A stretch of DNA of 64,000 nucleotides from Kiritimatiellia bacterium (GTDB taxonomy: Bacteria; Verrucomicrobiota; Kiritimatiellia; RFP12; JAAYLN01). Each line of letters begins with the position of its first letter. Within the stretch, counting starts at the first letter, position 1. Of the stretch, positions 1-64,000 are shown piece by piece. The stretch covers positions 40,784 through 104,783 of the forward strand of contig JAZUMF010000005.1 of NCBI GenBank assembly GCA_045603485.1. Reading direction: 5' to 3'. Below the pieces are notes generated by a model. The model saw only the letters and a list, made by a program, of their open reading frames with translations. It searched no databases and was not told where the DNA came from. A program made the position numbers and the translations under genes.

Positions 1-108
1 ATATGATATAGGCGCTGTCGAGGTATATGCGTTAATATTTGATAGATATGTGGAGGGTAATGATTCGGCACATTACCCTCCACACTCTCTTTCTTTTTGG
101 AGGTTTCA

Positions 109-786
109 ATGTTTGGATTGATTAAGAAGATTTTTTTTGGAGAATGCGGTTCAGATAGTGAACTGCAGGAGCGGAGGCTTGCACTTGAGCGGCTTAAGGA
201 GGTCGCTCGGGCGATTGAGTGTGATGTTGCCGTCGTTCGCGCGCGCGAGGAGCGTTTGAGGCTTGAGCGTGAGGAGAAGTTGCGTAAGGAGCGCGAGGAG
301 AGAAAGCTCGTGCTTGAAGATCGGGAGAATGCCGATACTTCGGATGTCCGTTATAGTATTAGCCGTATTTCGGGCGATAGTAGTAGATTTAGTATAGTTT
401 CAAGCCTTGTTCCAGACTATGAGAAGTATCCGCCATTCGGTATTATGCTTGCTCGAATGGTGAAGGACCGGTGCGAAAATAAGGCGAGTCTTTGCTATAG
501 GAGGGCTGGGGTTTCAAAGCAAACTTATTCGAGAATTATTTCTCAGCCGCATTCGGGTGTGAATAAGACGATCGCGATGAGGCTTTGTATTGGGCTTAAG
601 CTGTCGTTTGATGAGGCTAAGGCATTTTTGGCTACGGCAGGTTATGCCTTTTCTGATGCGATTTATGAGGATAGGGTCTTTTCATATTGCCTTCAAAATG
701 CTTTTTATAACATTCTGGATGTTGAGCAGATGATTGCTGAGATTGATAGAATTCAATCGAGGGGGAGTGTAAAAAGTCAATTGTGA
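109..786 (+). CDS. Coiled-coil protein with C-terminal XRE-type helix-turn-helix
   Basis: ORF track 97..786 begins at TTG. An in-frame ATG at 109 follows GGAGG at 99-103. The N-terminal third is a charged E/R/K-rich heptad-like coil. The C-terminal segment GVSKQTYSRI..NKTIAMRLCIGLKLSFDE matches the Cro/C1 (XRE) HTH pattern. Confidence 0.5.
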   Translation: MFGLIKKIFFGECGSDSELQERRLALERLKEVARAIECDVAVVRAREERLRLEREEKLRKEREERKLVLEDRENADTSDVRYSISRISGDSSRFSIVSSLVPDYEKYPPFGIMLARMVKDRCENKASLCYRRAGVSKQTYSRIISQPHSGVNKTIAMRLCIGLKLSFDEAKAFLATAGYAFSDAIYEDRVFSYCLQNAFYNILDVEQMIAEIDRIQSRGSVKSQL

Positions 787-881
787 ATTGACCTTTTATA
801 GGGTAAAAGGTGGTAATATAAAAGGCCTTGCACGCTTCACTCGCTAAAAAGTTTTGTTTATCGGCGCACGGAGTGCGCCTG

Positions 882-1135
882 GCGAGACAACCGGGACAAC
901 CGAGACGACCGGGACGACCGGGACAACCGGGACGACCGAGACGACCGGGACGACCGGGACGACCGGGATGACCGAGACAACCGAGACGACCGGGACAACC
1001 GAGACAGCCGAGACAGCCGGGACAGCCGGGACAGCCGGGACGAACGGGACGACCGAGACGAGTGGGACGAACGGGACGACCGGGACGACGAGACAGCCGA
1101 GACAACCGAGCGGCGAACGGGACAGGCGGGACGAA
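882..1135. repeat. Tandem 9-bp repeat array (consensus CCGGGACGA, about 28 units, degenerating at the 3' end)
   Basis: Read directly from the sequence: ccgggacaa ccgagacga ccgggacga ... in perfect 9-nt register. It lies in the convergent intergenic region between the 109..786 (+) gene and the 1151..1894 (-) gene. Confidence 0.9.
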
Positions 1136-1150
1136 TATTTTGTGGGCGGT

Positions 1151-1894
1151 TTAGATTCCTCGTATTGAGACATTTTTTACATAGTTTTCCATTATTTTAG
1201 CATAGTTTTGGAGTTCCTGCTTTGTGGGGGCGTGGAGGTTGTGGTTTGGTACGGTGTCTCTGTCTACGAAGGGTTGGAGGTAGTAGTTTTTTGCTCCTTT
1301 TATCAATTTTCCTATTGCGTGGAAGGCGTTTTCATCGTGGAATTCTTTAATGACTGTTGTGCGAAATTCGCATTCTATGATTCCGCTATTTAGTATTGAT
1401 ACGCTTTTTTCTATGGTTGATGGGTCGAGGTTTGGTTGGCCTGTTGTTTCTTTGTAGCGGTCGGGGCTGTTTTTTATGTCCATTGCCACATAGTCGAGGA
1501 GATTTTGGTCTATGAGATTTTGGAGTTTTTCTGGGTGTGTGCCGTTTGTGTCTAGCTTGACGGCGTAGCCTAGCTCTTTTATCGATTGTATGAGGGTTTC
1601 CAGATTGGGTCTTAGGAGCGGTTCGCCTCCTGTCAGGCATACTCCTTCAAGGAGTTTTTTTCGCGAGGAGAGGAAATCCAGGAGTTCACGGTCGTCCATT
1701 ATTGCCGGTGCCGTGCCGTCTATCAGCTGTGAGTTGTGGCAGAATGGGCAGCGTAAATCGCAGCCGCCTAGAAAAATTGTTGCGGCTACTTTGCCCGGGA
1801 AGTCGAGCAGGGTCATTTTTTGGAGTCCGTGTATCTGTATCACTTGATTTCTCCTGCGGGATGGTTGTCTTCTTTTTTTGTCTTTTGTCTTCAA
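1151..1894 (-). CDS. Radical SAM activating enzyme, anaerobic ribonucleotide reductase activase (NrdG)-like
   Basis: N-terminal [25 protein letters not shown] resembles the NrdG/PflA-type CxxxCxxC cluster with its preceding DxPG motif. Divergent from mreB. Confidence 0.6.
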
Positions 1895-2011
1895 TAAATT
1901 TTATCTTAATTTTGAATGCTTGACAAATTTTGTAAAATTAGGCAATCTATATATGACACAATTTTGTACCTAGTGTTTAGGTTAAATAACAATCAGAAGT
2001 GGTTACGCATT

Positions 2012-3037
2012 ATGTGGAACAAATTTCTCAATCTTTTCAACAGCGACATCGGCATAGACCTTGGAACGGCAAATACTTTGGTTTATGTTAAGGATGTTGG
2101 TATTGTTTTGCGTGAACCTTCTGTGGTTGCCATCCGTAAGGGGGCTAAGAGCATTTTGGCTGTCGGTGACGAGGCCCGCGCAATGCTTGGCCGTACTCCT
2201 GGCGGTATTGAGGCTATTCGCCCTATGAAGGCCGGCGTCATCGCTGATTACGATATTACCAAGGCGATGCTTAAGTACTTCATTCGTCGTTCGCGTCAGC
2301 ATGTCTGGATGCGTAAGCCGCGTATTGTGATGGCTGTGCCCGGCGATATCACTGAGGTTGAGCGCCGTGCTATTCAGGAGGCCGCAAGGGATGCCGGGGC
2401 GCGTTATGTCTGTCTGATGGACGAGCCTATGGCGGCAGCGATGGGTGTCGGCTTGCCTGTTGAGGAGCCTAAGGGTAATTTAATTGTGGATATCGGCGGC
2501 GGCACTTGTGACGTCGCAATGATCTCGCTTTCGGGTATTGTCTATGCCCGTAGCGTCCGCGTGGGTGGAGATGCGATGGACGAATGCATCTCTCAGTATA
2601 TGCGCCGTGTCTATAACCTTACAATCGGCGAGCGGATGGCGGAAGAGATCAAGGTGAAAATCGGTTCGGCATATAAGCTGCCTGAGGAAAAGACGATGGA
2701 GGTGCGTGGCCGCGATTTGGTCGCCGGCCGCCCCAAGGTTCTTAAGGTGACGAGCGAGGAGATTCGCGGTGCACTTCAGGATCCTATCTCGCAGATTGTT
2801 GCCACTATCGATGATACATTGCGTGAATGCCCACCTGAACTTTCAGCGGACCTTATTGACCAGGGGCTTTTCCTTGCCGGTGGCGGTTCGTTGCTTACTG
2901 GCTTGGATATCCTTATCGGTGAGCGTACCAAGCTTCCTGTTCATATGGCTGATGACCCTCTTAGTGCTGTCGCTCTTGGTACGGGGCGCGCGTTGCGCGG
3001 TCTTGATGACGATAGGCACAATCCTTTCACGACATAA
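2012..3037 (+). CDS. mreB: Rod shape-determining actin homologue MreB
   Basis: IGIDLGTANTLVYV phosphate-1 motif, DIGGGT phosphate-2, and 341 aa from the in-frame ATG at 2012. The ORF track starts earlier at 1916. Confidence 0.95.
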   Translation: MWNKFLNLFNSDIGIDLGTANTLVYVKDVGIVLREPSVVAIRKGAKSILAVGDEARAMLGRTPGGIEAIRPMKAGVIADYDITKAMLKYFIRRSRQHVWMRKPRIVMAVPGDITEVERRAIQEAARDAGARYVCLMDEPMAAAMGVGLPVEEPKGNLIVDIGGGTCDVAMISLSGIVYARSVRVGGDAMDECISQYMRRVYNLTIGERMAEEIKVKIGSAYKLPEEKTMEVRGRDLVAGRPKVLKVTSEEIRGALQDPISQIVATIDDTLRECPPELSADLIDQGLFLAGGGSLLTGLDILIGERTKLPVHMADDPLSAVALGTGRALRGLDDDRHNPFTT

Positions 3038-3105
3038 CCTTGAGGCTTCCGTCGCCGATTGAGTCTCTTGAGGCTGTGCCTGCAGGGGAAGATTGACGAC
3101 TGAAT

Positions 3106-3972
3106 TTGCAGAAGACTTCAAAAATTTGGATATGGGTTTTCGTGATTACGCTGGTGGTTATTTCCATCGGCGCTTTGAGCCGTCGTTTTCATTTGCTTGC
3201 GGCTGAGGCTGTATATCCTTTTGAGAATGGCATTTCTTGGGTTTACAGGGGTGTTGCGCGTAGGGTGGCCCCTTTCTTTAGGGCTCAGAGTATTCTTTCT
3301 GAGATGCGCGCTCTGGAGGACGAGGTTGAGCGTCTCCGTCTTGATGCCGTTATGCTTGAGGGGGTGGCGGCTGAGAATCAGGAGCTTCGCCGCAGGCTTG
3401 GCTTGCCTGTCCTGAATATGTATCACTATGAGCTTTGCACTCCTTTGTCTTGGGGTGGCTCGCTTGGCTGGTGGCAGTCTCTTCGTATCAATAAGGGTAA
3501 GAATTCGGGGATTGCCGTCGGTGATGCGGTTTTGTGTGCGGACGGTCTTGTCGGCCGTATTAAGAGGGTTTATGCCGACACTTCGGATGTTGAGCTTTTG
3601 ACCGATCCGAACAGTCGCATCGCCTGTTCTCTTTTGCTTGCCGATGATATGCCTTCTGTGCGCGGTATTTTGCAGGGCGCGGGGTGGCACTCCGGTGCTG
3701 ATGGCGTTCCCAGCTTTTTATATGTCGCGGATCCGCTTCGTCTTGAATATATGGAGCGTGATTTGCCTAACGGCGGGGTGATTTCCCCGCGGACGAAGGT
3801 TGTTACATCCGGTCTTAGCGGTACTATTCCTGGCGGCATTCTTGTCGGCTGGCTGATTGATTCCGCTGTTGAGCCTAATGGGCTTTATCGGACCGGTAAG
3901 GTGCTTCCCGCAGTTGACTTTGCCAATATTAAGACGCTTTTTGTCTTGACCGGTGTGGGGAGGTTGCGGTGA
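3106..3972 (+). CDS. mreC: Rod shape-determining protein MreC
   Basis: N-terminal TM helix, a coiled-coil (LEDEVERLRLD), and a C-terminal beta domain (GIAVGDAVL..GLVGRI). It lies directly after mreB. The start is an apparent TTG. Confidence 0.8.
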   Translation: MQKTSKIWIWVFVITLVVISIGALSRRFHLLAAEAVYPFENGISWVYRGVARRVAPFFRAQSILSEMRALEDEVERLRLDAVMLEGVAAENQELRRRLGLPVLNMYHYELCTPLSWGGSLGWWQSLRINKGKNSGIAVGDAVLCADGLVGRIKRVYADTSDVELLTDPNSRIACSLLLADDMPSVRGILQGAGWHSGADGVPSFLYVADPLRLEYMERDLPNGGVISPRTKVVTSGLSGTIPGGILVGWLIDSAVEPNGLYRTGKVLPAVDFANIKTLFVLTGVGRLR

Positions 3973-4499
3973 AGCTTGACTATCCTATAATGGTCGCTGC
4001 TTTGGGTGTCGCTGCAGCCGTTCAGGAGGTTCTTCCTGCGATTCCTGTCGGCGAGCCTGCTTTGAAGGCTCAATTTGTCCCTGCCGTGGCTCTCTATTAT
4101 CTTCGTCATAGGCAGTGGCAGCTTTCTCTGACTGCCGCCATGTGGGCAGGGGTGCTTTTGGACGCTCTTGGCTCTTTGCCTTTCGGGACTTCGTCTTTCG
4201 CTTTGCTTTTTATTGGTATCGTTACGATTATTTTCCGCCGCCATGTTGTGAATTCGTCTCCTGTTTCCGCTTTGGTGCCCGGTATGGCGCTTTCGTTGGC
4301 TTTGGGGACGGTTCAGATTTTTGGATATAATCTGTCGGGCGATGTTTTTTGCCGTATCTCTTTTTTTGCGGCTTTTTGGAGTTTTGTCAAGCTGCTTCCT
4401 GTCGCTGCTGTTCTGGCTGTCGTTGCCGATGCAATTCTTGCGCGCGCTGACCGTGATGCCGGGAATATCGAGCTTTCTCATGAGGAGGTTGAGTCATGA
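3969..4499 (+). CDS. mreD: Rod shape-determining protein MreD
   Basis: Small polytopic membrane protein. A GTG start overlaps the mreC stop. It sits between mreC and PBP2. Confidence 0.7.
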   Translation: MKLDYPIMVAALGVAAAVQEVLPAIPVGEPALKAQFVPAVALYYLRHRQWQLSLTAAMWAGVLLDALGSLPFGTSSFALLFIGIVTIIFRRHVVNSSPVSALVPGMALSLALGTVQIFGYNLSGDVFCRISFFAAFWSFVKLLPVAAVLAVVADAILARADRDAGNIELSHEEVES

Positions 4500-6382
4500 G
4501 TGAGGAGCGCGATAGATCGGCTTTTGTGTGGAGAATGGTCTTTTTGGCTTTTCTTTTTGTCTTTTCGCTTTTTGCGCTTGGCAAGAAACTTTACCGTATT
4601 CAGGTTGTCGAGTCGCGAGCCTATTCGTCTTCGCAGCAGCGTCAGAGTGTGAGGCGTGTTCTTTTGCCTGCGCCGCGTGGCCGTATTTTTGACCGCGAGG
4701 GTGTTTGCATGGCCGATAATCGGCCGTCATACTGTATCGCCTTTTTTATCGAGGAGATGCGTAGGCCTGGCAAGTGGAAGAATACTATCGATGCCGTTGA
4801 TGCTAGAATTGACGAGCTTTCGGTCAAGCTGGGTATTCCCCGTCAGATTTCGAGGGAGGATATTGAGAGGCATGTCTACCGTCAATTGCCGCTTCCCCTT
4901 TTGGTGTGGCAGAATGTCGACGATGGGATTCTTGCTCGGTTTTCGGAGTTGATTACGCCTGAGTCGGGAATGGATGTTTATGTGCAGCCAGAGCGTTATT
5001 ATCCATTGGGGCGGGCCGGTGCTCATTTGCTTGGGTATGTGGGCCGCGATAAGCCGGTGTCTCCGACGAATGAGGTGACCCACTATAATATTATGGGTAT
5101 GAAGGGGCGTTCGGGTGTAGAGCTTGCCCGTAACGATGTTTTGTCGGGAATCCCCGGAGGAAAGCTGATTACCGTTGATGTTTCGGGCTATCGCCATAGT
5201 GAGACTAATCGACCTCCTGTTGCCGGCAAGGATGTGCGGCTTACGGTTATTGCGAGGCTGCAGGAGCTTTGTGAGCGTGTCGTTGGCGACCGTAAGGCTT
5301 CGGTTGTTGCGATTGATCCCAGGAATGGTGATGTTTTGGCACTTGTAAGTACGCCGTCTTTTGATCCTAACGAGATGAGTCCTGCCGTTCCGACGGCGCT
5401 TTGGAGGAGGCTTCAGGATGATCCTCTGCGTCCTTTGCTGAATAGGGCGGTGACGGGTATTTATCCTCCAGGGAGTACTTTTAAGCCTGTTGTCGCTTTG
5501 GCTGCGCTTTCTTCCGGGGTTTCTCCGAGTATTACATTTGATTGCTCGGGTGTTTATTCGCTCGGTTCGATGAAGCTTCGTTGTGCAGCCCGTAACGGCC
5601 ATGGCCCAGCTATCGGGATGCGTAAGGCGATTGAGGTTTCGTGCAATCCATATTTTTGCTCGCTTGGCGTTCATGCCGGTATGGATAATATGGCTGCGTT
5701 TATCCGTGAGTTTGGATTTGGCCGCCGCTCCGGTGTCGGCTTGGGCGGTGAGGCTGCCGCACTTCTTCCTGATGACGCTTGGAAGCGCCGCCGTTTTAAG
5801 GGCGAGGGGTGGAGACCTGGCGATACTGCGAATCTTTCCATCGGGCAGGGATATATGCTTGCGACTCCGATTCAGATGGCGATGTATGCCGGCGCATTGG
5901 CTAATTGCGGTACGCTTTTTAAGCCGAGGCTTTATTCCGATGAGGCTGTCGTCGTCGCAAACAAGATTGATGTCCCTAAGAGCCATTGGGAGATTGTCCG
6001 CGGCGGGATGTATGATGTGGTTAATGCTCATCGTGGCGGTGGCCGTAGGGCGCGTGTGCCTGGCATTGCTGTCGCGGCTAAGACCGGTACTGCCGAATAC
6101 GGCCCGCGTTCTAAGAGGAAGAAGCATACTTGGATGATTGCCTTTGCTCCATTTGATAAGCCTACGATTGCCCTTGCTGTTCTGGTTGAGGACGGTGAGA
6201 GTGGCGGTCTGACGGCGGCTCCTGTCGTCGCGGCCGTTTTGCGCGAGTATTTCGGCGTTGATGATGTCGCGCATATCGAGGACGCGAATCTTTCGGAATA
6301 TGACCAGCCTCATGAGGTTGAGGCTGTTGATGGTGATGCGACAGCGCCTGCAGTGGGAGAGGGGGCCGCTAATGAAGATTAA
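4496..6382 (+). CDS. mrdA: Penicillin-binding protein 2 (elongasome transpeptidase)
   Basis: N-terminal anchor, SxxK (GSTFKP), SxN (SCN) and KTG (KTGTA) motifs. Its ATG overlaps the mreD stop. Confidence 0.9.
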   Translation: MSEERDRSAFVWRMVFLAFLFVFSLFALGKKLYRIQVVESRAYSSSQQRQSVRRVLLPAPRGRIFDREGVCMADNRPSYCIAFFIEEMRRPGKWKNTIDAVDARIDELSVKLGIPRQISREDIERHVYRQLPLPLLVWQNVDDGILARFSELITPESGMDVYVQPERYYPLGRAGAHLLGYVGRDKPVSPTNEVTHYNIMGMKGRSGVELARNDVLSGIPGGKLITVDVSGYRHSETNRPPVAGKDVRLTVIARLQELCERVVGDRKASVVAIDPRNGDVLALVSTPSFDPNEMSPAVPTALWRRLQDDPLRPLLNRAVTGIYPPGSTFKPVVALAALSSGVSPSITFDCSGVYSLGSMKLRCAARNGHGPAIGMRKAIEVSCNPYFCSLGVHAGMDNMAAFIREFGFGRRSGVGLGGEAAALLPDDAWKRRRFKGEGWRPGDTANLSIGQGYMLATPIQMAMYAGALANCGTLFKPRLYSDEAVVVANKIDVPKSHWEIVRGGMYDVVNAHRGGGRRARVPGIAVAAKTGTAEYGPRSKRKKHTWMIAFAPFDKPTIALAVLVEDGESGGLTAAPVVAAVLREYFGVDDVAHIEDANLSEYDQPHEVEAVDGDATAPAVGEGAANED

Positions 6383-7574
6383 GCTTCCTTTTGGAATTGG
6401 CAATCTGCGCTATATCAACTGGTTCGCCTTTGCCGCGATGGCTGTTTTGATGATTATCGGCGTTTGCTATGTCTACAGCGCTAACGCCTTTAGGGAGAGC
6501 CCGAGGCTTCAGTCGCTTTATATCGCTCAGGCCCACTTGGCGATTTTGTGTATGGCGATTGGCTTTGTCATGCCGCTTTTTGATTACAATAAGATTCTTA
6601 AATTCAGCTGGCTTTACTATCTTGGCACGATTGCCCTTTTGGTCGCCGTTTTGCTTTTGGGTACTTCTCAGGGAATGGGCGCCAAGCGTTGGGTCTTTGG
6701 AATTCAGCCTTCTGAATTTGCCAAGCTTGCGACCATTATGCTTATCGCTAAGATATTGGGGCGCCGCGACGCTTCGCGCGATTTGTGGGATTTCGCCTTT
6801 GTCGCTTTGGTTGCAATTTTCCCTGTGGCATTGATTTTTATGCAGCCTGATCTTGGCACTTCAATTATTTTTGCTCCGCTTACGGCTGTTCTTCTTTTTG
6901 CATCCGGAACTGCGCCTAAGACGCTTCTTTCACTTGTGCTTGCAGGTGTTTTATCTATTACCGTTGTCCTTGGTTCAATTGCTCTTGAGGCGAGTCCTAA
7001 AACGCCTGAGCCTGTCCGTAAGGCGTGCTCGGTCGCGACTTCTTTTTTGGGTAATTACCAGAAGGGGCGACTTCTTGACTTTGTCTTCCCTGACAGGGAT
7101 CCTCTCGGCGGCGGCTGGAATCGCCGTCAGTCTCAAATTGCCGTCGGCTCAGGCGGACTTTGGGGTAAGGGATTTCTTAAGGGGGATCAAAATATTTTGG
7201 GGTATCTTCCCCAGCAAGTTTCGGCAAATGACTTTATATTCTCTGTCTTTGCAGAGGAAAAGGGATTTGTTGGAGCCGTTTCATTGCTCGTATGCTACGG
7301 AATACTGCTTTTATCCGTTCTCGCAACGGGCGTTGCCGCACCTGATGTATCCGGGCGGCTATTGTGCGTCGGAGTAGCGACGCTGGTATTCTGCCATGTT
7401 TTTGTGAACATTGGCATGACTGTTGGTATGTTGCCGGTTACGGGTTTGCCGCTGCCGTTCGTGAGTTACGGGCGGACTTTTATGGCGACTCTCGGCCTCG
7501 CAATGGGACTTGTGCAGTGTGTTGCAGTGCGCGCTCGCACCCAAAGGAAAGTACAGGACAAAAATGGATTGTGA
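6372..7574 (+). CDS. mrdB: SEDS-family peptidoglycan glycosyltransferase RodA
   Basis: FtsW/RodA-like polytopic membrane protein, 400 aa from ATG 6372. It overlaps the PBP2 stop by 11 nt. Confidence 0.88.
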   Translation: MKIKLPFGIGNLRYINWFAFAAMAVLMIIGVCYVYSANAFRESPRLQSLYIAQAHLAILCMAIGFVMPLFDYNKILKFSWLYYLGTIALLVAVLLLGTSQGMGAKRWVFGIQPSEFAKLATIMLIAKILGRRDASRDLWDFAFVALVAIFPVALIFMQPDLGTSIIFAPLTAVLLFASGTAPKTLLSLVLAGVLSITVVLGSIALEASPKTPEPVRKACSVATSFLGNYQKGRLLDFVFPDRDPLGGGWNRRQSQIAVGSGGLWGKGFLKGDQNILGYLPQQVSANDFIFSVFAEEKGFVGAVSLLVCYGILLLSVLATGVAAPDVSGRLLCVGVATLVFCHVFVNIGMTVGMLPVTGLPLPFVSYGRTFMATLGLAMGLVQCVAVRARTQRKVQDKNGL

Positions 7575-9186
7575 AAGTGTAAGGAAGGGATTGTCTGCGG
7601 CATTTAACTGGTTGCTCGGCAGGCGTTCCGTGAAGCGCGAGCTTCTTATCAGCGCAGAGCGTCTTGAGACGCGGGCCGCTGTTGTGGAGAATGGAAGGGT
7701 TGAAGAGTTTCTCGTAGAGCAAACCTCTAGCGAGAGGCTTGTCGGCTCTATCTTCAAGGGGCGTATACAAAATCTTGAGCATGATTTGCAGGCGGCCTTT
7801 GTTGATATCGGCCTCAAGAAAAACGCCTTTTTGCATTATTGGGATATGTTCCCAGATGATGACTCCCGTCTCGATATTGAGGATATGGAAAGCTCGGGAC
7901 AGCGTCCGCCACGCAAGAAGCGTTATACGAACGAGCAGATTGCAAAGCGTTTCCCCATAGGTTCTGAGATTATCGTTCAGGTTTCGAAGGGGCCTATCGG
8001 CACGAAGGGGCCTCGTGTTACGGCGTCGTTGAGCATTCCAGGAAGATATCTCGTTATGATGCCAGGTTGCCGCCTCCGCGGAGTTTCACGCAAGATTGGC
8101 GATGCGAAGGAGCGTCAGCGTCTTAAAAAGATTCTCGATCGTCTGCCTCTCCCGCAGGAGATTGGTCTTATAGTCCGCACGATTGGCGCTGGCGCTTCAA
8201 AGCGGGCTTTTGTCCGTGATGTAAGGGGGCTCCTCTCAATCTGGCAGGAACTCCACAAGAATATCAAGGAGAAGCCGGCCGCAAGTTGCGTCTATCAGGA
8301 GCCTGATTTGATTGAGCGTGTCGTCCGCGATTATATTACCGAGGATATCGACCGCGTCATGATTGACGACGAAGAGGCTTACAACCGTATCCGTACGGTC
8401 GCTTCGCGCATTTCTCGCCGTTCCTGCGGTCTTATCAATCGCTATTCCGGGCAGCTCCCGATTTTTGACGCCAAGGGTGTCGAGAGTCAGCTTGACGAGG
8501 CCTTCCGCCGTAAGGTTAATCTCAAGAGCGGCGGATACCTTGTCATCGATGAGACGGAGGCTTTGATTGCAATCGATGTGAATACCGGCCGCCATAAGGG
8601 CACAGGCTCGCAGGAGGATGCGATTTTGGAGGTCAACCTTGAGGCGGTGGAGGAGGTTGCCCGCCAGTTGAGGCTCCGTAATGTCGGTGGTTTGGTGGTT
8701 ATCGACCTTATCGATATGAAGTCGCGTAAGCATCAGAATATCGTCTATAAGGCTATGAAGAATGCCGTTAAGCGTGACCGCGCGCGTACTAATGTGCTGC
8801 CGCTCTCTGAGCTTGGTCTTATGGAGATGACCCGTCAGCGTCAGGAGGAGAGTCTTCTTTCGCAGATGTATGAGACTTGCCCATACTGCCATGGTCATGG
8901 CGTTATCCAGTCGGCGCTTTCCGTAAGTGTAAAGATTCAACGCCAGATTGCAAGTGTAATGCGTAAGTGCAAGGCTCAGGGTGATGAGGTCGATTTGCAG
9001 GTTCTGGTGGCTCCGGTTGTCCTTGACCGTATGCGCCGTGAGGACGAGAAGCTTATGGTCGAGCTGCAGCACAGCTACGGCGGGCACCTGAGCTTTAGAT
9101 CTGAGCCTTTGCGTCATCCGGAGACCTTTGAGATTCGCACTTCGGCCGGCAAGACGCTTTATGCAACCGGCGAGTCTACCAGGTAG
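7564..9186 (+). CDS. rng: RNase E/G family ribonuclease (RNase G-like)
   Basis: S1-like N-terminal region, an RNase E/G catalytic-core pattern (DVNTG..., VVIDLIDM), and a zinc-link CPxCxGxG. It overlaps the rodA stop. Confidence 0.85.
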   Translation: MDCESVRKGLSAAFNWLLGRRSVKRELLISAERLETRAAVVENGRVEEFLVEQTSSERLVGSIFKGRIQNLEHDLQAAFVDIGLKKNAFLHYWDMFPDDDSRLDIEDMESSGQRPPRKKRYTNEQIAKRFPIGSEIIVQVSKGPIGTKGPRVTASLSIPGRYLVMMPGCRLRGVSRKIGDAKERQRLKKILDRLPLPQEIGLIVRTIGAGASKRAFVRDVRGLLSIWQELHKNIKEKPAASCVYQEPDLIERVVRDYITEDIDRVMIDDEEAYNRIRTVASRISRRSCGLINRYSGQLPIFDAKGVESQLDEAFRRKVNLKSGGYLVIDETEALIAIDVNTGRHKGTGSQEDAILEVNLEAVEEVARQLRLRNVGGLVVIDLIDMKSRKHQNIVYKAMKNAVKRDRARTNVLPLSELGLMEMTRQRQEESLLSQMYETCPYCHGHGVIQSALSVSVKIQRQIASVMRKCKAQGDEVDLQVLVAPVVLDRMRREDEKLMVELQHSYGGHLSFRSEPLRHPETFEIRTSAGKTLYATGESTR

Positions 9187-9310
9187 GCTTGTGCGCTGGT
9201 GCCGTCAATGCCCAAGGCTGCCAATTCCACTCGGCGGCTTTGGGTGTGGTTAGGTGTGAAGGCGGAGCCGGGACTTATGCCGTTGCGGATTTGTCATACT
9301 ATTTTTTTCC

Positions 9311-9340
9311 TTGACAAAAAGTTGAATGTCTTTTACGATT
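9311..9340 (+). promoter_or_regulatory. Putative sigma70 promoter (TTGACA, 18-nt spacer, TACGAT) upstream of the TPR gene
   Basis: TTGACA at 9311-9316 and TACGAT at 9335-9340. Confidence 0.35.
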
Positions 9341-9413
9341 GAGGAAGAGTGCATAAGGTGTGACAGACTTGTGTGCCGGTTTTGTCTTCCCATTGTTTGT
9401 TTTGATTAATGCC

Positions 9414-12400
9414 ATGCAAAAAAGAAGCCAATGTAATAAATCGCATATCGGGACGCTCGCGGCAATTTGCCTTTGTGCGGCGTCATGTGCGTTTGGGCAG
9501 GCTCAGTTGCCGCCTGAATTGGAACAAGGCCTTCGTTATGTTGAGGGGCTTCAGCAGTTGTTTTTGCTCGATATTGCCGATCAGGTTTTGAAGGATTTGA
9601 CGGCAAAATATCCTGAGGCCGCTGCTAGGGCTGCCACATTGGAGCTTAAGGCGGATTTAGTCCGCGGTAATTTTGATGCCGTCAAGGCTCGCATCGGCAA
9701 GGCACAATCGTCGGGTGAGAAGCCTGAGATTCTTTGGGCTATGAAGCTCGCTTTGGCGGACTCTTACTACACTTATGGTAAGAATGACGAGTGCCGCAGC
9801 CTTTACGAGCTTTTCTTCAAGGAGTATGCCGGCAAGAAGGATGCCAAGGGCAAGTCTGTTCCTATCCCTCCGGCTCTTGAGGGGCTCTTTACCGAGGCTG
9901 CCTATAAGTATGCCCATATGCTTGTGAGCATGAAGAAGCTTGATGCGGCTTTTACAATGTACGAGGTGATGATCGACTCGGGTAAGCTTCCTGACTACTT
10001 TGCCCGTCAATGTATGGCTAATATGGCAGAAATCGGCATCACTTTGGCTGAGGAAGCCGTTTCCGGCGAGAAGAAAAATGTCAAGAAGCGTGACGAGTAT
10101 CTCGCCAAGGTCAACAAGGTTGCCGATAAGCTTCTTTGGGTACAGGATCTTTGGTTCGGCAAGGCTATCGTTTTGAAGGCGCATGCACTTGTCCTGCAGG
10201 ACAAGCCCGAGGAAGCCCAGAAGCTTGTAGATCGCTATATGGGTACATTGACGGCGATTCATCAGGCGCTTGTTGCTCAGGAGGAGGAGACCGGCGATCC
10301 TTTGACGCGCGAAAGTCCTATGGCCGAATGCCGTTATCTTCTTGCCGTTATGTTGAAGGATAAGGCCGAGGAGATTATGAATGGCGAGGGCTTCAACCCA
10401 AGCGACGCAAAGCAGCGCGAGGAAGTTTTGAAGCTTCTTCTTGGCGCCAGGGAGAATGGCCGCAGACGCGGTGATGGCGCTTATAACCACTTTGTCAATG
10501 TTTACCTGCGTTATCCGGAGTCCAACTGGGCTGCCGATGCCGGCGAACAGTCGGAGATTGTCCGTGAGTGGCTTGTCAATACTTTCGGCGGTAATGTCAA
10601 GACTGTTGTGACTGCCGAGCAGACGGCACGCGTTCGCGCAATTCAATATCGTGACGCCCGTACGCTCTTCGCGCAGGGACAGATTGCCTCTGCCAAGGAT
10701 AGGCTTATCAAGGTTCTGAATAGCTTCCCGGATGTGCCGGAATCCATTCCCGCACTCGGCGATTTGGCAAGATGCTATATGCAGACTCTGGTTGAGGATG
10801 CCGACGCTTTGATGTATGCCGAGATGGTGATAGGCCATTTGGCAGAGCGCTTCTGCGCCCGTAAGGATATGATGAACGCTGCCGGCGATGAGCTTATCCG
10901 TATTGCCGAGTATTGGACGGAATGCGGTCGCCCAGATCTTCGTCTTGATACTTATGGTAAATTCTTCAGGCTTTATCCTTCGCATCCGTCATGCGTTTCA
11001 TATCTCTCTTCTTTTGCCGAGAAGGCTTTTCAGGATAAGGACTACCCCCATGCGATCGAGTATTACTCTGTCGTGGCGGAGTCATACACCAACTCTCCTC
11101 GCGCCTTTGACGCGCTTTCGCGTTTGGCGACAATTTTTGAGGAAGAGAAGAATCACGATAAGCTCGTTGCCGTCTTGGACGATTTGATTGCCCGCCTGTC
11201 GGCACAGCCTCGTCCTACACAGCAGCTCTTCTCATCCCGTTATCGCAAGGCTTCCGCTGTCCGCAACCATGCTTTGGAAATTATGCGCAGCGGAACAACC
11301 AATGAGGCGGATATCGCCAAGGCAACCCGTGAGTTGACCTATTCGGTGAAGTACTTTGACGACCTTGCAAACGATCTCAAGAATCCTCCGCCATCGGCTC
11401 AGGTTGATGATAAGGAGCGTGCCCAGAATGCCAAGATTCGCGAGATTGCCATATTTAATAAGGCATTGACCTTGACGCAGCTTCCTGTTGCAGATGAGGT
11501 TCGCCGTGAGAAGATGCGCGATTTGGCAATTGTTACATACGAGGAGTTAATCAAGGACTACCCGAAGGGTGATGCGGCTCCTACGGCTCTTATTCAGGTC
11601 GGTTCTATCTATGCGATGCGTAAGGATGCGGAGAAGGCTGATGCTGCGCTTTCCCGCCTGCGTAAGGATTATCCCGAGTCGGAGCAGGCTAAGAGCGCAT
11701 TGCCTCTGATGGCCGAGAACCTGATGAAGCTCGGTATGCGTGAGCAGGCTGTCGCCCGTTACCGTGAGATGTTTGCATCGTCAGGTGCCGAATATTCCGA
11801 CCGCGATATGCTTAATGCTGCAAATGCTCTTCTTGAGGCTAAGGAATATGACCTGTGCCGTACGGCAATCGATAAGGTGCTTGCAAGGGCTGAGGCCAAG
11901 TCTTCGTCTGCAATTCAGGCGAGATTTGCCGAGTGCCGCCTTCTTGTCGCAACGAAGGACTACACCGGCGCAATCGATAAGCTCAAGGCGTTTGTAAACG
12001 ACTTCTCAAATATGGCGCTCGTCGTCGACGCATATATGCTTTTGAGTCAGGCCGCCTCCGAGGCCGGCCTTGTTGAGAAGGATGAGAATCGCCGCTTTGA
12101 TCTCTTCAACGACTCAATCTCTTCTATGAAGGAGGTTAAGAAGCGTCGCACTAACGATGTCGAGGTTGCCCAGTGCGATATTGAGACCGGTCGTATTATG
12201 GCCCGCAAGGCTAAGGCCGAGGCTGAGTTCGGTAATGCCACCAAGGCTCGCGACTATCGCGGCAAGGCTCTTATTTCGTATCAGAGCTTTATCGACAATA
12301 CGCCCAAGGGCAATGCCAAAATGCTTCCGCTCGTCGAGACCGCCTTCTATGAGTCGATTCCGCTTTTGATCGACCATGGTCAGTGGGAGGTTGTCTCTGA

Positions 12401-12551
12401 CAACTGCTCCGAGTATCTGAAGCGTTTCCCCTCCGGTCGTTATGCAAGCCAGTTTAACGCCTGGAAGAATCAGGCCAGAATTGAGCTTGGAGAGGGCGGT
12501 GAGAAGCCCGCCGCCGAGCCAACAGCCGAGCCCGCCGCGGCGGCTCAATAA
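9414..12551 (+). CDS. Large secreted tetratricopeptide-repeat (TPR) protein
   Basis: Signal peptide (LAAICLCAASCAFGQ) followed by many TPR-like helical repeats. 1045 aa from ATG 9414. Confidence 0.6.
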   Translation: MQKRSQCNKSHIGTLAAICLCAASCAFGQAQLPPELEQGLRYVEGLQQLFLLDIADQVLKDLTAKYPEAAARAATLELKADLVRGNFDAVKARIGKAQSSGEKPEILWAMKLALADSYYTYGKNDECRSLYELFFKEYAGKKDAKGKSVPIPPALEGLFTEAAYKYAHMLVSMKKLDAAFTMYEVMIDSGKLPDYFARQCMANMAEIGITLAEEAVSGEKKNVKKRDEYLAKVNKVADKLLWVQDLWFGKAIVLKAHALVLQDKPEEAQKLVDRYMGTLTAIHQALVAQEEETGDPLTRESPMAECRYLLAVMLKDKAEEIMNGEGFNPSDAKQREEVLKLLLGARENGRRRGDGAYNHFVNVYLRYPESNWAADAGEQSEIVREWLVNTFGGNVKTVVTAEQTARVRAIQYRDARTLFAQGQIASAKDRLIKVLNSFPDVPESIPALGDLARCYMQTLVEDADALMYAEMVIGHLAERFCARKDMMNAAGDELIRIAEYWTECGRPDLRLDTYGKFFRLYPSHPSCVSYLSSFAEKAFQDKDYPHAIEYYSVVAESYTNSPRAFDALSRLATIFEEEKNHDKLVAVLDDLIARLSAQPRPTQQLFSSRYRKASAVRNHALEIMRSGTTNEADIAKATRELTYSVKYFDDLANDLKNPPPSAQVDDKERAQNAKIREIAIFNKALTLTQLPVADEVRREKMRDLAIVTYEELIKDYPKGDAAPTALIQVGSIYAMRKDAEKADAALSRLRKDYPESEQAKSALPLMAENLMKLGMREQAVARYREMFASSGAEYSDRDMLNAANALLEAKEYDLCRTAIDKVLARAEAKSSSAIQARFAECRLLVATKDYTGAIDKLKAFVNDFSNMALVVDAYMLLSQAASEAGLVEKDENRRFDLFNDSISSMKEVKKRRTNDVEVAQCDIETGRIMARKAKAEAEFGNATKARDYRGKALISYQSFIDNTPKGNAKMLPLVETAFYESIPLLIDHGQWEVVSDNCSEYLKRFPSGRYASQFNAWKNQARIELGEGGEKPAAEPTAEPAAAAQ

Positions 12552-12602
12552 TCTGAATTCGTCAATGGATAATTTTTTTGAATTAGCTTGAGAGGTAAAA
12601 AC

Positions 12603-13439
12603 ATGAACATTCGCAAGTCAAAACTCTTCAACTGCATTGCCGTAGCCACATTGGCATTCGGTTTCGCTTTTACCGCCGTTGCCGCTGAGCCGGCAGCTGT
12701 CGCTAAGCCGATGCCAGGTCAAATCACGCGCAAGGATGGAACCAAGATCAGCGGTAATATCCGTTGGATGTCGCAGGGCAGAAAATATATCGTTTCGCAG
12801 AGCAATAAGGACGGCCGTTCTATTTCAACCGATGTCCCGCTTTCGGATGTGGCTCGTGTTGAGACCAGAAAGCCTGAAAAGCTTGATGCTGCGATTCGTG
12901 CGGTTGAAACAGGAAAGGGAGCTGCCGCAATTCCTGTCTTGGCACAGATTGTCAAGCAGTATGAGATGCTTGGCTGGGATGAGCCGGCAACGCGTTATCT
13001 CGCACAGGCGACGCTCGATTCCGGCAAGGCCGATGTGGCTGTCGCAATCTGCGAGAAGATAATCAAGGTCAAGCCCGAGGCCGCTTATCTTGGCGATGTA
13101 GCTCCTATTTACTGGCAGGCTCTTTTGGCTACCAATAAGAAGGCTAAGCTTACAGAGCTTATCGGCAAGGCTATAGCCACTGGCGATCGTTACGCGTCAG
13201 CTTCGGCATTGATTATGCGCGGTGATATGTTTATGGAGCAGAAGGAGCCGATGAATGCGCTCAAGGATGGCTACCTCCGCGTTGTTGTCCTTTACGAGAA
13301 TGTTCGCGCCGTTCAGCCAGAGGCTCTCTTTAAGGCAGCAAAGGCTTTTGAGGCGCTTTCTCAAAATAACAACGCAGAGAAATTCCGCTCTACTCTCCGT
13401 TCAAAATTCCCCAAGAGTTCTTACGCTAAGCAGCTCTAA
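12603..13439 (+). CDS. Secreted TPR-like protein
   Basis: Signal peptide (AVATLAFGFAFTAVAA) and TPR-like helical repeats. Immediately upstream of exbB. Confidence 0.5.
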   Translation: MNIRKSKLFNCIAVATLAFGFAFTAVAAEPAAVAKPMPGQITRKDGTKISGNIRWMSQGRKYIVSQSNKDGRSISTDVPLSDVARVETRKPEKLDAAIRAVETGKGAAAIPVLAQIVKQYEMLGWDEPATRYLAQATLDSGKADVAVAICEKIIKVKPEAAYLGDVAPIYWQALLATNKKAKLTELIGKAIATGDRYASASALIMRGDMFMEQKEPMNALKDGYLRVVVLYENVRAVQPEALFKAAKAFEALSQNNNAEKFRSTLRSKFPKSSYAKQL

Positions 13440-13612
13440 TCTGATTTTACATCATCTTGATTATTTTAGGTTGCTATTTTGCGATAACTTTGCTATTATT
13501 TCGTAAGTCAGTGGAGATTGCATTAGACACCCTAAAGGTTCTTGATGATGATTTCAACAGTTCTTTTTCACCATTAACTTAAACAACTACCCCATACAGG
13601 AAACAAACTAAC

Positions 13613-14443
13613 ATGAACAAGATGCTTAAGATTGCTTTGATGTCTGCCGGTGTTCTCGCTTCCGGTTTTGTATATGCTCAGGAGGATGCTCCTGCAGTGC
13701 CTGATTTTGCAGCACCTGCCGCTCAAGCCGCAGCACCTGCCGCCGACAGCGATGTGTCGATTGAAGAGTCTGCCGATGCGAAGAAGTCCGGCGCCGCAAA
13801 GAGCAAGGATTCAACATCGCTTATAGCTGTTATCTTTGGTTCCGGCTGGCTCGGCGTTATTCTCTGGCTTGCCCTCTTCGGTTCGGGTGTCGCTGCTATC
13901 TACTTTGTCGTTGACTGCGCGATCCTTATGAAGGAGGATAAGATGATTCCCGCTGCCCTTATCGAGAAGGTTTCAGCCGCTATGGGTGAGGGTGATGTCC
14001 TTAAGGCACTCAAGGTTTGCGAGAACGATCCTTGTCCTTTGGCCAATGTTCTTTCGGCAGGCTTCCAGCATGTCGAAGAGGGCTTTGAGGTAATTCAAGA
14101 GGCTGTCAATACCGCTGCCGATATTGAGAACGAGCGTCTCACTCAGCGTATCAACTGGATTTCTGTCTGCGGCAACATCTCGCCTTCACTCGGTCTTCTC
14201 GGTACCGTTCAAGGTATGATTATGGCATTCGCCGGTCTTGCCACCGGCGCACCTGATGTCGGCGCGCTCGCACTTTCAATTTCGCAGGCTCTATGGACGA
14301 CTGCCGGCGGTCTTGTCGTATCTATCCCATCTGTCTGCGCTTACTATGTCATCCGCAACAACGCAGCCCGTTTGGTTCTCCGTATGTCTGCTCTTACCTT
14401 TGAGCTCATCAAGGACCTTCGCCACGTTGAAGTCGTCGAATAG
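13613..14443 (+). CDS. exbB: MotA/TolQ/ExbB proton-channel family protein
   Basis: Signature SPSLGLLGTVQGMIMAF, three C-terminal TM helices, and an N-terminal signal/extension. Confidence 0.8.
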   Translation: MNKMLKIALMSAGVLASGFVYAQEDAPAVPDFAAPAAQAAAPAADSDVSIEESADAKKSGAAKSKDSTSLIAVIFGSGWLGVILWLALFGSGVAAIYFVVDCAILMKEDKMIPAALIEKVSAAMGEGDVLKALKVCENDPCPLANVLSAGFQHVEEGFEVIQEAVNTAADIENERLTQRINWISVCGNISPSLGLLGTVQGMIMAFAGLATGAPDVGALALSISQALWTTAGGLVVSIPSVCAYYVIRNNAARLVLRMSALTFELIKDLRHVEVVE

Positions 14444-14479
14444 TTCTTTACGGTCATCCCCTGAAAAAGGAGAACTTAA

Positions 14480-14929
14480 ATGGCCCGAAAGAGAATAACC
14501 AGCGGCGATGGAGGAGAGATGAATATGACGCCGATGATCGACGTCGTATTCCAGCTCATCATCTTCTTTGTCGTTACGCTTAAGATGACCAAGGAAATCA
14601 ACAAGGAGATTGTCCTTGAAGATGGTCGCCACGGCGAAACGATTACGCAGGAGAATATGCCAATCCAGACGGTTGTCATTGAAGTAGACCGCCGTCGCTT
14701 CGGCCGTAGTCGTGGAAGGGTGTCGATTAACAACGCAACCTTGAATGATACGCAGCTTCGCAATATCATTCAGGCGCGTATCGGCAAGTTCGGTTCTTTC
14801 CCCGTTTTGATTCGTGCAGATAAAAAGGCAAAGCATGACGATGTGAAGCGCGTTATGGATATCTGCACGGCATGCGGATGCTGGAAGATCGGTTTTGTGG
14901 CTATTCAAGAGCATAAGGCTAAGGATTAA
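14480..14929 (+). CDS. exbD: Biopolymer transport protein ExbD/TolR
   Basis: TPMIDVVFQLIIFFVV TM signature plus a periplasmic domain. Confidence 0.8.
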   Translation: MARKRITSGDGGEMNMTPMIDVVFQLIIFFVVTLKMTKEINKEIVLEDGRHGETITQENMPIQTVVIEVDRRRFGRSRGRVSINNATLNDTQLRNIIQARIGKFGSFPVLIRADKKAKHDDVKRVMDICTACGCWKIGFVAIQEHKAKD

Positions 14930-14941
14930 GTGAGGTTTTGA

Positions 14942-15337
14942 ATGGCTAAGCGACTTAAAAGTGATGAAGCCAAGGTCGAGATGACACCGATGATTGATGT
15001 CGTCTTTCAGCTCCTTATTTTCTTCGTCGTAACATTGAAGCAGGAAGATATTCTTTCAAAGCTTATGGCATCTCGCCCGGCTCCCGATCCTAATGCCAAA
15101 AAGGAAGAGCAGCCTGATCTTATCAATATCGAAATCAACAAGTATGGTTTCGTTGTAAAGGGCAATGCCGTATCTTTGGAGGGACTTGATAGGCAGATGC
15201 GCCGTTATGCGGCAATGTCTACATCTGCCAATGTCCTTCTGCGCTGTACTTCTGACTCTCCTCATCAGTTCCTTGTGCAGGCACTTGATATCTGCTCAAA
15301 GTATAAGATGAAGAATTTGTCAATTTTCAGTATGTAG
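14942..15337 (+). CDS. exbD: Biopolymer transport protein ExbD/TolR (second copy)
   Basis: TPMIDVVFQLLIFFVV. Paralogue of the previous gene. Confidence 0.8.
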   Translation: MAKRLKSDEAKVEMTPMIDVVFQLLIFFVVTLKQEDILSKLMASRPAPDPNAKKEEQPDLINIEINKYGFVVKGNAVSLEGLDRQMRRYAAMSTSANVLLRCTSDSPHQFLVQALDICSKYKMKNLSIFSM

Positions 15338-15425
15338 CGTTCTTATATTGAAGCGCGGCCCGTGGTCACGGCTGGCTCCGGGTCAGCTTTGACCATGGGT
15401 CTTTTGTTTATAATGGAGTTTTAAT

Positions 15426-16688
15426 ATGCCCAAGTTTAATTTTATCGCAACAGATGCCACCGGTAAGGAAGTGCGTTCTACCATTGAGGCGACAACGCAG
15501 GCTCAAGCTATTGCACTTATCCGCGCCAAGAATCTCTTCCCGACTGCAATCGGACAAGCCGACGGCAGTAAATCCGCCGCCAAGGTAGAGGCCAAAAAGA
15601 CCGGGATGAATGCCGAGATTAAACTTCCGTCATTCTTAAAACCCCGTGTCAAGCAAAAGGACTTGACGACTACAACGCGCCAGCTTGCAACTCTTATGGC
15701 GGCCGGTTTGCCGTTGCTTCGCAGCCTTCGCGTTCTTGAGCGTCAGTGTGCAAATCAGACGATGAAAGAGACGCTTCATGCGATGGGCGAGTCGGTTGAA
15801 TCCGGTAACTCATTCTCCGAAGCTCTTTCATCGCATCCCAAGATATTCGACAACCTCTATGTAAACATGGTCAAGGCCGGTGAAGCCGGTGGTGTTATCG
15901 AGCTTGTCTTGAACCGTCTGGCAGAGTTTATGGAGAAGTCGCAAAAGATTACCAACAAGGTCAAGAGTGCAATGACCTACCCGATGGTTATTCTTATTGC
16001 GGCTATCGGTATTACCAGTGTCTTGATGCTTACCGTTATTCCAAAGTTCGAGGAAATCTTTACCGACCTTTTGGAGGGTAAGCAGCTACCCGCAATTACC
16101 CGCATGGTTATCGGCATTTCCAATGCCTTGCAGCATTACTTCATCTTTATCGCCATGGGCATTGCGGCTATCGTAATGATCGTTTCTTTGGCTCTCAAGA
16201 CTAAAGCGGGCCGTGATTTGCGCGATCGCCTAAAGGCTAATCTGCCAGGTCTCGGCTCATTGACGAGGCGTACTTGCATTGCCCGTTTGACCCGCACATT
16301 GGGCACTCTTCTTTCGTCAGGCGTTCCTCTTTTGCAGGCTCTTGCGATTGTCCGCGATACGGCAGACAATGTAATTTACTACAACGCTCTGCAGACCGTT
16401 CACGACGGTGTCAAGGAGGGTGAAAATCTCTCTAACCTTATTGAGCAGACAAAGGTCTTTCCTCCGATGGTTGTCGGTATGATTGATGTCGGCGAAGAAA
16501 CTGGTGCTATTGCTGATATGCTTACGCGTATCGCAGATACATACGATGACGAAGTTGATAATGCCGTGTCGGGCTTGACTTCACTCCTTGAGCCTATGGT
16601 TATTATTCTCTTGGCAGGTATTGTCGGTACTATCGTTATCGCTATGTTCTTGCCCCTTATCTCCGTTATCTCCTCACTCAACGGTTAA
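15426..16688 (+). CDS. gspF: Type II secretion / type IV pilus platform protein (GspF/PilC family)
   Basis: Two T2SSF repeats, each with a TM helix. 420 aa, typical of GspF. Confidence 0.85.
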   Translation: MPKFNFIATDATGKEVRSTIEATTQAQAIALIRAKNLFPTAIGQADGSKSAAKVEAKKTGMNAEIKLPSFLKPRVKQKDLTTTTRQLATLMAAGLPLLRSLRVLERQCANQTMKETLHAMGESVESGNSFSEALSSHPKIFDNLYVNMVKAGEAGGVIELVLNRLAEFMEKSQKITNKVKSAMTYPMVILIAAIGITSVLMLTVIPKFEEIFTDLLEGKQLPAITRMVIGISNALQHYFIFIAMGIAAIVMIVSLALKTKAGRDLRDRLKANLPGLGSLTRRTCIARLTRTLGTLLSSGVPLLQALAIVRDTADNVIYYNALQTVHDGVKEGENLSNLIEQTKVFPPMVVGMIDVGEETGAIADMLTRIADTYDDEVDNAVSGLTSLLEPMVIILLAGIVGTIVIAMFLPLISVISSLNG

Positions 16689-16726
16689 TGCCCGTTTTCC
16701 CGGGCAAAAGAGAAAGGTAATAAGCA

Positions 16727-17545
16727 ATGAAGGCTAAAAATAAAGAAGGCTTTACCCTTTTGGAAATTCTCGTTGTTCTCGTCATTATGGCACTTTTGAT
16801 GGGGATAACCTTTCGTCTGACTAATTCGGTTAAGTCTGCACGAGAGGTCAGCGATACGATGAAGAAGCTGCAGAATCTCAATGCCGCGATTTCTGAGTAT
16901 CATGCCGAATACGGAATTTATCCTCCAGTAAAGATGGCTGTCGATAATGACGGTCGCACTTCAGAATGCGACAAATATCCGGGTTCAGAGATTGCGTATT
17001 CTCTCCCTGATGTCACGACAATAAATGGCTTTGATCACAAACTGGGTCTCGTCTCGTATCTTGTCGATAGGACAGATATTTGGGGGAATGGACAGCTTAC
17101 TTTGGGTAGTATCTACAAAAACGCAAGTGAAGCCTTTCTAAAGGATGTTTTCGGTCCAGATAGCGAATGGAGCGAACACGGAAAGGGCCTCTCTGACGAG
17201 GGCGGCATGGCGACTGATTTAAATGATCTCTTAGCTCCATCAAGGCGCGATAGAAACTTTATCAGGAAGATCAGGCCATTTGTCAGGGCTGCAGTGACGG
17301 ATTATGGTTGCCATGATCCAACCAAGAAAGATAAGCTTCATTACAAGTTTTCAGCAGTTGATGCATGGGAGAGGGATCTTGTCTATATTTGCCCGCCTCC
17401 ATATTCTTCCTTCTCGCTCTTTTCACTTGGCAGAGACGGCAGGTGTGTCGCCTCAGATCCTTTGAATCGCGATGCCGAATGTCCCAAATGCGGAGAGCTC
17501 CACAACAAGGATAATATCTATGCAGGAGTTGATGACAATGATTAA
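16727..17545 (+). CDS. Prepilin-type N-terminal cleavage/methylation domain protein (pseudopilin 1)
   Basis: N-terminal KEGFTLLEILVVLVIMALLMGI class-III signal, where G-F is the cleavage site and E sits at +5. Confidence 0.8.
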   Translation: MKAKNKEGFTLLEILVVLVIMALLMGITFRLTNSVKSAREVSDTMKKLQNLNAAISEYHAEYGIYPPVKMAVDNDGRTSECDKYPGSEIAYSLPDVTTINGFDHKLGLVSYLVDRTDIWGNGQLTLGSIYKNASEAFLKDVFGPDSEWSEHGKGLSDEGGMATDLNDLLAPSRRDRNFIRKIRPFVRAAVTDYGCHDPTKKDKLHYKFSAVDAWERDLVYICPPPYSSFSLFSLGRDGRCVASDPLNRDAECPKCGELHNKDNIYAGVDDND

Positions 17546-18080
17546 AAACCAATCTAAAAAGGCGGGCTTTACCCTTGTTGAGATGATTACCGTTATGATA
17601 ATCATCACCCTTTTGATGTCCGTCTCTACAGCTGCAATTATCGGTGCCAAGCGCAATGCCTCGATGACTCGCGCCCGTGATTTAGGCCGTCAGCTTTGTA
17701 TTGCCTGGGGAGCCTACTTGATGGATCAGCGCTCCTTCCCTGCAGAGTCTGAATTTCCCGACAAACCCAATGGCGACAACTATTTTGAAGCTTCTGCCAG
17801 AAATCTCGGTAAAAAACTCAACAGGGTTTACAATAAAAAAGGTAAAATTATCGGTAAAAAGGTCTACTTTGAGCTTTCAGAGGAAGAGTGCGAGCCAAGT
17901 GGCAAGGACGACTTTACCGGAACCGGCCTTTTGAATGATTGGAAGTGGCCGATTTGCTTTACATTGGATTTTGACCTTGACGGCAAGGTCAAAACTATAG
18001 AAAATCAAGATGTCAATGCAAGCGCATGTGCCTATTCGCGGGTTTTGAAGAGCGGTAAGAAGAAGGTTATTTCCTGGTAG
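17532..18080 (+). CDS. Prepilin-type pseudopilin 2
   Basis: KAGFTLVEMITVMIIITLLM. In-frame ATG 17532/17538 follows AGGAG. The ORF track start at 17472 overlaps the previous gene. Confidence 0.75.
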   Translation: MTMIKNQSKKAGFTLVEMITVMIIITLLMSVSTAAIIGAKRNASMTRARDLGRQLCIAWGAYLMDQRSFPAESEFPDKPNGDNYFEASARNLGKKLNRVYNKKGKIIGKKVYFELSEEECEPSGKDDFTGTGLLNDWKWPICFTLDFDLDGKVKTIENQDVNASACAYSRVLKSGKKKVISW

Positions 18081-18090
18081 GGGTTTTAAT

Positions 18091-18639
18091 ATGAAAAAGC
18101 ACGGTGGTTTTACTTTGATTGAACTGTTGGTTGTCATAGCAGTCTTGGCAATTTTATGCACTATCGTTATCGGTGCGTCATCTATGATTACGCAAACATC
18201 AAGGGAACGCCGCTTTACCATTACAAAGGAAGTGCTGAAGGTGGCGATTATGCGCTACCGTACCGAATATGGGGTATGGCCTGTCAGCAAAGAAGATGAT
18301 TTTGACAGGGAAAAAGACGGTGTTTACTATCTGAGCACCAATAATGACAAGGTCCTTAATGCGCTCCGTACTTGCAATCAAGAGAAGAATATGAATCCCG
18401 ACGGAATCCGTTTTATTGACGAAACGACTATCTATACATCGGATGGGGATGATATGATTCCTCTTCACAAGGCAAGCGGAAACAAGGGGCATAAGATTGT
18501 ATACAGGGTGAAGAACGGCCGCATAGAAGGGACATCAAAGAAATGGGCGCTCTATGAGATAGGCTTTAATTTCCGCGATGATACGGTCACTGTTGGACCT
18601 GACACGATGGTTGATGGGAGTGAAGATGATGAGTACTAG
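18091..18639 (+). CDS. Prepilin-type pseudopilin 3
   Basis: HGGFTLIELLVVIAVLAIL. Confidence 0.8.
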   Translation: MKKHGGFTLIELLVVIAVLAILCTIVIGASSMITQTSRERRFTITKEVLKVAIMRYRTEYGVWPVSKEDDFDREKDGVYYLSTNNDKVLNALRTCNQEKNMNPDGIRFIDETTIYTSDGDDMIPLHKASGNKGHKIVYRVKNGRIEGTSKKWALYEIGFNFRDDTVTVGPDTMVDGSEDDEY

Positions 18640-19384
18640 CGGCTCAAAGGGCTTTACACTGATTGAGCTTTTGACTGTGCTTGCTGTGATGATTATCGTC
18701 ACATCAATTGTGGTCACAAGTTCCTTTGGTCTTACTAAGGGCTCGGCTTACACTACGGCTCAGGATGTGCCCTTTAATGTCTTGGCATACGCCCGCCAAA
18801 GAGCATGTATGGATGGCAAGACTACGATTGCCAGGTTCTTTGATGACGGTGGTGAGAAGACTCTTAGCATCTTCCAAGCTTCCGGCGTCGTGACGAGCGC
18901 AAGCGGCAGTGGTATCACCGACAAGTATTCAGGCGTCAATTCTGTCAGCGGAGCGCAATCCGGCGGGATGTTGACAGCCTTAAACTTTGAGTCGGGCGAA
19001 ACTTTTGTCGTTGAGAGTATAAAAAAAGAGGAGAATGCCGGCTTTGTAACGATTGACTCTGATGATGCGGCTGACGGTAAAAAAAATAAATACAGCTTTC
19101 CGGTCCGCTCAATCAAGGCAAAGGGGAGTATCAACAAGGAAAAGTGGAAGACCGGTTCCTCGTATGGATTTGAGATTTCCGAGCGCGTCAGGCTGCCAAA
19201 GGATTTTGATTATTCGATATCGGGAGGTAAGACAAGCGGTGACGCTTTTTGGGTCACATTCTTGCCGGACGGCACCTCTGACAATGCGACGATTACCATT
19301 GCAGACGCTGCCGGTGGTAAGAACTCCCGTAAGATTAAGATTGAAATTGCCGGTGGTCAGGTTACCGTTGACAAGGGCTTCTAG
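18626..19384 (+). CDS. Prepilin-type pseudopilin 4
   Basis: SKGFTLIELLTVLAVMIIV. ATG 18626 overlaps the previous stop. Confidence 0.75.
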   Translation: MMSTSGSKGFTLIELLTVLAVMIIVTSIVVTSSFGLTKGSAYTTAQDVPFNVLAYARQRACMDGKTTIARFFDDGGEKTLSIFQASGVVTSASGSGITDKYSGVNSVSGAQSGGMLTALNFESGETFVVESIKKEENAGFVTIDSDDAADGKKNKYSFPVRSIKAKGSINKEKWKTGSSYGFEISERVRLPKDFDYSISGGKTSGDAFWVTFLPDGTSDNATITIADAAGGKNSRKIKIEIAGGQVTVDKGF

Positions 19385-19396
19385 CTTGGTGATATC

Positions 19397-19987
19397 ATGA
19401 AATTTTTCCTAAATAATAAATCGGCAGGCTTCACCTTAATTGAGATAAGTCTTGTTCTTTTACTCTTTGGCTCGGCTGTCGGCGGGCTTTTAAGCTTTTT
19501 CAGCGTAGGGTTGCGTCAGGAGAACAGCGCGATGTCTGATACGGTTCAGTCCATGTTCGCCTTTGATGTGTTGGGGCAAATAGAGGCCAAGGCCGCAGAG
19601 ATTAACGATCTGTCAATCTGGAACAGTGATATAAAGTCTAAATTGCAAAATAATCTTACCGTAGGTATAGGTACAAATTCAAAGAAGATCAAGTTTACAG
19701 GGATTTATAAGGGAATTGGTAACGATGATAAATTTGCCGATAAGTCCTTTGATATGAGCGTGCTTTTGGAGGACTACCCGAAAGAGCGTTCATATATCCG
19801 CTATAATTTGGATATTGTCAAGGTCCGTAATCCTGTTGATTTTGGAAAGGATGGAGGCCCGTGTCTTTGGCGCGTTTCTATTTGGGTAACAGACAGGCGC
19901 GATGCCATCCCGACTGACAATACGCCTTTTATCGTTGATTTAGCCTATCAGGGCGGCCTTGATGATGTTTTGAATGTTGAGGAGTAG
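19397..19987 (+). CDS. Prepilin-type pseudopilin 5
   Basis: SAGFTLIEISLVLLLFG. Confidence 0.75.
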   Translation: MKFFLNNKSAGFTLIEISLVLLLFGSAVGGLLSFFSVGLRQENSAMSDTVQSMFAFDVLGQIEAKAAEINDLSIWNSDIKSKLQNNLTVGIGTNSKKIKFTGIYKGIGNDDKFADKSFDMSVLLEDYPKERSYIRYNLDIVKVRNPVDFGKDGGPCLWRVSIWVTDRRDAIPTDNTPFIVDLAYQGGLDDVLNVEE

Positions 19988-19991
19988 ATTG

Positions 19992-20633
19992 ATGCAAGTG
20001 AAGCAAATAAAGGGTTCCTCAGGCTTTTCGCTGGTTGAAATTCTCGTTGCGACGACGATTTTGCTCGTTATTGTCGTTTTGGTCTCAATGGTCTTTCAGC
20101 AGCAGAGCGCTGCTTTCCAAGCGGGCGTCGACCGCACTCAGGGGCAATCAGCCCTTCGGAGCGTTATGGGTATGGTTTCCAGGGATTTGTCACTGGCTGT
20201 TGATTCAGAGGATTATTTGGATTTGCCCAAAAATAAGTTTTCATCGACAAGCTTGTCGTTTCTTGCCTTGACTGGAGTGGACGGCAAGGATAATGTTGGC
20301 GCCGACAGCGAAGGAACTTTGTCTCTTCAATTGATTAAATACAGTTATTCAAGCAAGGTTGTCAGTCGTGAAGTTTCCAATATTTCTTTTTCAAAGGGTG
20401 GATGGAAAACAAGCGGCGCAAAGAAGAGTGCCTTAAACAGCAAGAGTAATCCGATTAACGACTTGGAGTTTATTGTTGAGGGTGGAACACTTACGATGCC
20501 GAATAATATCCGCATCTTAGCGTCCACCAAGGCAAATACGACGGCTTCGCCTGTTAGCGGCCATAGTGCCGGGCCAAACAGCTTATGGAACGACGATGAC
20601 GATATTTTTGTCGGCGGTAGGATGAATGAATAG
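19992..20633 (+). CDS. Prepilin-type pseudopilin 6
   Basis: SSGFSLVEILVATTILLV. The ATG at 19992 follows the previous stop. Confidence 0.75.
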   Translation: MQVKQIKGSSGFSLVEILVATTILLVIVVLVSMVFQQQSAAFQAGVDRTQGQSALRSVMGMVSRDLSLAVDSEDYLDLPKNKFSSTSLSFLALTGVDGKDNVGADSEGTLSLQLIKYSYSSKVVSREVSNISFSKGGWKTSGAKKSALNSKSNPINDLEFIVEGGTLTMPNNIRILASTKANTTASPVSGHSAGPNSLWNDDDDIFVGGRMNE

Positions 20634-20646
20634 GAAAGGGAGTAAG

Positions 20647-21120
20647 ATGAAGTTGTTTTCTCATATTACATCCCGTAGAAGTGCGGGTTTTACATTGCCG
20701 GAGCTTTTGGCGGTCGTTTGTATTATTTCTCTTTTGATGACAGCCTCCTTTGGTGCTCTTGCGAGAGCTAGAAAGATGGCGAGAATCACTAAGGCAGAGG
20801 TACAACTGCGTGAGCTTATCAATGCCTGGACTCAGTATTACACGACATACGAGGAGTGGCCATCCAATATGGAGGGCGCGCGTGATGTTGATGCAACGGG
20901 TGTTCTTCTCGCTCCGCTAACCGACGCTAATCATGCTGACAACCCGTACGGTATTGTATTTTTGAATTTTTCGGGCTCTGGCGCATATCGTGATCCATGG
21001 GGGCAGATGTATCGGCTTTCAACGAGCTCAGGTGGTAACTCGTCATCAGGTAGAGAGAAGGGCCTTACAATTCTCGAAACGACTGTTGCTCTGCCTAAGC
21101 GTATTGTCCCAATTCCCTAA
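20647..21120 (+). CDS. Prepilin-type pseudopilin 7
   Basis: SAGFTLPELLAVVCIISLLM. Confidence 0.75.
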   Translation: MKLFSHITSRRSAGFTLPELLAVVCIISLLMTASFGALARARKMARITKAEVQLRELINAWTQYYTTYEEWPSNMEGARDVDATGVLLAPLTDANHADNPYGIVFLNFSGSGAYRDPWGQMYRLSTSSGGNSSSGREKGLTILETTVALPKRIVPIP

Positions 21121-21134
21121 TGGAAGGAATAACG

Positions 21135-24100
21135 ATGAAAAGACTTCCACAATTAGATTCTTCGCGTTCCGGCATGGCTTTGGTTATCGTGCTGGGTTTG
21201 ATTTCTCTTTTGATTATCAGTAGCGTTACCTTTGCAATTTTGATGCGCGTTGAGCGTGCGAGCTCTGCCAATGCGCGCAATACGATGATGGCGCGTCAAA
21301 TAGTCAAAGCCGCATTGTATAATTCAATTGCGACGATTAGTGCCAATATCGGAGACGCTGCTTATCCCGAATGGTATGATTTGGATAAACCTGAAAAGCC
21401 CTACTGGAAAATGTATTCGACAAGAACAGATAAGGCTTTGGGCAAGAAAGAAGGGCGCGAGATACATTTCTGGAAGGATACCTTCGGTTCTATCGATCAT
21501 AACATTGGAACAAGCCCCGAAGGTGCTCGCGCTCCAGCCTTGATAATGACATATTCCGCCGAGCGTTATTTGCCTTATGCAATTCGTCATCGTGCATACG
21601 CAAGGGCTATGTCAGAGGGCGGAAAGTCGACTGGTGGCGTTAGCGGTATCGCACCGGAGTGGATTCCCGTTGCAACAGATGCAGATGATGTCAGCAAGGA
21701 AGGCGACAGCGATCTTAATACTAATGCCAGCAAAAATCAGAATATCGTCGGCCGTTATGCCTTTATGGCATTTAACACGACGGGATATCTTGACCTTTCA
21801 GCTATGATTTCAGAATATGCAAAGGCAAAGGAAAAACCTGTGCGTTTTATGGGTACGAGCGTATCTGAGCTCTCTTTGAGCTCAGCCTTTTTCAGCAAAG
21901 AGACAACTCATCAGAAATTCATTGAGGATAATGAAAATGCCGGTCGCTATGATACGGTCGCTGAGATTCTTGACCATAATCGAAAGAATGCCGACAAAGA
22001 TGGCGAGAATGACTCCGTCTTTGCCGACGGTGCGACATTTTCGGCCTTTTCATATATGCCAAAGGAATATGCACCACACAAGTCCGATGATGTTAATGAT
22101 AAAAAAGAGAATGGCGTAGCCTTCCGTGAAAAGATTTATATAGGTAAATACGATCCGGCAACTCCGGGCGAGGAGTTTAAGGAAAAAGAAGGTCAGGTCG
22201 AGCACATTAAGAAGCACAAGGCTCGCATAATGAAGGCCTTTTATGATAGCGGACTTCGCGCTTCATCGGGAGAGTACAGGAAGAATAAGACTATTTCAGA
22301 AGCAAAGTGCGATATTTGCGGCACTGCGGCATATACTTTGCCGACCAAGTATAATTCAGAGCAGGCACTTTGGGGATATCTTGGTTTGATTGATTATATC
22401 GATGAAGACGGCGAGCCTGCCGGTGATAATGATATGGAGCGCTACGGTCGCCCCGTAACCGAGGCGTCTCCTTTATTCAACGGCTTTATGACAGTTATTC
22501 GCTTGACGCGGGGCGAAGTAGTTGAAGAAAAGGATTATGAGTTGCCCAGCGGCGCAACCGAAAAGCGCAAGGTACTCAAAAGCGGCAAGGTCGGTGTCAC
22601 TGCCGAGGTAGTTGCAAAGATGGCCTTTACCGATCGTTTCGGCGAGAATTCAGGCTCTGATTTATTTGGCGATGCTATCTACGAGGGAAAGATTGCCTTG
22701 AGGTTTGATGGGGGTAAGAAAGAAGTATGGAAGGAGGGAATTGCCGAAGCCGCCAAAACGCTCAACGGCGTAGACAAAGACTTGCTTGATGAAGGTGCAA
22801 TTGTTTGCGTCGGCGAGCTTGATGGGGAGTATCCTGATGTTCCGTTGCTTTTGATTGAAGACTTTAAGTATGAAAGTGAAGTTAATGCTGCAAGCCTTGA
22901 TGAGGTAGAATTCCCAGATATGGTTTATGCCAGTGCCGCAGCCCAGATTGAGATGATTGATGGCATCACTCAGCGTATTCCTGCCGATGAGGCTATCTAT
23001 ATAAATGAAGGGTACGAGGATTGGCTTACTGCGAGTGTCGAGCCTAAACCTTTTGAGATTCAGGGTGAGGAGAAGGTCAGGGTAAATGTCAGCGATGGGG
23101 TCGCAACCTATACTGTTACTACGAATGTCGTTCATTTGGTTATGTGGGGTGAGATGCTTGATCCTCGTTTTTATCACGCAGGAGCCTACTCCGAGACAAT
23201 GCCTAATGCCTTGCCGAAGGTTGCACTTGTAAGTCATGACGAAGATTTTGACGGCGCCGGATTTTTGGATGACTATGAAAAGCTTCCTGTCCTTCCAATC
23301 TTTAACGACATGAAGAGCTTGATGGAAAAAGGCGGGTATCAAGAGTTCATCACGGAGTTTAAAGAATTCAAAAATCCGAAAAAAGAGTATTTCGTCAAAG
23401 ACTATTTTGCAACTGCCGACCTTGATGTGGGCTACTATACAAAATTCCAAAAGGCTTTTCTTGAGAATGCATCCGATATTCTCAAGGATAAGAAATATTT
23501 TGGCGGTCACATTGACGGCTCGCATCTCGGTGTTGAGGTCGGCAAAGACAATAAGGAAACCGATACTCTCGCGAATCAGTGGTTTACGATGCATGTCAAA
23601 AATAAGCCGCTAGATACGGTGGGCGAGCTTGGTCATTTGCCGATTGGCCCATGGGCGACGATTCGTTTGACGGGTTTTGATAGTGAGGTCGCAGAGGGTA
23701 AAAAGTTTGAGAAAGACGATTTCTGGAATAACTTCAACCAGCTCCCCGAAGTGTATAGCCCTGAAGACGGCGAGGATGTGACAATGCCGTTCCATACGGT
23801 ATTAGACCATTTTACCACCCGCGGTGCCACGCGCGGTTTGATCAATTTGAATTCGCCAGATCCTGCAACCTTGGCGATGGCATTTTATGATATGCCTCTT
23901 GATACAGAGACTTTGCCTGCCGTGGACGATAAAGACTGTGATGTTATAGTGACTGATACCGATGCTGAGGATTTCGCCAGTGTGCTTCTTGATTCATGGA
24001 GTCAGCATAATGAAGACGAGGACGAGCCAGTCCCATTTTCGCGTCTCTCTCAATTAGGGTATGCCTTTGAGGCAGGTCCAGAGGTCTTAGGTGGGGTTGC

Positions 24101-24356
24101 CGAGCCTTCCAATTATTATCGCGAGGCGGCAATCCGTAATTCCTGCGGGCTCTTTACGACCCGCGGTATGACCTTTACGATTATTATGCGCGGTGAGGCA
24201 TTTACACCTACATTCGGTCGAATCGCCGTTAGCGATGAGGCCGGTACAACGCATGCAACCCGTACTGCAATAGCACAGGTTTGGCGCGATACTGAAAAGA
24301 ACGAGGACGGTATTTATCCTTTCTTTATTCAGTACTTCAAGATTCTTGACGACTAG
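21135..24356 (+). CDS. Giant GspK-like minor pseudopilin (1073 aa)
   Basis: The N-terminus GMALVIVLGLISLLIISSVTFAILMRVERASSANARN resembles the non-cleaved hydrophobic helix of GspK. It lies immediately after the seven pseudopilin genes. The rest of the protein is acidic and of unknown fold. Confidence 0.55.
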   Translation: MKRLPQLDSSRSGMALVIVLGLISLLIISSVTFAILMRVERASSANARNTMMARQIVKAALYNSIATISANIGDAAYPEWYDLDKPEKPYWKMYSTRTDKALGKKEGREIHFWKDTFGSIDHNIGTSPEGARAPALIMTYSAERYLPYAIRHRAYARAMSEGGKSTGGVSGIAPEWIPVATDADDVSKEGDSDLNTNASKNQNIVGRYAFMAFNTTGYLDLSAMISEYAKAKEKPVRFMGTSVSELSLSSAFFSKETTHQKFIEDNENAGRYDTVAEILDHNRKNADKDGENDSVFADGATFSAFSYMPKEYAPHKSDDVNDKKENGVAFREKIYIGKYDPATPGEEFKEKEGQVEHIKKHKARIMKAFYDSGLRASSGEYRKNKTISEAKCDICGTAAYTLPTKYNSEQALWGYLGLIDYIDEDGEPAGDNDMERYGRPVTEASPLFNGFMTVIRLTRGEVVEEKDYELPSGATEKRKVLKSGKVGVTAEVVAKMAFTDRFGENSGSDLFGDAIYEGKIALRFDGGKKEVWKEGIAEAAKTLNGVDKDLLDEGAIVCVGELDGEYPDVPLLLIEDFKYESEVNAASLDEVEFPDMVYASAAAQIEMIDGITQRIPADEAIYINEGYEDWLTASVEPKPFEIQGEEKVRVNVSDGVATYTVTTNVVHLVMWGEMLDPRFYHAGAYSETMPNALPKVALVSHDEDFDGAGFLDDYEKLPVLPIFNDMKSLMEKGGYQEFITEFKEFKNPKKEYFVKDYFATADLDVGYYTKFQKAFLENASDILKDKKYFGGHIDGSHLGVEVGKDNKETDTLANQWFTMHVKNKPLDTVGELGHLPIGPWATIRLTGFDSEVAEGKKFEKDDFWNNFNQLPEVYSPEDGEDVTMPFHTVLDHFTTRGATRGLINLNSPDPATLAMAFYDMPLDTETLPAVDDKDCDVIVTDTDAEDFASVLLDSWSQHNEDEDEPVPFSRLSQLGYAFEAGPEVLGGVAEPSNYYREAAIRNSCGLFTTRGMTFTIIMRGEAFTPTFGRIAVSDEAGTTHATRTAIAQVWRDTEKNEDGIYPFFIQYFKILDD

Positions 24357-24365
24357 GTTTTGACA

Positions 24366-26153
24366 ATGCCTTCACTTCTTTCTATGCAGGGAGTTTCGCT
24401 TGCCTTTGGCGGAGATCCCCTTCTTGACGGCGTATCCCTTGATATTTCAAAGGGCGATCGCATTGGCCTTGTGGGGCGCAACGGCTCCGGTAAATCTTCA
24501 CTGCTAAAGGTTATTGCCGGGGAGTTGGAGCCCGACAGCGGGACGATTGTCCGTCAGCCATCGTTGCGTATTGCAACCCTGCCTCAGGATGTCCCCGATG
24601 GGCTTAAAGGCTCAGTCCTTGATGTAGTCTTGTCTATCGGAGGTGAGGGCGTCGGGCGCGCGACCGCCGCCTCAGCCATCTCAAGGCTTGGGCTTGATCC
24701 CGATGCCGAGTTTGATACGCTCTCCGGCGGACAGCGCCGCCGTTGTCTTCTTGCTCGGGCTCTTGCCTCCGAACCCGATATTCTAATTCTTGATGAGCCG
24801 ACAAATCATCTTGATATTCCAACTATCGAATGGCTTGAGGATTACCTTTTGAGCCGCATTCCTACATATATTTTTGTCACGCACGACCGTTCGTTTTTGC
24901 AGCATCTTGCCAAGCGTATCGTCGACTTGGATAGGGGCGAGTTGAATGGATGGGATTGCGACTACAATACTTTTCTTCGCCGTAAGCAGCAGGTGCTTGA
25001 GGATGAGGACGCTGTCTTTGAGCGCATGGGTAAGAAGCTGAAGAAGGAGGAGGCTTGGCTTCGCCGCGGCGTAAAGGCCCGAACGACGAGAAATGAGGGG
25101 CGCGTAAGGGCATTGCTTGAGCTTCGTGCGCAATACGCAACAAGGCGTACTGAAATCGGCACCGGCAAGATGGAGATTTTGTCATCAGAACAATCAGGCG
25201 CGCGGGTAATGCGAATTAAGGATGTTTCCTTTGCCTATCCCGATGGCGAGCCTTTGATTGAGAATTTTTCTTTGGATATTCTGCGAGGCGAGCGTATTGG
25301 AATCATCGGGCCGAACGGTGCCGGCAAGTCGACCTTTGTAAAGCTACTCCTTGGTGAGTTGACTCCAAGCAAAGGCGAGGTGATTCCCGGTACAAATCTT
25401 TCTGTCGTCTATTTCGATCAGCTTCGCCGCCAGTTGAATCCGGAACTGTCTGTTGCCGAAAATGTTGCCGACGGTCACGACACGGTTTCTGTCGGAGGTA
25501 CATCAAGGCATGTCCTTTCATACTTGGGCGATTTTCTTTTTAGCCCGGAGAGGGCAAGGTCTCCGGTAAAGGCTTTGTCTGGCGGCGAACGGAGCCGTTT
25601 GCTGCTAGCGCGTCTTTTTTTGAATCGCTGCAATATGCTGATTCTGGACGAGCCTACCAATGACTTGGATGTGGAAACGCTTGATCTCTTGGAAGAACAG
25701 GTGGCGACCTTTGACGGTACTGTTATCGTTATCAGCCACGACAGAGCCTTTCTCGATAATGTGGTTACCAGTACGCTTGTCTTTGAGGATGGCGGTATCC
25801 GTACATACCCAGGGGGATATACCGATTGGAAGCGTGCCGCCGCTGCCAAGGAGGCAAAGGTAAAGGAAGCCAATGCCGCAATCAAGGCGCAAACAGAGCA
25901 GGGTAAAAAGCGCCCTGCCGATGATAAGCCGAAAAAACTCAGCTATAATGAGCGGCGCGAGTATGATTCAATCCCCTCTAAAATAGAGGAGCTTGAAAAG
26001 GAAGAGGCAGAGCTTAACGAGCGGATGCTTGATCCTGAGGTTTACAAGAAGCCGGCGACGGATATTCGTGCATGGCAGGCAAGGCTTGATGCGATTCCCT
26101 CTGAAATCGATGCTCTTATGACCCGCTGGTCGGAATTGGACGAGCGCGCCTAA
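24366..26153 (+). CDS. ABC-F family ATPase (Uup/EttA-like) with two ABC domains and a C-terminal coiled coil
   Basis: Two Walker A motifs (GRNGSGKSS, GPNGAGKST) and two LSGG signatures. No TM domain. Confidence 0.9.
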   Translation: MPSLLSMQGVSLAFGGDPLLDGVSLDISKGDRIGLVGRNGSGKSSLLKVIAGELEPDSGTIVRQPSLRIATLPQDVPDGLKGSVLDVVLSIGGEGVGRATAASAISRLGLDPDAEFDTLSGGQRRRCLLARALASEPDILILDEPTNHLDIPTIEWLEDYLLSRIPTYIFVTHDRSFLQHLAKRIVDLDRGELNGWDCDYNTFLRRKQQVLEDEDAVFERMGKKLKKEEAWLRRGVKARTTRNEGRVRALLELRAQYATRRTEIGTGKMEILSSEQSGARVMRIKDVSFAYPDGEPLIENFSLDILRGERIGIIGPNGAGKSTFVKLLLGELTPSKGEVIPGTNLSVVYFDQLRRQLNPELSVAENVADGHDTVSVGGTSRHVLSYLGDFLFSPERARSPVKALSGGERSRLLLARLFLNRCNMLILDEPTNDLDVETLDLLEEQVATFDGTVIVISHDRAFLDNVVTSTLVFEDGGIRTYPGGYTDWKRAAAAKEAKVKEANAAIKAQTEQGKKRPADDKPKKLSYNERREYDSIPSKIEELEKEEAELNERMLDPEVYKKPATDIRAWQARLDAIPSEIDALMTRWSELDERA

Positions 26154-26563
26154 TTTGCCGGTTGTGTCGAGGCATTCAGATTAAAGGACTTTGGAAGTAA
26201 TTCTTCCAATGTGAATGTTTCACGCTTTTTTCCGTCAAGTGTTAAGCAGCAGACAGTTGTATCTGCATTGCCGAATTCTGAAAGGACCTGTCGGCAGGCA
26301 CCGCAAGGGTAGGCGGGTGTCTTCTCCCCACCAGCTATTGCTATGGCTTTGATTTTGCGCGCTCCTCCGCTGATGGCTTTGTATATGGCGGTGCGTTCAG
26401 CGCACATAGTAAGACCATACGAGCCATTTTCGATATTGCAACCTGTGTAGATGCTTCCGTCTTCTGTAATGACCGCGGCACCAACCTTGAAGTTTGAGTA
26501 CGGTACATACGCATTTCGGGAGGCTTCTATCGCCATTTGAGGGAGAGTATCGTCTATTTCCAT
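26150..26563 (-). CDS. cdd: Cytidine deaminase
   Basis: CAE and PCGxCRQ zinc-binding motifs. 137 aa. Confidence 0.85.
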   Translation of the reverse strand: MEIDDTLPQMAIEASRNAYVPYSNFKVGAAVITEDGSIYTGCNIENGSYGLTMCAERTAIYKAISGGARKIKAIAIAGGEKTPAYPCGACRQVLSEFGNADTTVCCLTLDGKKRETFTLEELLPKSFNLNASTQPAN

Positions 26564-26566
26564 TTG

Positions 26567-27136
26567 TTATCTTCCTTTTAGCATTTCGGAGACTGTTTCC
26601 ATAGGCAGCCCCACTACATTGGTGTAGGAGCCGATAACAGATTCGATGACCATGTCTCCATAGTCAGCCGCATCGTAGGCTCCTGCCCGGTCATATGGCT
26701 CAACGAGTCTTATGTAGGAGTCGATATCTTCGTCCGTCAAATTTTTGAATTTAACTATTGTCGCCTCTACGCGAACTTGCTCTTGCGGCTCATTCGGCGA
26801 TGAGAGAACAACGCCGGTGAATACTGTCTGCTCGTTGCCTGAAAAGGCACGCAAAAATGCCTTTGCTTCGGCTTCGCCTGTGGGCTTGCCGACGAGTTGG
26901 CCTTGAAACCAGACGAGTGTATCGGCGGTCAAAATGATGCCGTCGGGATGTGCAATGCGACATGCGCGGTTTTTCTCCAGTGCATTATGGATGACTGTCC
27001 CGACGGGATTTGCGCTGTCGGAAATTTCGTCGGCGTCGGTGGGTGCCACAGTAAAGTCAAATCCGGCTTCTCGCAGAAGGCGCTGACGCCTCGGAGAGGC
27101 CGAGCCTAATATCAGGTTTTCTATCTTTGCAGCCAT
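26567..27136 (-). CDS. maf: Maf-like nucleoside triphosphate pyrophosphatase
   Basis: N-terminal LILGSASPRRQRLL. 189 aa. Confidence 0.85.
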   Translation of the reverse strand: MAAKIENLILGSASPRRQRLLREAGFDFTVAPTDADEISDSANPVGTVIHNALEKNRACRIAHPDGIILTADTLVWFQGQLVGKPTGEAEAKAFLRAFSGNEQTVFTGVVLSSPNEPQEQVRVEATIVKFKNLTDEDIDSYIRLVEPYDRAGAYDAADYGDMVIESVIGSYTNVVGLPMETVSEMLKGR

Positions 27137-27146
27137 ATCGGTAAGA

Positions 27147-28952
27147 TCAAAAGGTCAAGCGTATGTAGCCTGAGGGTGGAATCGTTATATCAACGGGACC
27201 GGCATGAAGAGACGAGAGGTCGCAAGGCGCTTCAACGCCAAATGTATCAAACGCCGCGGCGCTCTTCGGTGTCGCCATGAGGCGTGCGCAGACCTTGTCG
27301 GTGCCGGTTCCGTTTACTATGTAGACCGTTTTATCGGGTGAGCCTGCATCAATGACAATGGTGTCGCTGTATACGCCAATCACGCGTTCGGTCGCGGACT
27401 CGCCCTCAAGCCATGGGTATTTGAGCTCTGGATGATGTGCTTTGAACGAGCCTTTAAGTAAGGCCTCTTTATGCTCTTTTGTAAAGGCAATCCAATGACG
27501 CATCATTTTGAGGTGCTCTTCGGGAAGGTTACGCAGCATCATTGAATATTGAATGACAGAGAAGATGACATTGATAACTGAGCGTGCGGCGCAAATGGCA
27601 CTTTCCGACGGATGCCATTCAAGCATGTCCGCATGAACTGCCGATTGACCTGATGTCATTCTCAAGGAGGCTGTTCTTTTTCGGTTTTCCGTAAAGTCTC
27701 CTGGGCAATCGGAGGCCCGCATCATATTGCCGTATTTACGGATTGAAGTGCCGATGTAGGCTTGGCGGAATTCAATAAGCATGTCGGGTTTGATTGCCTT
27801 TAAGCGCTTTGCGACATCAAGCATTAAGACATCGACAGCTTCTTGGATTGTCTTAATGTCCCGTCCTGCCCAATTATCCTTTACGGCAGGATCCTCTTTG
27901 CCGTATGGAAGGGTAAAGTTATCGATAAAATCGAGCTTAAATCCATCAAGTCCCCATTCAAGTGCCGCTTTTTCATAGGTCGAGGCTATGAATTCGCGCA
28001 CTTCGGGGAATCGCGGGTCTAGAATAGATGCGGAAAGTCCATCTCGCGTAAAGAGAAATTTTCCCTTGAAGCGTTCATAATTTTCGCTCTTTTCGCCAAC
28101 AAAAGGAACTGAGTACCAAAGCATATACTTAAAGCCCATCTTTTGAATGCGGCGCACATGGGATGCCATATCAGGGAAGCGGCGAGGGGAAATCTTCCAG
28201 TCGCCGCAAAAGGCATATCCGCGAGATGTGTCGTCAGTCTGCCAGCCATCATCGACAATAAGAGTTTTCATTCCAATGGAAGCCGCTATAGCGCACTCTT
28301 CTTCAATTTCCTTATCAAAGACATTTTGATGGAAGCAGTACCATGTGGAATAGAGGGGATTAAAGGCGGCATCGGGTGCCTCGCAGGGAATCGCTCCTGA
28401 TGTGGCGGCTATCCAAGCCACGGCTTCACTTACGGCGTCGCCGTAAAAGATTTCCCTGCGGTCCAAGCGAAACTTCAAGGAATATTCCGTTAATGGCGCT
28501 TCGGCATCGTCAAAAAAGATGAAGCGGCAAGAGGCAGTGCAAGTTTCTTCGTGGATTCCGACTCTAAAGTAGACGGGGCGAAGTGCTTCATTGCAGGCAA
28601 TTGCGAGACGATTTTTTTCGTTTGCGTTTATAAGAAGATGCAGCGGCAAATATTGCGCGATTGCCGATTGCTGTGAGGCTCCCCACATTGGCGGTAGTGA
28701 TGTGTCGGTGCGTGATGGAGCCCAATAATGATTGATGTCGTTCTGCGCAATCGAAAAACTGAACTCAAAGCGGGGTGGCTGCAGAGGAGTCGCTGCATAG
28801 GCTGAAACTGTAAGTATTTCTACATCATCGGATTCTTTATAGGCAGATAAAACAAACGACCAGCCATTAGGCTCGTTACATGAAAGCGTCGCCTCTCCGA
28901 CCAGAGTGCTATTGATTGAAGTTGTAAGCGTCTTTATTACATCGTTGTCCAT
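27147..28952 (-). CDS. Glycoside hydrolase, GH36 (alpha-galactosidase-like)
   Basis: LIVDDGWQ (DDGW melibiase motif) and GFKLDF. About 600 aa. Confidence 0.55.
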   Translation of the reverse strand: MDNDVIKTLTTSINSTLVGEATLSCNEPNGWSFVLSAYKESDDVEILTVSAYAATPLQPPRFEFSFSIAQNDINHYWAPSRTDTSLPPMWGASQQSAIAQYLPLHLLINANEKNRLAIACNEALRPVYFRVGIHEETCTASCRFIFFDDAEAPLTEYSLKFRLDRREIFYGDAVSEAVAWIAATSGAIPCEAPDAAFNPLYSTWYCFHQNVFDKEIEEECAIAASIGMKTLIVDDGWQTDDTSRGYAFCGDWKISPRRFPDMASHVRRIQKMGFKYMLWYSVPFVGEKSENYERFKGKFLFTRDGLSASILDPRFPEVREFIASTYEKAALEWGLDGFKLDFIDNFTLPYGKEDPAVKDNWAGRDIKTIQEAVDVLMLDVAKRLKAIKPDMLIEFRQAYIGTSIRKYGNMMRASDCPGDFTENRKRTASLRMTSGQSAVHADMLEWHPSESAICAARSVINVIFSVIQYSMMLRNLPEEHLKMMRHWIAFTKEHKEALLKGSFKAHHPELKYPWLEGESATERVIGVYSDTIVIDAGSPDKTVYIVNGTGTDKVCARLMATPKSAAAFDTFGVEAPCDLSSLHAGPVDITIPPSGYIRLTF

Positions 28953-29090
28953 GGTGACTCCAAATATGTTTAGGATGTAAGATATTTTACCAAAGAATCA
29001 AATTTTTATCTTGAAAAAGTTGTCGATAAGTAGTAGGATAATAATTTGCTTATTATCATGATGATTTTAGCATTACCTTTAAGGAGAATA

Positions 29091-30230
29091 ATGAAAATGA
29101 AAAATAGTACTTTATTGACCGTTGTCGCTATGGCATCAGCTCTTGCTGCAGTTGGTTGCGGAGCTCAGGAGAACTCTTCAAATCAGAAGGCGCCTGCAGC
29201 AGCTACCGCCGCAGAAGAAATGGCAGGCGAAGTCCTTGCCGCGGCACCTGCACCCTCGTTTGCCGATGATGAGGTGCTCGTCGAGGCTTACGGCGATAAG
29301 TTGACATACGGCAAGGCCATTGAAATGATGAAGCGTATGCTTATGATGCAGGGAGCTCCCGCCGAGCAGATTGATCAGATTGTCAAGCAGATGGCTGGTC
29401 AGGCCATTCCTGAGATTTCTGAGCAGTTTGTTCAGATGGCGGCATTGAAGGATGCGGCGGCAAAGGCAGGCTTCAAGGCAGAGCAGGCCGATGTTGATGA
29501 GATTGTCAGCAATATGGTCTCACGCCTTCCTCCCGGCGCTACTCTTGAGGATATGATGGCAAAGAGCGGAATGACGCTCGATGAGGTTAAGAAAGAGATT
29601 CGCGACTCACTTCCTATCCAGAAGATGTTTGAGAGCCTTACTAAGGATGTTAAGGTTGACGAAGCAAAGGCCAAGGCCTTTTACGACGAAAATAACGCAT
29701 TCTTTGAAGTGCCCGAGCAGATTCGCGCAAGTCACATCCTCATTAAGACTGATGATGCGACGAATGATGTCTTGAAGGCTGCCGCAAGGGCAAAGATCGA
29801 AGGCATCCTAAAGCAAGTCAAGGATGGCGGTGATTTTGCAGCTCTCGCTGCCGCCAACTCCGATTGCCCAAGCAAGAGCAACGGTGGTGATTTAGGTCTC
29901 TTCGGTAAAGGTCAGATGGTTCCTCCATTTGAAGAGGCCGCCTTCGCCCTTTCAACAAACGAAGTAAGCGGTGTCGTCGAGACAAGCTTCGGCTATCATA
30001 TCATTAAGCTCACAGACCGCGTTCCCGCATCAAAGAGGGCCTTTGATGAGGTCAAGGAGCAGATTGTCAGCCGTCTAACCTCTGAAGAGCAGGGTAAGAT
30101 TGTTTCAGAATATGTTGAAAAGATTTCAGCCGACCTCAAGTACAAGGCTAATGACAAGCTCAAGCTCTTTGTTAAGGATGAGATTGCTCCAGAGGCCGAT
30201 GCCGTTGAACCAGCTGCCGATGCTAAATAA
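29091..30230 (+). CDS. PpiC-type peptidyl-prolyl isomerase lipoprotein (PrsA/SurA-like)
   Basis: Lipobox LAAVGC after the signal peptide. The parvulin domain reads ASHILIK...GGDLG...GYHIIK. The AAGGAG RBS sits 5 nt upstream of ATG 29091. Confidence 0.7.
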   Translation: MKMKNSTLLTVVAMASALAAVGCGAQENSSNQKAPAAATAAEEMAGEVLAAAPAPSFADDEVLVEAYGDKLTYGKAIEMMKRMLMMQGAPAEQIDQIVKQMAGQAIPEISEQFVQMAALKDAAAKAGFKAEQADVDEIVSNMVSRLPPGATLEDMMAKSGMTLDEVKKEIRDSLPIQKMFESLTKDVKVDEAKAKAFYDENNAFFEVPEQIRASHILIKTDDATNDVLKAAARAKIEGILKQVKDGGDFAALAAANSDCPSKSNGGDLGLFGKGQMVPPFEEAAFALSTNEVSGVVETSFGYHIIKLTDRVPASKRAFDEVKEQIVSRLTSEEQGKIVSEYVEKISADLKYKANDKLKLFVKDEIAPEADAVEPAADAK

Positions 30231-30290
30231 GCGGCTTGGCGGTAGCTTCATGCATAGCGATTGCATGGAATCCGCTCTAGGCTATGAGTG

Positions 30291-30322
30291 GGGCGGTACT
30301 TAGGTGCCGCCCTTTTGCTTTT
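30291..30322 (+). terminator. Rho-independent terminator after the PpiC gene
   Basis: A 9-bp GC-rich stem (gggcggtac / gtgccgccc) with a 4-nt loop, followed by ttttgcttttg. Confidence 0.75.
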
Positions 30323-30357
30323 GAATTCTGTGTTGTTTCTTATTAGGAGATTTTGTT

Positions 30358-32352
30358 GTGAGTAAGCGTAGAATTGTTGTTACATCAGCACTTCCTTATG
30401 CCAATGGCGCAATCCATATCGGTCATCTTGTTGAGTATCTGCAGACCGACTTCTGGGTACGCTTCCAGAAAATGCGCGGTCATGATTGCGTCTATATTTG
30501 CGCCGACGACACCCATGGCACACCGATTATGGTTCGTGCCCGCAAGGAGGGAATTACTCCAGAAGAGCTTATAGCGCGTAGCCATGAAATGCACTCAAAG
30601 GACTTTGCCGACTTCGGTGTAGCGTTTGACAACTATTACACGACAAACAGTCCTGAGAATAAAGAGTTCTGCCTTTCAATTTATAAGAAGATGGTTGAGG
30701 CAAATGCGCTTTCATCAAAGATGATGCCGCAGATGTACTGTGAGCATGATTCGATGTTTTTGCCAGACCGCTTTATAAAGGGTATTTGCCCCAAGTGCGG
30801 AGCTGAAGACCAATACGGCGACAGCTGCGACAAGTGCGGAACGACCTACGAGCCAACCGATCTCATTAAGCCAAAATGTGCCGTATGCGGAGCAACGCCC
30901 GTAATTCGCGATAGCGAGCATCTTTATTTTGAGCTTGAACCGCAGCGTGATTTTCTCGCAAAGTGGCTGCCGGAGCATACATCGTCCGATGTCGCCAACA
31001 AGCTTATGGAGTGGTTTGGCGAGCCTCTTCGCGGCTGGGATATTTCTCGTGATGCGCCTTACTTCGGTTTTGAAATTCCGGACCACCCCGGCAAGTTCTT
31101 CTATGTCTGGCTTGATGCCCCTGTCGGATACATGGCATCTCTCAAAAATTGGTGCGACAAAAACGGCCATTCATTTGAAGAGTATTGGGGTGATGATTCG
31201 GAAATTTACCATTTTATCGGCAAAGATATCGTCAGATTCCATTGTCTCTTCTGGCCGACTATGCTGAAGGTCGGCGGCTTCCGCGGTCCCTCAAAGGTCT
31301 TCGTACATGGCTTCCTCACCGTAAACGGCGAAAAGATGTCGAAGTCTAAGGGCACTTTCATCAGCGCAAGGACATATCTTGACAATCTAGACCCCATGTA
31401 CTTGCGTTTCTACTACGCCTGCAAGCTTGGTGGCACCACAGATGATATCGACCTTAACCTTGAAGACTTTGTCTTTCGCGTCAATTCCGACCTCGTCGGT
31501 AAGATTACCAACCTAGCTTCCCGTGGAGCGCAAATGCTTCACAAGAACTTTGACGGTATGGCTGGCGAGATGGATGATGAAGGTCATGTGATTTGGCGCG
31601 AGGCCTGCGAAAAGGCCGATGATATAGCTGACTTCTATGAGCGCAGAGAATTTGGTCAAGTCTTGACGACCGTTCGCGAGATCGCTGAAGAGACGAACAA
31701 ATACTTTGACATGAAGAGCCCGTGGAAGCTCGTCAAAACCGATCCAGATGCTGCCCGTCGCGTCCTTACAAGCATTGTAAATATCTTTCGCGTTATGGCG
31801 ATCTACCTAAAGCCGATTCTGCCGGATTATGCAGATAAGGTGGCAAAGCTTTTAGGAGAAGAACCCTATACATGGGATGATATATCAAAGGAATTTGAGA
31901 ATCGTTCTGTCGGCAAGTACGAGTACCTTGCTGTCCGTGTAGACCCTGAAAAGGTCAAGGCCATGGTAGAGGCAAGCAAAGTTGCCGCTGCACCTCAGGC
32001 TCCATCTATTGAACCCATAGCTCCGGAGATAGCCTTTGACGATTTTGCAAAGGTTGATTTGCGAGTGGCAAAAGTTCTCTCAGCCGAATCTGTAGAAGGC
32101 TCTGATAAGCTTTTACGCCTTCAGCTTGATTTAGGTGAAGGCAAGCCTCGCCAAATATTCTCAGGCATCAAGAAGTCAATCGCTCCGGAAACACTAGTTG
32201 GCAAATCGGTTGTCGTAGTAGCCAATTTAGCTCCAAGGAAAATGCGTTTTGGCATTTCCGAAGGTATGGTCGTCTGTGCACAAAATGCAGATGGCTCTCT
32301 AAAGATGATTTTCGCCGACGAAGGTGCACAGCCTGGCGGCCGCATCAGCTAA
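30358..32352 (+). CDS. metG: Methionyl-tRNA synthetase with C-terminal tRNA-binding (EMAP-like) domain
   Basis: HIGH motif (IHIGH), KMSKS, and zinc knuckles (CPKCG...CDKCG). GTG start after AGGAG. Confidence 0.95.
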   Translation: MSKRRIVVTSALPYANGAIHIGHLVEYLQTDFWVRFQKMRGHDCVYICADDTHGTPIMVRARKEGITPEELIARSHEMHSKDFADFGVAFDNYYTTNSPENKEFCLSIYKKMVEANALSSKMMPQMYCEHDSMFLPDRFIKGICPKCGAEDQYGDSCDKCGTTYEPTDLIKPKCAVCGATPVIRDSEHLYFELEPQRDFLAKWLPEHTSSDVANKLMEWFGEPLRGWDISRDAPYFGFEIPDHPGKFFYVWLDAPVGYMASLKNWCDKNGHSFEEYWGDDSEIYHFIGKDIVRFHCLFWPTMLKVGGFRGPSKVFVHGFLTVNGEKMSKSKGTFISARTYLDNLDPMYLRFYYACKLGGTTDDIDLNLEDFVFRVNSDLVGKITNLASRGAQMLHKNFDGMAGEMDDEGHVIWREACEKADDIADFYERREFGQVLTTVREIAEETNKYFDMKSPWKLVKTDPDAARRVLTSIVNIFRVMAIYLKPILPDYADKVAKLLGEEPYTWDDISKEFENRSVGKYEYLAVRVDPEKVKAMVEASKVAAAPQAPSIEPIAPEIAFDDFAKVDLRVAKVLSAESVEGSDKLLRLQLDLGEGKPRQIFSGIKKSIAPETLVGKSVVVVANLAPRKMRFGISEGMVVCAQNADGSLKMIFADEGAQPGGRIS

Positions 32353-32365
32353 TCAAGATATACCA

Positions 32366-33568
32366 ATGGCAATGAATGAGACACCGCAAGGCGAGCGCGT
32401 TAGAATCGTCCTCCTAGGGCGATGCAATGTCGGCAAGTCCAGTTTAATCAATGCCATAGCCGGTCAACCTGTTGCGATAGTTTCTGATGTGCGTGGCACA
32501 ACTACCGACCCCGTCCGCAAGGCAATGGAGATACTTCCCTTGGGGCCGGTCTTGCTATGCGACACTCCAGGACTTGATGATACAGGTGAGCTTGGCGCAC
32601 AGCGAATGGAGCGAACAAGGGCTGAATTGCGTCAAGCGGACCTCGCTCTGCTTGTCGTAGACGCAGAGCGTGGCTTTGACGAACTCGAAAAAAATATCGC
32701 AAGCGAGATTCGAGCCCTTTCCATTCCCGCCATCATCGTATTGAATCGCATAGATACCGTATCGCCCTTATTGCTCAATGAGTTAAAGGCTCAAGTCGAA
32801 GCGGCGAAGCTTCCCTTTTTTGCGACTTCGGCACTTAATGGAGATGGTATTTCGGAATTACGCCTGGCAATGGCAAAGGCCTTGCCCGATGACAAAATGG
32901 GCGTTCATATCGCATCTGATTTTGTCAAGGCGGGAGAAATAGCCATTCTAGTAACCCCGATTGATAAAGCGGCTCCCAAGGGTCGTTTAATTCTTCCGCA
33001 ACAACAGACGATTCGCGATTTGCTCGATGCGGGTGCAATTCCGCTTGTCGTCCGCGATAGCGAGCTAGAGAAGGCCCTTCAGTCGCTCAAAGAGCCGCCT
33101 GCCTTAGTGATTACAGATTCGCAGGCCTTTGCGACGGTTTCAAAAATCGTCCCACCAAATGTGCCGCTAACATCCTTTTCAATCCTCTTTGCGCGCTACA
33201 AGGGAGACCTCAAAGCCCTTATTGAAGGAGCAAAGGCGGTTGCCAACCTCAAGGACGGAGACCGCATTTTAATGGCTGAAGGCTGCACACATCATAGACA
33301 AGACGATGATATAGGAACCATAAAGATTCCAAACCTCCTGCGTAAGAAGACAGGCAAGGAGCTTATCTTTTCGCACGCAGCAGGAATGGGATATCCAGCC
33401 GACCTAAGCGAATATGCCCTCGTCGTCCATTGCGGTGGCTGCATGCTCAATCGTAGAGAGATGCTTCATCGCATCAATGCCGCAAACAATGCGGGCGTCC
33501 CGATTGTAAATTACGGTGTTCTTATTGCCTATCTCAATGGCATTTTAGACCGTACCTTGCCAAATTGA
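32366..33568 (+). CDS. hydF: [FeFe]-hydrogenase maturation GTPase HydF-like
   Basis: G1 GRCNVGKSS, G3 DTPG, G4 NRID. The C-terminal CxH...(about 45 aa)...HCxxC cluster motif reads EGCTHH...VVHCGGC. Confidence 0.7.
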   Translation: MAMNETPQGERVRIVLLGRCNVGKSSLINAIAGQPVAIVSDVRGTTTDPVRKAMEILPLGPVLLCDTPGLDDTGELGAQRMERTRAELRQADLALLVVDAERGFDELEKNIASEIRALSIPAIIVLNRIDTVSPLLLNELKAQVEAAKLPFFATSALNGDGISELRLAMAKALPDDKMGVHIASDFVKAGEIAILVTPIDKAAPKGRLILPQQQTIRDLLDAGAIPLVVRDSELEKALQSLKEPPALVITDSQAFATVSKIVPPNVPLTSFSILFARYKGDLKALIEGAKAVANLKDGDRILMAEGCTHHRQDDDIGTIKIPNLLRKKTGKELIFSHAAGMGYPADLSEYALVVHCGGCMLNRREMLHRINAANNAGVPIVNYGVLIAYLNGILDRTLPN

Positions 33569-33673
33569 GCAACAAACAAGTTTATTTAATCTAAAATCCA
33601 AAAGAGGATGATAGGTTAAAGAATCAAAAGGCCTGTCCCTTAAAAGGAATAATGAATCGTAAAGAACCTAGGG

Positions 33674-36600
33674 TCAGTTGTTAAGTGCTCTAAAAATTGA
33701 GGCGATTTGATTATCAATGGTTTTGCCTTTAAGGCGTGGGAATTTGCCATCGGGTCCTGGCTTTGGCACGCCTGAATGATTATATGGACGAATGACTCCA
33801 TCCTTTACTTCAATCTTTGCGAAGCCTTTGTTTGATGCTGTTATGCGTAGCTCGGCAAGTCGTAAGAGCCTTTTGGTTACGGCGGGCATTTTGCCGAAGC
33901 GTTCATCTAGCTCTACGCCAAGGTTGCGAATTTCGGAAATTTCAGAGGCTTCCGCAATTCGGCGATGAATGTTCATTCGAAGTGTTTCTTCATCGATGTA
34001 GTCTTGCGGTATATATGCGGCAGCATCATTGTCGCTGTCGGGATTTGGACCAATTTCAATAAAATCGAGAAGGAGGTCGACATCAACCATTTTTGGCGGT
34101 TTTTCGCCTTTGAGTCTTGCTACGGTCCGTTTGAGCAGCTGACAGTATAGTCCAAATCCAATTGCCGCAATGTGGCCGCTTTGTTCGGCTCCTAGCATAT
34201 TGCCGGCACCGCGAATCTCTAGGTCTCGCAATGCGAGGTTAAGACCGCCTGAAAGTCCGCCATGGCGTTGTATCGCTTTGATTCGTTCCCGCGCGTCTCC
34301 ATCTATTATGCCTTGCTCTGGGAGAAGCAGGAGCGCATAGCCGCGCCGCGATGAACGACCGACGCGTCCGCGTAGTTGATAAAGCTCGGCAAGGCCAAAG
34401 CGATCTGCGCGATGAATTATGATTGTGTTTGCGCGAGGGATGTCGAGGCCGCTCTCAATGATTGATGTTGAGAGTAGCATGTCGTATTGGCCCGACTCAA
34501 ATTGCTTCATCGTTTCTGAGAGTTCTTTGGGCTTCATCTGCCCGTGTGCAACCGCTATGCGTACCTCCGGGAGAAGGCGCTTTAATCTGTTGTACATGAC
34601 ATTTATCGTAAGAACTCGATTGTGTAAAAAGAAGATTTGCCCTTGCCTGTTGATTTCGCGCATTACGGCTGTACGAATCACAGTATCGTTATCACGCTCA
34701 ACCTTGGTGTTGATTTCCAGACGCTCTTGTGGCGGTGTCTGAAGTAGCGACATATCTCTTGCACCTGTCATGCTCATATAGAGTGTGCGCGGGATCGGGG
34801 TTGCGCTTAGGGTTAGAAGATCGACGGTTTCTCTTACCCGTTTGAGTCTTTCCTTGTGTTCGACACCAAAGCGTTGCTCTTCGTCGATAATGACTAACCC
34901 TAGCTCTTTGAAGCCGATATGTGGCTGTACTATCGCATGTGTGCCAATGAGAATATCAACAGAGCCTTTTGCGGTTTGTGAAAGAATCTTTTCACGGACG
35001 GATGGGGGGCGAAGCCGATTGACTACTTCAATGCGGATAGGATAGGCTCCCATTCGCTCTTTGAATGTCGTGAAATGCTGCTCCGCAAGGACTGTCGTTG
35101 GCGCAAGGACTGCGACCTGCTTGCCATTCATTACGGCAATGAATGCGGCTCGCATTGCGATTTCGGTCTTGCCATAGCCAGCATCTCCGCAAATCAGTCT
35201 GTCCATGGGCCGCTCTGATGCCATGTCTTTTTTTACAGCCTCAATGCATGAGACTTGGTCTTTTGTCTCTTTGTATGGGAATGAGGCTTCGAAGGCTTCC
35301 ATCCATGGGGGATTTACATCAAATGCAGTTCCAGGGATTGAGCTTCTCTTTGCCTGAAGGTCTAAAAGCTGCGAGGCGTAGTCAACAACGGCACGCTCAG
35401 CCTTTACACATTCGGTTTTCCATCGCTTTCCACCGAGCTTGTGAAGCGTGGCGTTTTTGCCGGCAACGCCGATGTAGCGGCTTAGGAGGTGGGTCTGTGA
35501 GACGGGGATATGGAGTGTGACGCCTTCGGCATAGATTACACTTAAAACTTCATGCTCTTTGCCGTCGCGGACGATTTTCTTGACACCCATAAAGCGTCCT
35601 ATGCCATGCTCAATATGGACTACTAGGTCGCCTGGCCGCAAATCGTCAGGGCGTTGTACGCGTTCGCCTTTTGTGGCGATTGATGTTGGGGTGAAGTGGC
35701 GTCCTGTACGCTTGCGAGTCCCGTTGATGTCGGGTTGAGCGAGGACGGTTAGGTTGATTTCTTTCCATGAGAAGCCTCCTGACAGGACAGCTTGATGGAG
35801 AGCTATTTTTGAACCTTCGAGGCATTCGTGTTGAAGCCATTCAATGCCGCCGGCAGTGTCAATGCAGATAACAACAGTCTCGCCGTCAGATGCTTTCTCT
35901 TCTAGCTCCTTGAAGAGTTTTTGCCGCATATCGGAGCGCAATGTAGGGTCGTTGGAGAGACCGCCTATATCGGCGAGGCTTGGAGGATATGTGGGATTAA
36001 GATTGACGGTTGGTGTTGACGGTGGCGCAGGATCACCGGTGAAGAGCTGTAGGCTCGGATTGATGGCATTTAATTTTGAAAGGAGCTCTTCGAAGGCTTC
36101 GGGTGTTGGAATCTCATCGTTAGGGTATCTTGCACTTTGCGATACAAGGTCATGCTCAAGGTAGATTATCTGCGTATGTTGGCGAAGCTTTTCGGTGGGC
36201 TTTACCGTTGGAAGAATTTCGCTTGAGCTTGGAGGAAGCCAAACCTGCGAGATTCGGTCCTGCGAGCGTTGCGTCAGGGGATCAAACTCTCGAATAGTAT
36301 CAACATCATCGCCGAAGAAATCGATTCTTACTGGAAGTGGCGAGGTCGGTGGCCATATGTCAATAAGACCGCCACGGACGGCAAAGGTGGACTTCTCTGT
36401 GACCTCAGGGCGTCTCTGATAGCCGGAGGCTGCTAACTTTTCGGCATAGTCAGAAAATGGAAGAGGGGATTCGCCGATTTTGACGAGAAGACCAGCGGTG
36501 GTGACAGCATCGGGATCGGGCAACGGAGCAAGAAGGGCGGTCGGTGTTGTTATGAAGAGCTGCCCAAGCTGAGTGTCTCCGTTAGAGCCAAAGAGGGCTT

Positions 36601-36922
36601 TGGCTGCGGCAAGGCGCATTCCGTCATAATCAGCCGTTTTGTTGTCGCCAGTTTCGGGCGGCAGAAGAACCAGCGGCTCGCGTGAAGGGTCGGGATCAAA
36701 GGCGTGGATATCGGAATAAAGGGACTCACATTCATGTGCTGACGGTGTAATAATTAAAAGGTCATCCTCAGGATGGAGTCGCCGCAATGCTAATGCGATT
36801 AGTGCTGCGGATGCTCCTGGTAGTGAAGGCGAGGCAACGCTAATACCCTTGGGTAATTCTCCAAGGATATTCTTGGTTGCCTCCTCAATCTTTGAAATTA
36901 TTGTTTCAGGAATGCTCTTCAT
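33674..36922 (-). CDS. mfd: Transcription-repair coupling factor Mfd
   Basis: 1082 aa. Has a UvrB-like N-terminus, an RNAP-interaction domain and an SF2 helicase (GDAGYGKTE, DEEQRFG). Confidence 0.95.
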   Translation of the reverse strand: MKSIPETIISKIEEATKNILGELPKGISVASPSLPGASAALIALALRRLHPEDDLLIITPSAHECESLYSDIHAFDPDPSREPLVLLPPETGDNKTADYDGMRLAAAKALFGSNGDTQLGQLFITTPTALLAPLPDPDAVTTAGLLVKIGESPLPFSDYAEKLAASGYQRRPEVTEKSTFAVRGGLIDIWPPTSPLPVRIDFFGDDVDTIREFDPLTQRSQDRISQVWLPPSSSEILPTVKPTEKLRQHTQIIYLEHDLVSQSARYPNDEIPTPEAFEELLSKLNAINPSLQLFTGDPAPPSTPTVNLNPTYPPSLADIGGLSNDPTLRSDMRQKLFKELEEKASDGETVVICIDTAGGIEWLQHECLEGSKIALHQAVLSGGFSWKEINLTVLAQPDINGTRKRTGRHFTPTSIATKGERVQRPDDLRPGDLVVHIEHGIGRFMGVKKIVRDGKEHEVLSVIYAEGVTLHIPVSQTHLLSRYIGVAGKNATLHKLGGKRWKTECVKAERAVVDYASQLLDLQAKRSSIPGTAFDVNPPWMEAFEASFPYKETKDQVSCIEAVKKDMASERPMDRLICGDAGYGKTEIAMRAAFIAVMNGKQVAVLAPTTVLAEQHFTTFKERMGAYPIRIEVVNRLRPPSVREKILSQTAKGSVDILIGTHAIVQPHIGFKELGLVIIDEEQRFGVEHKERLKRVRETVDLLTLSATPIPRTLYMSMTGARDMSLLQTPPQERLEINTKVERDNDTVIRTAVMREINRQGQIFFLHNRVLTINVMYNRLKRLLPEVRIAVAHGQMKPKELSETMKQFESGQYDMLLSTSIIESGLDIPRANTIIIHRADRFGLAELYQLRGRVGRSSRRGYALLLLPEQGIIDGDARERIKAIQRHGGLSGGLNLALRDLEIRGAGNMLGAEQSGHIAAIGFGLYCQLLKRTVARLKGEKPPKMVDVDLLLDFIEIGPNPDSDNDAAAYIPQDYIDEETLRMNIHRRIAEASEISEIRNLGVELDERFGKMPAVTKRLLRLAELRITASNKGFAKIEVKDGVIRPYNHSGVPKPGPDGKFPRLKGKTIDNQIASIFRALNN

Positions 36923-39375
36923 GAGCGGAAAAGATTGCGTAAGTCGCGTATTGCTATGGTAGAGAATAGTGCAAGCGAAAGGACAAGAATAAGGGCCGAA
37001 GAAACGGCAATTGGAATATTGCGCTTGGCACTCATAATTTCGACTGTATGTTCACCAGCGGGAACTAATACTGCCGTGCCTGCATATCCGCCAATAAAGG
37101 ACTCGGCCTCGACACCGTCAATTAGAACGGTATTCACCTTGTTGTATCCCTGAGTAAACCCAAGGATTTGCTCGGTATCTGCAGTTGTCTTGAAGACCGA
37201 TTTAGAGGCGTTGTGGTTTTGTATGGCAATGACCTCGACATTGCCTGGCACTCCTTTGCCGCTGCAAGGGATATCCTTGCCGATTGTAATTGTGTCGTTG
37301 TCGTGAGCCATTATCTTTGCCGTATTGAGAAGTATCTCATCGCTTTTTACAGAAACCCATTTTGTATATAGCTTGGCTCTAGGCTTTGGAGCGATGACCT
37401 TTGCCAATACATATCCGTTTTGGACAGGACGAGAAATCTTGGTAAAGAGCGCTGGAGGAGGAGCCGGCTTGAAGAAAGATAATGGCGTTATTCGATTGGC
37501 TGGCAGGTGTTGTGCCATTGCAACGGGAGCGAGGATATAGTGCGCCCCGGAAAGTTCTGACATTCTAACAATCGCTTCAATTTCAGGTAGCTGATTGAAA
37601 AATTGCGTATTGTCAATGTCATTTCGAGGAAGCACACCGTATCCTTTGCAATGCAAAGCCTGTGCAAAGGCCTTGTTAAGATTTTGATCTTGAATAAAGT
37701 TCATTATCCGAGGTGCTTCAGTTTGCGAGATTATATTGACAATGGGATTTTTATCCTTGGTATATTCGTATTCACGGTCTTGACCAACGACGAATGGGCG
37801 AGAGACGATTGCAATATCGATTGCCAAGGCTAAAGAAAGAATTGTAATTGCAATCTGGCTGGATACTTTATGCTTTACCGCATAGAATGAGATCGCAGCA
37901 ACGAGGGCGAAACCGATGATAGCATGAGTGAGTGCGTTGCAGGTGTTGGTTGCCATTGTGGGAATGAGCCGAGAAGCACCTAGCTCATTCAATCTGGAGA
38001 GGAAGGCATTTGGCGCGGCATTTACTGCCAATACTCCGATTATCAAAATGGCGGCTATTGCTGCTGTTGTAACGGCAAATCTTTTACGCAACCTGTCTTG
38101 CGTCTCTATTGCAAGAAGCTGCGTTATTCCGATTGCTGCCATTGCGGCAGTTCCAAATTCAACTATGCGTATGAATTTTACAGGTGCTCGCAAGTATGAC
38201 ATATACGGAATAGTGTAGAAAAGCTTGTAAAATGGAGTATATCTGCCAAAGGCAAGGAGTAATGCTAAAAAAGAGACGCAAAGCCAAAAGATAGTTTCGC
38301 GACGAAGTTTTTGATTTTGCTTGGATTCTGCGAAAAATAGCCAGAAGACGGCAAAGAGAGCGAGTGCTACCGGTATCGAGCCAAGATAAACGAGGTGCTG
38401 CCTAAAATTAATGAAGCCTTGATGAGTGACCTCCCACTTCCAGGCTTGACCAAGACGACCCCAGTATGGAATCGTTGGATCACCCGATTGACGGCCAAAA
38501 ACCGCGGGAGCTATAAACTCAAGAATTTCATTGGGAGGAAGAGACCAATTTGTCGCAAAAATCCATTTAGAGTCCTCAGTCTCAGACTCTTTATCGCCGT
38601 TATTTACCTGATTGTCAGCGGCAACAGGTTGGGAGCTTTCAATTTGAGCCTTGCGGTGTGCAAGCGTTGATGTAAGGGTGTTATGGATAGAAGGGAGTGC
38701 CGTTACCAGAAAAACGATTGAGGCAAGGCAAATGCCAATAATGGTATGCTTAATTGAAGGCGCGGCGTTAACCTCGCTTGATGGCTGCCTTCGCTTGTCA
38801 ATTACTTGCCATACAATGTGTGTTATTGTATAGACAGCCGCAAGACCAAAGTATATTACCGCAAAGTCTGGCTGCACACGCAATGCCCATGCACCGCAAA
38901 TAGCAGCCAAAGCATAGTAGGCAATTCCTCTGCCAGCAAGAGCCCGAGCTAGAAAAGCAAAGAGAAATACGGTATAAAGCGTCATAAAGAAAAAGCCGCG
39001 ATGTCCTGCCGAAAACAGCGTAAAGGAATAGCCCATAAAGGCAAAGACGCCACCGCCAAAGAGCGCAGAAAGAGTAGGGATGCCTAAGGCTGTTAGAAAA
39101 TAAGAAAAGCCAATTGCAATAAGCACAGTATCAAGCTGGTAAGTAAAATCTGAATAAACGCACTGCGGAAGCAAGTAAAAAAGGATGTCATGGGGTGCCC
39201 AACTCATCGCTCCTGTAAGAAGATTGGAAGTATAGACAAAGTGATAATAGTCAGGAAGAGGAGGGCTGTCAGGTGATGGCATCATAACAAAAGTGCCCAA
39301 AACGGGGGCAAAAATATATACAACCAATGCCGTCCACAGAAAAACGGGCCAGATATTCATCAAAAACTTTTTCAT
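36919..39375 (-). CDS. Large polytopic membrane protein (YfhO-like; function unknown)
   Basis: 818 aa with many TM helices across its length. Its 3' end overlaps the mfd start codon. Confidence 0.4.
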   Translation of the reverse strand: MKKFLMNIWPVFLWTALVVYIFAPVLGTFVMMPSPDSPPLPDYYHFVYTSNLLTGAMSWAPHDILFYLLPQCVYSDFTYQLDTVLIAIGFSYFLTALGIPTLSALFGGGVFAFMGYSFTLFSAGHRGFFFMTLYTVFLFAFLARALAGRGIAYYALAAICGAWALRVQPDFAVIYFGLAAVYTITHIVWQVIDKRRQPSSEVNAAPSIKHTIIGICLASIVFLVTALPSIHNTLTSTLAHRKAQIESSQPVAADNQVNNGDKESETEDSKWIFATNWSLPPNEILEFIAPAVFGRQSGDPTIPYWGRLGQAWKWEVTHQGFINFRQHLVYLGSIPVALALFAVFWLFFAESKQNQKLRRETIFWLCVSFLALLLAFGRYTPFYKLFYTIPYMSYLRAPVKFIRIVEFGTAAMAAIGITQLLAIETQDRLRKRFAVTTAAIAAILIIGVLAVNAAPNAFLSRLNELGASRLIPTMATNTCNALTHAIIGFALVAAISFYAVKHKVSSQIAITILSLALAIDIAIVSRPFVVGQDREYEYTKDKNPIVNIISQTEAPRIMNFIQDQNLNKAFAQALHCKGYGVLPRNDIDNTQFFNQLPEIEAIVRMSELSGAHYILAPVAMAQHLPANRITPLSFFKPAPPPALFTKISRPVQNGYVLAKVIAPKPRAKLYTKWVSVKSDEILLNTAKIMAHDNDTITIGKDIPCSGKGVPGNVEVIAIQNHNASKSVFKTTADTEQILGFTQGYNKVNTVLIDGVEAESFIGGYAGTAVLVPAGEHTVEIMSAKRNIPIAVSSALILVLSLALFSTIAIRDLRNLFRS

Positions 39376-39604
39376 AACATAGTAAGTATATCATAAATTA
39401 CAGACTTTTAGTTTTTTTAATTGTTGCTGCTCTGCCTGTAGCAGTGTTATGAAAGAATGACATTTATCAGATTCAAATCCGATAGGCGATTATAGGTGAC
39501 TTTGAGTAAAAAGTAGTGTGAAAAGGCGATAAGATGAATGTAATCACGGATGCAGGAGAAAGTGATTTGAATTTGTCAGGATAACGATAAAAATGGAAAA
39601 GTAC

Positions 39605-39633
39605 TTGCCAAAAGCTTTTTTTTAAGGTATAAT
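39605..39633 (+). promoter_or_regulatory. Consensus sigma70 promoter for the tRNA operon (TTGCCA, 17-nt spacer, TATAAT)
   Basis: TTGCCA at 39605-39610 and TATAAT at 39628-39633. tRNA-Lys starts 16 nt downstream. Confidence 0.7.
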
Positions 39634-39649
39634 AATTGACAATGAGTTT

Positions 39650-39725
39650 AGGCTGTTAGCTCAGTTGGTAGAGCATGTGACTTTTAATCACAGGGTCGCG
39701 GGTCCGAATCCCGCACGGCCTACCA
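39650..39725 (+). tRNA. tRNA-Lys (anticodon TTT)
   Basis: Hand-folded cloverleaf: acceptor AGGCTGT/ACGGCCT, D-arm GCTC..GAGC, anticodon loop CTTTTAA, T-arm GCGGG-TCCGAAT-CCCGC, and an encoded CCA. Confidence 0.9.
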
Positions 39726-39735
39726 AATTTTTAAT

Positions 39736-39812
39736 CGGGGTGTAGCGCAGTCTGGTAGCGCGTCTGCCTTGGGCGCAGAAGGTCGTGGGTTCGAATCCCG
39801 CCGCCCCGACCA
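39736..39812 (+). tRNA. tRNA-Pro (anticodon TGG)
   Basis: Acceptor CGGGGTG/CGCCCCG, anticodon loop CTTGGGC, T-arm GTGGG-TTCGAAT-CCCGC, and an encoded CCA. Confidence 0.9.
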
Positions 39813-40379
39813 TTTAAAATCCCGCTGAAACGGAGAATGGTTCATTCTGCGTGTATGCGGAAACAAGAAAATTCCCAGTAATTTGGGGATTTTTCGTTTT
39901 TCTCCCCTTTCGTTTTTCTCTCCTCTCCTCTTTTCAGGGAGCGATTTCTTCCATCTCCCGGCAAAACAGCCCCGACTTTCTCTGCGTGGATTGTCATAGG
40001 TTCATTCTACGCTTCGCCCAATGTTTACAGGGGTGAAATGCGTGTCACGCTCGTTCTCGGCGCGTTTTTCGGCGCGGGTTGTCATGTTTATCATAGAGAA
40101 CGGTGTGCTTCTTTGCGCACTTTTACGTCGTCTGGCGATAAAACTCCGAACGCATCTTGAACGGGCAGCGCATCGGAAGTCGAGCGACCCCGGAATGCCG
40201 CTTATGAAAAAGTCCGTTAATTCATGTAACGCTGCATCGTATAAGCGTCTGGAGAGGAATAAAATCGTCGCGTCGAGGCGGGTCTAGAAAAGATGAAAAT
40301 AGTCGTCTATTCCCGCTTGACTGTATGCGACATACTACGGCATCATATGCCCGGAAAATCGTAATGGTGACAATAGGAG

Positions 40380-40808
40380 ATGGAAACGCTGCCAAAGGCA
40401 TTGGCCGACGAAATCGAGTGCCTCGAAGAGCTGGATGCGAGGGCTCTCAAGAGAAAGTATCCGGCATTGCTTTCCGATGCTGGTGATTGCTCGGCGAGCG
40501 GGATTCTGCGCTCCATTGTCGCATACAGGCTTCAGGAGAAGCACTACGGACGCCCGCTCGCGGAGGATGCCAAGTCATGGCTTGATGCCGACGACGGAGG
40601 CGACGGCCCGCGTCTGCGCACGGCGGTGTCCGGATCGGGCGCGAGGGCGCGTCTGGTGCGCGTATGGAAAGGCGTGAGACATGAGGCGGTCGTCAGGAAT
40701 GACAGCCGCTTCGAGTACAACGGGGAGATATTCAATTCGCTTTCCGCGATAGCCAAGGTCATCACGGGAACCCACTGGAACGGGAGACTGTTCTTCGGAA
40801 TCAAGTAG
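40380..40808 (+). CDS. DUF2924 family protein (accessory gene of serine-recombinase integrative elements)
   Basis: The C-terminal region VWKGVRHEAVV..FEYNGEIFNSLSAIAKVITGTHWNGRLFFG matches the DUF2924 signature. An RBS (TAGGAG) precedes it. Confidence 0.75.
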   Translation: METLPKALADEIECLEELDARALKRKYPALLSDAGDCSASGILRSIVAYRLQEKHYGRPLAEDAKSWLDADDGGDGPRLRTAVSGSGARARLVRVWKGVRHEAVVRNDSRFEYNGEIFNSLSAIAKVITGTHWNGRLFFGIK

Positions 40809-40820
40809 GAGACGGACGCC

Positions 40821-41214
40821 ATGACGAGAATAGACGCTAAGACGATGGAAAGCCTTGTCGCGCTCCTTTCGAGCGTGGTGGAGAGGCTGCGGCCTGACGC
40901 TGTGCGCCGAGCCAGGGACGGAGGTGCGGGATGAGGCAGATGCAGGAGATGAAGCGGTGCGCGCCCTGCAAAAGTGCCACAAATTGGCAGACCTGCTCAC
41001 GACTGGCACATACCACGAAAAGAAGGCGCTCGCGGACGCCCTTGGCCTCAGCAACTCCTACCTCGGCAAGATGCTGCGCCTCGCATACCTCTCGCCGAGG
41101 ATCGTGGAGACGATCATGCCCGGCGAACTTCCGTCAATATCCGTGACGAAGCTGCAGGAACTCGACACTCCGATATGGGAGGAGCAGGAGCGGATGCTGG
41201 GGATGCGGAGATAG
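40821..41214 (+). pseudogene. Frameshifted ParB-like HTH protein remnant
   Basis: ATG 40821 opens a 37-codon frame. The ParB-type HTH (ALGLSNSYLGKMLRLAYLSPRIVETI) lies in the +1 frame 40855..41214, which has no ATG ahead of the HTH. Confidence 0.45.
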
Positions 41215-41419
41215 GTGGCCTTGGGACAAGGGCTGTCAGACGATGGAGTGGTTGAGACAGCTACTCCCTCGCCACTTCAGAGGCAGTATGCAATAAAGCC
41301 ATGCCGATTCCGCGAAAGCAAAGTTCAAATCGCAAAGTTTTGAAGTTTACCATTGACATTGTAATCAGAATTATAATACAATATCCAGCCATAGGGCTAA
41401 CTATGCCCTTGAACAGGGA

Positions 41420-42002
41420 TTGGAAATGATAGAAGCGAAAAAGCCGACGGCACAGAGGAGCATCTTTGCGCAATGGCGTGAAGGTGTAGTTGGGCGTTGT
41501 CATTTTCCGTGGCTGACGTTACGGCGGATGGTCTTTGTTCTTGCATCTGCTGTGGCTGTCTGGGTGCATGTCGCCGAAGCCAGTATTCCGCTGACGGTAA
41601 AATGTCGATGTGAACGGGCTGATGCCGATCGTGACATTGGGAGCAAGACGGAAACGCTTTGGATATTTGTGCTTGATCACTCTGGTTCAATGGGTAATCA
41701 TCGAGATGCCTACAGTATCAAGCGAGGGACGGGATCTGGTTTGCGTTGGACGGCTCTTAAAGATAGTTTTGAGGAAACTGTGCAATCAATCCCGATTGGA
41801 GCGAGCGTTCAAGTTCCTCCTGTTCCTCGGTATCGTTGGCGCGATTGGATATGTTTGCGTAACGGCCAATGTCGATTGGAGCAACTACAAGGAGCGCTTT
41901 GCCAACATCAAGGAGACTGCGCAGGAGGCCAAGGAGTGGGTCCAGCAGCACGGCGAGAAGCTGCATGTCATCCTTGAAACAGCACTGGAGTCCGACGATT
42001 AA
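41420..42002 (+). pseudogene. Possible frameshifted gene: vWA-like N-terminal fragment joined to a small TM/coiled C-terminus
   Basis: Frame 1 carries FVLDHSGSM, a MIDAS-like DxSxS motif, and then degenerates. Frame 2 (41610..42002) carries a clean TM helix and a helical tail. The two frames overlap near 41800. Confidence 0.3.
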
Positions 42003-42004
42003 AG

Positions 42005-42889
42005 ATGAACCTGTTCTTGCAGCTACTTGGGAATGGCCTTGTACAAGGCGCGGTCGCGATGCTCTACGCGGCCGGTTTTGGCATTGTCTACAGGTCATTT
42101 CGCGTGTTTCACATAGCGATGGGAGCGCAGTTTGTCTTTTCGTGCTATGCGTTCTACACGTGCGCAGCGGTGTGTAAACTTCCGCTGACGGTTTCGGTGC
42201 CGGCGGTGCTGGCGCTGTCGGCTATTTTCGCCGTGCTGATTGAACGTGCCGTCTATCATCCGTTTGCCCGGAAGCGCTGCTCGTCCGGCGTTATGATGAT
42301 CGCTTCGCTCGGTATCATGATTGTTATTGAAAATGTCATCGCGCTCATTTACGGGAATGAGGTGAAAACGATTTCAAATCAATTGGAGCCGTCCGTCGTG
42401 TTTGCAGGACTTCGCTTTACCCGCATTCAGGTTCTTCAGTTCCTTGTCGGGTTTGGTGTGTTCACCTTCGTCGGTATGGCGGTGCGCTACGGCAAATGGT
42501 TCAAGGCGTTGTGGGCAATGGGCGACCAGCCCGAACTCTTGGCCGTTCTTGGGCTGCCTGTGCGTCGGTTGCGTCTTGGTGTGATGATGCTTGGCGGTGT
42601 GCTGGTGGCGATTCCGGCGATGTTGATTTCATGGGATATCGGAATGGATCCGCATGTCGGTATGCACTATCTTCTGCTCGGTTCGGTAGCGGTGTTTTTC
42701 GGAGGCGCCGACAGATATTGGGCCTGGGGCGCGGGTGCGTTGCTCCTCTCTGCGTTGCAAAGCCTTGCCGTTTGGCAGCTTTCGGCACGGTGGACCGATC
42801 TTGTGACGTTCGGCGTCTTGATTTTCGTTCTGATGTTCCGTCCGCAGGGGCTTTTCGGCGTGAGCAAACGACTGGAGGAGTCCAAATGA
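42005..42889 (+). CDS. livH: Branched-chain amino acid ABC transporter permease LivH
   Basis: LivH-like N-terminus LLGNGLVQGAVAMLYAAGFGIVY. Polytopic. Confidence 0.85.
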   Translation: MNLFLQLLGNGLVQGAVAMLYAAGFGIVYRSFRVFHIAMGAQFVFSCYAFYTCAAVCKLPLTVSVPAVLALSAIFAVLIERAVYHPFARKRCSSGVMMIASLGIMIVIENVIALIYGNEVKTISNQLEPSVVFAGLRFTRIQVLQFLVGFGVFTFVGMAVRYGKWFKALWAMGDQPELLAVLGLPVRRLRLGVMMLGGVLVAIPAMLISWDIGMDPHVGMHYLLLGSVAVFFGGADRYWAWGAGALLLSALQSLAVWQLSARWTDLVTFGVLIFVLMFRPQGLFGVSKRLEESK

Positions 42890-43755
42890 ATTATCTTCTC
42901 CATATCGGCGTGATGCTGGGCATCTACGGGATGTTGGCTCTTTCGACCAATCTGCTGATCGGGTTCGGCGGGCTTCTTACGATGGCGCAGGCCGCCTTTT
43001 ACGGACTTGGTGCTTACACATACGCGCTTTTGTCGCTTAAATTGGGGCTTCCGTTCTATGTGACGCTTCCCGCTGCTGTCGCGCTTTGCGCGCTCGTCGG
43101 CTGGCTGTTCGGACACGCCGCGCTCAGATTCCGCAATGAAGCATTCGTTCTGGCGACGATAGGATTTCAGATGATCGTCTATGTCGTTCTTTACAACTGG
43201 ACCGATCTGACGCGCGGACCGTATGGAATCTCGGGGATCCCACGTCCGTCGCTTTTCGGCATGAGTATAGAATCCGTGCCTGCATATTTCGTGTTCACTC
43301 TCGTTCTCTTCGCCCTCGTTCTCGCTTTTGTGCATCTTGTCGTCCAAAGTCCGTTCGCGCTTTCGCTCAAAGCCCTGCGCGACGACGAGGCCGCGGCGCA
43401 GACCTTGGGCATCTGTCCCAAGGGGCAGTATATCAAGGCCATGGTTTTTTCGTCTGCGGTCGCCGCGGTGCCGGGCGTATGTTTCGCAAGTTACATTACC
43501 TACATCGATCCGACAAGTTTCACGCTTTCAGAGTCGATTTTCATAGCCTGCATTCTGCTTGTCGGCGGATCGGGCAATATCGCAGGCCCTATGTCCGGCG
43601 TTGTGTTCATGATTGTTCTTCCTGAACTTTTGAGGTTTGTCGGCCTTCCGGATGCGGTCGCGGCGAATCTGCGCGAGATAATCTACGGCGTGTTGCTGAT
43701 CGTTCTTGTGTACATGAAACCTAAAGGATTGGCAGGTGCATATGCAGTCAAGTAA
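42886..43755 (+). CDS. livM: Branched-chain amino acid ABC transporter permease LivM
   Basis: The N-terminus MNYLLHIGVMLGIYGMLALSTNLLIGFGGLL is LivM-like. The upstream extension in the ORF track (from 42496) is rejected. Confidence 0.85.
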   Translation: MNYLLHIGVMLGIYGMLALSTNLLIGFGGLLTMAQAAFYGLGAYTYALLSLKLGLPFYVTLPAAVALCALVGWLFGHAALRFRNEAFVLATIGFQMIVYVVLYNWTDLTRGPYGISGIPRPSLFGMSIESVPAYFVFTLVLFALVLAFVHLVVQSPFALSLKALRDDEAAAQTLGICPKGQYIKAMVFSSAVAAVPGVCFASYITYIDPTSFTLSESIFIACILLVGGSGNIAGPMSGVVFMIVLPELLRFVGLPDAVAANLREIIYGVLLIVLVYMKPKGLAGAYAVK

Positions 43756-44551
43756 GAGCGATCCGCGCATAATAGAGCCTGTCGAGCTGCGGGTTGAAAA
43801 CGTCGGGAAGCGCTTCGGCGACTTCGTGGCGTTGCACGATGTGAACATCACCTGCGCACTTGGGAAAGTGACAGCGCTCGTCGGTCCGAACGGCGCTGGT
43901 AAGACAACGTTTTTTCACGTCATCGCCGGGAGCCTCAAGCCCGACGGCGGTAAAGTCTATCTCGGCGATAAGGAGATAACCGGAATGCCACCGTATAAGA
44001 TCGCGCGTCGGCATGTCGGTCGTCTTTTTCAGGATATTCGCATATTCCCTGATTTGACCGTCTTGGAGAATGTGCAGGTTTCGCTCCTGCACGCGTCGGA
44101 TTATTCGTTTGCGTCCACATTTGCGTTTTGGCGGTTTGCCGCGCGTGATGCCGACCGCTACGAACGCTCGATGAAGTGGCTTGATTTTGTAGGGTTGTCG
44201 GATGACGCCGCCAAGCCGGCGCTCGAGCTCTCGTATGGTCAGCAGAAACTTCTCGCTTTTGCGCGTCTTGCGGCACTTCGCCCGGCCGTACTTTTATTGG
44301 ACGAGCCTACGGCGGCATTATCGCCCGCAATGGCGAGTAAGATGGTAGGTCTAATAAAGCGCCTTGTCTCTGAGCAAGGTTTGACGGTTGCGTTGATCGA
44401 GCATAATATGGGTGTAGTAAGGGAGCTCGCGGATTATATCTATTTTCTTCATGAAGGATCCGTTTATATGCAGGGTACACAGAAAGAGGTTCTTGAAAAT
44501 CCTTTAGTCCGTAAACTCTATATGGGGCTGGGAGGTGCTGCATGCTGCTGA
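43736..44551 (+). CDS. livG: Branched-chain amino acid ABC transporter ATPase LivG
   Basis: Walker A GPNGAGKTT, LSYGQQK signature, and Walker B LLLDEP. Confidence 0.85.
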   Translation: MHMQSSKSDPRIIEPVELRVENVGKRFGDFVALHDVNITCALGKVTALVGPNGAGKTTFFHVIAGSLKPDGGKVYLGDKEITGMPPYKIARRHVGRLFQDIRIFPDLTVLENVQVSLLHASDYSFASTFAFWRFAARDADRYERSMKWLDFVGLSDDAAKPALELSYGQQKLLAFARLAALRPAVLLLDEPTAALSPAMASKMVGLIKRLVSEQGLTVALIEHNMGVVRELADYIYFLHEGSVYMQGTQKEVLENPLVRKLYMGLGGAACC

Positions 44552-45249
44552 CGATGGAGCATATCTTTTGCGGCTACGGCGATAGACCTGTACTCAATGA
44601 TGTCAGCCTTTCCGTTAATGAAGGTGAGGCTGTGCTGATCGCCGGGCCGAATGGCTGCGGAAAGTCTACGCTTTTGAAAGCTGTTTCAGGGGTGCTTAAG
44701 TTGTCTGCTGGCAATATCAAACTATCCGGAGAATCGCTCGCGGGACTTTCGGTCGAGCGGCGTATTCGATCGGGTATCGGTTATTTGCGCCAAAGCGATA
44801 ACATCTTTCCCGGTCAGACGGTCGAGGAGAATCTTGGGCTCGCCGGGATGATGCTTTCAAGAGCGATATATTTGTCCGCGAGAGATGAGATGTTGGAACT
44901 TTTCCCTTTTCTTAAAGCGAAACTTAACGATCGGGCAGGCTCATTATCTGGTGGGCAGCGTCAGGCACTCGCATTAGCGATGGTATTCCTAAGCCCTAAA
45001 AAGCTCTATCTTCTTGATGAGCCGACGGCAGGGCTTTCGCCTGCAGCCGCACAGGATATTATGGGTCGGGTACGTCAATTCGTGAAGGACGATGCGATGC
45101 GCTCGGTTCTTATGGTGGAGCATCGGCTTGATCTTTTGTCGTGGGTCGATCGTGCGGTCTTTCTTTCGCAGGGCAAGGTCAAATCCGAAATCGAGAATAT
45201 CGCGCTTCTTCAGGATGCCGAATGGCTCGCGAAGAATTATTTTGAGTAA
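44542..45249 (+). CDS. livF: Branched-chain amino acid ABC transporter ATPase LivF
   Basis: GPNGCGKST, LSGGQRQ, and LYLLDEP. Confidence 0.85.
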   Translation: MLLTMEHIFCGYGDRPVLNDVSLSVNEGEAVLIAGPNGCGKSTLLKAVSGVLKLSAGNIKLSGESLAGLSVERRIRSGIGYLRQSDNIFPGQTVEENLGLAGMMLSRAIYLSARDEMLELFPFLKAKLNDRAGSLSGGQRQALALAMVFLSPKKLYLLDEPTAGLSPAAAQDIMGRVRQFVKDDAMRSVLMVEHRLDLLSWVDRAVFLSQGKVKSEIENIALLQDAEWLAKNYFE

Positions 45250-45265
45250 AGTGGGAGAAGGCTGT

Positions 45266-46702
45266 ATGACGATGACACGGTTAGATGAATTACTGAGAAA
45301 CGGCGAAGGACTCGCCACAGAGTTCAAGCGGTGCTCGGGTAGAGTTGAGCACGATGTGTTTGAGTCTATCTGCGCATTCCTTAACAGGTTTGGCGGCGAT
45401 GTGTTACTTGGGGTCGAGGATGACGGGACTGTTGTCGGGATAAAAGGCGATCCGGTCGCATTGCGCAATAATATTATGAATATTGCGAATGACGGGAATG
45501 TTTTTGATCCGGTTGCATATATCGCGCCTGAGATTGTCGAGTATGATGGTAAGACGATTATCAGTGTTCATGTTCCTGCAAGCGGCGAGATTCATGCTTA
45601 TAAGGGCGTTGTTTATGATCGCAACGGCGATGCGGATGTGCGTGTGCGCTCGACGGCGGCCAAGGGTATGATGTTGCTGCGCAAACAGGGTGTTTTCACT
45701 GAACAGCGGATATATCCGTATGTTACAAAGGCCGATTTGAATCTTGCCGATCTAAAGCGGCTTCGCATTCGTGCGCAGAATAACAGCCGTGATGAAAGCC
45801 GCCATCCGTGGATGGATATGGATGATGATCAGCTTCTGCGTAGTGCCAAGCTGGTTGGCACAGATCGTGAATCTGGTAAGAGTGGTTTTAACCTTGCGGC
45901 CGTTATGCTGCTTGGAACGGAAGATGTTATAAAAGATATTTGCCCCGCATATGTTACGGATGCCATTTTGCGTGTTAAAGACATTGATCGTTATGACGAT
46001 CGCGATGTGGTCGGTGTTAATTTGATTGCGGCATACGACAGATTGATGGATTTTGCGAGAAAGCATCTTCCGGATCCGTTTTTTCTTGAAGGGGATATCC
46101 GTAAAAGTCTTCGTGAAATTATCGTCCGTGAAATGGTGGCAAATACGCTCATTCATCGCGAATTTACGAGTTCGCGCCCGGCGCGGTTTGTCATTGAACG
46201 CAGCCGAATGTATGTTGAGAATGCATGTCGAGCATCCTGCGGTGATGCATTGACGCCCGAGAATTTTGTCCCCGACCCAAGAAATCCCATAATAGCCAAC
46301 TTCTTCAGGGTGATTGGCTACGCTGACCAACTCGGCTCTGGTGTTAGGAATCTTTTCAAGTACGCCAAGGCATACGGCGGTTCTGATCCTAAGTTGAAGG
46401 ACGGAGACATATTTCGGATTGAGGTGTCGCTTCAGTCTGTAAAGGTGGGGGCGACTATGGAGAAAATGTCTGCTACTAGGGAGAAAACTAGGGAGGAAAC
46501 GACAGCTACTAGGGAGAAAACTAGGGAGAAAATCATTGCCTTCCTTTCAGATCATCCAAGTGCTACACAGGATGTCATAGCGAATTCGGTAGGGTTGTCA
46601 GTGAAAGGTGTGGAGTGGAACATAAAGGCGTTGAAGGATTCAGGACGCATCCGCCGTGTTGGCCCAGACAAAGGTGGACATTGGGAGGTTGTCTCGCAAT
46701 GA
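45266..46702 (+). CDS. AlbA_2 (Schlafen-like divergent AAA) / HATPase_c_4 / winged-helix ATP-binding regulator
   Basis: The N-terminus RLDELLRNGEGLATEFKRC...GGDVLLGVEDDGTVVGI matches the AlbA_2 (AAA_4) fold pattern. A C-terminal wHTH is present. An internal tandem duplication reads ATREKTREETT/ATREKTREK. Confidence 0.55.
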   Translation: MTMTRLDELLRNGEGLATEFKRCSGRVEHDVFESICAFLNRFGGDVLLGVEDDGTVVGIKGDPVALRNNIMNIANDGNVFDPVAYIAPEIVEYDGKTIISVHVPASGEIHAYKGVVYDRNGDADVRVRSTAAKGMMLLRKQGVFTEQRIYPYVTKADLNLADLKRLRIRAQNNSRDESRHPWMDMDDDQLLRSAKLVGTDRESGKSGFNLAAVMLLGTEDVIKDICPAYVTDAILRVKDIDRYDDRDVVGVNLIAAYDRLMDFARKHLPDPFFLEGDIRKSLREIIVREMVANTLIHREFTSSRPARFVIERSRMYVENACRASCGDALTPENFVPDPRNPIIANFFRVIGYADQLGSGVRNLFKYAKAYGGSDPKLKDGDIFRIEVSLQSVKVGATMEKMSATREKTREETTATREKTREKIIAFLSDHPSATQDVIANSVGLSVKGVEWNIKALKDSGRIRRVGPDKGGHWEVVSQ

Positions 46703-46934
46703 AAAAGCAGAAAGACATAGCTTTGCCGATGGATGGTGCGAAAGACTATCGCAAGTGGTGGTTTTGCGTTCTATAAGTATCGTTACGTTCTTTGCGTTAA
46801 AAAATCGAAGGCGGTGGAATGTGCGACATTATGAAGATTTTTGATATAATGTGCAACCGTAGACCGTCCTTTACGAGGCCCGCGAGTGGCGGGCAAAGGC
46901 GCTGGGAATCATTTAAGAATAAGGAGAAAGAAAG

Positions 46935-47333
46935 ATGAAAAATGGCATTAATCGTTCGACTGAGAAATTGCAGCATTATCCGTCGCCATTCTCAAAGCTT
47001 TTGCTCGTTCCGCAGGACAGTACGCTTTCGGTTGAGTCGGATCTTACTGGTGCAGTGGGCGTTTGCAAGAACGCGACTCTGGTCTGTGGCGGCTCTTGTT
47101 TCATTAACGTGGAGATTGGCGAGAAGGCTAAATTTATTTGCCGAGGAGCGTGTCTTGGAAATGTTGTGATTAAAGAGGGAGGCTTCTTTAAGTGTGATGG
47201 AGAAATGAGCGGCGACATCACAAACAACGGCGGTCGGTACGATATTCACGGATCCTTCTCCGGCGAGGTGTACGGTGAATTGGAAGAGGACGAAGAAGAT
47301 GATGATGATTACGACATAGATGAAGACAATTAA
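46935..47333 (+). CDS. Cys-rich beta-helix (bactofilin-like) protein with polyacidic tail
   Basis: Repeating G-x-V/C motifs (VCGGSCFINVEIGEKAKFICRGACLGNVVIKEGG). C-terminal EEDEEDDDDYDIDEDN. Confidence 0.35.
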   Translation: MKNGINRSTEKLQHYPSPFSKLLLVPQDSTLSVESDLTGAVGVCKNATLVCGGSCFINVEIGEKAKFICRGACLGNVVIKEGGFFKCDGEMSGDITNNGGRYDIHGSFSGEVYGELEEDEEDDDDYDIDEDN

Positions 47334-47352
47334 CGGGTACAAGAAAAGAACT

Positions 47353-47381
47353 TATTTTGATCCTCAACCGGCATGAGATTT
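47353..47381 (+). promoter_or_regulatory. Putative promoter with extended -10 (TGgTATAAT) upstream of ybjN
   Basis: tgg-tataat at 47373-47381. The -35 (tcaacc) is weak. Confidence 0.35.
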
Positions 47382-47551
47382 TTGGTATAATATTAGCCAA
47401 ACGATGAAACGCGGATTGACAGATTCTCGTACTTGGCATCATGCCGGCCTTGGCAAGGGCGGGCATTGGGAGACCGTGGTGCCATGAGACGAGATTGTCA
47501 AATGAACTCATTCTCTAAAACTAAAACCACAAACAAAAAGGATAAACAAAA

Positions 47552-48040
47552 ATGGATAAAATGGGTCAGGAACAGATAGTTGACGCAGTGCGCAACTGGC
47601 TTAAAGCTAACGACTGGTATTACGATTACAATGCCGAGAAGCATATGTTCAATATGAGCATCAGCCTCAAGAGCAAATTACAGTCAGGCAGGATATTCGT
47701 AGATGTCAAGGAAGACTGTTACGCGGTGTACATTTACGCGCCAATTAGGGGCAAGGACAATCTCGCCGAACTCACCAAGTACCTGACGATGGCCAACTAC
47801 GGCCTGCTCAACGGGAACTTCGAGCTGGACGTAGACGACGGCGAAATCCGCTACAAGACCTACGTGAATTGCGATGGGTTGCAGGAGCTCTCTTCAGCGG
47901 TTATCGAGGACAGCATTTACGTCGGCTGTGTTATGATGGATCGCTATGGCGACGGCATCGCCGCGCTTGCGCTTGGGTTCTCCGATGCCGACACGGAAAT
48001 CAAGAAGGCAGAAAAAAAGGACGAGTCTTCTGCTTCGTGA
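47552..48040 (+). CDS. YbjN-family protein (T3SS-chaperone-like putative sensory transduction regulator)
   Basis: A 162-aa acidic protein with the YbjN-like pattern: the DWYYDY region, then YAVYIYAP...LNGNFELD. Confidence 0.55.
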   Translation: MDKMGQEQIVDAVRNWLKANDWYYDYNAEKHMFNMSISLKSKLQSGRIFVDVKEDCYAVYIYAPIRGKDNLAELTKYLTMANYGLLNGNFELDVDDGEIRYKTYVNCDGLQELSSAVIEDSIYVGCVMMDRYGDGIAALALGFSDADTEIKKAEKKDESSAS

Positions 48041-48077
48041 AAGAATCTATTTTCTTTAGAAAGAAAGGTATGCAACG

Positions 48078-49199
48078 ATGAAGATTAAGAAGAACCTGTT
48101 ACTGGTCGTTATCCCAACGGTCACTGTTTTGGCATTTGTCATATTTTTTGCATGCCGAAACAGACAACCAGCTTCTGCCGATAATGCTGTCCAAGTTGGT
48201 GTGATTCTGCCTTTGACGGGCTCGCTTGGATATGAAGGAACTCGTATGAAAGATGCGATGGACTTGGCATTGTCCCAATTAGATGGTGAAAAACAACAAT
48301 GTTTAAAACTCAATTACGAAGACGGGAAGTTTTTGGTTCGCGATTCCATATCGGCGTTCAACAAATTAAACGAGAAGGGGATGGATGCATGGGTCATTTT
48401 TGGTGATACGCCGTTGTTAGGCATGAAAACTTTACTTGAGAAGACTGGAAAACCAGTTTTGTGCCTCATTGGAGCTCAGGATCTAGTCAAAGATTCGCAA
48501 ACGTTCTTCCATTTTTCGGGATCTATAACGTTGCCGGCTATTGAGAATGCTAAGTTTGCCAAGCGCAAGGGCGTGAAGACGGTCTCTTTAATTTATTTAA
48601 ATGAACAGATTGGTTTGGAGGTGAAGGGTGCTTTTGAACGGGAGTTTATAGACGAAGCACATAAGGTAGTCGCGTCAGAGGGATTTGACATGGGGCAACG
48701 AGCAATGAAGAGTTTGGTTGCGAAAGCTATTGCGCCTAATCCTGACGCAGTATTTGTTTATGGATATGCGACTCCATATATTGAAATCTTAAACGAAATA
48801 AAAAATGTTGGCTACCGTGGAATTGTTTTGACAGATGGAAATCTTGCCGCTGTAAAACCCGATCTTATCGATGGTGGGGAGGGCGTTTGGTATGCAGATT
48901 TTGATTTTGGCGATGGATGTGAGAACCCAGAGACTAAAAAGTTTCTGCATGACATGCATGACATCTATGGGGAGACTGCGAGTTCCTTTTCCGCATTTGC
49001 CTATGAAACGGTACGTGTGCTGTCGACAATTATCCATGATAAGGGTAAAACCCCTGCCGATATTCATAGCGGATTGTTGGCAATTAAGGACTACCACTCT
49101 ATTTTTGGTGTGATATCGTATCGTGACAATAGGGAACTTGAAATCCCAGTAGTGATTAAAAAGGCAACACGGGATAGCGCACAAGTTGTTAATGATTAA
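48078..49199 (+). CDS. Leu/Ile/Val-binding-protein-like periplasmic binding protein (ABC substrate-binding or sensor PBP)
   Basis: N-terminal TM/signal anchor, then a type-I PBP fold pattern (VQVGVILPLTGSLGYEG...). It lies immediately upstream of the giant gene and is coupled to it. Confidence 0.75.
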   Translation: MKIKKNLLLVVIPTVTVLAFVIFFACRNRQPASADNAVQVGVILPLTGSLGYEGTRMKDAMDLALSQLDGEKQQCLKLNYEDGKFLVRDSISAFNKLNEKGMDAWVIFGDTPLLGMKTLLEKTGKPVLCLIGAQDLVKDSQTFFHFSGSITLPAIENAKFAKRKGVKTVSLIYLNEQIGLEVKGAFEREFIDEAHKVVASEGFDMGQRAMKSLVAKAIAPNPDAVFVYGYATPYIEILNEIKNVGYRGIVLTDGNLAAVKPDLIDGGEGVWYADFDFGDGCENPETKKFLHDMHDIYGETASSFSAFAYETVRVLSTIIHDKGKTPADIHSGLLAIKDYHSIFGVISYRDNRELEIPVVIKKATRDSAQVVND

Positions 49200-49212
49200 G
49201 GAGGCTCCGCTC

Positions 49213-52200
49213 ATGGATGCAGGACCGGATGCACAGCATGGTGTAAATACAGGCGTTGTGGAATCCAAATACTATGTGGATGTATGGTTGCCGGACGCTA
49301 AAGACTATCCGGGGTTGAGAGGAGCAAGTCCCAAAGTCCAAGAGGCATTGGGTCTAGGCCTTGGACTTCCAGATAAACCTACAGTTGTTCCACTTGGTGA
49401 AATAGAAATTAATCTTAAGCCTCGGTTCTATAAGCGAAACGAAAAGAATCTTGATATTGATAGTGAATCGGTCGCGGCCATTTCGTTTTCGGAAGATTTC
49501 GCGAAGCAGTGTAATTCCAATGATGTGGCCGTTCTTGCAATGATGGGTGGGGTTCTTCCTGCAGGGAAGAATTTCTTTAGAATGGGTTTTTCCGTTGAAA
49601 CTATTGCGGCCATCATTGGAGATCAGATTATTAATGATAATGACGGACGGGTGTCTCATGTTTTTTTGATTCGTGTGGATAATGATCTTGGAAATGAATT
49701 TGAACGAGCATTCTCAAGGGCGGTGAATGCCCCAAACCAAGGGCGTTCTTTGGATATACTCAAGATTGATGAGAACGGTACCCCCATTACTAAGAAGATA
49801 CAAATTACGCCGACGGACGAACAGGTGGCACGGAATACCTCAACGAATGAGGGTGTTATTAGTAAATGGTTGACTAGTTGTATTAAAAATCCGGAACACC
49901 CAAGAAATCAAGGCCTGAGATCTGTTGTCATATATGGATATTGGGAGCAATATTGGAATTTCGTAATAGAAGTATTAAGATGCAAAGCCTTTTGTAACGA
50001 CGAAGATTGGTTATATGTTGAGTCAAATTACCCGCTACATTATCCCTTTATTCTTTATGAAGCACGACATGTAGATGATTTAGATCAAGATGATTTGCAA
50101 AATTTTACTAAAGAACGCACTGATGATATTATTCCGAGATCGGTGGAAATTACGAGTTCGGGAAAAAATAATAAAAGGATAATGGGAGATAAAAAACAAG
50201 AGAAAACAGGAGGTGAAAGTCCAGAGAAACCGCCGGAGAGTGTGTTTCACCCTCAGAAGGGGAATTTGCAAAACAACAATGAAGACGAAAGGGATTTCAA
50301 TATATTTAATGAAAAGAAAATGGCTCATGCGAGTACGATAGCTCATGCGATCAAGAATAGGGATGAACCTGAAGAAGAGCATCAAAAAGAATCTAAGGAA
50401 CTCAGTCAAGAAAAGCTTATGCCGAGGGAACTTAAGCGAATTCGTTGTATAACGGGTAGACTCGTTAATGATGGTGAAAGTAGTTTCATTACATTTGCGA
50501 AGGAAACGGTTCGCCTGCTTCGTGCTGCTATTAGGGACGCTCATGAAAAAAAGGGAAAAGCGCAAGATCGGACCATCAAATCTATACGAGAATGCATATG
50601 CAAGTTTTTGGCAAATAGTAAGTTCTATGCAGCGGAACATCTAGGGTCTTTCTTTTTTCGAAAAGATGGTGAATTGTTTTTCCCTCTCTACCTCTATAAC
50701 GGAAAGCTTGAGCGACAAAGAATCGTCAGAGAGTCTTGTTGTAAGGGTGATGAATTCACAAAGGAGGCTATAGCCGATCAATTACTACAACTATCTAATT
50801 CTCTGAACAAGATAACGCGGGCTGAAATCCCCCGCAACCTTAAGGTAGGCAATTCGGATGGTGCTAAGAAGGTATTTGAGGAATTCAGTAAAATAATTGC
50901 TGACATCTCAAAGGGAATTGAGATTAAGTTTGTAAGCTATTATCCTAATACAGAGCACCTGTTCTATACATGGACAGATACGCAGGAGGGAAATGTTGAT
51001 AAGACGGAGCGATTTATCAATGTTAGCATTTTTGATGATGTTTGTAAAAAAATACAAGGTGTAATCCAGATTAACTTAAAAGATTTTGATTTGGAAGATA
51101 ACGATGCATATAGAGTATATTTGGTCTACGAGAGGACTGAAAAAGTTTTTGATGCATTAACTCTGGCGGAGTGGTGGAATACACAAAGCAATGATTGCCA
51201 GGCGACGATTATAGCTGGGAATAAAGGTTGGGAGAGATGTCTATTGCCTGTTAAGGCGGTTGTGTTTGCCAAATCAAGGATTGGGAAACAAGACGGTCAG
51301 ACGGATGAGGGTATGTCTGAAAACGAGTATAAAGATATTATAGACAATGCCAATTATGCACACTACTACCGCGACTGCGACGGCCATGAAAGCAAGTTCA
51401 AGTTTGATGAGATTTTAAGTGGTCTTTGTAAACTTCTTGGGTGTAGTGGAGACAACGGCAATTCAGAATCAGATGCCCGTTTTTTATATTATATTCCTGA
51501 ATATATTCCGGAAGACAACAAACCTGAAGGCAATAATAGTTACAAGATAGGTGGGCAAGGCGGAATCGTTATGGCGACTTGTTGCAAGTTGTCTTTGTTT
51601 GATTTGCAAATTGTTGAGAATATGGTCTCCCACATTTTTTCTAAGCTAAAAACATGTTTGGCAGAACATGATGTCCTCCTTTCAAATATAAAATCTGCCA
51701 TTGGCTCCATAATGTCTCGCAATGGTTCTCATAACATTGGTAGCCATGTATTGGCGGCACTGTCGCACAATGTGGGAACATTGCCGGATGATAGGGTGTT
51801 ATATCAGTATATTCAGCAGCGGATGGATTATATTGCAACGGTGACGACGGACTTTCCGACATGGACGCAACCGACAATGTTTGTAGCCGATATGATGAAA
51901 ACTTTTTTATCGCAGAGGCATTTATTAGATCATATTGTGGAGAGCGAAGGGTTGCATGCATTTCAGTTTCAAAATCCTAATATGACGGATGAGGAGTGGG
52001 CGGCTCAAGAAAACTGTGTAAAGATTTATGTTAGGAAGTTAGATGGTGATGGAAGTGTAAAGGACTTCATTGAATATGAAAAGGGTAAACGAGAACTTCC
52101 CATTGATTTGACTAATGATGTTGATTTAGCAATTCCCGGGGGAATAATTGGTGAACATGCGTTCTATACGATTCTTGAAAATATAATTCGGAATGCCGCG

Positions 52201-54687
52201 AAACATTCTTGGGCGAAGATTAAACAATGGCAAATAAGGCAAAACGAAATTGAGTTGCAGTATAATAATTTGGAGCTTTTCATTGATTTTGAAGAAAAGG
52301 ATGATGAGGTTAAGTATAACGTTTATGCAAAGTTGCCGATGGCTCAGGTAGTTGTGGAAAAATCTAAAGCTGACAATAAATTATGTCAGAAGGTGATTGC
52401 TTCAGAACAACTGATTAAATGGAAGGAAAAGTTTGATGATATGGGTGTAGTGAAAGCAAAGGAGGAAAATGCTTTTAAGGAGCTGCCAGATTATGAACAG
52501 GAACAGGTCAAACTACATTTGGCTAATCTCAAAGACGATCCACTTAAAAAATGGGTAGATAGATATGACAAACAAGGCGGATTGACATCTGATGAGCAGA
52601 AGGAGTTTGATTCATTGGCGATTCATCATAAGCAACAAGTTATGTTGGCGAGGCCTTTTATTGATTCGCAGGGAGCACTTCGTCGTGAGAATTGGGGTAT
52701 GGCAGAAATGAAGATATCGGCAGGATATCTCGCTGGCGAATCTATTGAGGCGATAGGGGGTATTGGAGACAAAAAAGGAAGTAATGAAATTATAACGCCA
52801 CGCATCAAATCAGAAAAGGTCAAGAGGAAATGTATAGAATCAGGGGAAAAAGTAACAGAAATTGAGGTCGAAGAACTATATTTAGGCTATGAATTTTCTA
52901 TTGCCAAACCCAAGGAAATATTGATTATAGTTGCGGAGGAGCTGAATAGGGAAGGAAAAGACGATGAATGGGGTAGTGAAAATATTCGTAATGAATTAAA
53001 AAAGCATGGGATTTTTGTTAAGACAGTTAGCGAGATAAAACAGGAGAACCGTCTTAATTACAGGTATGTAGTTCATTATAATGCACGTGAGTTGTTTGAT
53101 AAAAATTATCATGTTAAAGATGATGTTTTATTGCCGTTTAGAGTGTTAAGTGTGGCGGATATTGAGGATGAAAGGCTTAAAGATTTTATTCCGACAATAG
53201 ATATAAGTAAACTAAAAGAGTGTTTCGAGAAGGGCACTGAAGATCCGAAAAACGGAATTCAAAAACTTGTCTACGATACTTATCTTAAACATTTTTTGTC
53301 ACAACGGAGTGTAGATAATATTGGTCTTTTGGTTGCGATAAATGAAAATGAGAAATCTGGCGGAAATAGTTTGATTTCGGATGCGGATATTCTTGAATTG
53401 ATGCTTGAGCAGAATTTTGCTGTGTGCGTAGCTCAATACAAGGAATTTGCAGCTAACGAAGATAAGATTATTAAGTGTTTAGAATCGATTCGTCATAAAA
53501 GTAGTGCTAAAGATACAGTAATAAAGTTTAAGCACTTCTCAAATAAGACGATAAGGGAATTGATTGCACAACGTATGTGCGATTGGGCTGGAAAGTCTAA
53601 TGATTCATGGATTCCAATAGTTGAACATTTGCGTAAAAAGTATTTCGTATCAGATGCTGAGAGCGAAACTTCCAATGAGCTTAAGCCAAGTAATAATGAA
53701 ATATCAGTTGATTTTGCAGCAAGTGTAAATTCTCTGTCGCAAAAACATCCGATTGATGATTTTATCCGTTATGTGGAATCGATTTTTGAAAATACAAAGA
53801 AACTGTTTAAACAGTATGAAGAGCAGATTGTGACGTTGCCGGCAGGGTATAAGGTTCAATCTTCTGATGTTGGAGAAGGGGCGTCGCTTATAGACGGGAT
53901 TAAGATTATTACATCAGCAGAGAAAGAAGAACTTGAAAAAGAAAAAGATCGCCACTGGATTGGGTATCGCCGTCATGCTCATACGCTACCTGTTGATGAT
54001 TCCAAGAGACTTTATGTTGAGCCGTTAAGCGGAACTCAGACATACTTGTCACAATTGGCGAGAGTAAAAACCGATCTTGGATTGCAAATGCGTCTTATAG
54101 AAAATGGCCTTATGCGTATTCTTGTTCTTGATGAACGAGTTGCGAAGTTCCTTCGTGAGCATCAAAAGGAAGTTGGCCCGCATTATAAGTCGATGAATAT
54201 CCATGTCATTGATCACGAATGGGTTGTTGCTGGTGGAGAAACTCCTCCTGAGGGTTTTTACGGAAAGTTTACTTCTGTGCACAAAGAAGCGTTGAAATCA
54301 TTTGTAAAACCGAAAGATTCTAATGATGGTGAGAATAACCAAAATGGGAATGCCGATGTGAGCTCGAATTCGAACCTTACTATGTTTGATGATGTTGACA
54401 TCTTAATCGTTCATCAGGGGATTCTGGATAAATGGTACCCTGAATTCAAAAATCGTAAGGATATGTGGAAGTTATTGGAAGGGTTCAAGAAATTAGTGAA
54501 ATATGTTGTCGTGACTACTGGTCGAGGGACTCCGGAGAACATACCTGAAGAGACTCATCTGTTGCCGTTCGCCGTCGTTGAATCTACACTCTTTAAGAAA
54601 TATCCAGAGAAGTTGATCTTAACAGATACTATCATGAATGTCCTTCCTGTTGGGAAGAAGAACGACAACTCTGGAGGCCAAAAATGA
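49213..54687 (+). CDS. Giant (1824 aa) cytoplasmic protein with a histidine-kinase-type GHKL ATPase N-box and a degenerate receiver-like C-terminus; AT-rich
   Basis: ATG 49213 lies 10 nt after AAGGAGG, which overlaps the PBP stop. N-box-like LENIIRNAAKHS at about 52176-52210. An upstream H-rich motif SRNGSHNIGSHVLAALSH at about 51712-51765. C-terminus RILVLDERV...DILIVHQGILD...YVVVTTGRG. No Walker A and no TM helices found. The nucleotide composition is visibly AT-rich compared with the flanks. Confidence 0.6.
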   Translation: MDAGPDAQHGVNTGVVESKYYVDVWLPDAKDYPGLRGASPKVQEALGLGLGLPDKPTVVPLGEIEINLKPRFYKRNEKNLDIDSESVAAISFSEDFAKQCNSNDVAVLAMMGGVLPAGKNFFRMGFSVETIAAIIGDQIINDNDGRVSHVFLIRVDNDLGNEFERAFSRAVNAPNQGRSLDILKIDENGTPITKKIQITPTDEQVARNTSTNEGVISKWLTSCIKNPEHPRNQGLRSVVIYGYWEQYWNFVIEVLRCKAFCNDEDWLYVESNYPLHYPFILYEARHVDDLDQDDLQNFTKERTDDIIPRSVEITSSGKNNKRIMGDKKQEKTGGESPEKPPESVFHPQKGNLQNNNEDERDFNIFNEKKMAHASTIAHAIKNRDEPEEEHQKESKELSQEKLMPRELKRIRCITGRLVNDGESSFITFAKETVRLLRAAIRDAHEKKGKAQDRTIKSIRECICKFLANSKFYAAEHLGSFFFRKDGELFFPLYLYNGKLERQRIVRESCCKGDEFTKEAIADQLLQLSNSLNKITRAEIPRNLKVGNSDGAKKVFEEFSKIIADISKGIEIKFVSYYPNTEHLFYTWTDTQEGNVDKTERFINVSIFDDVCKKIQGVIQINLKDFDLEDNDAYRVYLVYERTEKVFDALTLAEWWNTQSNDCQATIIAGNKGWERCLLPVKAVVFAKSRIGKQDGQTDEGMSENEYKDIIDNANYAHYYRDCDGHESKFKFDEILSGLCKLLGCSGDNGNSESDARFLYYIPEYIPEDNKPEGNNSYKIGGQGGIVMATCCKLSLFDLQIVENMVSHIFSKLKTCLAEHDVLLSNIKSAIGSIMSRNGSHNIGSHVLAALSHNVGTLPDDRVLYQYIQQRMDYIATVTTDFPTWTQPTMFVADMMKTFLSQRHLLDHIVESEGLHAFQFQNPNMTDEEWAAQENCVKIYVRKLDGDGSVKDFIEYEKGKRELPIDLTNDVDLAIPGGIIGEHAFYTILENIIRNAAKHSWAKIKQWQIRQNEIELQYNNLELFIDFEEKDDEVKYNVYAKLPMAQVVVEKSKADNKLCQKVIASEQLIKWKEKFDDMGVVKAKEENAFKELPDYEQEQVKLHLANLKDDPLKKWVDRYDKQGGLTSDEQKEFDSLAIHHKQQVMLARPFIDSQGALRRENWGMAEMKISAGYLAGESIEAIGGIGDKKGSNEIITPRIKSEKVKRKCIESGEKVTEIEVEELYLGYEFSIAKPKEILIIVAEELNREGKDDEWGSENIRNELKKHGIFVKTVSEIKQENRLNYRYVVHYNARELFDKNYHVKDDVLLPFRVLSVADIEDERLKDFIPTIDISKLKECFEKGTEDPKNGIQKLVYDTYLKHFLSQRSVDNIGLLVAINENEKSGGNSLISDADILELMLEQNFAVCVAQYKEFAANEDKIIKCLESIRHKSSAKDTVIKFKHFSNKTIRELIAQRMCDWAGKSNDSWIPIVEHLRKKYFVSDAESETSNELKPSNNEISVDFAASVNSLSQKHPIDDFIRYVESIFENTKKLFKQYEEQIVTLPAGYKVQSSDVGEGASLIDGIKIITSAEKEELEKEKDRHWIGYRRHAHTLPVDDSKRLYVEPLSGTQTYLSQLARVKTDLGLQMRLIENGLMRILVLDERVAKFLREHQKEVGPHYKSMNIHVIDHEWVVAGGETPPEGFYGKFTSVHKEALKSFVKPKDSNDGENNQNGNADVSSNSNLTMFDDVDILIVHQGILDKWYPEFKNRKDMWKLLEGFKKLVKYVVVTTGRGTPENIPEETHLLPFAVVESTLFKKYPEKLILTDTIMNVLPVGKKNDNSGGQK

Positions 54688-55280
54688 AATATTATGTCTT
54701 TATCGCAAGAGACGAGGAAGAGTTTTCGCGCTATCCTCAAAGTGGGTTTCAGGAGCTGAAGAGGGATTTTGCAAAAACGATTCGCCATAAGGAGATGGGA
54801 GACTCATATTTATTGATTATATCAAGCGATGTGAAGCCTAAGAATGCAGAATCGGATGAAGATGTTAAGATGATGTGTTTTAAGGTTGCAGCTGCGATAA
54901 AGTTAGTAAATACAAATTACGATTATGCAGCAGGTAATGATTGTGTGCATATTTTTGTTCATGTGGGTGGAGAAGGTAGTTGTGGCTTAGGGAAAATGGA
55001 GGAAAGTCTAAAAAAGAAGGTTGGAGAAATAAAGGAAAATTGGAAAGTTTTTCTTTTAAGTTCAAGCTGGCGCTGGAGAATTGATGTCAAGCAGTCTATG
55101 ATTAGATTGCCTAATAGAGAAGGGGAACTTGATGTTCTTGTAAAGCGGTGCGAGATGGACATTGCCGCTGAGATTTTAAAAGGATTTAAGGCTCGTTATA
55201 GTACTACTGAGAAAAAAGATTGCTATGATAAAATCTGTGAAAAGCTTTCCATTGTTAAGATTGAGGAGAAGAGAAAATGA
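54684..55280 (+). CDS. Small hypothetical protein (198 aa), possibly a degenerate receiver/flavodoxin-like fold
   Basis: ATGA overlap with the upstream and downstream genes. Alternating beta-alpha pattern: YYVFIARDEE, YLLIISSD, VHIFVHVGG. No recognisable catalytic motif. Confidence 0.45.
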   Translation: MKYYVFIARDEEEFSRYPQSGFQELKRDFAKTIRHKEMGDSYLLIISSDVKPKNAESDEDVKMMCFKVAAAIKLVNTNYDYAAGNDCVHIFVHVGGEGSCGLGKMEESLKKKVGEIKENWKVFLLSSSWRWRIDVKQSMIRLPNREGELDVLVKRCEMDIAAEILKGFKARYSTTEKKDCYDKICEKLSIVKIEEKRK

Positions 55281-58200
55281 GCAATGGCAGAAAATTAAAT
55301 CTTTTTATTTTTGACTTGGCACAGCATGGAGAACTGACAAACCTAGTACTGTGGCAAGTAGCTAAGATGTTTGAGATGAGGTGTGGTATCTGTGTTGCTT
55401 CTTATTCATGGTGTGCGCCTTTAAAGAAAGAGAAATTTATTCCTCTATTTCTTTGCAATTCGTATGATGAGATTAGGGCGCATGGTTTTAATGTGCCAAG
55501 AGAATTTGTCTTTGAGGTTGGATTGAATCCTAATCCTAATTATATTGATGATCCAGATAATCAACCAGAGATGTTGTGTGAGATCTTAGGGGATAAGATA
55601 GAAGATCGGTTAAGTCTGTATAAGGAGTTAGAAATAGGTGTAAGTTTTGAGGATGTTAAAGACTGGTGTGTCGGTGCGTTTCGTAGATATTTGTTTATGG
55701 ATGATGATGTTCACGGAACATCGGGGACTTTTTCTATTTCGGAATTAATGAAATGCAACAAAGAAACAGGCTTGAATGTTGATGATAAATATTGGCAAAA
55801 ATGGTTTGGGGAATTCGGTGATGACAAAAATAAATTTAACAGAGAGATGTTGCGGGCTAGATTCGGAGTTGGCGTGAAAAATTCAAGTGACAGTACAACG
55901 CAAAATCCAAAGGAAGATGATCCGCTCAGAAATTATAAGGATGTATTGTCGGTTGTGTTTGAGGAAGAATTTAGGTGCATAAAAGCAGACGTTATTGAGA
56001 ATCCGGGCGAAAGCTATCAAAGAGTAAAAGATTTTTTTGAGAAGAAGTTTCCAAGTCAGCAAGGTCTTGCATTAAAATTTATTTCTCCATGCGGAAAGAT
56101 ACGTGTACTTGTTGTAGATGATAATGCTACAGCCGAAGTTGAAAGTCTTAAAAGTAAAGAATCGTTGTCTAATATTTTTGATTTTGCTCCGTTGGATTTG
56201 AAGAAGCGAGATGATGAATCTTCGAATCAGTTTATAAAAAGATCCATAGGCGAGATAAAAAATAAATCTAAGGAATGTGTTGATGTAATTTTATTAGATC
56301 TAAGCTTAGGCGAGGCGACAGGTTCTGATTTGACTGGCTATCATCTGATTAAGAGATTTAAGCAATGGATGCCGACGGCCTATATCATTATTTATTCTGA
56401 ACATGAGGATATGGGGCATATTGTTCGTGCGTTCAGAGAGGGTGCCGATTGGTTTTTGAAAAAGAGCGAAGCTCAAGAAAAACTTGCGCGTCATTTTATT
56501 TCGTTGATGGCGAATCGCAAATGGAGAAAAGAATTCGGCGTCATCAGACCGAAATATGTTCTTGATATAAAAGGCAAGGATGAAAATTTTATCGCCAAAT
56601 TCAATGTAAAAGAGGTATGGCAATATTTGACAATAAAAAGTCTGGAATTATTGCCGGGACATTATATCAAGATAAATAAGATGGGGGGCGGTATCAGTTC
56701 GGCTGTCACATTCCGAGCGCAGAAAGGCATTACAAGAGATACTGAAGATAATCAGGCGCCCGTAATCATCAAGATAGATTCTGTTTTTAATACGAGGATG
56801 GAATATGAGCGTTATTTCCGCTTCATTCGACCGTATATTGCCAATGAGTCGGGGCGGATAGAGAAGCGTGAAATAGTTCTCAATAGGGATAGCGCCGCGA
56901 TTGTTTATACATTTACAGGGCGGCGAGATGCTGCACATGAACTTAACACCTTGGACGAACTGCTGCGCCGCGATATGTTATCGCGTGAAACTTGCGATTA
57001 TGAAAAATATCGCAAGATGTTTAATGCGCTGTTTGATGAGATCACAGCGCGTCTGCACAGGGTGACTCCAGTCGCAGAATTCAGGGATTTAAAGACAGAT
57101 CCGGAAGAGTTGTCGGAGTTTTCTGATTATCCCAATCGCACATTTGGAGAATTGGAGAGTGATTCTATATCATCCTCCGATCAAGGTCATAAATCTTGGT
57201 TTTTCTCGAATTTTACATATAGAATGCCGATAGAGAGTGTTGCTGAAAAGTTTATAATAAGTGAAGGCTCAAGCAATCCGAATGAGGTATATGAAGTTTA
57301 TGGTATCCAGAAGGATGACTTAGGTAAGAATTCCGCTAAATACCCTTATACTTATGTTATTGAATGTCAGCGATATAAGATTAAAACTGAAAATGATAAT
57401 AAAGAGTTGCATCAAAAGGTGTTGCTGAAAGGCGATTTAGCGTCATATTACGCCCGTTTTAGGACACATCTTTGGCCGGGAATGTTGCTGTCGATAAAAC
57501 TGGGGGAAGGTCAAACATTAAATGAGAACGAACTTATGTCTTGGTGCTTTTGTTTCTGCGCCAATAAGAATTTATATCAAATCCGCGCTGAAAAGACAGA
57601 AGATGGCTCTAAACAAGAGGGATGTTTCCGGATATCTAAAAAGCTTTATAATAAGATGGCCGGATGGTTTAAGGATAAAGAAAACCGATACTTAATAACA
57701 GTTCGTGACGCGCTGAAAAAACTTGTCGATGAGGAGCCGCACAGATTTGTGTGTCCGGTTGGTATTGTGCACGGCGATTTAAATCTTAAGAACATTATGA
57801 TTGAATCCCGGGTCAATCCACCGAAAGAAATTCAAGCAGACATAACGAAGGTTTTGTCTGATGTGTGGCTTATAGACTTTGCTCGGACGCGGCGAGATGT
57901 CGTAGCACATGATTTCAATGTCGCTTTTACATCAGTACTTCCGTTGCTCTTTCAGCCGGATCTCGTTGGGACGCATGAGAAGGGTAAACCGTTTGAGCAG
58001 AATGATGAGCAGAAGAAATACGTCGAAGAATTAGATGAAAAACTTGAACCGTATTTGCGCCATGTTCTCTTTGACAAGTATGATACTTTGTCGGATTTGT
58101 TTGCGGAAGATCAGCGACTTGTTTTCATGTACAAGATATTAAGAAGAATCCGTAAAGCGGCACTTGCGACGGGGATGTCGGAGGATATGTATCTACTGAC

Positions 58201-58354
58201 GACAGCACTGACATGTTTGTATTCGTTTAAACTGTATTTAAAACAAGGAATGCCGGAAGCCGCAACAGCACTTGTAATGGCGGGATTGCTTTGCGTGGAG
58301 AAGTTGAATCCGCCAGATGACTGTTTCGAAGCATCTAATCAGAAAACATTATGA
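55277..58354 (+). CDS. Receiver (REC) domain fused to a eukaryotic-like Ser/Thr protein-kinase-like domain (1025 aa)
   Basis: REC: VLVVDDN (56101-56127), VILLDLSL, IIIYSEHED, DWFLKKS. Kinase: G-loop KMGGGISSAV, beta3 VIIKI, catalytic loop HGDLNLKNIMI (57769-57803), and DFG-like LIDFARTR. Confidence 0.7.
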   Translation: MSNGRKLNLFIFDLAQHGELTNLVLWQVAKMFEMRCGICVASYSWCAPLKKEKFIPLFLCNSYDEIRAHGFNVPREFVFEVGLNPNPNYIDDPDNQPEMLCEILGDKIEDRLSLYKELEIGVSFEDVKDWCVGAFRRYLFMDDDVHGTSGTFSISELMKCNKETGLNVDDKYWQKWFGEFGDDKNKFNREMLRARFGVGVKNSSDSTTQNPKEDDPLRNYKDVLSVVFEEEFRCIKADVIENPGESYQRVKDFFEKKFPSQQGLALKFISPCGKIRVLVVDDNATAEVESLKSKESLSNIFDFAPLDLKKRDDESSNQFIKRSIGEIKNKSKECVDVILLDLSLGEATGSDLTGYHLIKRFKQWMPTAYIIIYSEHEDMGHIVRAFREGADWFLKKSEAQEKLARHFISLMANRKWRKEFGVIRPKYVLDIKGKDENFIAKFNVKEVWQYLTIKSLELLPGHYIKINKMGGGISSAVTFRAQKGITRDTEDNQAPVIIKIDSVFNTRMEYERYFRFIRPYIANESGRIEKREIVLNRDSAAIVYTFTGRRDAAHELNTLDELLRRDMLSRETCDYEKYRKMFNALFDEITARLHRVTPVAEFRDLKTDPEELSEFSDYPNRTFGELESDSISSSDQGHKSWFFSNFTYRMPIESVAEKFIISEGSSNPNEVYEVYGIQKDDLGKNSAKYPYTYVIECQRYKIKTENDNKELHQKVLLKGDLASYYARFRTHLWPGMLLSIKLGEGQTLNENELMSWCFCFCANKNLYQIRAEKTEDGSKQEGCFRISKKLYNKMAGWFKDKENRYLITVRDALKKLVDEEPHRFVCPVGIVHGDLNLKNIMIESRVNPPKEIQADITKVLSDVWLIDFARTRRDVVAHDFNVAFTSVLPLLFQPDLVGTHEKGKPFEQNDEQKKYVEELDEKLEPYLRHVLFDKYDTLSDLFAEDQRLVFMYKILRRIRKAALATGMSEDMYLLTTALTCLYSFKLYLKQGMPEAATALVMAGLLCVEKLNPPDDCFEASNQKTL

Positions 58355-59031
58355 CACCTAAACGCATAATCCTTGTTCGCCACGGTGAATCGGAGGCGAA
58401 TGTCGATCCGACGGTGTATGCCCGCGTGCCGGATTGGCGGATTGCACTTACAGCAACTGGTGTTGAGCAGGCTCGGGATGCTGGGCGGAAGATTGCGGGA
58501 TTGATTGGCGGCGAGTCGTTCGGGGTGTTCAGCTCGCCGTATGTGCGAACGGAACAGACCAAGGACGCGATGCTGGAGGGAATGGGGCGCGAGCCGGTGT
58601 TTGACTACCAAGATCCAACTTTGCGCGAACAGGAATACGGCAACATGCCGCCGACAGATGAGAACAATGCGAACCGTGAGTTCCGCAAGAAGTTCGGCTA
58701 CTTTTTCTACCGTTTCCCGAACGGTGAATCGTGCGCCGATGTCTCGGATCGTATCACGCTCTTCCTTGACTCCCTCTATCGCCGGTTTGAGCGCGACACG
58801 TGTCCCGAGAACATCATCATCGTTTCCCACGGCACGGCTATCAAGTGCTTCCTTGCTAGATGGTATCATTGGTCGATTGCAAAGTTTGATACCATTCCCC
58901 AGTTGCCAAACTGCCATGTTAGTGTGATGAGACGAATTGATGGGGATGTGCAACGCGCTTCTTCGCAGTTTGAATTGCATGAACCATTTGAAACAGTATG
59001 CTGTTTCTCAATGAAAGGTAAAGAACAATGA
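58351..59031 (+). CDS. Histidine phosphatase superfamily (PGM/SixA branch) protein
   Basis: N-terminal RIILVRHGESEANV (RHG catalytic motif) and a downstream SHG. ATGA overlap with the kinase gene. GC-rich, like the host. Confidence 0.75.
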   Translation: MTPKRIILVRHGESEANVDPTVYARVPDWRIALTATGVEQARDAGRKIAGLIGGESFGVFSSPYVRTEQTKDAMLEGMGREPVFDYQDPTLREQEYGNMPPTDENNANREFRKKFGYFFYRFPNGESCADVSDRITLFLDSLYRRFERDTCPENIIIVSHGTAIKCFLARWYHWSIAKFDTIPQLPNCHVSVMRRIDGDVQRASSQFELHEPFETVCCFSMKGKEQ

Positions 59032-60935
59032 CAATTGTTCAAGATCAGTTTGACGCATCGTCCTTCCAAGTTCCGCCGAAAGTCGGGAAGTCTGGAATGT
59101 TGGGCGACCTGTCGGGTGCCCTGCAGGTGTTAAACCGTGTTGCGTTTAGCATTGGATGGATACTGTTGGCCATAGCGGCTCCGCTTGCATGGGGCTTCTT
59201 GCCGTTTGGTTATGAGAAACTTAAGGAGAGCGCCGAAATCAGCGCGGTGCCATCGCTGACAGTGTGTATGCGAATGACTTTCGCTGCTTTATTCTCGCTT
59301 GCTGTGCTTGCCGTCTGGGTGGCTATAGGCAAGGCTGTGTATCGTGGGTGTGACGGAGACGTGCCTTGGTTTAAGAAGATGTTACGAGAAACGCGGGAAG
59401 CCTTAAAGCGTCATTGGCGGCCACTCCTTGCGTTGCCGGTTCTTTATGTTGTCGCGCGCATATTGGAAATGGAATTGTTGTTGAACGCATCGCGGATTGG
59501 GGTGGAAGGACCATTCGGCGGCGCATTGGAGCAATACGGATATTTTCTGGGATTGCTTTTGATAATACTTTTGCCTACGGCCAGATTGCGTAATTTTTCC
59601 ATCGTGGATATGCTTGTGTGGACAGTTACTGTGGTTATGGTTTTCGCTAGCGCAGTTCTGAATCTGACTGCTCGCGTCCATGTTGCCCACTGGAATTCTG
59701 TTTACATAATGACCGTCATGGCGTTTGCCGTGGCTGTGATAGGGCTTTTCTCTGCACTTGTAAAGACGGCAAGTGGCTTTGCGGCGGAGTTCTCGGAAGA
59801 TGTCAGCAAACATCGTTTTGCTCCAGCCATATTTGCCAGCATGGTCGTGAACATGGTAATGGCTGCAGGGGCGGCTGTGTTGTCTATTCTGTATCTGATT
59901 GTCTATTTTGCTGCAAAGGGCTGGAAGTGGATGTCGTATGGCGATAAGATCAAATATTCGATGAGCGATGCATTGCCCGCATATTTCTCAGATGGAAAAT
60001 GGTTCTGGTTTTTGATTGTAATTGTTGTTGTGGGATCGTTGGTTGCGCCGATTTGCCAGTTGGCGGGTGTAGCGCTACACGATGCGGCAATAAGGAATCG
60101 CAAATTATCGAAATATGGCATATCTGGCAGGGACTGGCTGATAGTGTGTGGCGGATTTGAGCCTATGTTTGTGGTCCTGATCGGCATTTGTTCTGGTGCA
60201 ACATTCATAAGCAATTTCTCGATAGCGCTCTCGTTTGGCCTTGTGCTTGCGATTGGCTTGCTCAGGGTCGTGAAGGTGTGGAGTGCGAAGAATACAGTCC
60301 TCAGGAATGGTATCTTTACCCATATTCGTGGCAGTTCAAGAGGCCCTGATTCGACCATGTCTGAGGATGATTTGCTTCTGCGCGCGGAAAAACTAGCTCT
60401 CCTGAAATTCTATGACAAGCGCCGCGAATTTAGGGGAACAAGGTTGGGTGTGTGGCCCAAACCCGCTTTGCTGCGTGATCTTATCGACAGGCATGATGCG
60501 GTTAAGGATTTCTTATCTGCTGCTACAACGCAGGAAGTTCTATGTGGGAGAGAGCCTTTTTATACGCCGCTTATAGGCGGTGAAGTCTTCTTCACGCAGG
60601 ACGATCCTTTCACTCATGATGTTCTCTCTGCCCAATTCGCTTGGCTCAAACGGCGGCATCCGGATGTTGATGTGACGTCCTTCAGCTATTTGCTAAAGCG
60701 TTTTTGCAGTGAATCCGCTGGATGGAATGGCAAGTTGGGGTTGAAGAGCCTGGCTTGTGCTGGCGAACCGAATGCAACGCCATATATAATCATCCCGAGA
60801 AACCTGAAGGCGGCGACGGGCTTTTGTAGTGACTGGAACAAACTCCTTGCAGTCCTTCATGGAATCGTTGACAGAGAGGAAATACCTCAATATGTCAACG
60901 CCTTGATGTTGGATGCAAAGAACATTGATGACTGA
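59028..60935 (+). CDS. Polytopic membrane protein (about 8 TM) with a 300-aa C-terminal cytoplasmic domain of unknown function
   Basis: Hydrophobic helices throughout the first 330 aa. ATGA overlap with the phosphatase gene. Confidence 0.5.
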   Translation: MTIVQDQFDASSFQVPPKVGKSGMLGDLSGALQVLNRVAFSIGWILLAIAAPLAWGFLPFGYEKLKESAEISAVPSLTVCMRMTFAALFSLAVLAVWVAIGKAVYRGCDGDVPWFKKMLRETREALKRHWRPLLALPVLYVVARILEMELLLNASRIGVEGPFGGALEQYGYFLGLLLIILLPTARLRNFSIVDMLVWTVTVVMVFASAVLNLTARVHVAHWNSVYIMTVMAFAVAVIGLFSALVKTASGFAAEFSEDVSKHRFAPAIFASMVVNMVMAAGAAVLSILYLIVYFAAKGWKWMSYGDKIKYSMSDALPAYFSDGKWFWFLIVIVVVGSLVAPICQLAGVALHDAAIRNRKLSKYGISGRDWLIVCGGFEPMFVVLIGICSGATFISNFSIALSFGLVLAIGLLRVVKVWSAKNTVLRNGIFTHIRGSSRGPDSTMSEDDLLLRAEKLALLKFYDKRREFRGTRLGVWPKPALLRDLIDRHDAVKDFLSAATTQEVLCGREPFYTPLIGGEVFFTQDDPFTHDVLSAQFAWLKRRHPDVDVTSFSYLLKRFCSESAGWNGKLGLKSLACAGEPNATPYIIIPRNLKAATGFCSDWNKLLAVLHGIVDREEIPQYVNALMLDAKNIDD

Positions 60936-60954
60936 CGGCGCAAGGAGTGTTATC

Positions 60955-62436
60955 ATGCGATTCTCATGGATTAAGATTTTTTTCACGCCGTTGAGGGGGA
61001 TTAAGAACCTCTTTGGGCTGCTTACGACGTGCCTGTTTTGTCAGCAGACGCTTACGCTGCTTTTTCTGATGTTTTCCATCTGGACTCTAGGTGCTGCATA
61101 TGCCTTCTTTTATCTTCACGATCCGAATTGGGGTCAATGGAGTTTTGTGCATCTTTTTGATTTGACAGAGACACGTCGAACGCTTAATGAGTCATCTGGA
61201 GTCGGGAAAGCGGTCGCCGTTCTGCTATATGGCGTGACATGGCTTATTGGTGGCGGCATCCTGTTGGGCGTTATTGTGGACAGAAGTGCGCGTTTCATGT
61301 CAACGGTAAGAGATGGCCATGTCCGTTATCGTCGTGCATTGCGCGATCATTTTGTGATATTGGGATGGGAGCCAAATGTAGTATCCCTTTTGCGCAACCT
61401 TTCTGGAGGTGGTCGACTGCTATCTTTTTTTTCGTTGCGCGCTTTGTTCCGGCCGAGGATTGTCATCTTGTCAGAATGCCCTGCGGTGGAAATTCACCAG
61501 CAGATAGCAGAGGCATTTGGCCGCAGTTTCTTTAAGGTACTTCCTTTTGGGCTGATTGTGTACAATGGGGCTTATGATGCGAAAGACGAGTTCAAGATGC
61601 TGGTTTTGCGCTATGCGCGCAAGATATATGTGACAGGAGAGGAACCAGAGGCCTCGCATGATTCAAGAGTGTTGCTGTTCCTTGCAAGCCTTGAGGCTTT
61701 TTTGGGGAAATATAAACCGAGACAGCGTATTAACTGCCATGTTCGCATTGCTTCTTATTCGCTTTTCAGGCTTTTGGTGTTGTCGATAAACAAGGGATCG
61801 CCCGTTGGCAATCATAAGTACGAGTATCTGACCGTCCGCTTTTTCAACTTCTACGAGAATTGGGCCAAACGACTATTCTCGGAAAACCCTGCGAATGGTC
61901 GTGCATATCCATCAGTGGTGTTTAGACCTGACGATGGTCAGAGCCGTGTTCGTGTTGTTGTCGTAGGGTTTGGCAAAATGGGGCAGGCGTTGATTGTGGA
62001 GATCCTTCGTTCCCATCCGCAAAGGAAAGGACGAATGATTGACATTGTGGTTGTTGATCCCGATGTAAATGTTCTCCGAAAGCAGTTCATGATGTCGCAT
62101 AGTGACATAGCGACGGGCGAGTACATGAAGCACGCGACTCTTAGATTTGCCAAGGCGATGCGAGTGGAGGATGCCGCATTTCGCAACATGATCAAGCGTT
62201 TCGAGGCGGAAGGAGACCAAATTACTGTCATGTTGACATACAACAGCCCTGACGATGTAGTCGTGAGGGCGGTTGCGCTTGCCTCCAAATATAAATCTGC
62301 CAATATCTTTGCTCGGCTAAACATCGCCGTACCAGATGTGGACAAGTGCAGAGATGTTGTTGCAGAAAGCTACAATTTGAACCGGCTTTACCTGTATGGA
62401 TTTAAGGATGGTGCTGGGTTTGGGAAGGAGATTTAG
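60955..62436 (+). CDS. Membrane-anchored protein with two TrkA-N/RCK-like Rossmann domains
   Basis: Two N-terminal TM helices, then HFVILGWEPNVV and later VRVVVVGFGKMGQALIVEIL...IDIVVVDPD, both glycine-rich beta-alpha-beta NAD(P)-binding-like motifs. The ATG at 60955 follows AGGAG; the ORF track start at 60913 overlaps the previous gene. Confidence 0.5.
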   Translation: MRFSWIKIFFTPLRGIKNLFGLLTTCLFCQQTLTLLFLMFSIWTLGAAYAFFYLHDPNWGQWSFVHLFDLTETRRTLNESSGVGKAVAVLLYGVTWLIGGGILLGVIVDRSARFMSTVRDGHVRYRRALRDHFVILGWEPNVVSLLRNLSGGGRLLSFFSLRALFRPRIVILSECPAVEIHQQIAEAFGRSFFKVLPFGLIVYNGAYDAKDEFKMLVLRYARKIYVTGEEPEASHDSRVLLFLASLEAFLGKYKPRQRINCHVRIASYSLFRLLVLSINKGSPVGNHKYEYLTVRFFNFYENWAKRLFSENPANGRAYPSVVFRPDDGQSRVRVVVVGFGKMGQALIVEILRSHPQRKGRMIDIVVVDPDVNVLRKQFMMSHSDIATGEYMKHATLRFAKAMRVEDAAFRNMIKRFEAEGDQITVMLTYNSPDDVVVRAVALASKYKSANIFARLNIAVPDVDKCRDVVAESYNLNRLYLYGFKDGAGFGKEI

Positions 62437-62437
62437 G

Positions 62438-63094
62438 ATGCAAAAGCTTGAAGAGCGTGTTGAAAAAATACGAAATCCTATGACATCCCGACTAAGGGAG
62501 TTTGCCGATGCCATGGGGCGGGAACTTGCGGAAGCGTGTAGCATTCCTGGCGCACATTATATCCTTGGCGGGGCGTTAGGGTATAACGCGTCTTTGGTGG
62601 GAAACTATGATATTGACTTGCGATTGTTGATTCCCAACGCGGGGAAGAGCCATGAGGAAGTGCGGCGGCAGATTGACGCGGTGAAGGACTTGCTGGCGGC
62701 GCGGGCGAAGGACGATCCAACATTCAAGATAAAGTTCATCGATGAGGGCGGAACGAACTACATCTGGCACACGAAACAGATCGTGAAGGTTCCGGGCATC
62801 CCTGGCAATCCAGATGTTGAGTTGACGTGGAACATCCAAGCAGAAAGTACGTACAAGAGTATCGCCGAGATGGCGGCGCGTCTGCCGAAGAGGGTAATCG
62901 ACCGCTATGTTGTCGAGAAGTGGAACGCGCAGCAGGCAGGCAAGGAGGCTTACAAAGCCCTCAAGGGCGAATGGAAGGGGATGATCAACCGTTTGATCGA
63001 TAAAGGCGCTCGAAAGATGGATGATGAGTCCTTGCGTGAGTTGCTGGATTCAGTAGCCAGTCAATATTCAAAGTTTTTGAAAGAAAGGAAATGA
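62438..63094 (+). CDS. Minimal nucleotidyltransferase (Pol-beta superfamily) with helical C-terminal domain
   Basis: LGGALGYNASLVGNYDIDLRLLIP fits the G[GS]x(9-13)DxD nucleotidyltransferase signature (62564-62633). ATG 62438 lies 2 nt after the previous stop, with an RBS (GGAAGGAG). Confidence 0.55.
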   Translation: MQKLEERVEKIRNPMTSRLREFADAMGRELAEACSIPGAHYILGGALGYNASLVGNYDIDLRLLIPNAGKSHEEVRRQIDAVKDLLAARAKDDPTFKIKFIDEGGTNYIWHTKQIVKVPGIPGNPDVELTWNIQAESTYKSIAEMAARLPKRVIDRYVVEKWNAQQAGKEAYKALKGEWKGMINRLIDKGARKMDDESLRELLDSVASQYSKFLKERK

Positions 63095-63174
63095 CAAGAT
63101 GAAAGCAATGATGACGGCAATGGAATGTCTATCGATGGAGGTTTGCAAAAGCCACAATTAACCGGAGATCAATA

Positions 63175-63705
63175 ATGAAAAAGACAATTGACCGAATCTT
63201 GTTGTTTGTACTCGGAACGCTGGCAGGGCCCGCAGTCTCGTCGTTCTTCCCTGCCTACACCGCTTTTTTCGAGCGCCATCCATGGTGGGGGATTGGTTCT
63301 GTGCTTTTGCTTGTACTTGGTTTGTTTTGGTATTGGAGAACGGCCGAAAAGCAGGATCAGAGAGACATCAAGACTGTTGTTGAGGATGTGAAAAATATTT
63401 TACATTTGCCGGGGCGTTGTTTAACAGAAACGAATGTGTCGCGAATCGAAGGTGCCCCAAGTTTGATGACTTTATTAAATAGTAAAGTCGGAGTTACAAG
63501 TCGTGTGATGAACAAGAGACAAAGAATCGACTTGCCGGAGTCATCATGTGTATTACAGGTTTCGTTTATTCCTATTGATAAAAACGGAAATACAATCCTC
63601 TGGAAACGGATGCCAAAAAATCATGTGTTTAGAAGTGGGGGATGGTTCTATCTTGATTTCATTCTCGCCGTATGCGCGCAAGTTTGCAGATGTGTTTGTC
63701 TTTGA
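63175..63705 (+). CDS. Small membrane protein (2 TM) with soluble C-terminal domain
   Basis: Coordinates from the ORF track. Hydrophobic helices ILLFVLGTLAGPAV and WWGIGSVLLLVLGLFWYW. Confidence 0.4.
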   Translation: MKKTIDRILLFVLGTLAGPAVSSFFPAYTAFFERHPWWGIGSVLLLVLGLFWYWRTAEKQDQRDIKTVVEDVKNILHLPGRCLTETNVSRIEGAPSLMTLLNSKVGVTSRVMNKRQRIDLPESSCVLQVSFIPIDKNGNTILWKRMPKNHVFRSGGWFYLDFILAVCAQVCRCVCL

Positions 63706-63736
63706 CAGAAAGGATATTGGGGTTAGAGATAGAGGT

Positions 63737-64000
63737 ATGCTTAGTTCGTTGGGAATTACATGTGTGGGATTGCGAGATATCTACTCCAGAGAGGTTCCAA
63801 ATGTTTCTATGGGCGACATTGTCCCAGTTGGGGCTTATTGGTTACCGAGGCAAAAAGATTCTCATGGCTGTTGCAGGGCACCAGCGTACTGCTTTTGGGT
63901 TTTTGCTGTGAAATATGATGTAGATTTTAATGATAAAGATGTCGTGGACGCTATTTTTGGCCGTAAACTTGATAATGGTAAGACCGTTTATCTGAAAAAA
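63737..64000 (+). CDS. Hypothetical protein, 5' partial (runs off the window end)
   Basis: The open frame from ATG 63737 continues to the window edge. No recognisable motifs. Confidence 0.25.
   Translation, partial: MLSSLGITCVGLRDIYSREVPNVSMGDIVPVGAYWLPRQKDSHGCCRAPAYCFWVFAVKYDVDFNDKDVVDAIFGRKLDNGKTVYLKK

Follow-up and report, generated by a model that had tools for sequence, protein, structure and literature searches.

The stretch of DNA analysed here, 64 kb in length and referred to throughout as the window, carries a long tandem array of 9-bp units between two convergent genes, and it raises the question of what such an array represents directly behind nrdG, the gene for the activase of the anaerobic ribonucleotide reductase. 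The initial annotation had offered several answers, namely a mutable contingency element, a pseudo-coding artefact with a collagen-like reading of one strand, and a 3'-UTR structural element.

The array occupies positions 882-1135 and comprises approximately 27 head-to-tail copies, with 27 RGAC cores in total (Table 1). On the minus strand, which is the sense strand of nrdG, the unit takes the form YYGTCYCGG. About 28 copies in perfect register had been described at the outset; the array itself is real, but the register holds for 23 units only, after which 4-5 degenerate units follow. The transition is an 8-bp unit at 1080-1088/1089, in which a 1-bp deletion shifts the register by one base; beyond it lie two units, the 11-nt CCGAGCGGCGA and two terminal units ending in ACAGGCGGGAC, which together bring the array to position 1135. 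TRF reports a period of 9 with 22.7 copies at 886-1089 and a period of 18 with 13.8 copies at 886-1134. The two-unit degenerate pattern CCGRGACRRCCGRGACRR, with up to two mismatches allowed, gives 23 matches, all of them inside 882-1134, against 0.11 expected from dinucleotide-preserving shuffles; the tandem array is real and far above chance. Its G+C content is 69%, compared with 48% for the window, and T occurs just twice in its 254 nt on the plus strand. A search of the 64-kb window for further arrays of the CCGRGACRR pattern returned none, which leaves a single array. The point variants are those described initially, i.e., G or A at position 4 and GA, AA or AG at positions 8-9. The term minisatellite is less apt, because the MLVA convention places units under 10 bp among the microsatellites (PMC10174486) and the 9-bp unit falls just below that threshold; this is a matter of naming only.

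Table 1. Position in the window of the array, its bracketing elements and its two flanking genes.
Feature	Coordinates	Strand	Description
Convergent left neighbour	109-786 (or 97-786)	+	225/229 aa; weak Cro/C1-type HTH match
T-rich stretch directly left of hairpin	845-862		AAAAAGTTTTGTTTATC; TTTTGWTTATC conserved in every left-hand context
GC hairpin	863-879		GGCGCAC-GGA-GTGCGCC, perfect; bounds the far end of the array
Array core	882-1088		23 perfectly registered 9-bp units; plus-strand consensus CCGRGACRR
Degenerate nrdG-proximal array end	1089-1135		8-bp unit, 11-nt variant CCGAGCGGCGA, terminal motif ACAGGCGGGAY
Tail between array and nrdG stop codon	1136-1150		ATATTTTGTGGGCGGT-like; T-run of T4 to T8 by strain
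NrdG-type radical-SAM activase (anaerobic ribonucleotide reductase)	1151-1843	-	230 aa; Pfam Radical_SAM, Fer4_12

Both flanking ORFs end facing the array (97/109-786 on the plus strand, 1151-1843/1894 on the minus strand), as the initial annotation had recognized. The array starts 15 nt past the stop codon of nrdG, which begins with a GTG codon preceded by an AGGAG Shine-Dalgarno sequence; a longer ORF form spans 1151-1894. Homologues of the protein carry the name anaerobic ribonucleoside-triphosphate reductase activating protein, and the 230-aa gene was called in all related contigs. Beyond nrdG lies the mreB-mreC-mreD-PBP2-rodA-RNase G operon, transcribed away from it. At the opposite end of the array, the hairpin and the TGGCGGGAC that follows it are 100% identical in 10 of 10 distinct complete alleles, whatever the left context, and the hairpin plus the first array unit do not vary between strains. 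Segments of 56 nt containing this hairpin fold at -15.3 and -18.2 kcal/mol, with z about -2. The T-run at 1139-1142 and that within 845-862 both vary in length by strain, the latter from T4 to T9.

Two other elements near these genes were observed. At window positions 43-84, just upstream of the start of the HTH gene, there is a long hairpin, GGAGGGTAATG-ATTCGGCA-CATTACCCTCC, with the pyrimidine-rich tail ACACTCTCTTTCTTTTT; it resembles a terminator, and judging from its sequence, terminators of this type, a hairpin with a T-rich tail, may be in use elsewhere in the organism. The 5' region of nrdG, in the nrdG/mreB gap, contains at 1865-1895 a T-rich 7-bp repeat (TTGTCTT / TTTTTTGYC) just upstream of the Shine-Dalgarno sequence, which varies by strain through indels of whole units and through T-run length, with an extra TTTTTTTGCC in contigs L003, L006, L007, and L222. 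Unlike the 9-bp array, this repeat is placed where a change of length could affect expression.

For a comparison of strains, we recovered 17 same-species contigs from independent metagenomes by an exact MreB look-up and by NrdG variants of 95-97% identity; among them are 13 with distinct repeat regions and 10 distinct complete alleles, and their nrdG genes are 94-97% identical in DNA sequence. Samples containing the species include SRR24653902, SRR24653905, SRR32918232, and SRR13180949. The array and the hairpin are found in every same-species contig that reaches the site, with a shared layout of T-rich stretch, hairpin, TGGCGGGAC, array, ACAGGCGGGAY, T-run, GGCGGT, and nrdG stop codon. The terminal motif ACAGGCGGGAY is conserved, and both this motif and the CCGAGCGGCGA variant were found again in most strains. 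Measured from the hairpin to the last core, the complete alleles are 253, 72, 89, 153, 175, 129, 99, 92, 171, and 72 nt long, and contigs that end inside the array reach at least 196 nt. Copy number, for which identical values in all related genomes had been expected of an inert repeat, differs between these arrays of 72-253 nt, and the differences among same-species strains support the description of the array as mutable. Each strain has its own scatter of units or spacings of 8, 11, 18, 20, 26, and 29 nt, array length modulo 3 takes the values 0, 1 and 2, and even strains with a flank divergence of only 0.6-2.7% arrange their unit variants in different orders. Among the contigs spanning the site, no strain was found that had lost the array; at least five units are present in all 13 distinct repeat regions and at least seven in the 10 complete ones, despite a flank divergence of approximately 4%.

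The tempo of these changes can be judged from the flanking genes. In three groups of contigs, the nrdG and mreB DNA matches at all 1719 nt. Two of these groups (L009 = L010 and L226 = L227 = L228, all from different samples) also have identical arrays, and in the third (L223 and L224) the arrays and the tails both differ. Every pair of strains with 10 or more differences in the 1719 flanking nt has different arrays. The comparison of strain pairs thus indicates that the array changes much faster than point substitutions accumulate. Exact repeats internal to the assembled arrays are in all cases no longer than 28 nt and can be traversed at k=31, so longer or more homogeneous arrays are probably under-sampled (ascertainment bias); the same assembly limit would explain why four contigs (L005, L007, L008, and L224) stop inside the array.

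Strains carry different DNA left of the hairpin, while the array, the hairpin, and nrdG stay together. In contigs L002 and L003 the place of the HTH gene is taken by a Cas12a-Cas4-Cas1-Cas2 locus with a CRISPR array, and L004 has yet another context; the HTH gene is therefore not part of the element. Since the hairpin and the array abut nrdG whatever lies on the left, the module belongs to the nrdG side, and the hairpin marks the edge of a variable genomic region. The CRISPR-Cas locus, which is of type V-A (L002:1-5010; L003:1-1790), stands at the same position as window 1-860; its CRISPR repeats end in AATTTCTACTGTTGTAGAT, and a few tens of bases separate the end of the locus from the conserved hairpin.

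Outside this species the array was not encountered. No such array adjoins the gene at any of approximately 90 loci with nrdG homologues. The next-closest NrdG (67% identity) lies in a different gene context and is followed by an A/T-flanked hairpin terminator, with no 9-bp array. In contigs of this relative (L131-L140, final 15-50 nt), nearly all of the Logan contigs stop within 50 nt past the stop codon of the nrdG homologue, at the hairpin TTTTTTGCC-NNN-GGCAAAAA, the loop of which is TAC or GGA depending on the sample; L131 also has a 16-bp duplication (CCATTGTTGCCAA..). A scan of metagenomes with the NrdG protein, which reached relatives of up to 59% identity only and served as a negative control, gave a tandem array adjoining nrdG in 0 of 80 loci (NrdG homologues of 45-59% identity). 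The closest non-self relatives of MreB (88-89% identity) are annotated as Kiritimatiellae bacterium, and the Kiritimatiellae relatives with 79-89% identical MreB have neither nrdG upstream of mreB nor the array. The junction pattern GGCGCACGGAGTGCGCCTGGCG had 0 matches in JGI metagenome contigs and IMG/VR, and exact-protein look-ups of the NrdG, PBP2, and HTH protein of the window returned no record. A three-unit pattern searched in genome contigs gave, among the matches listed, single occurrences mostly in high-GC genomes (Streptomyces and other Actinomycetota). As far as the data reach, the array is confined to one species-level lineage.

Variation within the unit was counted over 127 in-register units from the 13 distinct repeat regions. 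Position 1 is C in 90 units, A in 21, G in 13, and T in 3; position 2 is C in 117 and T in 10; position 3 is G in 126 and A in 1. At position 4, G (68) and A (59) are both frequent, position 7 is C in 124 and T in 3, position 8 is A in 74 and G in 51, and position 9 is A in 84 and G in 42. Variation is concentrated at the purine positions 4, 8 and 9, all six combinations of position 4 with positions 8-9 are common, and CCG and GAC are almost invariant. This near-invariance may be due to constraint or may merely record the history of which variants were amplified. The two CpGs of the unit behave in opposite ways, with G3 almost invariant and G8 hypervariable, so a simple deamination bias does not explain the pattern, and a simple strand-biased deamination signature was rejected.

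Could the array encode a repetitive protein? Three candidate chains were considered: the collagen-like Gly-X-Y chain of G-R-P / G-C-P triplets on the minus strand noted initially, a Thr-rich TTG/TTE chain on the plus strand, and a Val-Pro-rich chain on the minus strand. The G-R-P / G-C-P reading does exist, and in this one strain the minus-strand ORF 632-1105 that contains it scores 33.9 bits against Pfam Collagen (PF01391), above the cutoff of 27.2. The match is one of composition alone, which is insufficient for membership. The ORF overlaps the 3' end of the HTH gene by approximately 150 nt and has as its start a TTG inside the array. The initial annotation had all three repeat frames open on both strands; five of the six are, and one plus-strand frame is closed by a TGA at 969-971, which a GGGATGA variant creates. 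With one strand nearly free of T and the other of A, open frames arise automatically and are not evidence of coding. In addition, units of 8, 11 and 20 bp shift the frame inside the arrays, and together with lengths of 0, 1 or 2 modulo 3 they leave no reading frame conserved on either strand; the suggestion of a pseudo-coding artefact is borne out by the loss of the Gly-X-Y frame between strains through such units. One gene caller placed a 65-aa ORF on the incomplete array of L005, but gene callers left the array uncalled in 10 of 10 contigs spanning it whole. The collagen-like, Thr-rich, and Val-Pro-rich readings were rejected, since the frame is not kept between strains, and a protein-coding array is almost certainly the wrong explanation.

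At the RNA level, the placement of the array in the 3' untranslated tail of nrdG, as initially proposed, holds, but the structure suggested for it does not. The region 840-1160 folds no better than its shuffles (z of +0.86 for the minus strand and +0.08 for the plus strand), and the nrdG-proximal array end, folded on the plus strand, does so less well than shuffled sequence (z of +1.3 to +2.0). No match to Rfam 15 reached the gathering score; the best lenient match, Guanidine-II, scores 12.3 bits (gathering score 32; E = 6.4), which is chance level, and is caused by the string GGGACGACC. The absence of Rfam matches and the fold z-scores of 0 or above rule out a structured RNA. A terminator scan found none at the hairpin and none between the nrdG stop codon and the array, and thus no intrinsic terminator of nrdG. 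What follows the hairpin at 863-879 is UGGCGAGAC on the plus strand and GAUAAACAAAAC on the minus strand; lacking a U-tract on either, the hairpin is not a canonical intrinsic terminator, and this candidate was rejected for both strands. The T-run at 1139-1142 has no hairpin preceding it.

Several known kinds of element were also considered and rejected. A G-quadruplex is generally expected at G4Hunter values of approximately 1.2 or more. The array has a mean of 0.35 and a maximum of 0.96 in a 25-nt window, with a single canonical motif, at 1019-1048, and 46% of the units have GAG, not GGG. The units abut without spacers, unlike those of a CRISPR array, and the true Cas12a CRISPR repeats in L002 are quite different. 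A dispersed REP-like hairpin does not agree with one copy in 64 kb, and a match with up to two mismatches arises by chance in 16 of 100 shuffles. Against a sponge sRNA of the CsrB/RsmZ type stand an upstream context that is not conserved, the lack of a terminator hairpin, and the lack of stable loops; GGA is absent from 46% of the units.

Elsewhere in the window, an in-frame coding repeat, ACTAGGGAGAAA (T-R-E-K; period 12/33), occurs at 46454-46532 inside ORF 45092-46702 and is unrelated to the 9-bp array. Very large ORFs without an NCBIfam match are found at 49186-54687 (1833 aa), 21120-24356, and 55277-58354, among others. The window also shows a strand bias, G exceeding C on the plus strand in 77% of 78-nt windows; because this skew covers the minus-strand gene nrdG as well, it follows the DNA strand, probably through replication, and not transcription.

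Which functions might such an untranslated array serve? It is possible but doubtful that the array acts as a rut-like Rho-loading 3' UTR. By this account, the untranslated (YYGUCYCGG)n RNA would let Rho load past the nrdG stop codon, where the ribosomes are released, transcription would stop near the conserved GC hairpin, which would protect the 3' end, the convergent HTH gene or CRISPR locus would be shielded from antisense read-through, and copy number would be free to drift while about 80 nt or more remain. In terms of the C>G and YC-spacing descriptors of Rho sites (PMC6407284, PMC6144790), C exceeds G on the minus strand in 211 of 211 78-nt windows in the array (mean +9.2%, C/G 1.04-1.83), YC accounts for 34% of dinucleotides in the array but 13% in the coding sequence of nrdG, and [(YC)N9-13]6 chains have 44 start positions. 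However, C>G is not specific to the array, being found in the same 77% of minus-strand windows in 64 kb and in a region from 834 to 1902 that spans the whole nrdG gene, and the array RNA is not G-poor (G 29%, with GG 7.7% of dinucleotides), GG/CGG motifs, which are negative predictors in PMC6144790, occurring in every unit. The poor folding of the array RNA and the lack of an intrinsic terminator for nrdG both suit Rho loading, as does the GC-rich downstream hairpin without a U-tract, which matches the pause-hairpin architecture of RhoTermPredict except that its loop has 3 nt against the 4-8 nt expected. The shortest distance from the nrdG stop codon to the hairpin in the 10 complete alleles, approximately 90 nt, is just above the Rho loading site of approximately 78 nt; a rut site, on the other hand, needs no tandem repeat. 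The persistence of the array, the invariance of CCG and GAC, and the ~90-nt minimum hint at a selected role and are not predicted by a neutral model. In our assessment it is unlikely that the array is a selected, length-tolerant module that would provide at least ~80-90 nt of unstructured, A-free, pyrimidine-rich RNA between the nrdG stop codon and the invariant hairpin. Such RNA would be a Rho-loading site built from repeats or a platform for an RNA- or DNA-binding protein, and the module would insulate nrdG from the variable island on its left, whether HTH gene, Cas12a CRISPR, or other DNA. Selection on the module would explain both why no array was lost and why CCG and GAC are invariant while three purine positions vary.

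Ribbon-helix-helix partition and repressor proteins of the omega/ParR type bind tandem repeats of 7-11 bp, and CsrB and RsmZ are GGA-rich sponges. By analogy, the array might serve as a protein-binding platform, either as DNA for a ribbon-helix-helix-type protein or as a GGA-rich sponge made from the plus strand. The near-invariant CCG and GAC with positions 4, 8, and 9 free among purines look like a degenerate binding motif, and the array persists in all strains. We consider a platform very unlikely, though, given that the 64 kb contain a single array and related species have none, that no linked gene present in every strain offers a candidate for the bound protein (L002-L004 lack the HTH neighbour), and that a plus-strand RNA would be without a conserved promoter, the left context being different from strain to strain, and without a hairpin before the T-run that would end it; moreover, 46% of the units read GAGAC, without GGA. 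Also very unlikely is a phase-variable contingency locus, in which units would be gained or lost frequently and the expression of nrdG or its neighbour would thereby be switched among the members of a population. Copy number does differ between strains, L223 and L224 combine identical flanks with different arrays, and the contig breaks inside the array (L005, L007, L008, and L224) could reflect heterogeneity within a sample, but assembly at k=31 would be expected to break at any tandem repeat, and independent samples of the same strain have identical arrays in two of three groups. The suggestion of a contingency element also fails on position: with stop codons at 786 and 1151, both genes have the array on their 3' side, outside any promoter, 5' UTR, or coding region, and a change of copy number therefore cannot switch a promoter or a reading frame.

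The explanation that we favour as probable is a VNTR, a hypervariable tandem repeat without coding function, which in one uncultured Kiritimatiellae species occupies the untranslated tail of nrdG. Bacterial VNTRs form a well-known class that evolves mainly by replication slippage (PMC10174486). The array described here would expand, contract, and reshuffle by replication slippage or by unequal recombination between units, and, with no terminator between the nrdG stop codon and its first unit, it presumably forms the 3' UTR of the nrdG transcript. The repeats themselves most likely lack any sequence-specific function, and selection would act on the bracketing hairpin and perhaps on some minimum length of the untranslated spacer. 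The array is useful as a marker with high power to tell apart strains of an uncultured Kiritimatiellae lineage of the gut or rumen type, and it is a warning to annotators, as it produces a false collagen-like ORF that passes a Pfam threshold and breaks short-read assemblies. If a functional reading were true, it would be a termination or insulation element built from tandem repeats at the edge of a variable island, which is not a new principle.

The locus can be placed among known systems as follows. It shares with the contingency loci of Neisseria, Haemophilus, and Campylobacter a slippage-prone tract and length polymorphism between strains; however, the tracts of those loci lie in promoters or 5' coding regions and act as on/off switches, whereas this array is 3' of both genes and shows no within-strain variation in two of three testable cases. 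With bacterial collagen-like genes (PF01391) it has in common the 9-bp period, G-X-Y in one frame, and a Pfam score above threshold, but it is not a member, having a frame that is not conserved, no credible start, and an ORF that overlaps a neighbour. It resembles Rho-dependent terminators in its untranslated, C>G, YC-rich, and poorly structured RNA directly past a stop codon, after which a GC hairpin without a U-tract follows; in contrast, known rut sites are G-poor and are not tandem repeats, while the array here has 29% G and a C>G bias common to the whole strand. Like the VNTRs used in MLVA (Xanthomonas, Mycobacterium, and Yersinia), it consists of short head-to-tail units between unique conserved flanks, differs in copy number and variant order between strains while being stable within a strain, and has degenerate ends around a dynamic interior, and its evolution is likewise deduced to be by replication slippage (PMC10174486). 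Compared with the usual VNTRs, it is unusually long, GC-rich, and almost T-free on one strand, it occurs in an uncultured Kiritimatiellae lineage, and it is invariably coupled to the stop codon of nrdG and to a hairpin that is strictly conserved. It is, in these respects, an ordinary variable tandem repeat of a well-known class in a poorly studied phylum.

Follow-up and report, generated by a model that had tools for sequence, protein, structure and literature searches.

A nine-gene gspF and pseudopilin module with an oversized GspK-like protein in Kiritimatiellae, probably one part of a split T2SS-type machine

[quoted passage not shown] The locus described here resembles such a split T2SS in that a platform gene is followed by pseudopilin genes, and ATPase, secretin, and peptidase genes are missing from the locus; it differs in its host, which belongs to the PVC group rather than to the Proteobacteria. 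Within PVC, a T2SS has been reported without detail for K. glycovorans (PMC5148204), and chlamydial T2SSs have been reported to lack GspLM (PMC6668835). Guts, rumen, and sediments harbor abundant Kiritimatiellae and relatives, which break down sulfated and complex glycans and whose large hydrolase sets need export. Their secretion machinery has so far been uncharacterised, and a defined nine-gene module with assigned parts can now be given. We consider it likely that this locus supplies the platform and pseudopilus of a T2SS-type machine that belongs to the type IV filament superfamily and whose genes are spread over several loci of a Kiritimatiellae genome.

Layout of the nine-gene module

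The window, meaning the whole 64,000-nucleotide stretch that was analyzed, contains between positions 15426 and 24356 gspF, seven prepilin-type genes, and a gene for a protein of 1,073–1,078 aa, all on the forward strand according to the ORF list (Table 1). From their sequences, these nine genes are predicted to form an operon for parts of a T2SS-like filament: its platform in the membrane, seven subunits resembling pilins, and a tip protein of unusual size. Junctions between the operon's genes range from -14 to +38 nt. At the starts chosen in this analysis, pil1 overlaps pil2 and pil3 overlaps pil4; longest-ORF starts create further overlaps at pil5/pil6, pil6/pil7, and pil7/giant. The preliminary description had noted several stop/start overlaps. 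Promoter and terminator scans gave counts at chance level (27 versus 20.5 and 23 versus 19.3, respectively) and were unused as evidence.

Table 1. Position and putative assignment of the nine genes
Gene	Assignment	Position	Strand	Length	Support
gspF	gspF/pilC-type inner-membrane platform protein	15426..16688	+	420 aa	Pfam T2SSF x2, E=3e-62
pil1	large GspG-type pseudopilin	16727..17545	+	272 aa	N_methyl 30.9 bits, T2SSG, PDB profile matches
pil2	GspG-type paralogue	17532..18080	+	~182 aa	N_methyl, hhalign, PDB profile matches
pil3	GspG/major-pilin-type paralogue	18091..18639	+	182 aa	N_methyl 35.6 bits, hhalign, PDB
pil4	GspH-like minor pseudopilin	18626..19384 (start approximate)	+	~252 aa	NCBIfam GspH; overlaps pil3 end
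pil5	PilV/GspI-like minor pseudopilin	19397..19987	+	196 aa	orthologue HMM matches and position
pil6	GspJ-fold minor pseudopilin	19992..20633	+	213 aa from public-annotation start (P0351)	best fold match GspJ
pil7	small canonical GspG-like pseudopilin	20647..21120 (start approximate)	+	157–164 aa	PDB 5wda profile alignment, D-P-W-G
giant	GspK-like cap pseudopilin	21135..24356 or from 21120	+	1,073 or 1,078 aa	best structural matches GspK

The earlier claim of seven consecutive prepilin-type genes after gspF is upheld by the ORFs, the family models, and the motif counts together. All seven pilins match Pfam N_methyl, with pil5 (19.8 bits) slightly below the 21.2-bit cut-off, and all seven pass the TIGR02532 cut-off. 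In each of them, a hydrophobic helix follows G|F[TS]LxE. Translated in six frames, the window contains the prepilin motif [GAS][FM][ST][LM]xE[LIVM] nine times, with seven of these occurrences at the pilin genes; 200 shuffles gave a mean of 0.125 and a maximum of 2. Counting the giant gene, there are eight pilin-like genes, which agrees with the earlier remark that the locus exceeds the canonical five.

The platform protein contains two T2SSF domains, as expected for a T2SS GspF. It scores 400.5 bits against NCBIfam TIGR02120, slightly under the equivalog cut-off of 424, and 407 bits against the PilC model NF052607, whose cut-off is 700.

Assignment of the pilin-like subunits

HMM and fold assignments of the pilins lead us to read the module, from its sequence, as gspF plus G(x4)-H-I-J-K. 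All subtype HMM scores fall below curated cut-offs, except that of T2SSG on pil1. In this protein, whose cleavage-type motif is G|FTLLE, extra sequence separates the N-terminal helix from a GspG-like C-terminus; the T2SSG match (25.6 bits; cut-off 21) covers residues 210–240, and the PDB profile matches are GspG structures, 5wda for the N-terminal and 2kep for the C-terminal part. The profile of pil7 aligns to PulG/GspG 5wda over residues 1–100, and the residues D-P-W-G, a GspG hallmark, are invariant in nine orthologues; its T2SSG score is 18.2 bits, below the cut-off. Scores against the NCBIfam GspG equivalog are 31–51 bits, short of its cut-off of 88.85. A major pseudopilin of GspG type, one of the marks of a T2SS, is thus represented by pil1 and pil7. 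By hhalign, the pil7 family aligns with pil2 over 127 columns (probability 99.2%) and with pil3 over 100 columns (probability 99.1%). PDB profile matches of pil2, the start of which is ambiguous (17520, 17532, or 17538), are to major pilins and GspG 5wda; those of pil3 are to PilE1, PilE, and GspG. These data point to four putative GspG-type subunits, pil1, pil2, pil3, and pil7, among which pil7 is most likely the candidate major subunit.

The minor subunits were assigned largely through their orthologues. The best NCBIfam match of pil4 is GspH (33 bits, below the curated cut-off), and its C-terminus has a weak Pfam GspH match, also below cut-off. GspH is matched by nine of nine pil4 orthologues (best 7e-10), all below curated cut-offs. 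The weakest assignment of the seven is that of pil5 as PilV/GspI-like, which draws on matches of its orthologues to PilV TIGR02523 (6/7, best 5e-7) and XpsI (2/7) and on its position between the H-like and J-like genes. For pil6, the best fold match is GspJ.

The terminal protein begins with RSG|MALVIVLGLISLL and lacks Glu at +5; this prepilin-like N-terminus and the best fold matches, to GspK/XcpX (PDB 3ci0_K, 5vtm_X), are those of a GspK. Its length of 1,073 aa differs from the ~300 aa of those proteins and is ~3.5 times that of the NCBIfam GspK model (307 positions), somewhat beyond the threefold excess given in the preliminary description. The ~750 additional residues are largely beta-rich, and the secondary-structure and conservation profiles place a variable, beta-rich middle region at roughly residues 450–700. 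Against NCBIfam GspK NF037980 the protein scores 13.3 bits (cut-off 130), the match spanning residues 17–66 only; the best E-value across the family is 6e-9. Pfam T2SSK gave no match to it. A search of PDB sequences with the family's sequence profile also returned no match, probably because the N-terminal helix is missing from the GspK chains deposited there. The analysis links the GspK fold to a large family, of 3,078 clusters at 50% identity, that Pfam does not match.

The module shares with canonical T2SSs a G-type subunit together with putative H-like, I-like, J-fold, and K-like subunits, the H-I-J order, and a K-like subunit without Glu+5, and the best fold matches are to GspJ and GspK. 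It departs from them in having four GspG-type genes rather than one, three of them upstream of H and the fourth between J and K, and in its ~3.5 times longer K-like protein; in addition, no GspC, L, or M was found in its neighborhood. The four GspG paralogues in one module and the 3.5-fold enlarged GspK-like cap are new features.

The Verru_Chthon cassette is a four-gene cassette of Verrucomicrobia. Like the present module, it combines prepilin-type proteins, three in number, with a single very large protein whose model length is 1,296 and whose N-terminus is GspK-like. Its proteins A, B, C, and D (NCBIfam TIGR02600, TIGR02598, TIGR02599, and TIGR02596) are weakly matched by the giant (42/43 members), pil5 (4/7 orthologues), pil6 (34/37 members), and pil4 (7/9 orthologues, below curated cut-offs) families, respectively. 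The matches lie far below cut-offs (in window proteins 11.4 bits versus 332 for A, 22 versus 256.5 for C, and 19.8 versus 70 for D, with no match of the window's pil5 to B) and in window proteins are confined to N-terminal regions. The comparison covers the models of the cassette proteins, and a literature search found no paper on Verru_Chthon. The present module differs further in containing gspF as well as its four genes of GspG type. Weak as they are, the matches are consistent and suggest an H/I/J/K set with an oversized K as a common theme; the cassettes, unexplained in PVC, may likewise represent tip complexes of minor pilins under an enlarged cap.

One alternative is a surface-exposed type IV pilus-like fiber, rather than a periplasmic secretion piston, in which the giant protein would serve at the tip as a PilY1- or ComZ-like adhesin or receptor and attach the cell to mucin, polysaccharide particles, or other cells. 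We regard this as unlikely, if worth keeping in view. In type IVa minor-pilin/PilY1 tip complexes and in Thermus ComZ, large pilins or adhesins are located at the tip. PilY1 is no pilin and has a beta-propeller domain; no such domain was detected in the giant protein, which is itself pilin-like and GspK-like. The best fold matches are to T2SS proteins (GspK for the giant protein, GspJ for pil6), although this evidence is T2SS-biased because the PDB contains few type IV minor-pilin structures. GspG-specific features occur on pil7 and pil1 (DPWG and the T2SSG match). The window ORFs scanned contained neither a retraction ATPase of PilT type nor a PilMNOP or PilY1 domain. The type IVa combination of minor pilins with PilY1 was likewise not found, as neither a PilY1/Neisseria_PilC domain nor PilN/O/P/Q/T/B was matched in the window, where the sole PilM_2 match is the actin fold of MreB.

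Partner components and proposed assembly

The Pfam scan covered 48 likely-gene ORFs, drawn from 64 ORFs of at least 150 aa over positions 1–64000. Among these 48, T2SSE, Secretin, and Peptidase_A24 had no match, and a six-frame motif scan of the window found no GspE Walker A, PilD GxGD box, or secretin motif. The earlier statement that no ATPase, secretin, or peptidase lies within 20 kb therefore holds for the full 20 kb downstream; upstream, it holds as far as the window edge at 15.4 kb. In related loci, GspE, GspD, and the GspO/PilD peptidase were never found within 10 kb on either side of the module. GspC, GspL, and GspM, which also belong to a T2SS, had no Pfam match among the scanned window ORFs; they may be encoded elsewhere or be too divergent for detection. 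The preliminary description proposed a split or non-canonical apparatus. This is partly supported: the split, T2SS-type reading is likely, with Legionella as precedent. The absent ATPase is no anomaly: Legionella lspFGHIJK is the same kind of split, and missing ATPase or secretin genes nearby are not anomalous in themselves for type IV filament systems.

By analogy with the working of T2SSs, a prepilin peptidase encoded elsewhere would cleave the leaders, at G|F(T/S)LxE in the seven pilins and at G|M in the giant protein. A tip complex of the H/I/J-like subunits with this giant, K-like one would then prime assembly. An ATPase of GspE type, also encoded elsewhere and docked on GspF, would polymerize GspG-type subunits beneath this tip, with the small canonical pil7 most likely being the main filament subunit. 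The filament might push substrates through a secretin encoded elsewhere or pass the secretin itself. The cap's extra residues would sit at the distal end, and it is speculation that they could touch cargo, the secretin, or some outside ligand, for instance a glycan. A more far-reaching and rather doubtful proposal is a distinct PVC-specific branch of type IV filaments without GspC/L/M, with several GspG-type subunits and a ~1,000-aa GspK-derived cap whose surface-reaching, beta-rich modules would bind polysaccharide or cargo. Were it correct, the pseudopilus would be a substrate-capturing or enzyme-presenting device in glycan-degrading anaerobes, not a plain secretion piston.

Conservation and neighboring genes

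Among the relatives examined, which are Kiritimatiellae, Victivallales, and 'Lentisphaerae' MAGs, all those with a contig across the region have the module; the Kiritimatiellae hosts are gut and rumen bacteria. GspF is 52–84% identical across related loci, a conservation far above that of the pilins. Because the seven pilins have one-to-one orthologues in identical order in every related locus examined, they are not redundant copies. These orthologues are kept, with intact frames and preserved class III signals, even where GspF is only 52–65% identical. Decaying or redundant paralogues left over from a canonical T2SS elsewhere might explain an excess over five pilin-like genes, several of them GspG-like and duplicate-looking, but a positional orthologue for each of the seven makes this scarcely credible. 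The preliminary description would have been overturned by a complete gspC-E/D locus directly upstream, with the present genes as its redundant paralogues; the upstream region in the window contains no gsp locus, and the conserved synteny contradicts redundancy.

Genes for exbB-exbD-exbD end 88 nt upstream of gspF on the same strand, in the company of TPR genes (TPR_6/YfiO-type matches) and mreBCD-pbp2-rodA. The linkage recurs in related loci, complete in L001, L003, and L004 and up to exbD2 at the contig end in L002. With no GspE near any copy of the module, one could envisage a self-contained, ATPase-less filament machine that draws on the proton-motive force through this adjoining motor. We judge this highly improbable: the linkage is absent in L005, L010–L013, and L016–L018, where the nine-gene module has unrelated upstream genes, and the TPR and mreBCD-pbp2-rodA neighbors fit a Tol/Ton-like envelope system. 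Of these loci, L012 comes from assembly GCA_017454745.1 and L018 from GCA_001577815.1. Moreover, we know of no type IV filament system that works without a GspE/PilB-family ATPase. ExbBD, its linkage being confined to a closer clade, was rejected as a conserved component and placed outside the conserved unit.

Neighboring genes also bear on a pseudopilin-based polysaccharide (slime/EPS) exporter like cyanobacterial Hps, which has pseudopilins HpsB-D, a very large HpsA, and a secretin. In the distant relative L010, a sugar transferase gene lies just upstream of the module and the polysaccharide gene RgpF nearby, and 6 of 37 pil6 family members weakly match HpsC (best 6e-6). One report describes that cyanobacteria and myxobacteria need T2SS-family secretins to secrete slime (PMC12475490). 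We find such an exporter improbable, since no giant-family member matched HpsA at E<=0.1, the HpsC matches are weaker and rarer than those to GspJ, and next to the module neither the window nor most relatives have glycosyltransferase or polysaccharide genes.

The module's flanks differ from locus to locus. Flanking ORFs considered as shared components (801 aa in L011, 509 aa in L013, 1,133 aa in L005, and 818 aa in the window) were rejected, as tblastn revealed no homology between loci. Upstream of the module in L009, merely a 49-aa fragment is visible.

Gene content of the operon and identity of its pilins

ORF calling identifies nine closely packed ORFs, neighbors overlapping by up to 14 nt or lying up to 38 nt apart. 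The platform protein encoded by the first ORF scores 400.5 bits against the NCBIfam GspF model (cut-off 424) and 407 bits against the PilC model. In each of the following seven ORFs, pil1 to pil7, the encoded protein opens with a short basic leader that runs into G|F(T/S)LxE and then a hydrophobic helix. Every one of these proteins matches Pfam N_methyl, with pil5 slightly below the cut-off (19.8 versus 21.2 bits), and all pass the TIGR02532 cut-off. Six-frame translation of the whole window yields nine instances of a loose prepilin signal, seven inside the operon; the chance level is a mean of 0.125 over 200 shuffles. The ORFs and their N_methyl, TIGR02532 and T2SSF matches thus bear out the preliminary description of gspF, seven consecutive prepilin-type genes and a giant ORF.

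Features of the window and of related loci from other assemblies (L001 to L018)
Locus	Feature	Position	Strand	Details
Window	Nine-gene operon	15426-24356	+	
Window	gspF/PilC-type platform gene	15426-16688	+	420 aa; two Pfam T2SSF domains, E=3e-62
Window	Giant gene, last ORF	21120 or 21135 to 24356	+	1,078 or 1,073 aa; N-terminus RSG|MALVIVLGLISLL; 21135 used for identical public protein P0001
Window	Upstream of operon			mreB, mreC, unannotated 176-aa ORF, PBP2-type transpeptidase, rodA, RNase G
Window	Between RNase G and gspF	9360-15337	+	1,063-aa TPR protein, 283-aa TPR-like protein, exbB-exbD-exbD; 88-nt gap to gspF
Window	Downstream of operon			ABC-F ATPase
L001, L003, L004	Upstream of module			TPR/ExbBD, as in window
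L002	Upstream of module			TPR/ExbBD, visible only to exbD2 (contig end)
L005	Upstream of module			ThrRS and IF3, then two small unknown ORFs
L010	Upstream of module			Sugar transferase
L011-L012	Upstream of module			801-aa unknown ORF; further up, GDSL lipase and DNA pol III delta-like gene
L013	Upstream of module			509-aa unknown ORF, VTT-domain protein, sigma factor
L016-L018	Upstream of module			TRAP transporter and universal stress protein
L001	GC-rich repeat	4800-9995		Five operon junctions/leaders
L005	1,133-aa ORF	12634-16035		About 17 nt after giant gene
Window	mfd	33674-36922		
Window	818-aa ORF	36919-39375	-	End overlaps mfd start
Window	tRNA-Lys(UUU), tRNA-Pro(UGG)	39650-39812		10 nt apart
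Window	Schlafen AlbA_2, HATPase_c_4 and winged-helix ORF	45092-46702		
Window	Low-GC stretch together with seven-ORF run	48000-63100		
Window	Seven-ORF run	49186-54687, 54684-55280, 55277-58354, 58351-59031, 59028-60935, 60913-62436, 62396-63094	+	

The orthologue profile of pil7 aligns over residues 1-100 to the full-length GspG structure 5wda, and D-P-W-G, which we take to be a GspG hallmark, is invariant across nine orthologues. Well past the N-terminal helix, pil2 and pil3 align to the pil7 family over 127 and 100 columns, respectively, each at 99% probability. Pil1 scores above the Pfam T2SSG cut-off in its C-terminus; both of its ends match GspG and are separated by additional sequence. 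For pil4, GspH is the top NCBIfam match in all nine orthologues (best 7e-10). Orthologues of pil5 match PilV, which corresponds to GspI in type IV pili, in six of seven cases and XpsI in two of seven. With pil6 a GspJ-fold minor pseudopilin, the gene series of the operon would be F, G, G, G, H, I, J, G, K.

The giant GspK-like protein

The N-terminus of the giant protein resembles a prepilin helix lacking the Glu at +5. A word-indexed search finds about 49 relatives; an exhaustive profile search finds 3,078 clusters at 50% identity (E<=1e-3), 426 of them at 1e-30. Precomputed Pfam domains are absent from all members of the aligned family. In the AF2 model from 43 family members (pLDDT 77, pTM 0.79), a 60-residue helix forms the N-terminus, the long middle part (roughly residues 450-680) is rich in beta structure, and the C-terminus folds into a three-stranded sheet. 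Conservation peaks at residues 1-80, 401-440, 881-920 and 1001-1078, and shorter members (about 700-780 aa) retain chiefly the N-terminus and residues ~817-1073. Such retained ends would be expected if a pilin-type core were split by a variable insertion, the topology that GspK has.

The NCBIfam GspK model is weakly matched by 38 of 43 family members. In fold comparison GspK gives the best matches, and behind it come helix-hairpin-helix proteins (ComEA), the large Thermus pilin ComZ and generic Ig/FN3/CBM-like sandwiches; a Foldseek search with the giant protein returned no match. We conclude that the giant protein is a cap derived from GspK and carrying about 750 additional residues. Membership in the curated GspK family was rejected at 13 bits versus a cut-off of 130.

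Conservation of the module and its proposed function

Wherever the contig covers the whole region (L001, L003-L005, L009-L013 and L016-L018), all nine genes occur in identical order, and the shorter contigs of L002 and L006-L008 hold partial modules with the order retained. The related loci are labeled Kiritimatiellae/Kiritimatiellia, Victivallales, 'Lentisphaerales' or 'Lentisphaerae', and rumen and gut samples are the source of many. In tblastn, every window pilin pairs with the gene at the same position, and identities are 52-84% for GspF, 26-55% for the pilins and 21-37% for the giant protein. The seven pilin genes are therefore individually maintained orthologues rather than recent duplicates, and sequence comparison indicates that the module as a whole is ancient and conserved. 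Redundant or decaying paralogues, contradicted by this one-to-one orthology, are hardly credible; nor does the 15.4 kb visible upstream of gspF, which holds mre, TPR and ExbBD genes, contain a gspC-E/D locus.

T2SS-ATPase, secretin and A24-peptidase domains are absent from the 48 scanned ORFs, chosen as likely genes from the window's 64 ORFs of at least 150 aa. A six-frame motif scan for the three components was negative in the window and 14 related loci, and none of the related loci compared has GspE, GspD or PilD within 10 kb of the module. The initial claim that all three are missing near the operon thus stands, upstream for the 15.4 kb visible before gspF.

The module's flanks vary between loci. 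The TPR and ExbBD genes adjoining mreBCD-pbp2-rodA probably form a Tol/Ton-like envelope system. A machine powered by ExbBD in place of an ATPase is highly improbable, since ExbBD genes are not linked to the module in the more distant loci that have it.

In T2SS, once a peptidase has cleaved the leaders, assembly is primed by an H-I-J-K tip complex; GspE then works through GspF to add GspG subunits, and the filament acts at the secretin. The operon would supply every filament and platform part for this mechanism, the remaining parts coming from elsewhere in trans. We consider it likely that the locus provides the platform and pseudopilus of a T2SS-type machine whose genes are spread over several loci. 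Its output may be protein secretion or a surface fiber; the PilC model fits GspF as well as the GspF model does, and pil5 is more PilV-like. A surface pilus bearing an adhesin at its tip is an unlikely reading. An Hps-like polysaccharide exporter, to which weak HpsC matches and the neighboring genes of one relative point, is quite improbable.

Split loci are already known from Legionella pneumophila, whose functional T2SS occupies five loci, one being lspFGHIJK (PMC6617341). Genes for T4aP and ComM systems usually lie in several loci, and one prepilin peptidase can serve more than one system (PMC6668835). A T2SS is reported for the Kiritimatiella glycovorans genome (PMC5148204). Here, it is the presence of four GspG-type genes and the large size of the cap that depart from the standard; a literature search found no published description of the nine-gene module. 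Proteins A, B, C and D of the Verru_Chthon cassettes are weakly and consistently matched by the giant, pil5, pil6 and pil4 families, respectively. These matches therefore suggest that the uncharacterized PVC cassettes may also be H/I/J/K-type tip sets with a giant K. Verru_Chthon family membership of the window's own locus was rejected, all scores being far under the cut-offs.

Other features of the window and related loci

In L001, a REP-like GC-rich repeat lies before pil1, pil2, pil6, pil7 and the giant gene. It comprises tandem ~24-nt units GCCACNGCGGGGGTGCGGGGGC, then AGAGCCCCCGACCCTTTGG, with GGGGGC/GCCCCC hairpin potential. The window's operon lacks it, its sole repeats being pilin N-terminal coding segments. 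In L005 ('Lentisphaerales'), where the giant protein is shorter (877 aa), the 1,133-aa ORF has no Pfam domain and no counterpart in the window or other loci.

Between 48 and 58 kb, the window's GC content falls to 0.37-0.43 versus about 0.50 elsewhere. A run of seven overlapping ORFs begins there and extends into normal-GC sequence. It includes a 1,833-aa protein without a Pfam or PADLOC match, a histidine phosphatase, several domainless ORFs and a 1,025-aa protein that combines a receiver domain with TCAD9 ('ternary complex associated domain 9', E=3e-20). This run looks like a horizontally acquired signaling or conflict system. The Schlafen ORF shortly before the stretch weakly matches PADLOC models of Argonaute-associated SIR2-PNTD (E=9e-9). 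The 818-aa ORF beside mfd has no Pfam or PADLOC match and no homologue in the related loci compared. The two tRNA genes are the sole Rfam/ARAGORN matches in the window.

Follow-up and report, generated by a model that had tools for sequence, protein, structure and literature searches.

Large serine recombinases (LSRs), or serine integrases, are encoded by phages such as phiC31, Bxb1, A118, and TP901-1. Looking for a direct repeat of a tRNA 3' end as evidence of att sites is a test suited to tyrosine integrases. The locus described here, in a stretch of 64 kb analyzed as a whole (the window), resembles the P4-like and lambda-like islands and prophages of tyrosine integrases in its position directly 3' of an intact tRNA gene, its tRNA-proximal integrase gene, and a strain-variable site prone to mosaic accretion and decay; it differs from them in that the recombinase is of the serine type and that the region is not bounded, in the window, by a repeat of 25-76 bp from the tRNA 3' end. 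Characterized serine integrases have been reported to insert within open reading frames (ORFs), with common cores of 5-8 bp (PMC8092301). Defective prophage remnants fixed by deletion are described as "grounded" or cryptic prophages (PMC6379469). In phage WO regions of Wolbachia, a DUF2924 gene lies immediately upstream of the recombinase (PMC10299305), as it does in the window, and DUF2924 partly matches the RAMA DNA-binding domain (PMC11342252).

We consider it likely, at a probability of roughly 0.85, that positions 39816-41329 of the window are the left end of a Kiritimatiellae element, temperate and phage-like, that an LSR inserted at tRNA-Pro(UGG) and that deletions later disabled and mostly removed. 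Like the grounded and cryptic prophages, it would be a small remnant beside an attachment site with integration and excision lost by deletion, and nothing essential sets it apart from them; this case comes from uncultured rumen/gut Kiritimatiellae and has unusually clear independent left-anchored truncations in relatives. The features of the locus and the evidence for each are as follows.

39736-39812, + strand: tRNA-Pro(UGG), intact, directly after tRNA-Lys (ARAGORN; Rfam tRNA, 68 bits)
39813-39816, no strand: junction zone (blastn and alignment; junction sequences of element copies compared)
39816-40379, + strand: conserved non-coding element leader (84-98% identity to L001, L003, L004, L108, and L115)
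40380-40808, + strand: intact DUF2924 gene, 142 aa (Pfam PF11149, 3e-29; phrog_11806, 4.5e-25)
40821-40934, + strand: intact 37-codon ORF (translations; conserved in L001 and L003; gene call in L003)
40931-40963, + strand: first 11 codons of the LSR, MRQMQEMKRCA (tblastn with residues 1-11; translations)
40957-40963, no strand: deletion junction J1, 7-nt microhomology GTGCGCG (both breakpoints in the intact copy L115)
40964-41214, + strand: last 83 codons and stop of the LSR, in another frame (homology to L003 and L115)
41215-41329, + strand: 115 bp of element DNA 3' of the LSR stop, the last retained element piece (97% identity to L115)
41330-41337, no strand: junction J2, element remnant to vWA block (homology end-points; alignment)
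41338-41812, + strand: 5' region of a vWA gene (homologues P0232-P0239; L102 94% identical up to 41812)
41806-41812, no strand: deletion junction J3, 7-nt microhomology CGTTCAA (window compared with L102 for vWA and L093 for the lipoprotein)
41806-42002, + strand: last 65 codons and stop of an MlaD-like lipoprotein gene (98.7% identity to L093 10494-10724)

In the left junction (attL), the 3' end of tRNA-Pro(UGG) forms the host half. A conspecific strain, L006, is 98.6% identical to the window over 6.2 kb upstream of the junction, remains identical through 39815, and is unrelated from 39816 on, 3 nt past the tRNA (blastn and alignment); the junction thus lies exactly at the tRNA 3' end, is polymorphic between strains, and recurs in many other hosts. 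The 1-4 nt following the CCA differ among element copies, and together with the L006 divergence point this places the crossover probably within 39813-39816. Only 196 bp of L006 lie past the junction, and this flank could be another insertion instead of an empty site. No copy of the flank was found in the 64-kb window, a scan of GTDB representative genomes with the 818-aa flank protein returned no close relative, and homologues of that protein (45% identical) were not syntenic, so that no clean empty site is available beyond those 196 bp. The search for a direct repeat that the initial annotation had proposed found no second att site and no repeat of the tRNA-Pro 3' end in the window, but this says little for a serine recombinase, as the att sites of serine integrases reportedly have only 5-8 bp in common (PMC8092301). 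With neither an attR nor an L006-type flank in the 64 kb, how far the element once reached in this lineage cannot be reconstructed. Conserved housekeeping genes (Mfd, HydF, and MetRS) lie upstream of tRNA-Pro and strain-variable mosaic DNA lies downstream, so the tRNA is the left edge of the variable region, and the accessory region begins where it had been placed.

The stretch 40821-41214 had been read as a ParB-like helix-turn-helix (HTH) gene needing a +1 frameshift. What is present is the 37-codon ORF, which overlaps at its stop with the start of the recombinase (ATGA), followed by the two ends of an LSR gene: 40931-40963 corresponds to residues 1-11 of the L003 protein and 40964-41211 to its residues 454-545. 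The tail protein is 78% identical to that of L003, and both pieces are 97% identical to L115 as DNA. Where the intact copies L003 and L115 go on with the catalytic-serine motif YTRKSTDE, the window has a deletion. The heptamer GTGCGCG occurs at both 959-965 and 2313-2319 of L115, and split alignments of the window to L001, L003, and L115 overlap by 7 nt where the halves join; the loss at J1 amounts to 1354 bp, or LSR codons 12-462, and shifts the frame. Only 11 N-terminal codons remain, the serine nucleophile of the resolvase catalytic domain is not present, and the Recombinase (PF07508) and zinc ribbon (PF13408) domains, both found in L003, L011, and L115, are gone. The gene is a dead remnant and no functional member of the family. 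The initial annotation's statement that no recombinase is present holds for a functional enzyme but overlooks both LSR ends, and its suggested search for a serine recombinase yields only the remnant at 40931-41214, as tblastn with the intact LSR found no second recombinase in the whole 64-kb window. The tail also carries an acquired stop in L004 and differs between the window and L004 by 6 non-synonymous and 1 synonymous changes, which fits a pseudogene.

The initial annotation had envisaged an old tRNA-targeted island that lost its recombinase entirely and retained DUF2924, frameshifted ParB-like and vWA cargo, and perhaps a cassette at 49 kb. The adjacency to tRNA-Pro and the intact DUF2924 gene agree with that picture, as does a weak match of the LSR tail to HTH_ParB (PF17762; E=0.003-0.005), but this match scores 17.4-18.0 bits, below the cut-off of 22.6, no ParB N-terminal domain was detected in 40821-41214, and intact LSRs end in a C-terminus that is 78-97% identical to this "ParB" stretch; the intact LSR tail matches phrog_14161 "recombinase." A defunct mobile element at the tRNA-Pro 3' end is indeed what we see, but "old" and "decayed" overstate its condition, since the remnant still matches intact copies at 97% identity and has been damaged by deletions only.

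Near-identical intact counterparts exist in L115 (97% nucleotide identity) and L108 (97.6%, running to the end of the L108 locus at 41265), with an LSR of 545 aa. The intact L003 and L115 proteins share with phage serine integrases the three-domain architecture (Resolvase, Recombinase, Zn_ribbon_recom) and a match to phrog_95 "integrase," which the family reaches at 4e-107; there are 102 relatives in IMG/VR. As in phage serine integrases, the gene lies at the element edge beside the att junction, and no long direct repeat is seen. The window copy differs from them in being dead, without codons 12-462, and the family differs in targeting the 3' end of a tRNA gene with the tRNA undisrupted, and in having a C-terminal, weakly ParB-like HTH tail and a constant DUF2924 partner. 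In L011, the same module at tRNA-Pro is followed by phage-type replication and recombination genes, namely those for exonuclease VIII, a Sak4-like annealase, DUF669, RusA, a helicase, and a primase. The 8-10 kb of sequence on hand next to intact copies showed neither capsid nor tail genes; what we call a prophage could accordingly be a satellite or another integrative element.

The insertion site recurs as well. The same tRNA stands directly before the same leader in L001 and L011 and in 7 of 12 loci from genomes and 8 of 14 from metagenomes, and the leader directly follows a full tRNA-Pro in twenty other loci, many with unrelated flanks and many with independent truncations. Truncations anchored on the tRNA side have at least nine further end-points (L107, L109, L112, L114, P0033, P0036, P0040/42, P0048, and P0049). 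More distant viral relatives may have tRNA-Asn and tRNA-Gln as targets. Contigs of relatives often end near the tRNA (L003, L004, L006, and L108).

The leader, given as 568 bp in length, is conserved, and some of its blocks are invariant even compared with L011, whose DUF2924 is just 58% identical. Site scans predict that 39867-39894 forms a terminator-like hairpin with a T-run and that 40317-40346 is a weak promoter-like site, and a 13-nt direct repeat, GGTTCATTCT(G/A)CG, occurs at 39839-39851 and 39999-40011. Rfam contains no RNA family matching the leader, and the leader motif is absent from IMG/VR. The stretch from 39813 to 40379 is non-coding, as had been noted: its sole sizeable ORF (88 aa, 40021-40287; Pfam match only 0.044) was rejected as a gene, since an indel breaks its frame in L003 and parts of it are deleted in L011. 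Contrary to the initial annotation, the sequence directly after the CCA is not GC-rich; the leader has 48.0% GC compared with 49.1% in the upstream 39 kb, and the GC-rich part is the DUF2924 gene and recombinase remnant (60-61%).

The DUF2924 gene is intact, as first described, and its protein aligns to profile positions 2-135 of 135 of PF11149 with 102.3 bits (cut-off, 31.2). Its predicted fold (model pLDDT 80) has a helical N-terminal half and a beta-rich, RAMA-like C-terminal half; in the PDB it comes closest to the DNA-bound RAMA domain of MPND and to CcrM, in both cases weakly (E ~0.06), and the match to Pfam RAMA has an E value of 0.002. These weak matches are consistent with the published partial match (PMC11342252). 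An exact look-up of the window protein found no record, and it had no match in PADLOC. A DUF2924 ORF lies directly upstream of the recombinase relative in 70 of 80 viral loci, and DUF2924 is the constant, apparently obligate, upstream partner of this LSR family. We regard it as a candidate DNA-binding accessory or directionality factor. The 37-codon ORF between DUF2924 and the LSR has no Pfam match; L011 has a related ORF of 29 codons, placed upstream of its DUF2924 gene.

That both ORFs are intact is compatible with some retained function, and one might imagine that the leader, DUF2924, and the 37-aa ORF have been kept by selection for host use, for instance to regulate genes by binding DNA or to confer immunity to related elements, with the recombinase being shed. 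The promoter-like site upstream, the occurrence of the same deleted form in at least three assemblies (the window, L004, and L005), and a DUF2924 dN/dS of 0.09-0.15 compared with the L001 and L003 copies could be taken this way. This low ratio, however, mostly represents divergence between functional elements before the deletion; the window and L004 differ by just 2 synonymous and 2 non-synonymous changes, which is uninformative; and DUF2924 itself is truncated at differing points in many lineages, which argues against general selection. We therefore regard host use as highly improbable and a dead prophage remnant as the better description.

To the right, homology to the element stops at 41329 and homology to the vWA loci of L097-L101 starts at 41338-41341, so that at J2 the remainder of the element is missing, right end included. 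The vWA gene has a promoter-like TTGACA-18-TACAAT at 41353-41382 (promoter scan) and an ATG at 41426, followed by ~129 codons with a signal/TM segment and the MIDAS-type motif DHSGS. The fragment itself, which keeps only about the first third of the domain, has no Pfam match, but its 54%-identical homologue P0239 matches VWA_2 at 30.8 bits (cut-off, 27). Past 41812, L102 continues as VQIYCVGG, and the window continues with the end of the MlaD-like lipoprotein gene, which is 229 aa in full (proteins P0244 and P0245; P0264 matches Pfam MlaD at 26.7 bits, cut-off 25.1). livH starts directly afterward at 42005, with livHMGF downstream. Both changes of reading frame that had been reported downstream of DUF2924 are thus real, but the second is a deletion fusion of two genes instead of a frameshift in a vWA-like gene, and 41426-42002 is a chimeric pseudogene.

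These data also bear on the island with a wholly lost recombinase, in which the vWA gene would be cargo. The DxSxS motif and the VWA_2 match of P0239 speak for this version, but the gene occurs without the element in L097-L102, and in other species (L097 and L098) it stands in a vWA-livH arrangement without a nearby recombinase; given also that element homology ends at 41329, the fragment is not element cargo, and 41338-42002 is host or variable-region DNA outside the element. The second half of the supposed vWA gene is the different 229-aa gene. The idea that the 49-kb cassette arrived together with the element is not supported: the cassette has 40% GC compared with 60% in the element genes, unrelated blocks lie between, and its strain history differs, with L004 collinear with the window at ~98% over 39984-43783 and falling to 66-80% beyond 43.8 kb. 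Proteins of the cassette had no match in PADLOC. With its details already refuted, we consider that version of events improbable, and we retain the deletion-disabled prophage end.

All three junctions lie at short repeats (7-nt microhomologies), and the contigs of those same relatives often break near the tRNA, as chimeric joins made by a metagenome assembler might produce. J1, however, is also present in the independent assemblies L004 (SRR24653856) and L005 (SRR24653752), J2 and J3 are present in L004, and the fused 183-aa ORF is found, 98% identical, in separate data as P0232; assembler k-mer sizes are also far above 7 nt. We give an assembly artefact almost no credence.

The course of events on the deletion-disabled prophage reading would be as follows. 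The element would have inserted just 3' of tRNA-Pro(UGG) via an LSR encoded with its DUF2924 partner upstream; a microhomology-mediated deletion of 1354 bp would then have taken the catalytic, recombinase, and zinc-ribbon domains; and a rearrangement at 41330-41337 would have taken everything right of the LSR, the right att site included, leaving 39816-41329 immobile. A third deletion, in adjoining DNA, would have joined the 5' part of the vWA gene to the MlaD-like 3' end upstream of livHMGF. The remnant probably persists because a deletion reaching farther left would damage the tRNA-Pro gene and the leader's terminator hairpin. The biology is ordinary and unsurprising, a clean and well-explained example of deletions at short microhomologies that erode a dead prophage and halt before an essential tRNA. 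For annotation, 39816-41329 is best labeled a dead integration module, 40821-41214 a small ORF and a recombinase pseudogene instead of a ParB-like gene, and 41426-42002 a chimeric pseudogene, with the left edge of the variable region fixed at tRNA-Pro.

The locus further suggests that rumen/gut Kiritimatiellae have a serine-integrase/DUF2924 family that targets tRNAs, of possible interest to collectors of serine integrases and accessory factors. A simple integration model does not explain why the leader is preceded in some loci only by a partial or degenerate tRNA-Pro 3' fragment (L111, L103/L125, L110, L126, L004, L116, and L127). Three of these, L111, L103, and L110, are intact copies with only 25-52 nt of tRNA-Pro upstream, which suggests a partial tRNA 3' mimic in attP; Pfam searches of the ORFs upstream of the fragments in these three did not separate attP forms from tandem or secondary sites. 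Tentatively, and with some doubt, the family could be an undescribed clade with an obligate RAMA-type DUF2924, a non-disruptive attB at tRNA 3' ends, and possibly such a mimic in attP. If so, a serine integrase would target its site much as tyrosine integrases do, and DUF2924 would be its candidate accessory or directionality factor. The first 23 nt of L004 had no match in the window and are a recurring alternative left flank, also found in L116 and L127 beside host-like genes.

The region following tRNA-Pro(UGG) is what deletions have left of a serine-integrase element at that tRNA gene, an ordinary case, with a chimeric pseudogene adjacent to it. Its features are as follows.

39650-39725, tRNA-Lys, upstream partner of tRNA-Pro(UGG)
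39736-39812, tRNA-Pro(UGG), directly upstream of the non-coding leader
39867-39894, terminator-like hairpin within the leader
40380-40808, intact DUF2924 gene, strong Pfam match
40821-40934, separate, intact 37-codon open reading frame (ORF), its stop overlapping the start of the large serine recombinase (LSR) gene; conserved in homologous loci L001 and L003
41426 (ORF start), first ~129 codons of a vWA-type protein, motif DHSGS
41806-41812, fusion junction, CGTTCAA

In L001, L003, and L011, close relatives of the DUF2924 protein are encoded immediately upstream of an LSR with Resolvase, Recombinase, and Zn_ribbon_recom domains. By blastn, positions 39735-40963 align with the tRNA-Pro, leader, DUF2924 gene, and LSR start of L001, and positions 40957-41204 with the final 250 bp of that LSR gene. 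The closest intact copies, L115 (97%) and L108 (97.6%), each encode an LSR of 545 aa; GTGCGCG stands at both breakpoints in L115, and the window has one copy (40957-40963). The 1354-bp deletion shifts the frame and takes out codons 12-462, the catalytic YTRKSTDE motif among them; the junction is genuine, since it is also found in independent assemblies L004 and L005. What the initial annotation read as a ParB-like HTH gene needing a +1 frameshift is therefore the intact 37-codon ORF plus this internally deleted LSR, and a recombinase, reported as missing, survives as its start and last 250 bp. The HTH_ParB match (~18 bits, below cut-off) falls in a C-terminal tail native to the LSR; in the intact protein, this tail matches phrog_14161, "recombinase." No other serine recombinase was found in the 64 kb, and no integrase domain in the larger ORFs of 42-64 kb. 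The small conserved peptide ORF, with the core ...L(V/L)ALL..V(V/M)ER(L/I).P..., separates DUF2924 from the LSR in the window, L001, and L003, but stands upstream of DUF2924 in L011 (421-510) and L109. Several LSR copies that are otherwise complete have a frameshift or rearrangement: L001 is split into two ORFs (10543-12170), L124 changes frame near codon 95 (11040-12658), and L118 is truncated, with an inverted fragment; these could reflect decay or sequencing error.

The leader (39813-40379) holds no convincing gene, its longest ORF being disrupted in relatives, and an Rfam scan of it matched no RNA family. It is non-coding, as first described, but not GC-rich: its GC content is 48.0%, against 49.1% in the upstream DNA, and the genes after it reach 60-61%. 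The call of an intact DUF2924 gene stands. Its AlphaFold model (pLDDT 80) is helical in the N-terminal half and rich in beta structure in the C-terminal half, and its best PDB matches, the MPND RAMA domain bound to DNA and a CcrM methyltransferase-DNA complex, are weak (E ~0.06, 56-68 aligned columns). This agrees with a marginal RAMA match in Pfam and with the partial match of DUF2924 to RAMA noted in the literature (PMC11342252). We infer that DUF2924 may be a DNA-binding partner of the LSR.

The initial annotation correctly recognized a tRNA-targeted mobile element. The conspecific strain L006 is 98.6% identical to the window over 6.2 kb upstream and unrelated from 3 nt past the CCA, and a complete tRNA-Pro precedes the same leader in L001, L011, 7 of 12 GTDB genome loci, and 8 of 14 JGI metagenome loci; the DNA flanking these copies upstream is highly varied. 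Here, the upstream neighbors are housekeeping genes (ABC-F, PPIase, MetRS, HydF, and Mfd/TRCF), and an 818-aa membrane protein is encoded just upstream, whose homologues, where named, are from Kiritimatiellae or Kiritimatiellia; the DNA relatives of the element are from rumen and gut Kiritimatiellae MAGs, and the window itself belongs to an uncultured member of this group. The suggested search for a direct repeat of the tRNA-Pro 3' end found none in the 64 kb; this is no evidence against integration, as the common core expected for serine integrases is only 5-8 bp (PMC8092301). Among more distant relatives of the LSR in IMG/VR, the order is tRNA (Asn, Gln, or Pro), ~600 bp, DUF2924, and LSR, and DUF2924 lies directly upstream of the LSR in 70 of 80 of those viral loci. 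The L011 module runs on into phage-type replication and recombination genes, and an XRE-type HTH gene follows the module in L115.

Some left flanks are partial or degenerate. In L111, L103/L125, L110, and L126, only a 25-52-nt 3' fragment of tRNA-Pro precedes the leader, with non-tRNA DNA before it; the module is intact in L111 (fragment at ~6180-6232) and truncated in L103/L125 and L110, and the L126 contig stops before DUF2924. In L004, L116, and L127, what precedes the leader is a degenerate, tRNA-like stretch with CTCGACCA at its end. The alternative flank TTACGCTTTAAGAGCAAAGTGCTCGACCA, directly before the leader in these three independent contigs and two leader subtypes (L004, 1-29; L116, ~250-290, reverse strand; L127), resembles the tRNA-Pro 3' half minus the T arm, and in L116 it adjoins host-like genes (FMN reductase and hydrolase). 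Such flanks may represent attP forms with a tRNA mimic, fragments displaced by successive insertions, or secondary sites; if L111-type copies do have a tRNA mimic in attP, that would depart from what is usual for serine integrases.

Beyond the LSR stop, another 115 bp match L115, up to 41329, and from 41338 the window matches the region upstream of a vWA gene in other contigs (L097-L102); the remnant is therefore 39816-41329, ~1.5 kb, its cargo and right end gone. The vWA-like gene, previously thought to need a frameshift, is a deletion fusion. Homologue P0239 passes VWA_2, and relatives of the fragment read on as "...SVQIYCVGG." Both parental sequences contain CGTTCAA; there the window leaves the vWA gene and enters a 229-aa MlaD-like lipoprotein gene, of which it carries the final 65 codons (98.7% identity to L093), ending 2 nt before livH. 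A deletion thus fused two genes, and the change of frame is not a frameshift within one gene. In L097 and L098, a vWA gene lies right next to livH and no recombinase is near, so the vWA block is foreign to the element. In L097-L102, the gene is preceded by varied DNA (Smr/ComF-type genes, a Fic gene, or a transposase-like gene). The last, in another strain (L102, 258-1454), adjoins the vWA promoter block on its upstream side and encodes a 398-aa protein that is transposase-like by eye, although Pfam gave only weak HTH matches and no transposase domain; DNA to the left of the vWA gene is thus a recurrent rearrangement point. In L093-L096, the full lipoprotein gene ends a cluster encoding proteins of 1164 aa (Tubulin_2), 832 aa, and 1554 aa (transglutaminase core) and a 44-aa ORF; next come genes for ATPase_2/DUF234, an ABC ATPase, a protein of 1373 aa, and a TIR_2 protein. 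L093 keeps the first 32 nt of livH past the lipoprotein stop.

At least nine other truncation end-points occur in relatives, all anchored on the tRNA side: L107 and L109 retain the leader only, and in L112, L114, P0033, P0036, P0040/42, P0048, and P0049, DUF2924 breaks off after 44-76 codons, where it is joined to unrelated genes. Deletions would be tolerated only rightward, presumably because the tRNA-Pro gene and terminator-like hairpin stand on the left. The remnant had been considered old; at 97% identity to intact copies, it is not. The LSR tail has the same dN/dS between the window and L001 (0.14) as between L001 and L003 (0.11), so its divergence mostly pre-dates the deletion. It looks unconstrained since then; the window and L004 differ by six non-synonymous changes and one synonymous change, and L004 has a stop.

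Farther right lies a low-GC cassette, which had been proposed to have arrived with the element.

49186-54687, 1833-aa orphan, no Pfam or PADLOC match
54684-55280, 198-aa orphan
55277-58354, 1025-aa protein with a receiver domain (REC) and TCAD9, "ternary complex associated domain 9"

Co-arrival is unsupported: the block at 48000-58354 has 39.7% GC, versus ~60% for the element genes, blocks of other origin separate it from the remnant, and it lies beyond 43.8 kb, where L004, which shares the remnant at ~98%, falls to 66-80% identity. It resembles a conflict-system cassette gained by horizontal transfer, unconnected with the tRNA-Pro element. The sharp identity drop (43784-45287 compared) begins within livG, at ~43.78 kb, and L004 has no livF (44542-45249); this is a recombination breakpoint within the liv operon. 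Between livF and a periplasmic binding protein gene at 48078, positions 45092-46702 encode a Schlafen/AlbA_2, HATPase_c_4, and wHTH protein with weak PADLOC matches to prokaryotic Argonaute (Aga) group models of the SIR2-PNTD type.

What the first reader, a model, noticed from the sequence alone, without database searches (positions are those of the whole stretch)
48078..63094. Compositional mosaic inside one translationally coupled gene chain
From the PBP gene onward every junction is a coupled or overlapping start: an RBS over the PBP stop, then ATGA at 54684, 55277, 58351 and 59028, an 8- or 23-nt overlap at about 60930, and a 2-nt gap at 62437. Yet the middle three genes (49.2-58.4 kb) are markedly AT-rich and the flanking genes are GC-normal. 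One explanation is a recent in-frame cassette replacement inside a pre-existing operon. Another is a long-resident module whose codon usage is constrained for a different reason.
Basis: seen in the sequence. Interest (0 to 1): 0.6.

Follow-up and report, generated by a model that had tools for sequence, protein, structure and literature searches.

The report
AT-rich swappable sensor cassette in operon
The AT-rich stretch is real: it is the exchangeable, fast-diversifying core (binding protein, giant kinase-like protein, small partner, receiver-kinase) of an unannotated transporter-linked signalling operon, and related bacteria swap it by recombination between conserved frame genes.

Summary
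About 10.3 kb (48078-58350) has GC3 0.36-0.41, against 0.52 +/- 0.06 for 41 other ORFs in the window. The GC jump sits exactly on the ATGA overlap at 58351. Four genes are AT-rich, not three, because the periplasmic-binding-protein (SBP) gene is included.

The chain belongs to a larger operon: livHMGF ABC importer, SBP, 1824-aa "giant" protein, small protein, REC-TCAD9 kinase-like protein, His_Phos, membrane proteins, 218-aa protein.

Seven close relatives and about 40 more distant metagenomic loci keep this order. SBP and giant are AT-richer than the adjacent liv genes in 20/21 and 19/21 loci, so the mosaic is a family hallmark rather than a one-off import.

The block is also a replaceable cassette:
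- Hosts with 93% nt-identical liv genes carry SBPs only 23% identical.
- Hosts with saturated livF divergence share 98-100% identical nt blocks in SBP and the giant's N-terminal part.
- The nearest relative switches at about 48.57 and 50.6 kb. Similarity is lost at about 51.98 kb and returns at 58351.

The giant's core defines a large unannotated family (2,696 representatives) that lies next to an SBP gene in most loci where the upstream flank is visible, with REC proteins nearby in many.

Function is inferred to be a transporter-coupled phosphorelay. The cause of the AT-richness remains unresolved.

The parts
42005..45249 (+). livH (42005-42889), livM (about 42886-43755), livG (about 43742-44551) and livF (44542-45249). 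This is a HAAT-type ABC importer and forms the conserved upstream 'frame' of the system.
   Evidence: Pfam BPD_transp_2 x2 and ABC_tran x2. The same genes lie upstream of the SBP-giant pair, wherever the upstream flank is on the contig, in most related loci. GC3 is 0.53-0.65.
45250..47551 (+). Lineage-specific insertion slot. It holds a Schlafen AlbA_2/HATPase_c_4/wHTH gene (ends at 46702) and a 132-aa gene with an acidic tail (46935-47333).
   Evidence: Pfam. The contents of this slot differ in every relative.
47552..48040 (+). YbjN-like 162-aa gene. It is found only with the 'type A' cassette and is GC-normal (GC3 0.69).
   Evidence: Pfam YbjN 2.6e-05. 78-92% aa identity in L001-L007. 98-100% nt identity to L003.
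48078..49199 (+). Solute-binding protein (Peripla_BP_6) with an N-terminal membrane anchor or lipoprotein-like signal. It is the first gene of the AT-rich block.
   Evidence: Pfam 6.2e-26. Hydrophobic segment at residues 7-25. GC3 0.412. 87-97% aa identity in type A relatives but 21-33% in L011/L012/L014/L020. The nearest relative switches from L003 to L006 at about 48570.
49213..54687 (+). Giant 1824-aa cytoplasmic protein. Residues 1-923 are a recombining conserved part and residues ~924-1824 are hypervariable. The core (residues about 828-1200) carries a near-invariant motif AIGSIMSRNGSHNIGSHVLAALSHNVGTMPDDRVLYQYIQHRMDYIA (nt about 51697-51837), an N-box-like ENIIRNAAKH (nt 52177-52206) and ENWGxAEMxISAGYL.
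   Evidence: No Pfam, NCBIfam, PADLOC or PDB sequence hit. Seven 90% clusters found by word search. A core profile finds 2,696 representatives. Motif conservation. Mosaic pattern.
54684..55280 (+). Small 198-aa hyperdivergent partner protein. Its shared motifs are VVFIxKDxxEFxRY, hHWGGG and SSxR. In L001 it is fused to the N-terminus of REC-TCAD9.
   Evidence: Weak pairwise similarity among the small ORFs of all loci, E 1e-7 to 1e-3. No Pfam hit.
55277..58354 (+). REC + TCAD9 (protein-kinase/APH-like) protein of 1025 aa. It is the last gene of the AT-rich block.
   Evidence: Pfam TCAD9 2.9e-20 and Response_reg 7.6e-09. 31-33% aa identity (BLASTP) to relatives. Invariant residues: REC D281 D282 D341 S374 K396; kinase K499, H832-G-D-L-N...N839, D867-F-A. 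Singleton 90% cluster.
58351..59031 (+). Histidine phosphatase (His_Phos_1). It is a conserved 'frame' gene. Both the GC rise and the return of nucleotide similarity begin at its ATG.
   Evidence: Pfam 2.6e-30. blastn matches to L003, L005 and L007 start exactly at 58351. GC3 0.59, tracking the host in relatives.
59028..62436 (+). Second variable region, GC-normal. It holds a 635-aa protein with about 9 hydrophobic (predicted transmembrane) segments, then a 502/507-aa protein with 2-3 N-terminal TM segments and a weak TrkA_N-like Rossmann domain.
   Evidence: Hydropathy. TrkA_N E = 0.017, below Pfam's cut-off. 33% or absent, and 26-60% aa identity in relatives. No nt similarity.
62438..63094 (+). 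218-aa conserved downstream frame gene. It has a possible minimal nucleotidyltransferase motif (GGALGYNASLVGNYDIDLRLLIP); this reading is an inference from the sequence only.
   Evidence: 63-86% aa identity in relatives, including L011 at 78%. 97% nt identity to L003 from 62557 to the window end. No Pfam hit.
51984..58350 (+). Hypervariable region VR1: the C-terminal half of the giant, the small protein and REC-TCAD9.
   Evidence: No blastn match longer than about 300 nt or above 74% identity to any relative. About 20% aa identity, with conserved islands at giant residues 1151-1200, 1601-1650 and 1751-1800.

Best explanation
The AT-rich block 48078-58350 is the exchangeable specificity cassette of a conserved operon. 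The cassette comprises the solute-binding protein (SBP), the giant kinase-like protein, the small partner and the REC-TCAD9 kinase-like protein. The operon is built on a Liv/HAAT-type ABC importer.

Shown:
- The cassette lies between conserved frame genes: livHMGF upstream, His_Phos and the 218-aa gene downstream.
- In related Lentisphaerota-like genomes it exists as deeply diverged alleles at the same chromosomal position.
- It is reshuffled by homologous recombination at conserved anchor segments. In this window the nearest relative switches at about 48.57 kb (inside the SBP gene) and about 50.6 kb, similarity is lost at about 51.98 kb (inside the giant gene), and it returns exactly at the His_Phos ATG (58351).
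- Low GC is a property of the whole allele pool and of the wider family, independent of host GC. The compositional step is therefore inherited with the cassette, not created by one recent foreign import.

Inferred:
- The operon is a transporter-coupled phosphorelay. The SBP and ABC importer deliver or report a ligand. The giant protein, with its non-canonical H-box/N-box-like core, is the phosphodonor. The REC domain of REC-TCAD9 (an NtrC-type regulator in distant relatives) is the acceptor and switches on the kinase-like output. His_Phos resets the signal. The downstream membrane and NTase-like proteins are outputs.
- The variable region covers segments of three consecutive proteins, presumably because interacting surfaces must co-vary. 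This resembles pherotype or toxin-immunity loci.
- AT-richness probably reflects AT-biased mutation combined with weak codon selection in a gene set that circulates between hosts. Selection for low expression is not excluded.
For: GC3 contrast:
- Quantified in this window.
- Present in all seven close loci. SBP GC3 is 0.40-0.43 while liv GC3 is 0.53-0.88.
- Family-wide in 21 non-redundant loci: SBP < liv in 20, giant < liv in 19. Mean differences are -0.23 and -0.19, Wilcoxon p about 1e-5, and the slope against host GC3 is only 0.32-0.40.

Cassette polymorphism:
- L002 vs L011: livG 98% and livF 95% aa, but SBP 23%, giant 47% and REC-TCAD9 40%.
- Nucleotide similarity between L002 and L011 ends at the livF stop and resumes in p218.
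- L003 vs L014: livF 91%, SBP 23%.

Recent inter-lineage exchange:
- livF dS is saturated between the window and its relatives, whereas SBP dS is 0.14-0.30 and giant-N dS 0.23-0.55.
- In a 300-nt sliding window, the window is 98-100% identical to L003 over 47.67-48.57 kb, to L006/L007 over 48.57-50.67 kb, and 94-99% to L003/L001 over 50.67-51.57 kb.
- The same block pattern is seen at protein level.

Not an assembly artefact:
- The same giant allele recurs at 97.7-99.1% identity, over its full length or the whole of shorter copies, in independent assemblies.
- L003/L004/L008 and L001/L009 are independent copies.

Synteny and system membership.

Phosphorelay inference:
- Canonical REC and kinase catalytic residues are invariant at about 35% overall identity.
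- Distant members carry a stand-alone REC and an NtrC-type sigma54 regulator in place of REC-TCAD9.

No mobile-element hallmarks: no integrase-type repeats flank the block, and there are no relatives on phage or plasmid records.
Against: - Host relatedness is judged from liv genes only. If the liv genes themselves were exchanged, the contrast with the cassette would be overstated.
- All relatives are metagenomic contigs, so population structure is unknown.
- YbjN travels with the cassette (96% nt identity to L003) yet is GC-rich. 'Mobile pool equals AT-rich' is therefore not the whole story.
- The singleton-substitution spectrum suggests SBP and giant are near their own equilibrium (implied GC3 0.46-0.50), but counts are small and dominated by one locus.
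- Kinase or GHKL homology of the giant is not statistically supported. Pfam and PDB profile searches were negative. hhalign against EnvZ aligned only the N-box, at probability 0.3%. The AlphaFold models were too poor to use.
- dN/dS in the alignable part of the giant is about 0.4-0.5, which is elevated but not above 1.
Confidence: 0.68

Rival explanations
1. A single recent horizontal import: an AT-rich foreign segment from a low-GC donor replaced the middle of an otherwise native operon in this genome only.
For: The GC step falls sharply on a gene boundary. Nucleotide-identical blocks are shared with other lineages. Low GC is a classical sign of foreign DNA.
Against: The same AT-rich composition is seen in every allele of seven close loci and in 20/21 family loci across hosts with GC3 0.2-0.88. 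Amino-acid composition is also AT-shifted, which takes a long time. Synteny of the whole chain is conserved. The variable alleles are 20-40% identical, so they are ancient.
Confidence: 0.07
2. A vertically inherited, long-resident module whose low GC is maintained by selection. Candidate pressures are rare codons keeping a costly or toxic system at low expression, slow translation of a very large multidomain protein, or binding of a silencer to AT-rich DNA. Cassette exchange plays no important role.
For: The contrast is family-wide and only weakly tracks host GC. The substitution spectrum is compatible with a separate compositional equilibrium. The contrast begins abruptly at the SBP start even in loci without any insertion between livF and the SBP gene. 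In several loci GC3 climbs back gradually along the operon.
Against: Vertical descent cannot give SBP 23% identity next to livF 95%. It also cannot give SBP 97% next to livF 69% with saturated dS, or alternating 98-100% identical blocks with different relatives. Selection on composition could still act in addition to exchange, and that part is not excluded.
Confidence: 0.15
3. Artefact: the mosaic is produced by chimeric metagenome assembly of co-occurring strains that switch at conserved segments.
For: The window comes from a 105-kb NCBI contig; the name attached to its livH cluster suggests a Lentisphaerota metagenome-assembled genome. All comparators are metagenomic contigs. The block switches lie in conserved segments, where assemblers can jump.
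Against: The full-length giant allele with the same block pattern is recovered at 99.1% identity in independent ENA and Logan assemblies, on up to 79-kb contigs. L003 and L004 come from different samples and have the same gene layout and identical blastn matches to the window. The GC contrast does not depend on the mosaic at all.
Confidence: 0.03

Closest known systems
Polymorphic 'specificity' loci with conserved frames and low-GC hypervariable cassettes. Examples are Bacillus comQXPA pherotypes, Staphylococcus agrBDC groups, and O-antigen or capsule clusters. This comparison comes from my own knowledge and was not tested here.
   Same: A hypervariable stretch spans parts of several adjacent interacting genes. 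It is bounded by conserved genes in which recombination occurs. Alleles are far older than the host lineages. GC is lower than in the flanks.
   Different: The gene content is unrelated: SBP, a giant unannotated protein and REC-TCAD9. No pheromone or glycosyltransferase genes are present. The polymorphism crosses hosts that differ by about 30% in LivF.
Two-component or phosphorelay systems that sense through an ABC transporter or its binding protein. Examples are BceRS-BceAB, PhoR-PstSCAB-PhoU, LuxP-LuxQ and TorT-TorS (my own knowledge).
   Same: A transporter with its SBP is encoded together with a kinase-like protein and receiver-domain proteins. Distant relatives end in a standard NtrC-type sigma54 response regulator.
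   Different: The putative kinase is a 1,100-1,900-aa soluble protein with no HisKA or HATPase_c hit in any library. The output in this clade is a receiver fused to a protein-kinase-like TCAD9 domain, followed by a histidine phosphatase.
Detocs, the defensive two-component system (bioRxiv 10.1101/2023.01.24.525353, found; the component description is from my own knowledge)
   Same: The concept of a phosphorelay used outside classical gene regulation, with a receiver-fused effector and an extra component that can drain or reset the phosphoryl signal.
   Different: No PADLOC model matches any gene of the chain. There is no nucleosidase effector. Detocs has no ABC importer or SBP.
MoxR-vWA 'ternary' conflict systems (Kaur et al. 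2020, PMC7159879); I attribute the name of the TCAD9 domain to these from my own knowledge
   Same: The TCAD9 domain is present. So is the general theme of hypervariable, recombining conflict-type architecture.
   Different: No MoxR AAA+, vWA, VMAP or iSTAND component was detected in the chain.

Membership tests
HAAT (Liv-type) ABC importer with cognate binding protein | Two BPD_transp_2 permeases and two ABC_tran ATPases | tested here: met
   Pfam hits at 42005-45249.
HAAT (Liv-type) ABC importer with cognate binding protein | A Peripla_BP_6 solute-binding protein with an export signal, encoded with the transporter | tested here: met
   Peripla_BP_6 at 6.2e-26. N-terminal hydrophobic segment at residues 7-25. 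It is the only SBP in the operon, and the livF-SBP adjacency is conserved family-wide.
Classical two-component system | Sensor kinase with recognisable HisKA/HATPase_c (GHKL) domains | tested here: not met
   No Pfam or NCBIfam hit, even at E <= 5 on segments. Eight family members also lack hits. PDB profile searches were negative. hhalign against EnvZ aligned only the N-box at probability 0.3%. What remains is motif-level resemblance: SHNIGSHVL, ENIIRNAAKH, ENWGxAEMxISAG.
Classical two-component system | Receiver domain with the acidic pair, phospho-acceptor Asp, Ser/Thr and Lys | tested here: met
   Response_reg at 7.6e-09. D281, D282, D341, S374 and K396 are invariant in 8 alleles at about 35% identity.
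Protein-kinase-like (TCAD9/APH) fold, catalytically active | Beta-3 Lys, HxDxxxxN catalytic loop and a DFG-like Asp | tested here: met
   TCAD9 at 2.9e-20. K499, H832-G-D-L-N...N839 and D867-F-A are invariant. Activity itself is not testable here.
MoxR-vWA ternary conflict system | MoxR AAA+ ATPase, a vWA protein and a third core protein (VMAP, iSTAND, etc.) | tested here: not met
   None of these domains occurs in any protein of 47.5-63.7 kb. Only the accessory TCAD9 domain is present.
Known anti-phage defence systems (PADLOC-DB v2) | A match to any system model | tested here: not met
   Zero hits for ten proteins of the locus.
Classical genomic island or mobile element | Integrase or transposase, flanking direct repeats, tRNA-adjacent insertion, or presence on phage or plasmid records | tested here: not met
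   There are no flanking repeats, no recombinase domain among the proteins scanned, no relative in viral contigs, and no plasmid match. The tRNA-Lys and tRNA-Pro genes lie 2.2 kb upstream of livH, not at the block boundary.
Recombining allelic cassette locus (frame + variable cassette) | Same chromosomal position, conserved flanks, deeply diverged alleles, and phylogenetic incongruence along the locus | tested here: met

The most novel reading that the evidence does not exclude
The SBP-giant gene pair may define a widespread class of signalling proteins in bacteria and archaea that has no entry in Pfam, NCBIfam or PADLOC. These would be transporter-coupled cytoplasmic proteins with a non-canonical, almost invariant catalytic core. 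In gut or rumen Lentisphaerota, the partner-specificity half of the system would be kept as an ancient balanced polymorphism and traded between species. That would make it a new self/non-self, kin-recognition or immune-type signalling locus rather than a nutrient sensor.
Probability: 0.25. Interest if true: 0.85.

Novelty: new variant of a known kind. Interest (0 to 1): 0.66.

Why it matters
- A simple compositional anomaly turns out to mark a recombination-shuffled cassette inside a translationally coupled operon, with one cassette boundary exactly at a start/stop overlap. This is a clean natural example of modules being swapped without breaking operon coupling.
- It exposes a large protein family with no Pfam, NCBIfam, PADLOC or PDB relative: 2,696 representatives at 50% identity, in bacteria and archaea. 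The family has a roughly 47-residue near-invariant motif and lies next to a solute-binding protein gene in most loci examined, with receiver proteins nearby in many. This makes it directly testable as a new kind of sensor kinase or ATPase.
- The systematic AT-richness of the SBP and giant genes relative to their own transporter genes, across hosts of very different GC, is a well-posed case for separating mutation bias and gene flow from selection on composition.

Tried and rejected
- Two genome-contig scans, with REC-TCAD9 and with the giant alignment, found nothing. No annotated reference genome context was therefore available.
- Exact look-ups of window proteins on contigs failed.
- AlphaFold2 on a 7-sequence alignment gave poor models. 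Giant residues 1-1200 had mean pLDDT 34 and residues 1150-1824 had pLDDT 51. Foldseek of the latter against the PDB gave only E > 0.1 hits to KaiC, GlmS and others, which I regard as meaningless. No fold assignment is claimed.
- PDB sequence and profile searches with the core gave nothing, or chance eIF3h hits.
GHKL homology is left as an inference.
- PADLOC gave no hits.
- Literature searches for TCAD9 or 'ternary complex associated domain' found no text defining it.
- The promoter/terminator scan showed no convincing internal terminator, and counts were near shuffle expectation.
- The repeat search found no flanking repeats.
- Rfam found only the two tRNAs.
- The singleton-substitution direction test was too small to decide the cause of AT-richness.
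- CAI was not computed, because no trustworthy highly expressed reference set exists in the window.

Full report
**1. The observation**

- The next gene starts at ATG 49213, not at the TTG at 49186. The identical database protein P0001 is 1824 aa.
- ATGA overlaps occur at 54684, 55277, 58351 and 59028.
- The overlap near 60930 is 8 or 23 nt.
- The gap after 62436 is 1 nt.

Composition was quantified as follows.
- GC3 is 0.412 (SBP), 0.361 (giant), 0.357 (198-aa gene) and 0.383 (REC-TCAD9).
- GC3 is 0.59, 0.53, 0.51 and 0.61 for the four genes that follow, and 0.69 for the YbjN-like gene in front.
- Forty-one other long ORFs of the window average 0.524 with sd 0.058.
- GC1, GC2 and amino-acid usage are shifted too.
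- The rise is abrupt. Adjacent 150-nt windows go from 0.427 to 0.573 at 58351, and the best change point is at about 58370.

The mosaic is therefore real and far beyond sampling noise. The AT-rich block holds four genes rather than three, because the SBP gene belongs to it.

**2. What the genes are**

Pfam gives the following assignments.

| Coordinates | Assignment |
|---|---|
| 48078-49199 | Peripla_BP_6 |
| 1824-aa protein | no hit |
| 198-aa protein | no hit |
| 55277-58354 | Response_reg + TCAD9 |
| 58351-59031 | His_Phos_1 |
| three genes that follow | no significant hit |

- Hydropathy shows about nine hydrophobic (predicted transmembrane) segments in the 635-aa protein and two or three N-terminal ones in the 507-aa protein. 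The 507-aa protein also has a weak TrkA_N-like hit.
- PADLOC and NCBIfam add nothing specific.
- Upstream, 42005-45249 encodes livH, livM, livG and livF.
- Between livF and the SBP gene lie a Schlafen AlbA_2/wHTH gene, a 132-aa gene and a YbjN-like gene.
- A 90% cluster-mate of LivH is annotated in NCBI as coming from a Lentisphaerae MAG. This is the only taxonomic handle obtained.

**3. Related loci**

The giant protein has only seven 90% clusters in the word-indexed database. Their contigs (L001-L007) keep the same order: (livF) - variable slot - YbjN - SBP - giant - one or two small ORFs - REC-TCAD9 - His_Phos - membrane protein(s) - about 220-aa protein. L006 is the exception: after the giant it has a small ORF, a 4Fe-4S protein, BtpA and Maf instead.

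A profile of the giant's core (residues 780-1210) finds 2,696 representatives in the exhaustive library, 2,173 of them at E <= 1e-10.
- Eight members tested have no Pfam domain.
- Named members are all 'hypothetical protein'. They come from Calditrichaeota, Deltaproteobacteria, Bacteroidetes, a cyanobacterium and two archaeal MAGs.
- A roughly 47-residue motif, AIGSIMSRNGSHNIGSHVLAALSHNVGTMPDDRVLYQYIQHRMDYIA, is nearly invariant.

A metagenome scan returned 41 loci. None was found in viral contigs or plasmids. Local annotation of the metagenomic loci gave these results.
- The recurrent context is livH-livM-livG-livF - SBP - (0-3 genes) - giant - about 300-aa protein - further genes.
- Distant members carry a stand-alone receiver upstream and an NtrC-type sigma54 response regulator downstream.
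- In Leptolyngbya the SBP is of another family (NMT1) but still directly precedes the core protein.

The SBP is thus the transporter's own binding protein, and the transporter is part of the system. In this window the genes at 45.2-48.0 kb are lineage-specific insertions.

**4. The composition is a family hallmark**

- In all seven close loci the SBP gene has GC3 0.40-0.43. The neighbouring liv genes range from 0.53 to 0.88.
- The giant, small and REC-TCAD9 genes are mostly 0.31-0.45; a few alleles are higher (L005, L006 and L007; up to 0.70).
- His_Phos (0.59-0.78) follows the host.
- In 21 non-redundant loci with liv, SBP and giant genes, SBP < liv in 20 and giant < liv in 19. Mean differences are -0.23 and -0.19, Wilcoxon p is about 1e-5, and the regression slopes on host GC3 are only 0.32-0.40.

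A single recent import into this genome cannot explain this pattern.

**5. The block is nevertheless a swappable, recombining cassette**

Three lines of evidence support this.

(a) Near-identical hosts carry unrelated alleles.
- L002 and L011 are 93% nt identical over livMGF up to the livF stop, and 90% in the p218 gene. In between they share only short patches.
- At protein level, LivG is 98% and LivF 95% identical, but SBP is 23%, giant 47% (half length) and REC-TCAD9 40%.
- L003 and L014 show LivF 91% and SBP 23%.

(b) Diverged hosts share near-identical cassette segments.
- Window vs L003/L006/L002/L007: LivF is 69-72% identical with saturated dS, but SBP is 93-97% with dS 0.14-0.30 and giant-N dS is 0.23-0.55.

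(c) The nearest relative changes along the sequence.

| Window segment (kb) | Nearest relative | nt identity |
|---|---|---|
| 47.67-48.57 | L003 | 98-100% |
| 48.57-50.67 | L006/L007 | 98-100% |
| 50.67-51.57 | L003/L001 | 94-99% |

- The same blocks are seen in protein.
- From about 51.98 to 58.35 kb there is essentially no nucleotide similarity to any relative.
- Similarity resumes exactly at the His_Phos ATG (58351). It stops again at about 58.93 kb and resumes at 62557, at 97% identity to L003.

The locus is thus a series of conserved anchors (YbjN-SBP-giant N part; His_Phos; p218) separating two variable regions.
- VR1 comprises the giant's C-terminal half, the small protein and REC-TCAD9. 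It is AT-rich.
- VR2 comprises the membrane proteins. It is GC-normal.

Allele rarity fits this picture. The REC-TCAD9 of the window is a singleton 90% cluster among 15 billion proteins, the small protein has 2 members, His_Phos has 26 and LivH has 117.

The mosaic is not an assembly artefact. The same giant allele occurs at 99.1% identity over its full length in independent assemblies. No repeats or recombinase genes flank the block, so exchange is by homologous recombination in the anchors.

**6. How it probably works (inferred)**

- REC-TCAD9 keeps every canonical receiver residue (D281, D282, D341, S374, K396).
- It also keeps every protein-kinase-like catalytic residue (K499, HGDLNxxN at 832-839, DFA at 867-869). 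Overall identity among the eight alleles is about 35%. It is therefore a functional receiver-regulated kinase-like enzyme.
- A receiver needs a phosphodonor. The only candidate in the operon is the giant protein. Its core has an H-box-like SHNIGSHVL helix, an N-box-like ENIIRNAAKH and a G2-like ENWGxAEMxISAG.
- Its distant relatives are paired with a stand-alone receiver and an NtrC-type regulator.
- This homology is not statistically supported, and the structure models were unusable. I hold the kinase assignment at about even odds.

The model is as follows. The ABC importer and SBP report a ligand. The giant protein phosphorylates the receiver. The TCAD9 kinase-like domain acts on downstream targets, possibly the membrane, TrkA_N-like and NTase-like proteins. 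His_Phos resets the signal.

The variable region covers contiguous parts of three proteins. This is what is expected if their contact surfaces must co-vary, as in pherotype or toxin-immunity loci (my own knowledge). The small proteins are recognisably one hyperdivergent family, and in L001 the small protein is fused to REC-TCAD9.

It remains open whether the system senses a nutrient, a kin signal or an invader. The following point toward a conflict or recognition role in this clade but do not prove it:
- the TCAD9 domain;
- the neighbouring slot filled with Schlafen, DUF1016 or tubulin-like genes;
- the hypervariability.

**7. Why AT-rich?**

This is not settled.
- Gene flow plus universal AT-biased mutation and weak codon selection is the simplest reading. 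It fits the demonstrated exchange.
- Three observations leave room for selection on composition, for example low expression of a costly system. The GC-rich YbjN gene travels with the cassette. The step sits at the SBP start even where livF and the SBP gene are adjacent. The substitution spectrum is close to equilibrium.

**8. Verdict**

- The finding is real.
- The underlying object is a recombining allelic cassette in an unannotated, widespread transporter-coupled signalling family.
- The phenomenon (a low-GC hypervariable cassette between conserved frames) is of a known kind.
- This gene system, and the fact that the exchange respects translational coupling down to an ATGA overlap, are new as far as these libraries and my literature searches show.

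Noticed in passing
window 45250-47551: The slot between the livF stop and the YbjN-like gene holds different genes in every relative. In the window these are a Schlafen AlbA_2/HATPase_c_4/wHTH gene and a 132-aa acidic-tail gene. L002 has a 1002-aa Tubulin_2-like gene. L003 has DUF3990/DUF3791/DUF1016-YhcG. L005 has DUF1016. L006 and L007 have only a 45-aa ORF. It looks like a small insertion hotspot for defence-type genes.
   Followed up: partly
window 46823-46850 and about 47385-47400: The two intergenic gaps before the 132-aa gene and before YbjN each contain a look-alike extended -10 promoter-like site (ATTTTTGATATAAT and ATTTTTGGTATAAT). The first was flagged by the scan. The second was read from the junction printout.
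   Followed up: no
window 46454-46519: A 33-nt tandem duplication (85% identical copies) lies inside the Schlafen-like gene.
   Followed up: no
window 63175-63705 (indel at 63637): This ORF is a truncated copy of a 327-aa protein that is intact in L003. One extra G at 63637 shifts the frame, and the DNA is otherwise 97-99% identical. It is either a pseudogene or an assembly error.
   Followed up: yes
L002 19138-19318: L002 has lost the His_Phos gene. Only about 90-nt remnants of its 5' and 3' ends remain, joined head to tail. They match window 58337-58440 and 58831-58919, and also L011.
   Followed up: partly
L006 14837-18548: Downstream of the system in L006 are BtpA and Maf, then an ORF of at least 1818 aa with Pfam hits to both RNA polymerase Rpb2 and Rpb1 domains. 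This may be a fused beta/beta' subunit.
   Followed up: no
L006 9667-13197; L020 13619-16501; L023; L026: In several relatives the REC-TCAD9/His_Phos output is replaced by a protein of about 1000-1200 aa with multiple 4Fe-4S domains, followed in L006, L023 and L026 by BtpA-like and Maf-like genes. The output module of the system is therefore also exchangeable.
   Followed up: partly
window 39650-39812: tRNA-Lys(UUU) and tRNA-Pro(UGG) lie 2.2 kb upstream of livH. The 40-42 kb stretch between them is GC-rich (0.52-0.56) and contains only doubtful ORFs.
   Followed up: no
window 53890-54684 (giant residues about 1630-1810): The C-terminal approximately 180 residues are the only part modelled with pLDDT 70-84. 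They form a beta-alpha-beta, receiver/flavodoxin-like pattern with conserved ILIIDERV, IIHQGIIDK and VVTTGRGTPxNIP. This may be a pseudo-receiver with His where the acceptor Asp would be; that reading is an inference only.
   Followed up: partly
window 15000-24000 and 37000-40000: There are other mildly AT-rich stretches in the window (GC 0.43-0.48). One includes a 1078-aa ORF (21120-24356) and another an 818-aa ORF (36919-39375), neither with a Pfam hit.
   Followed up: no
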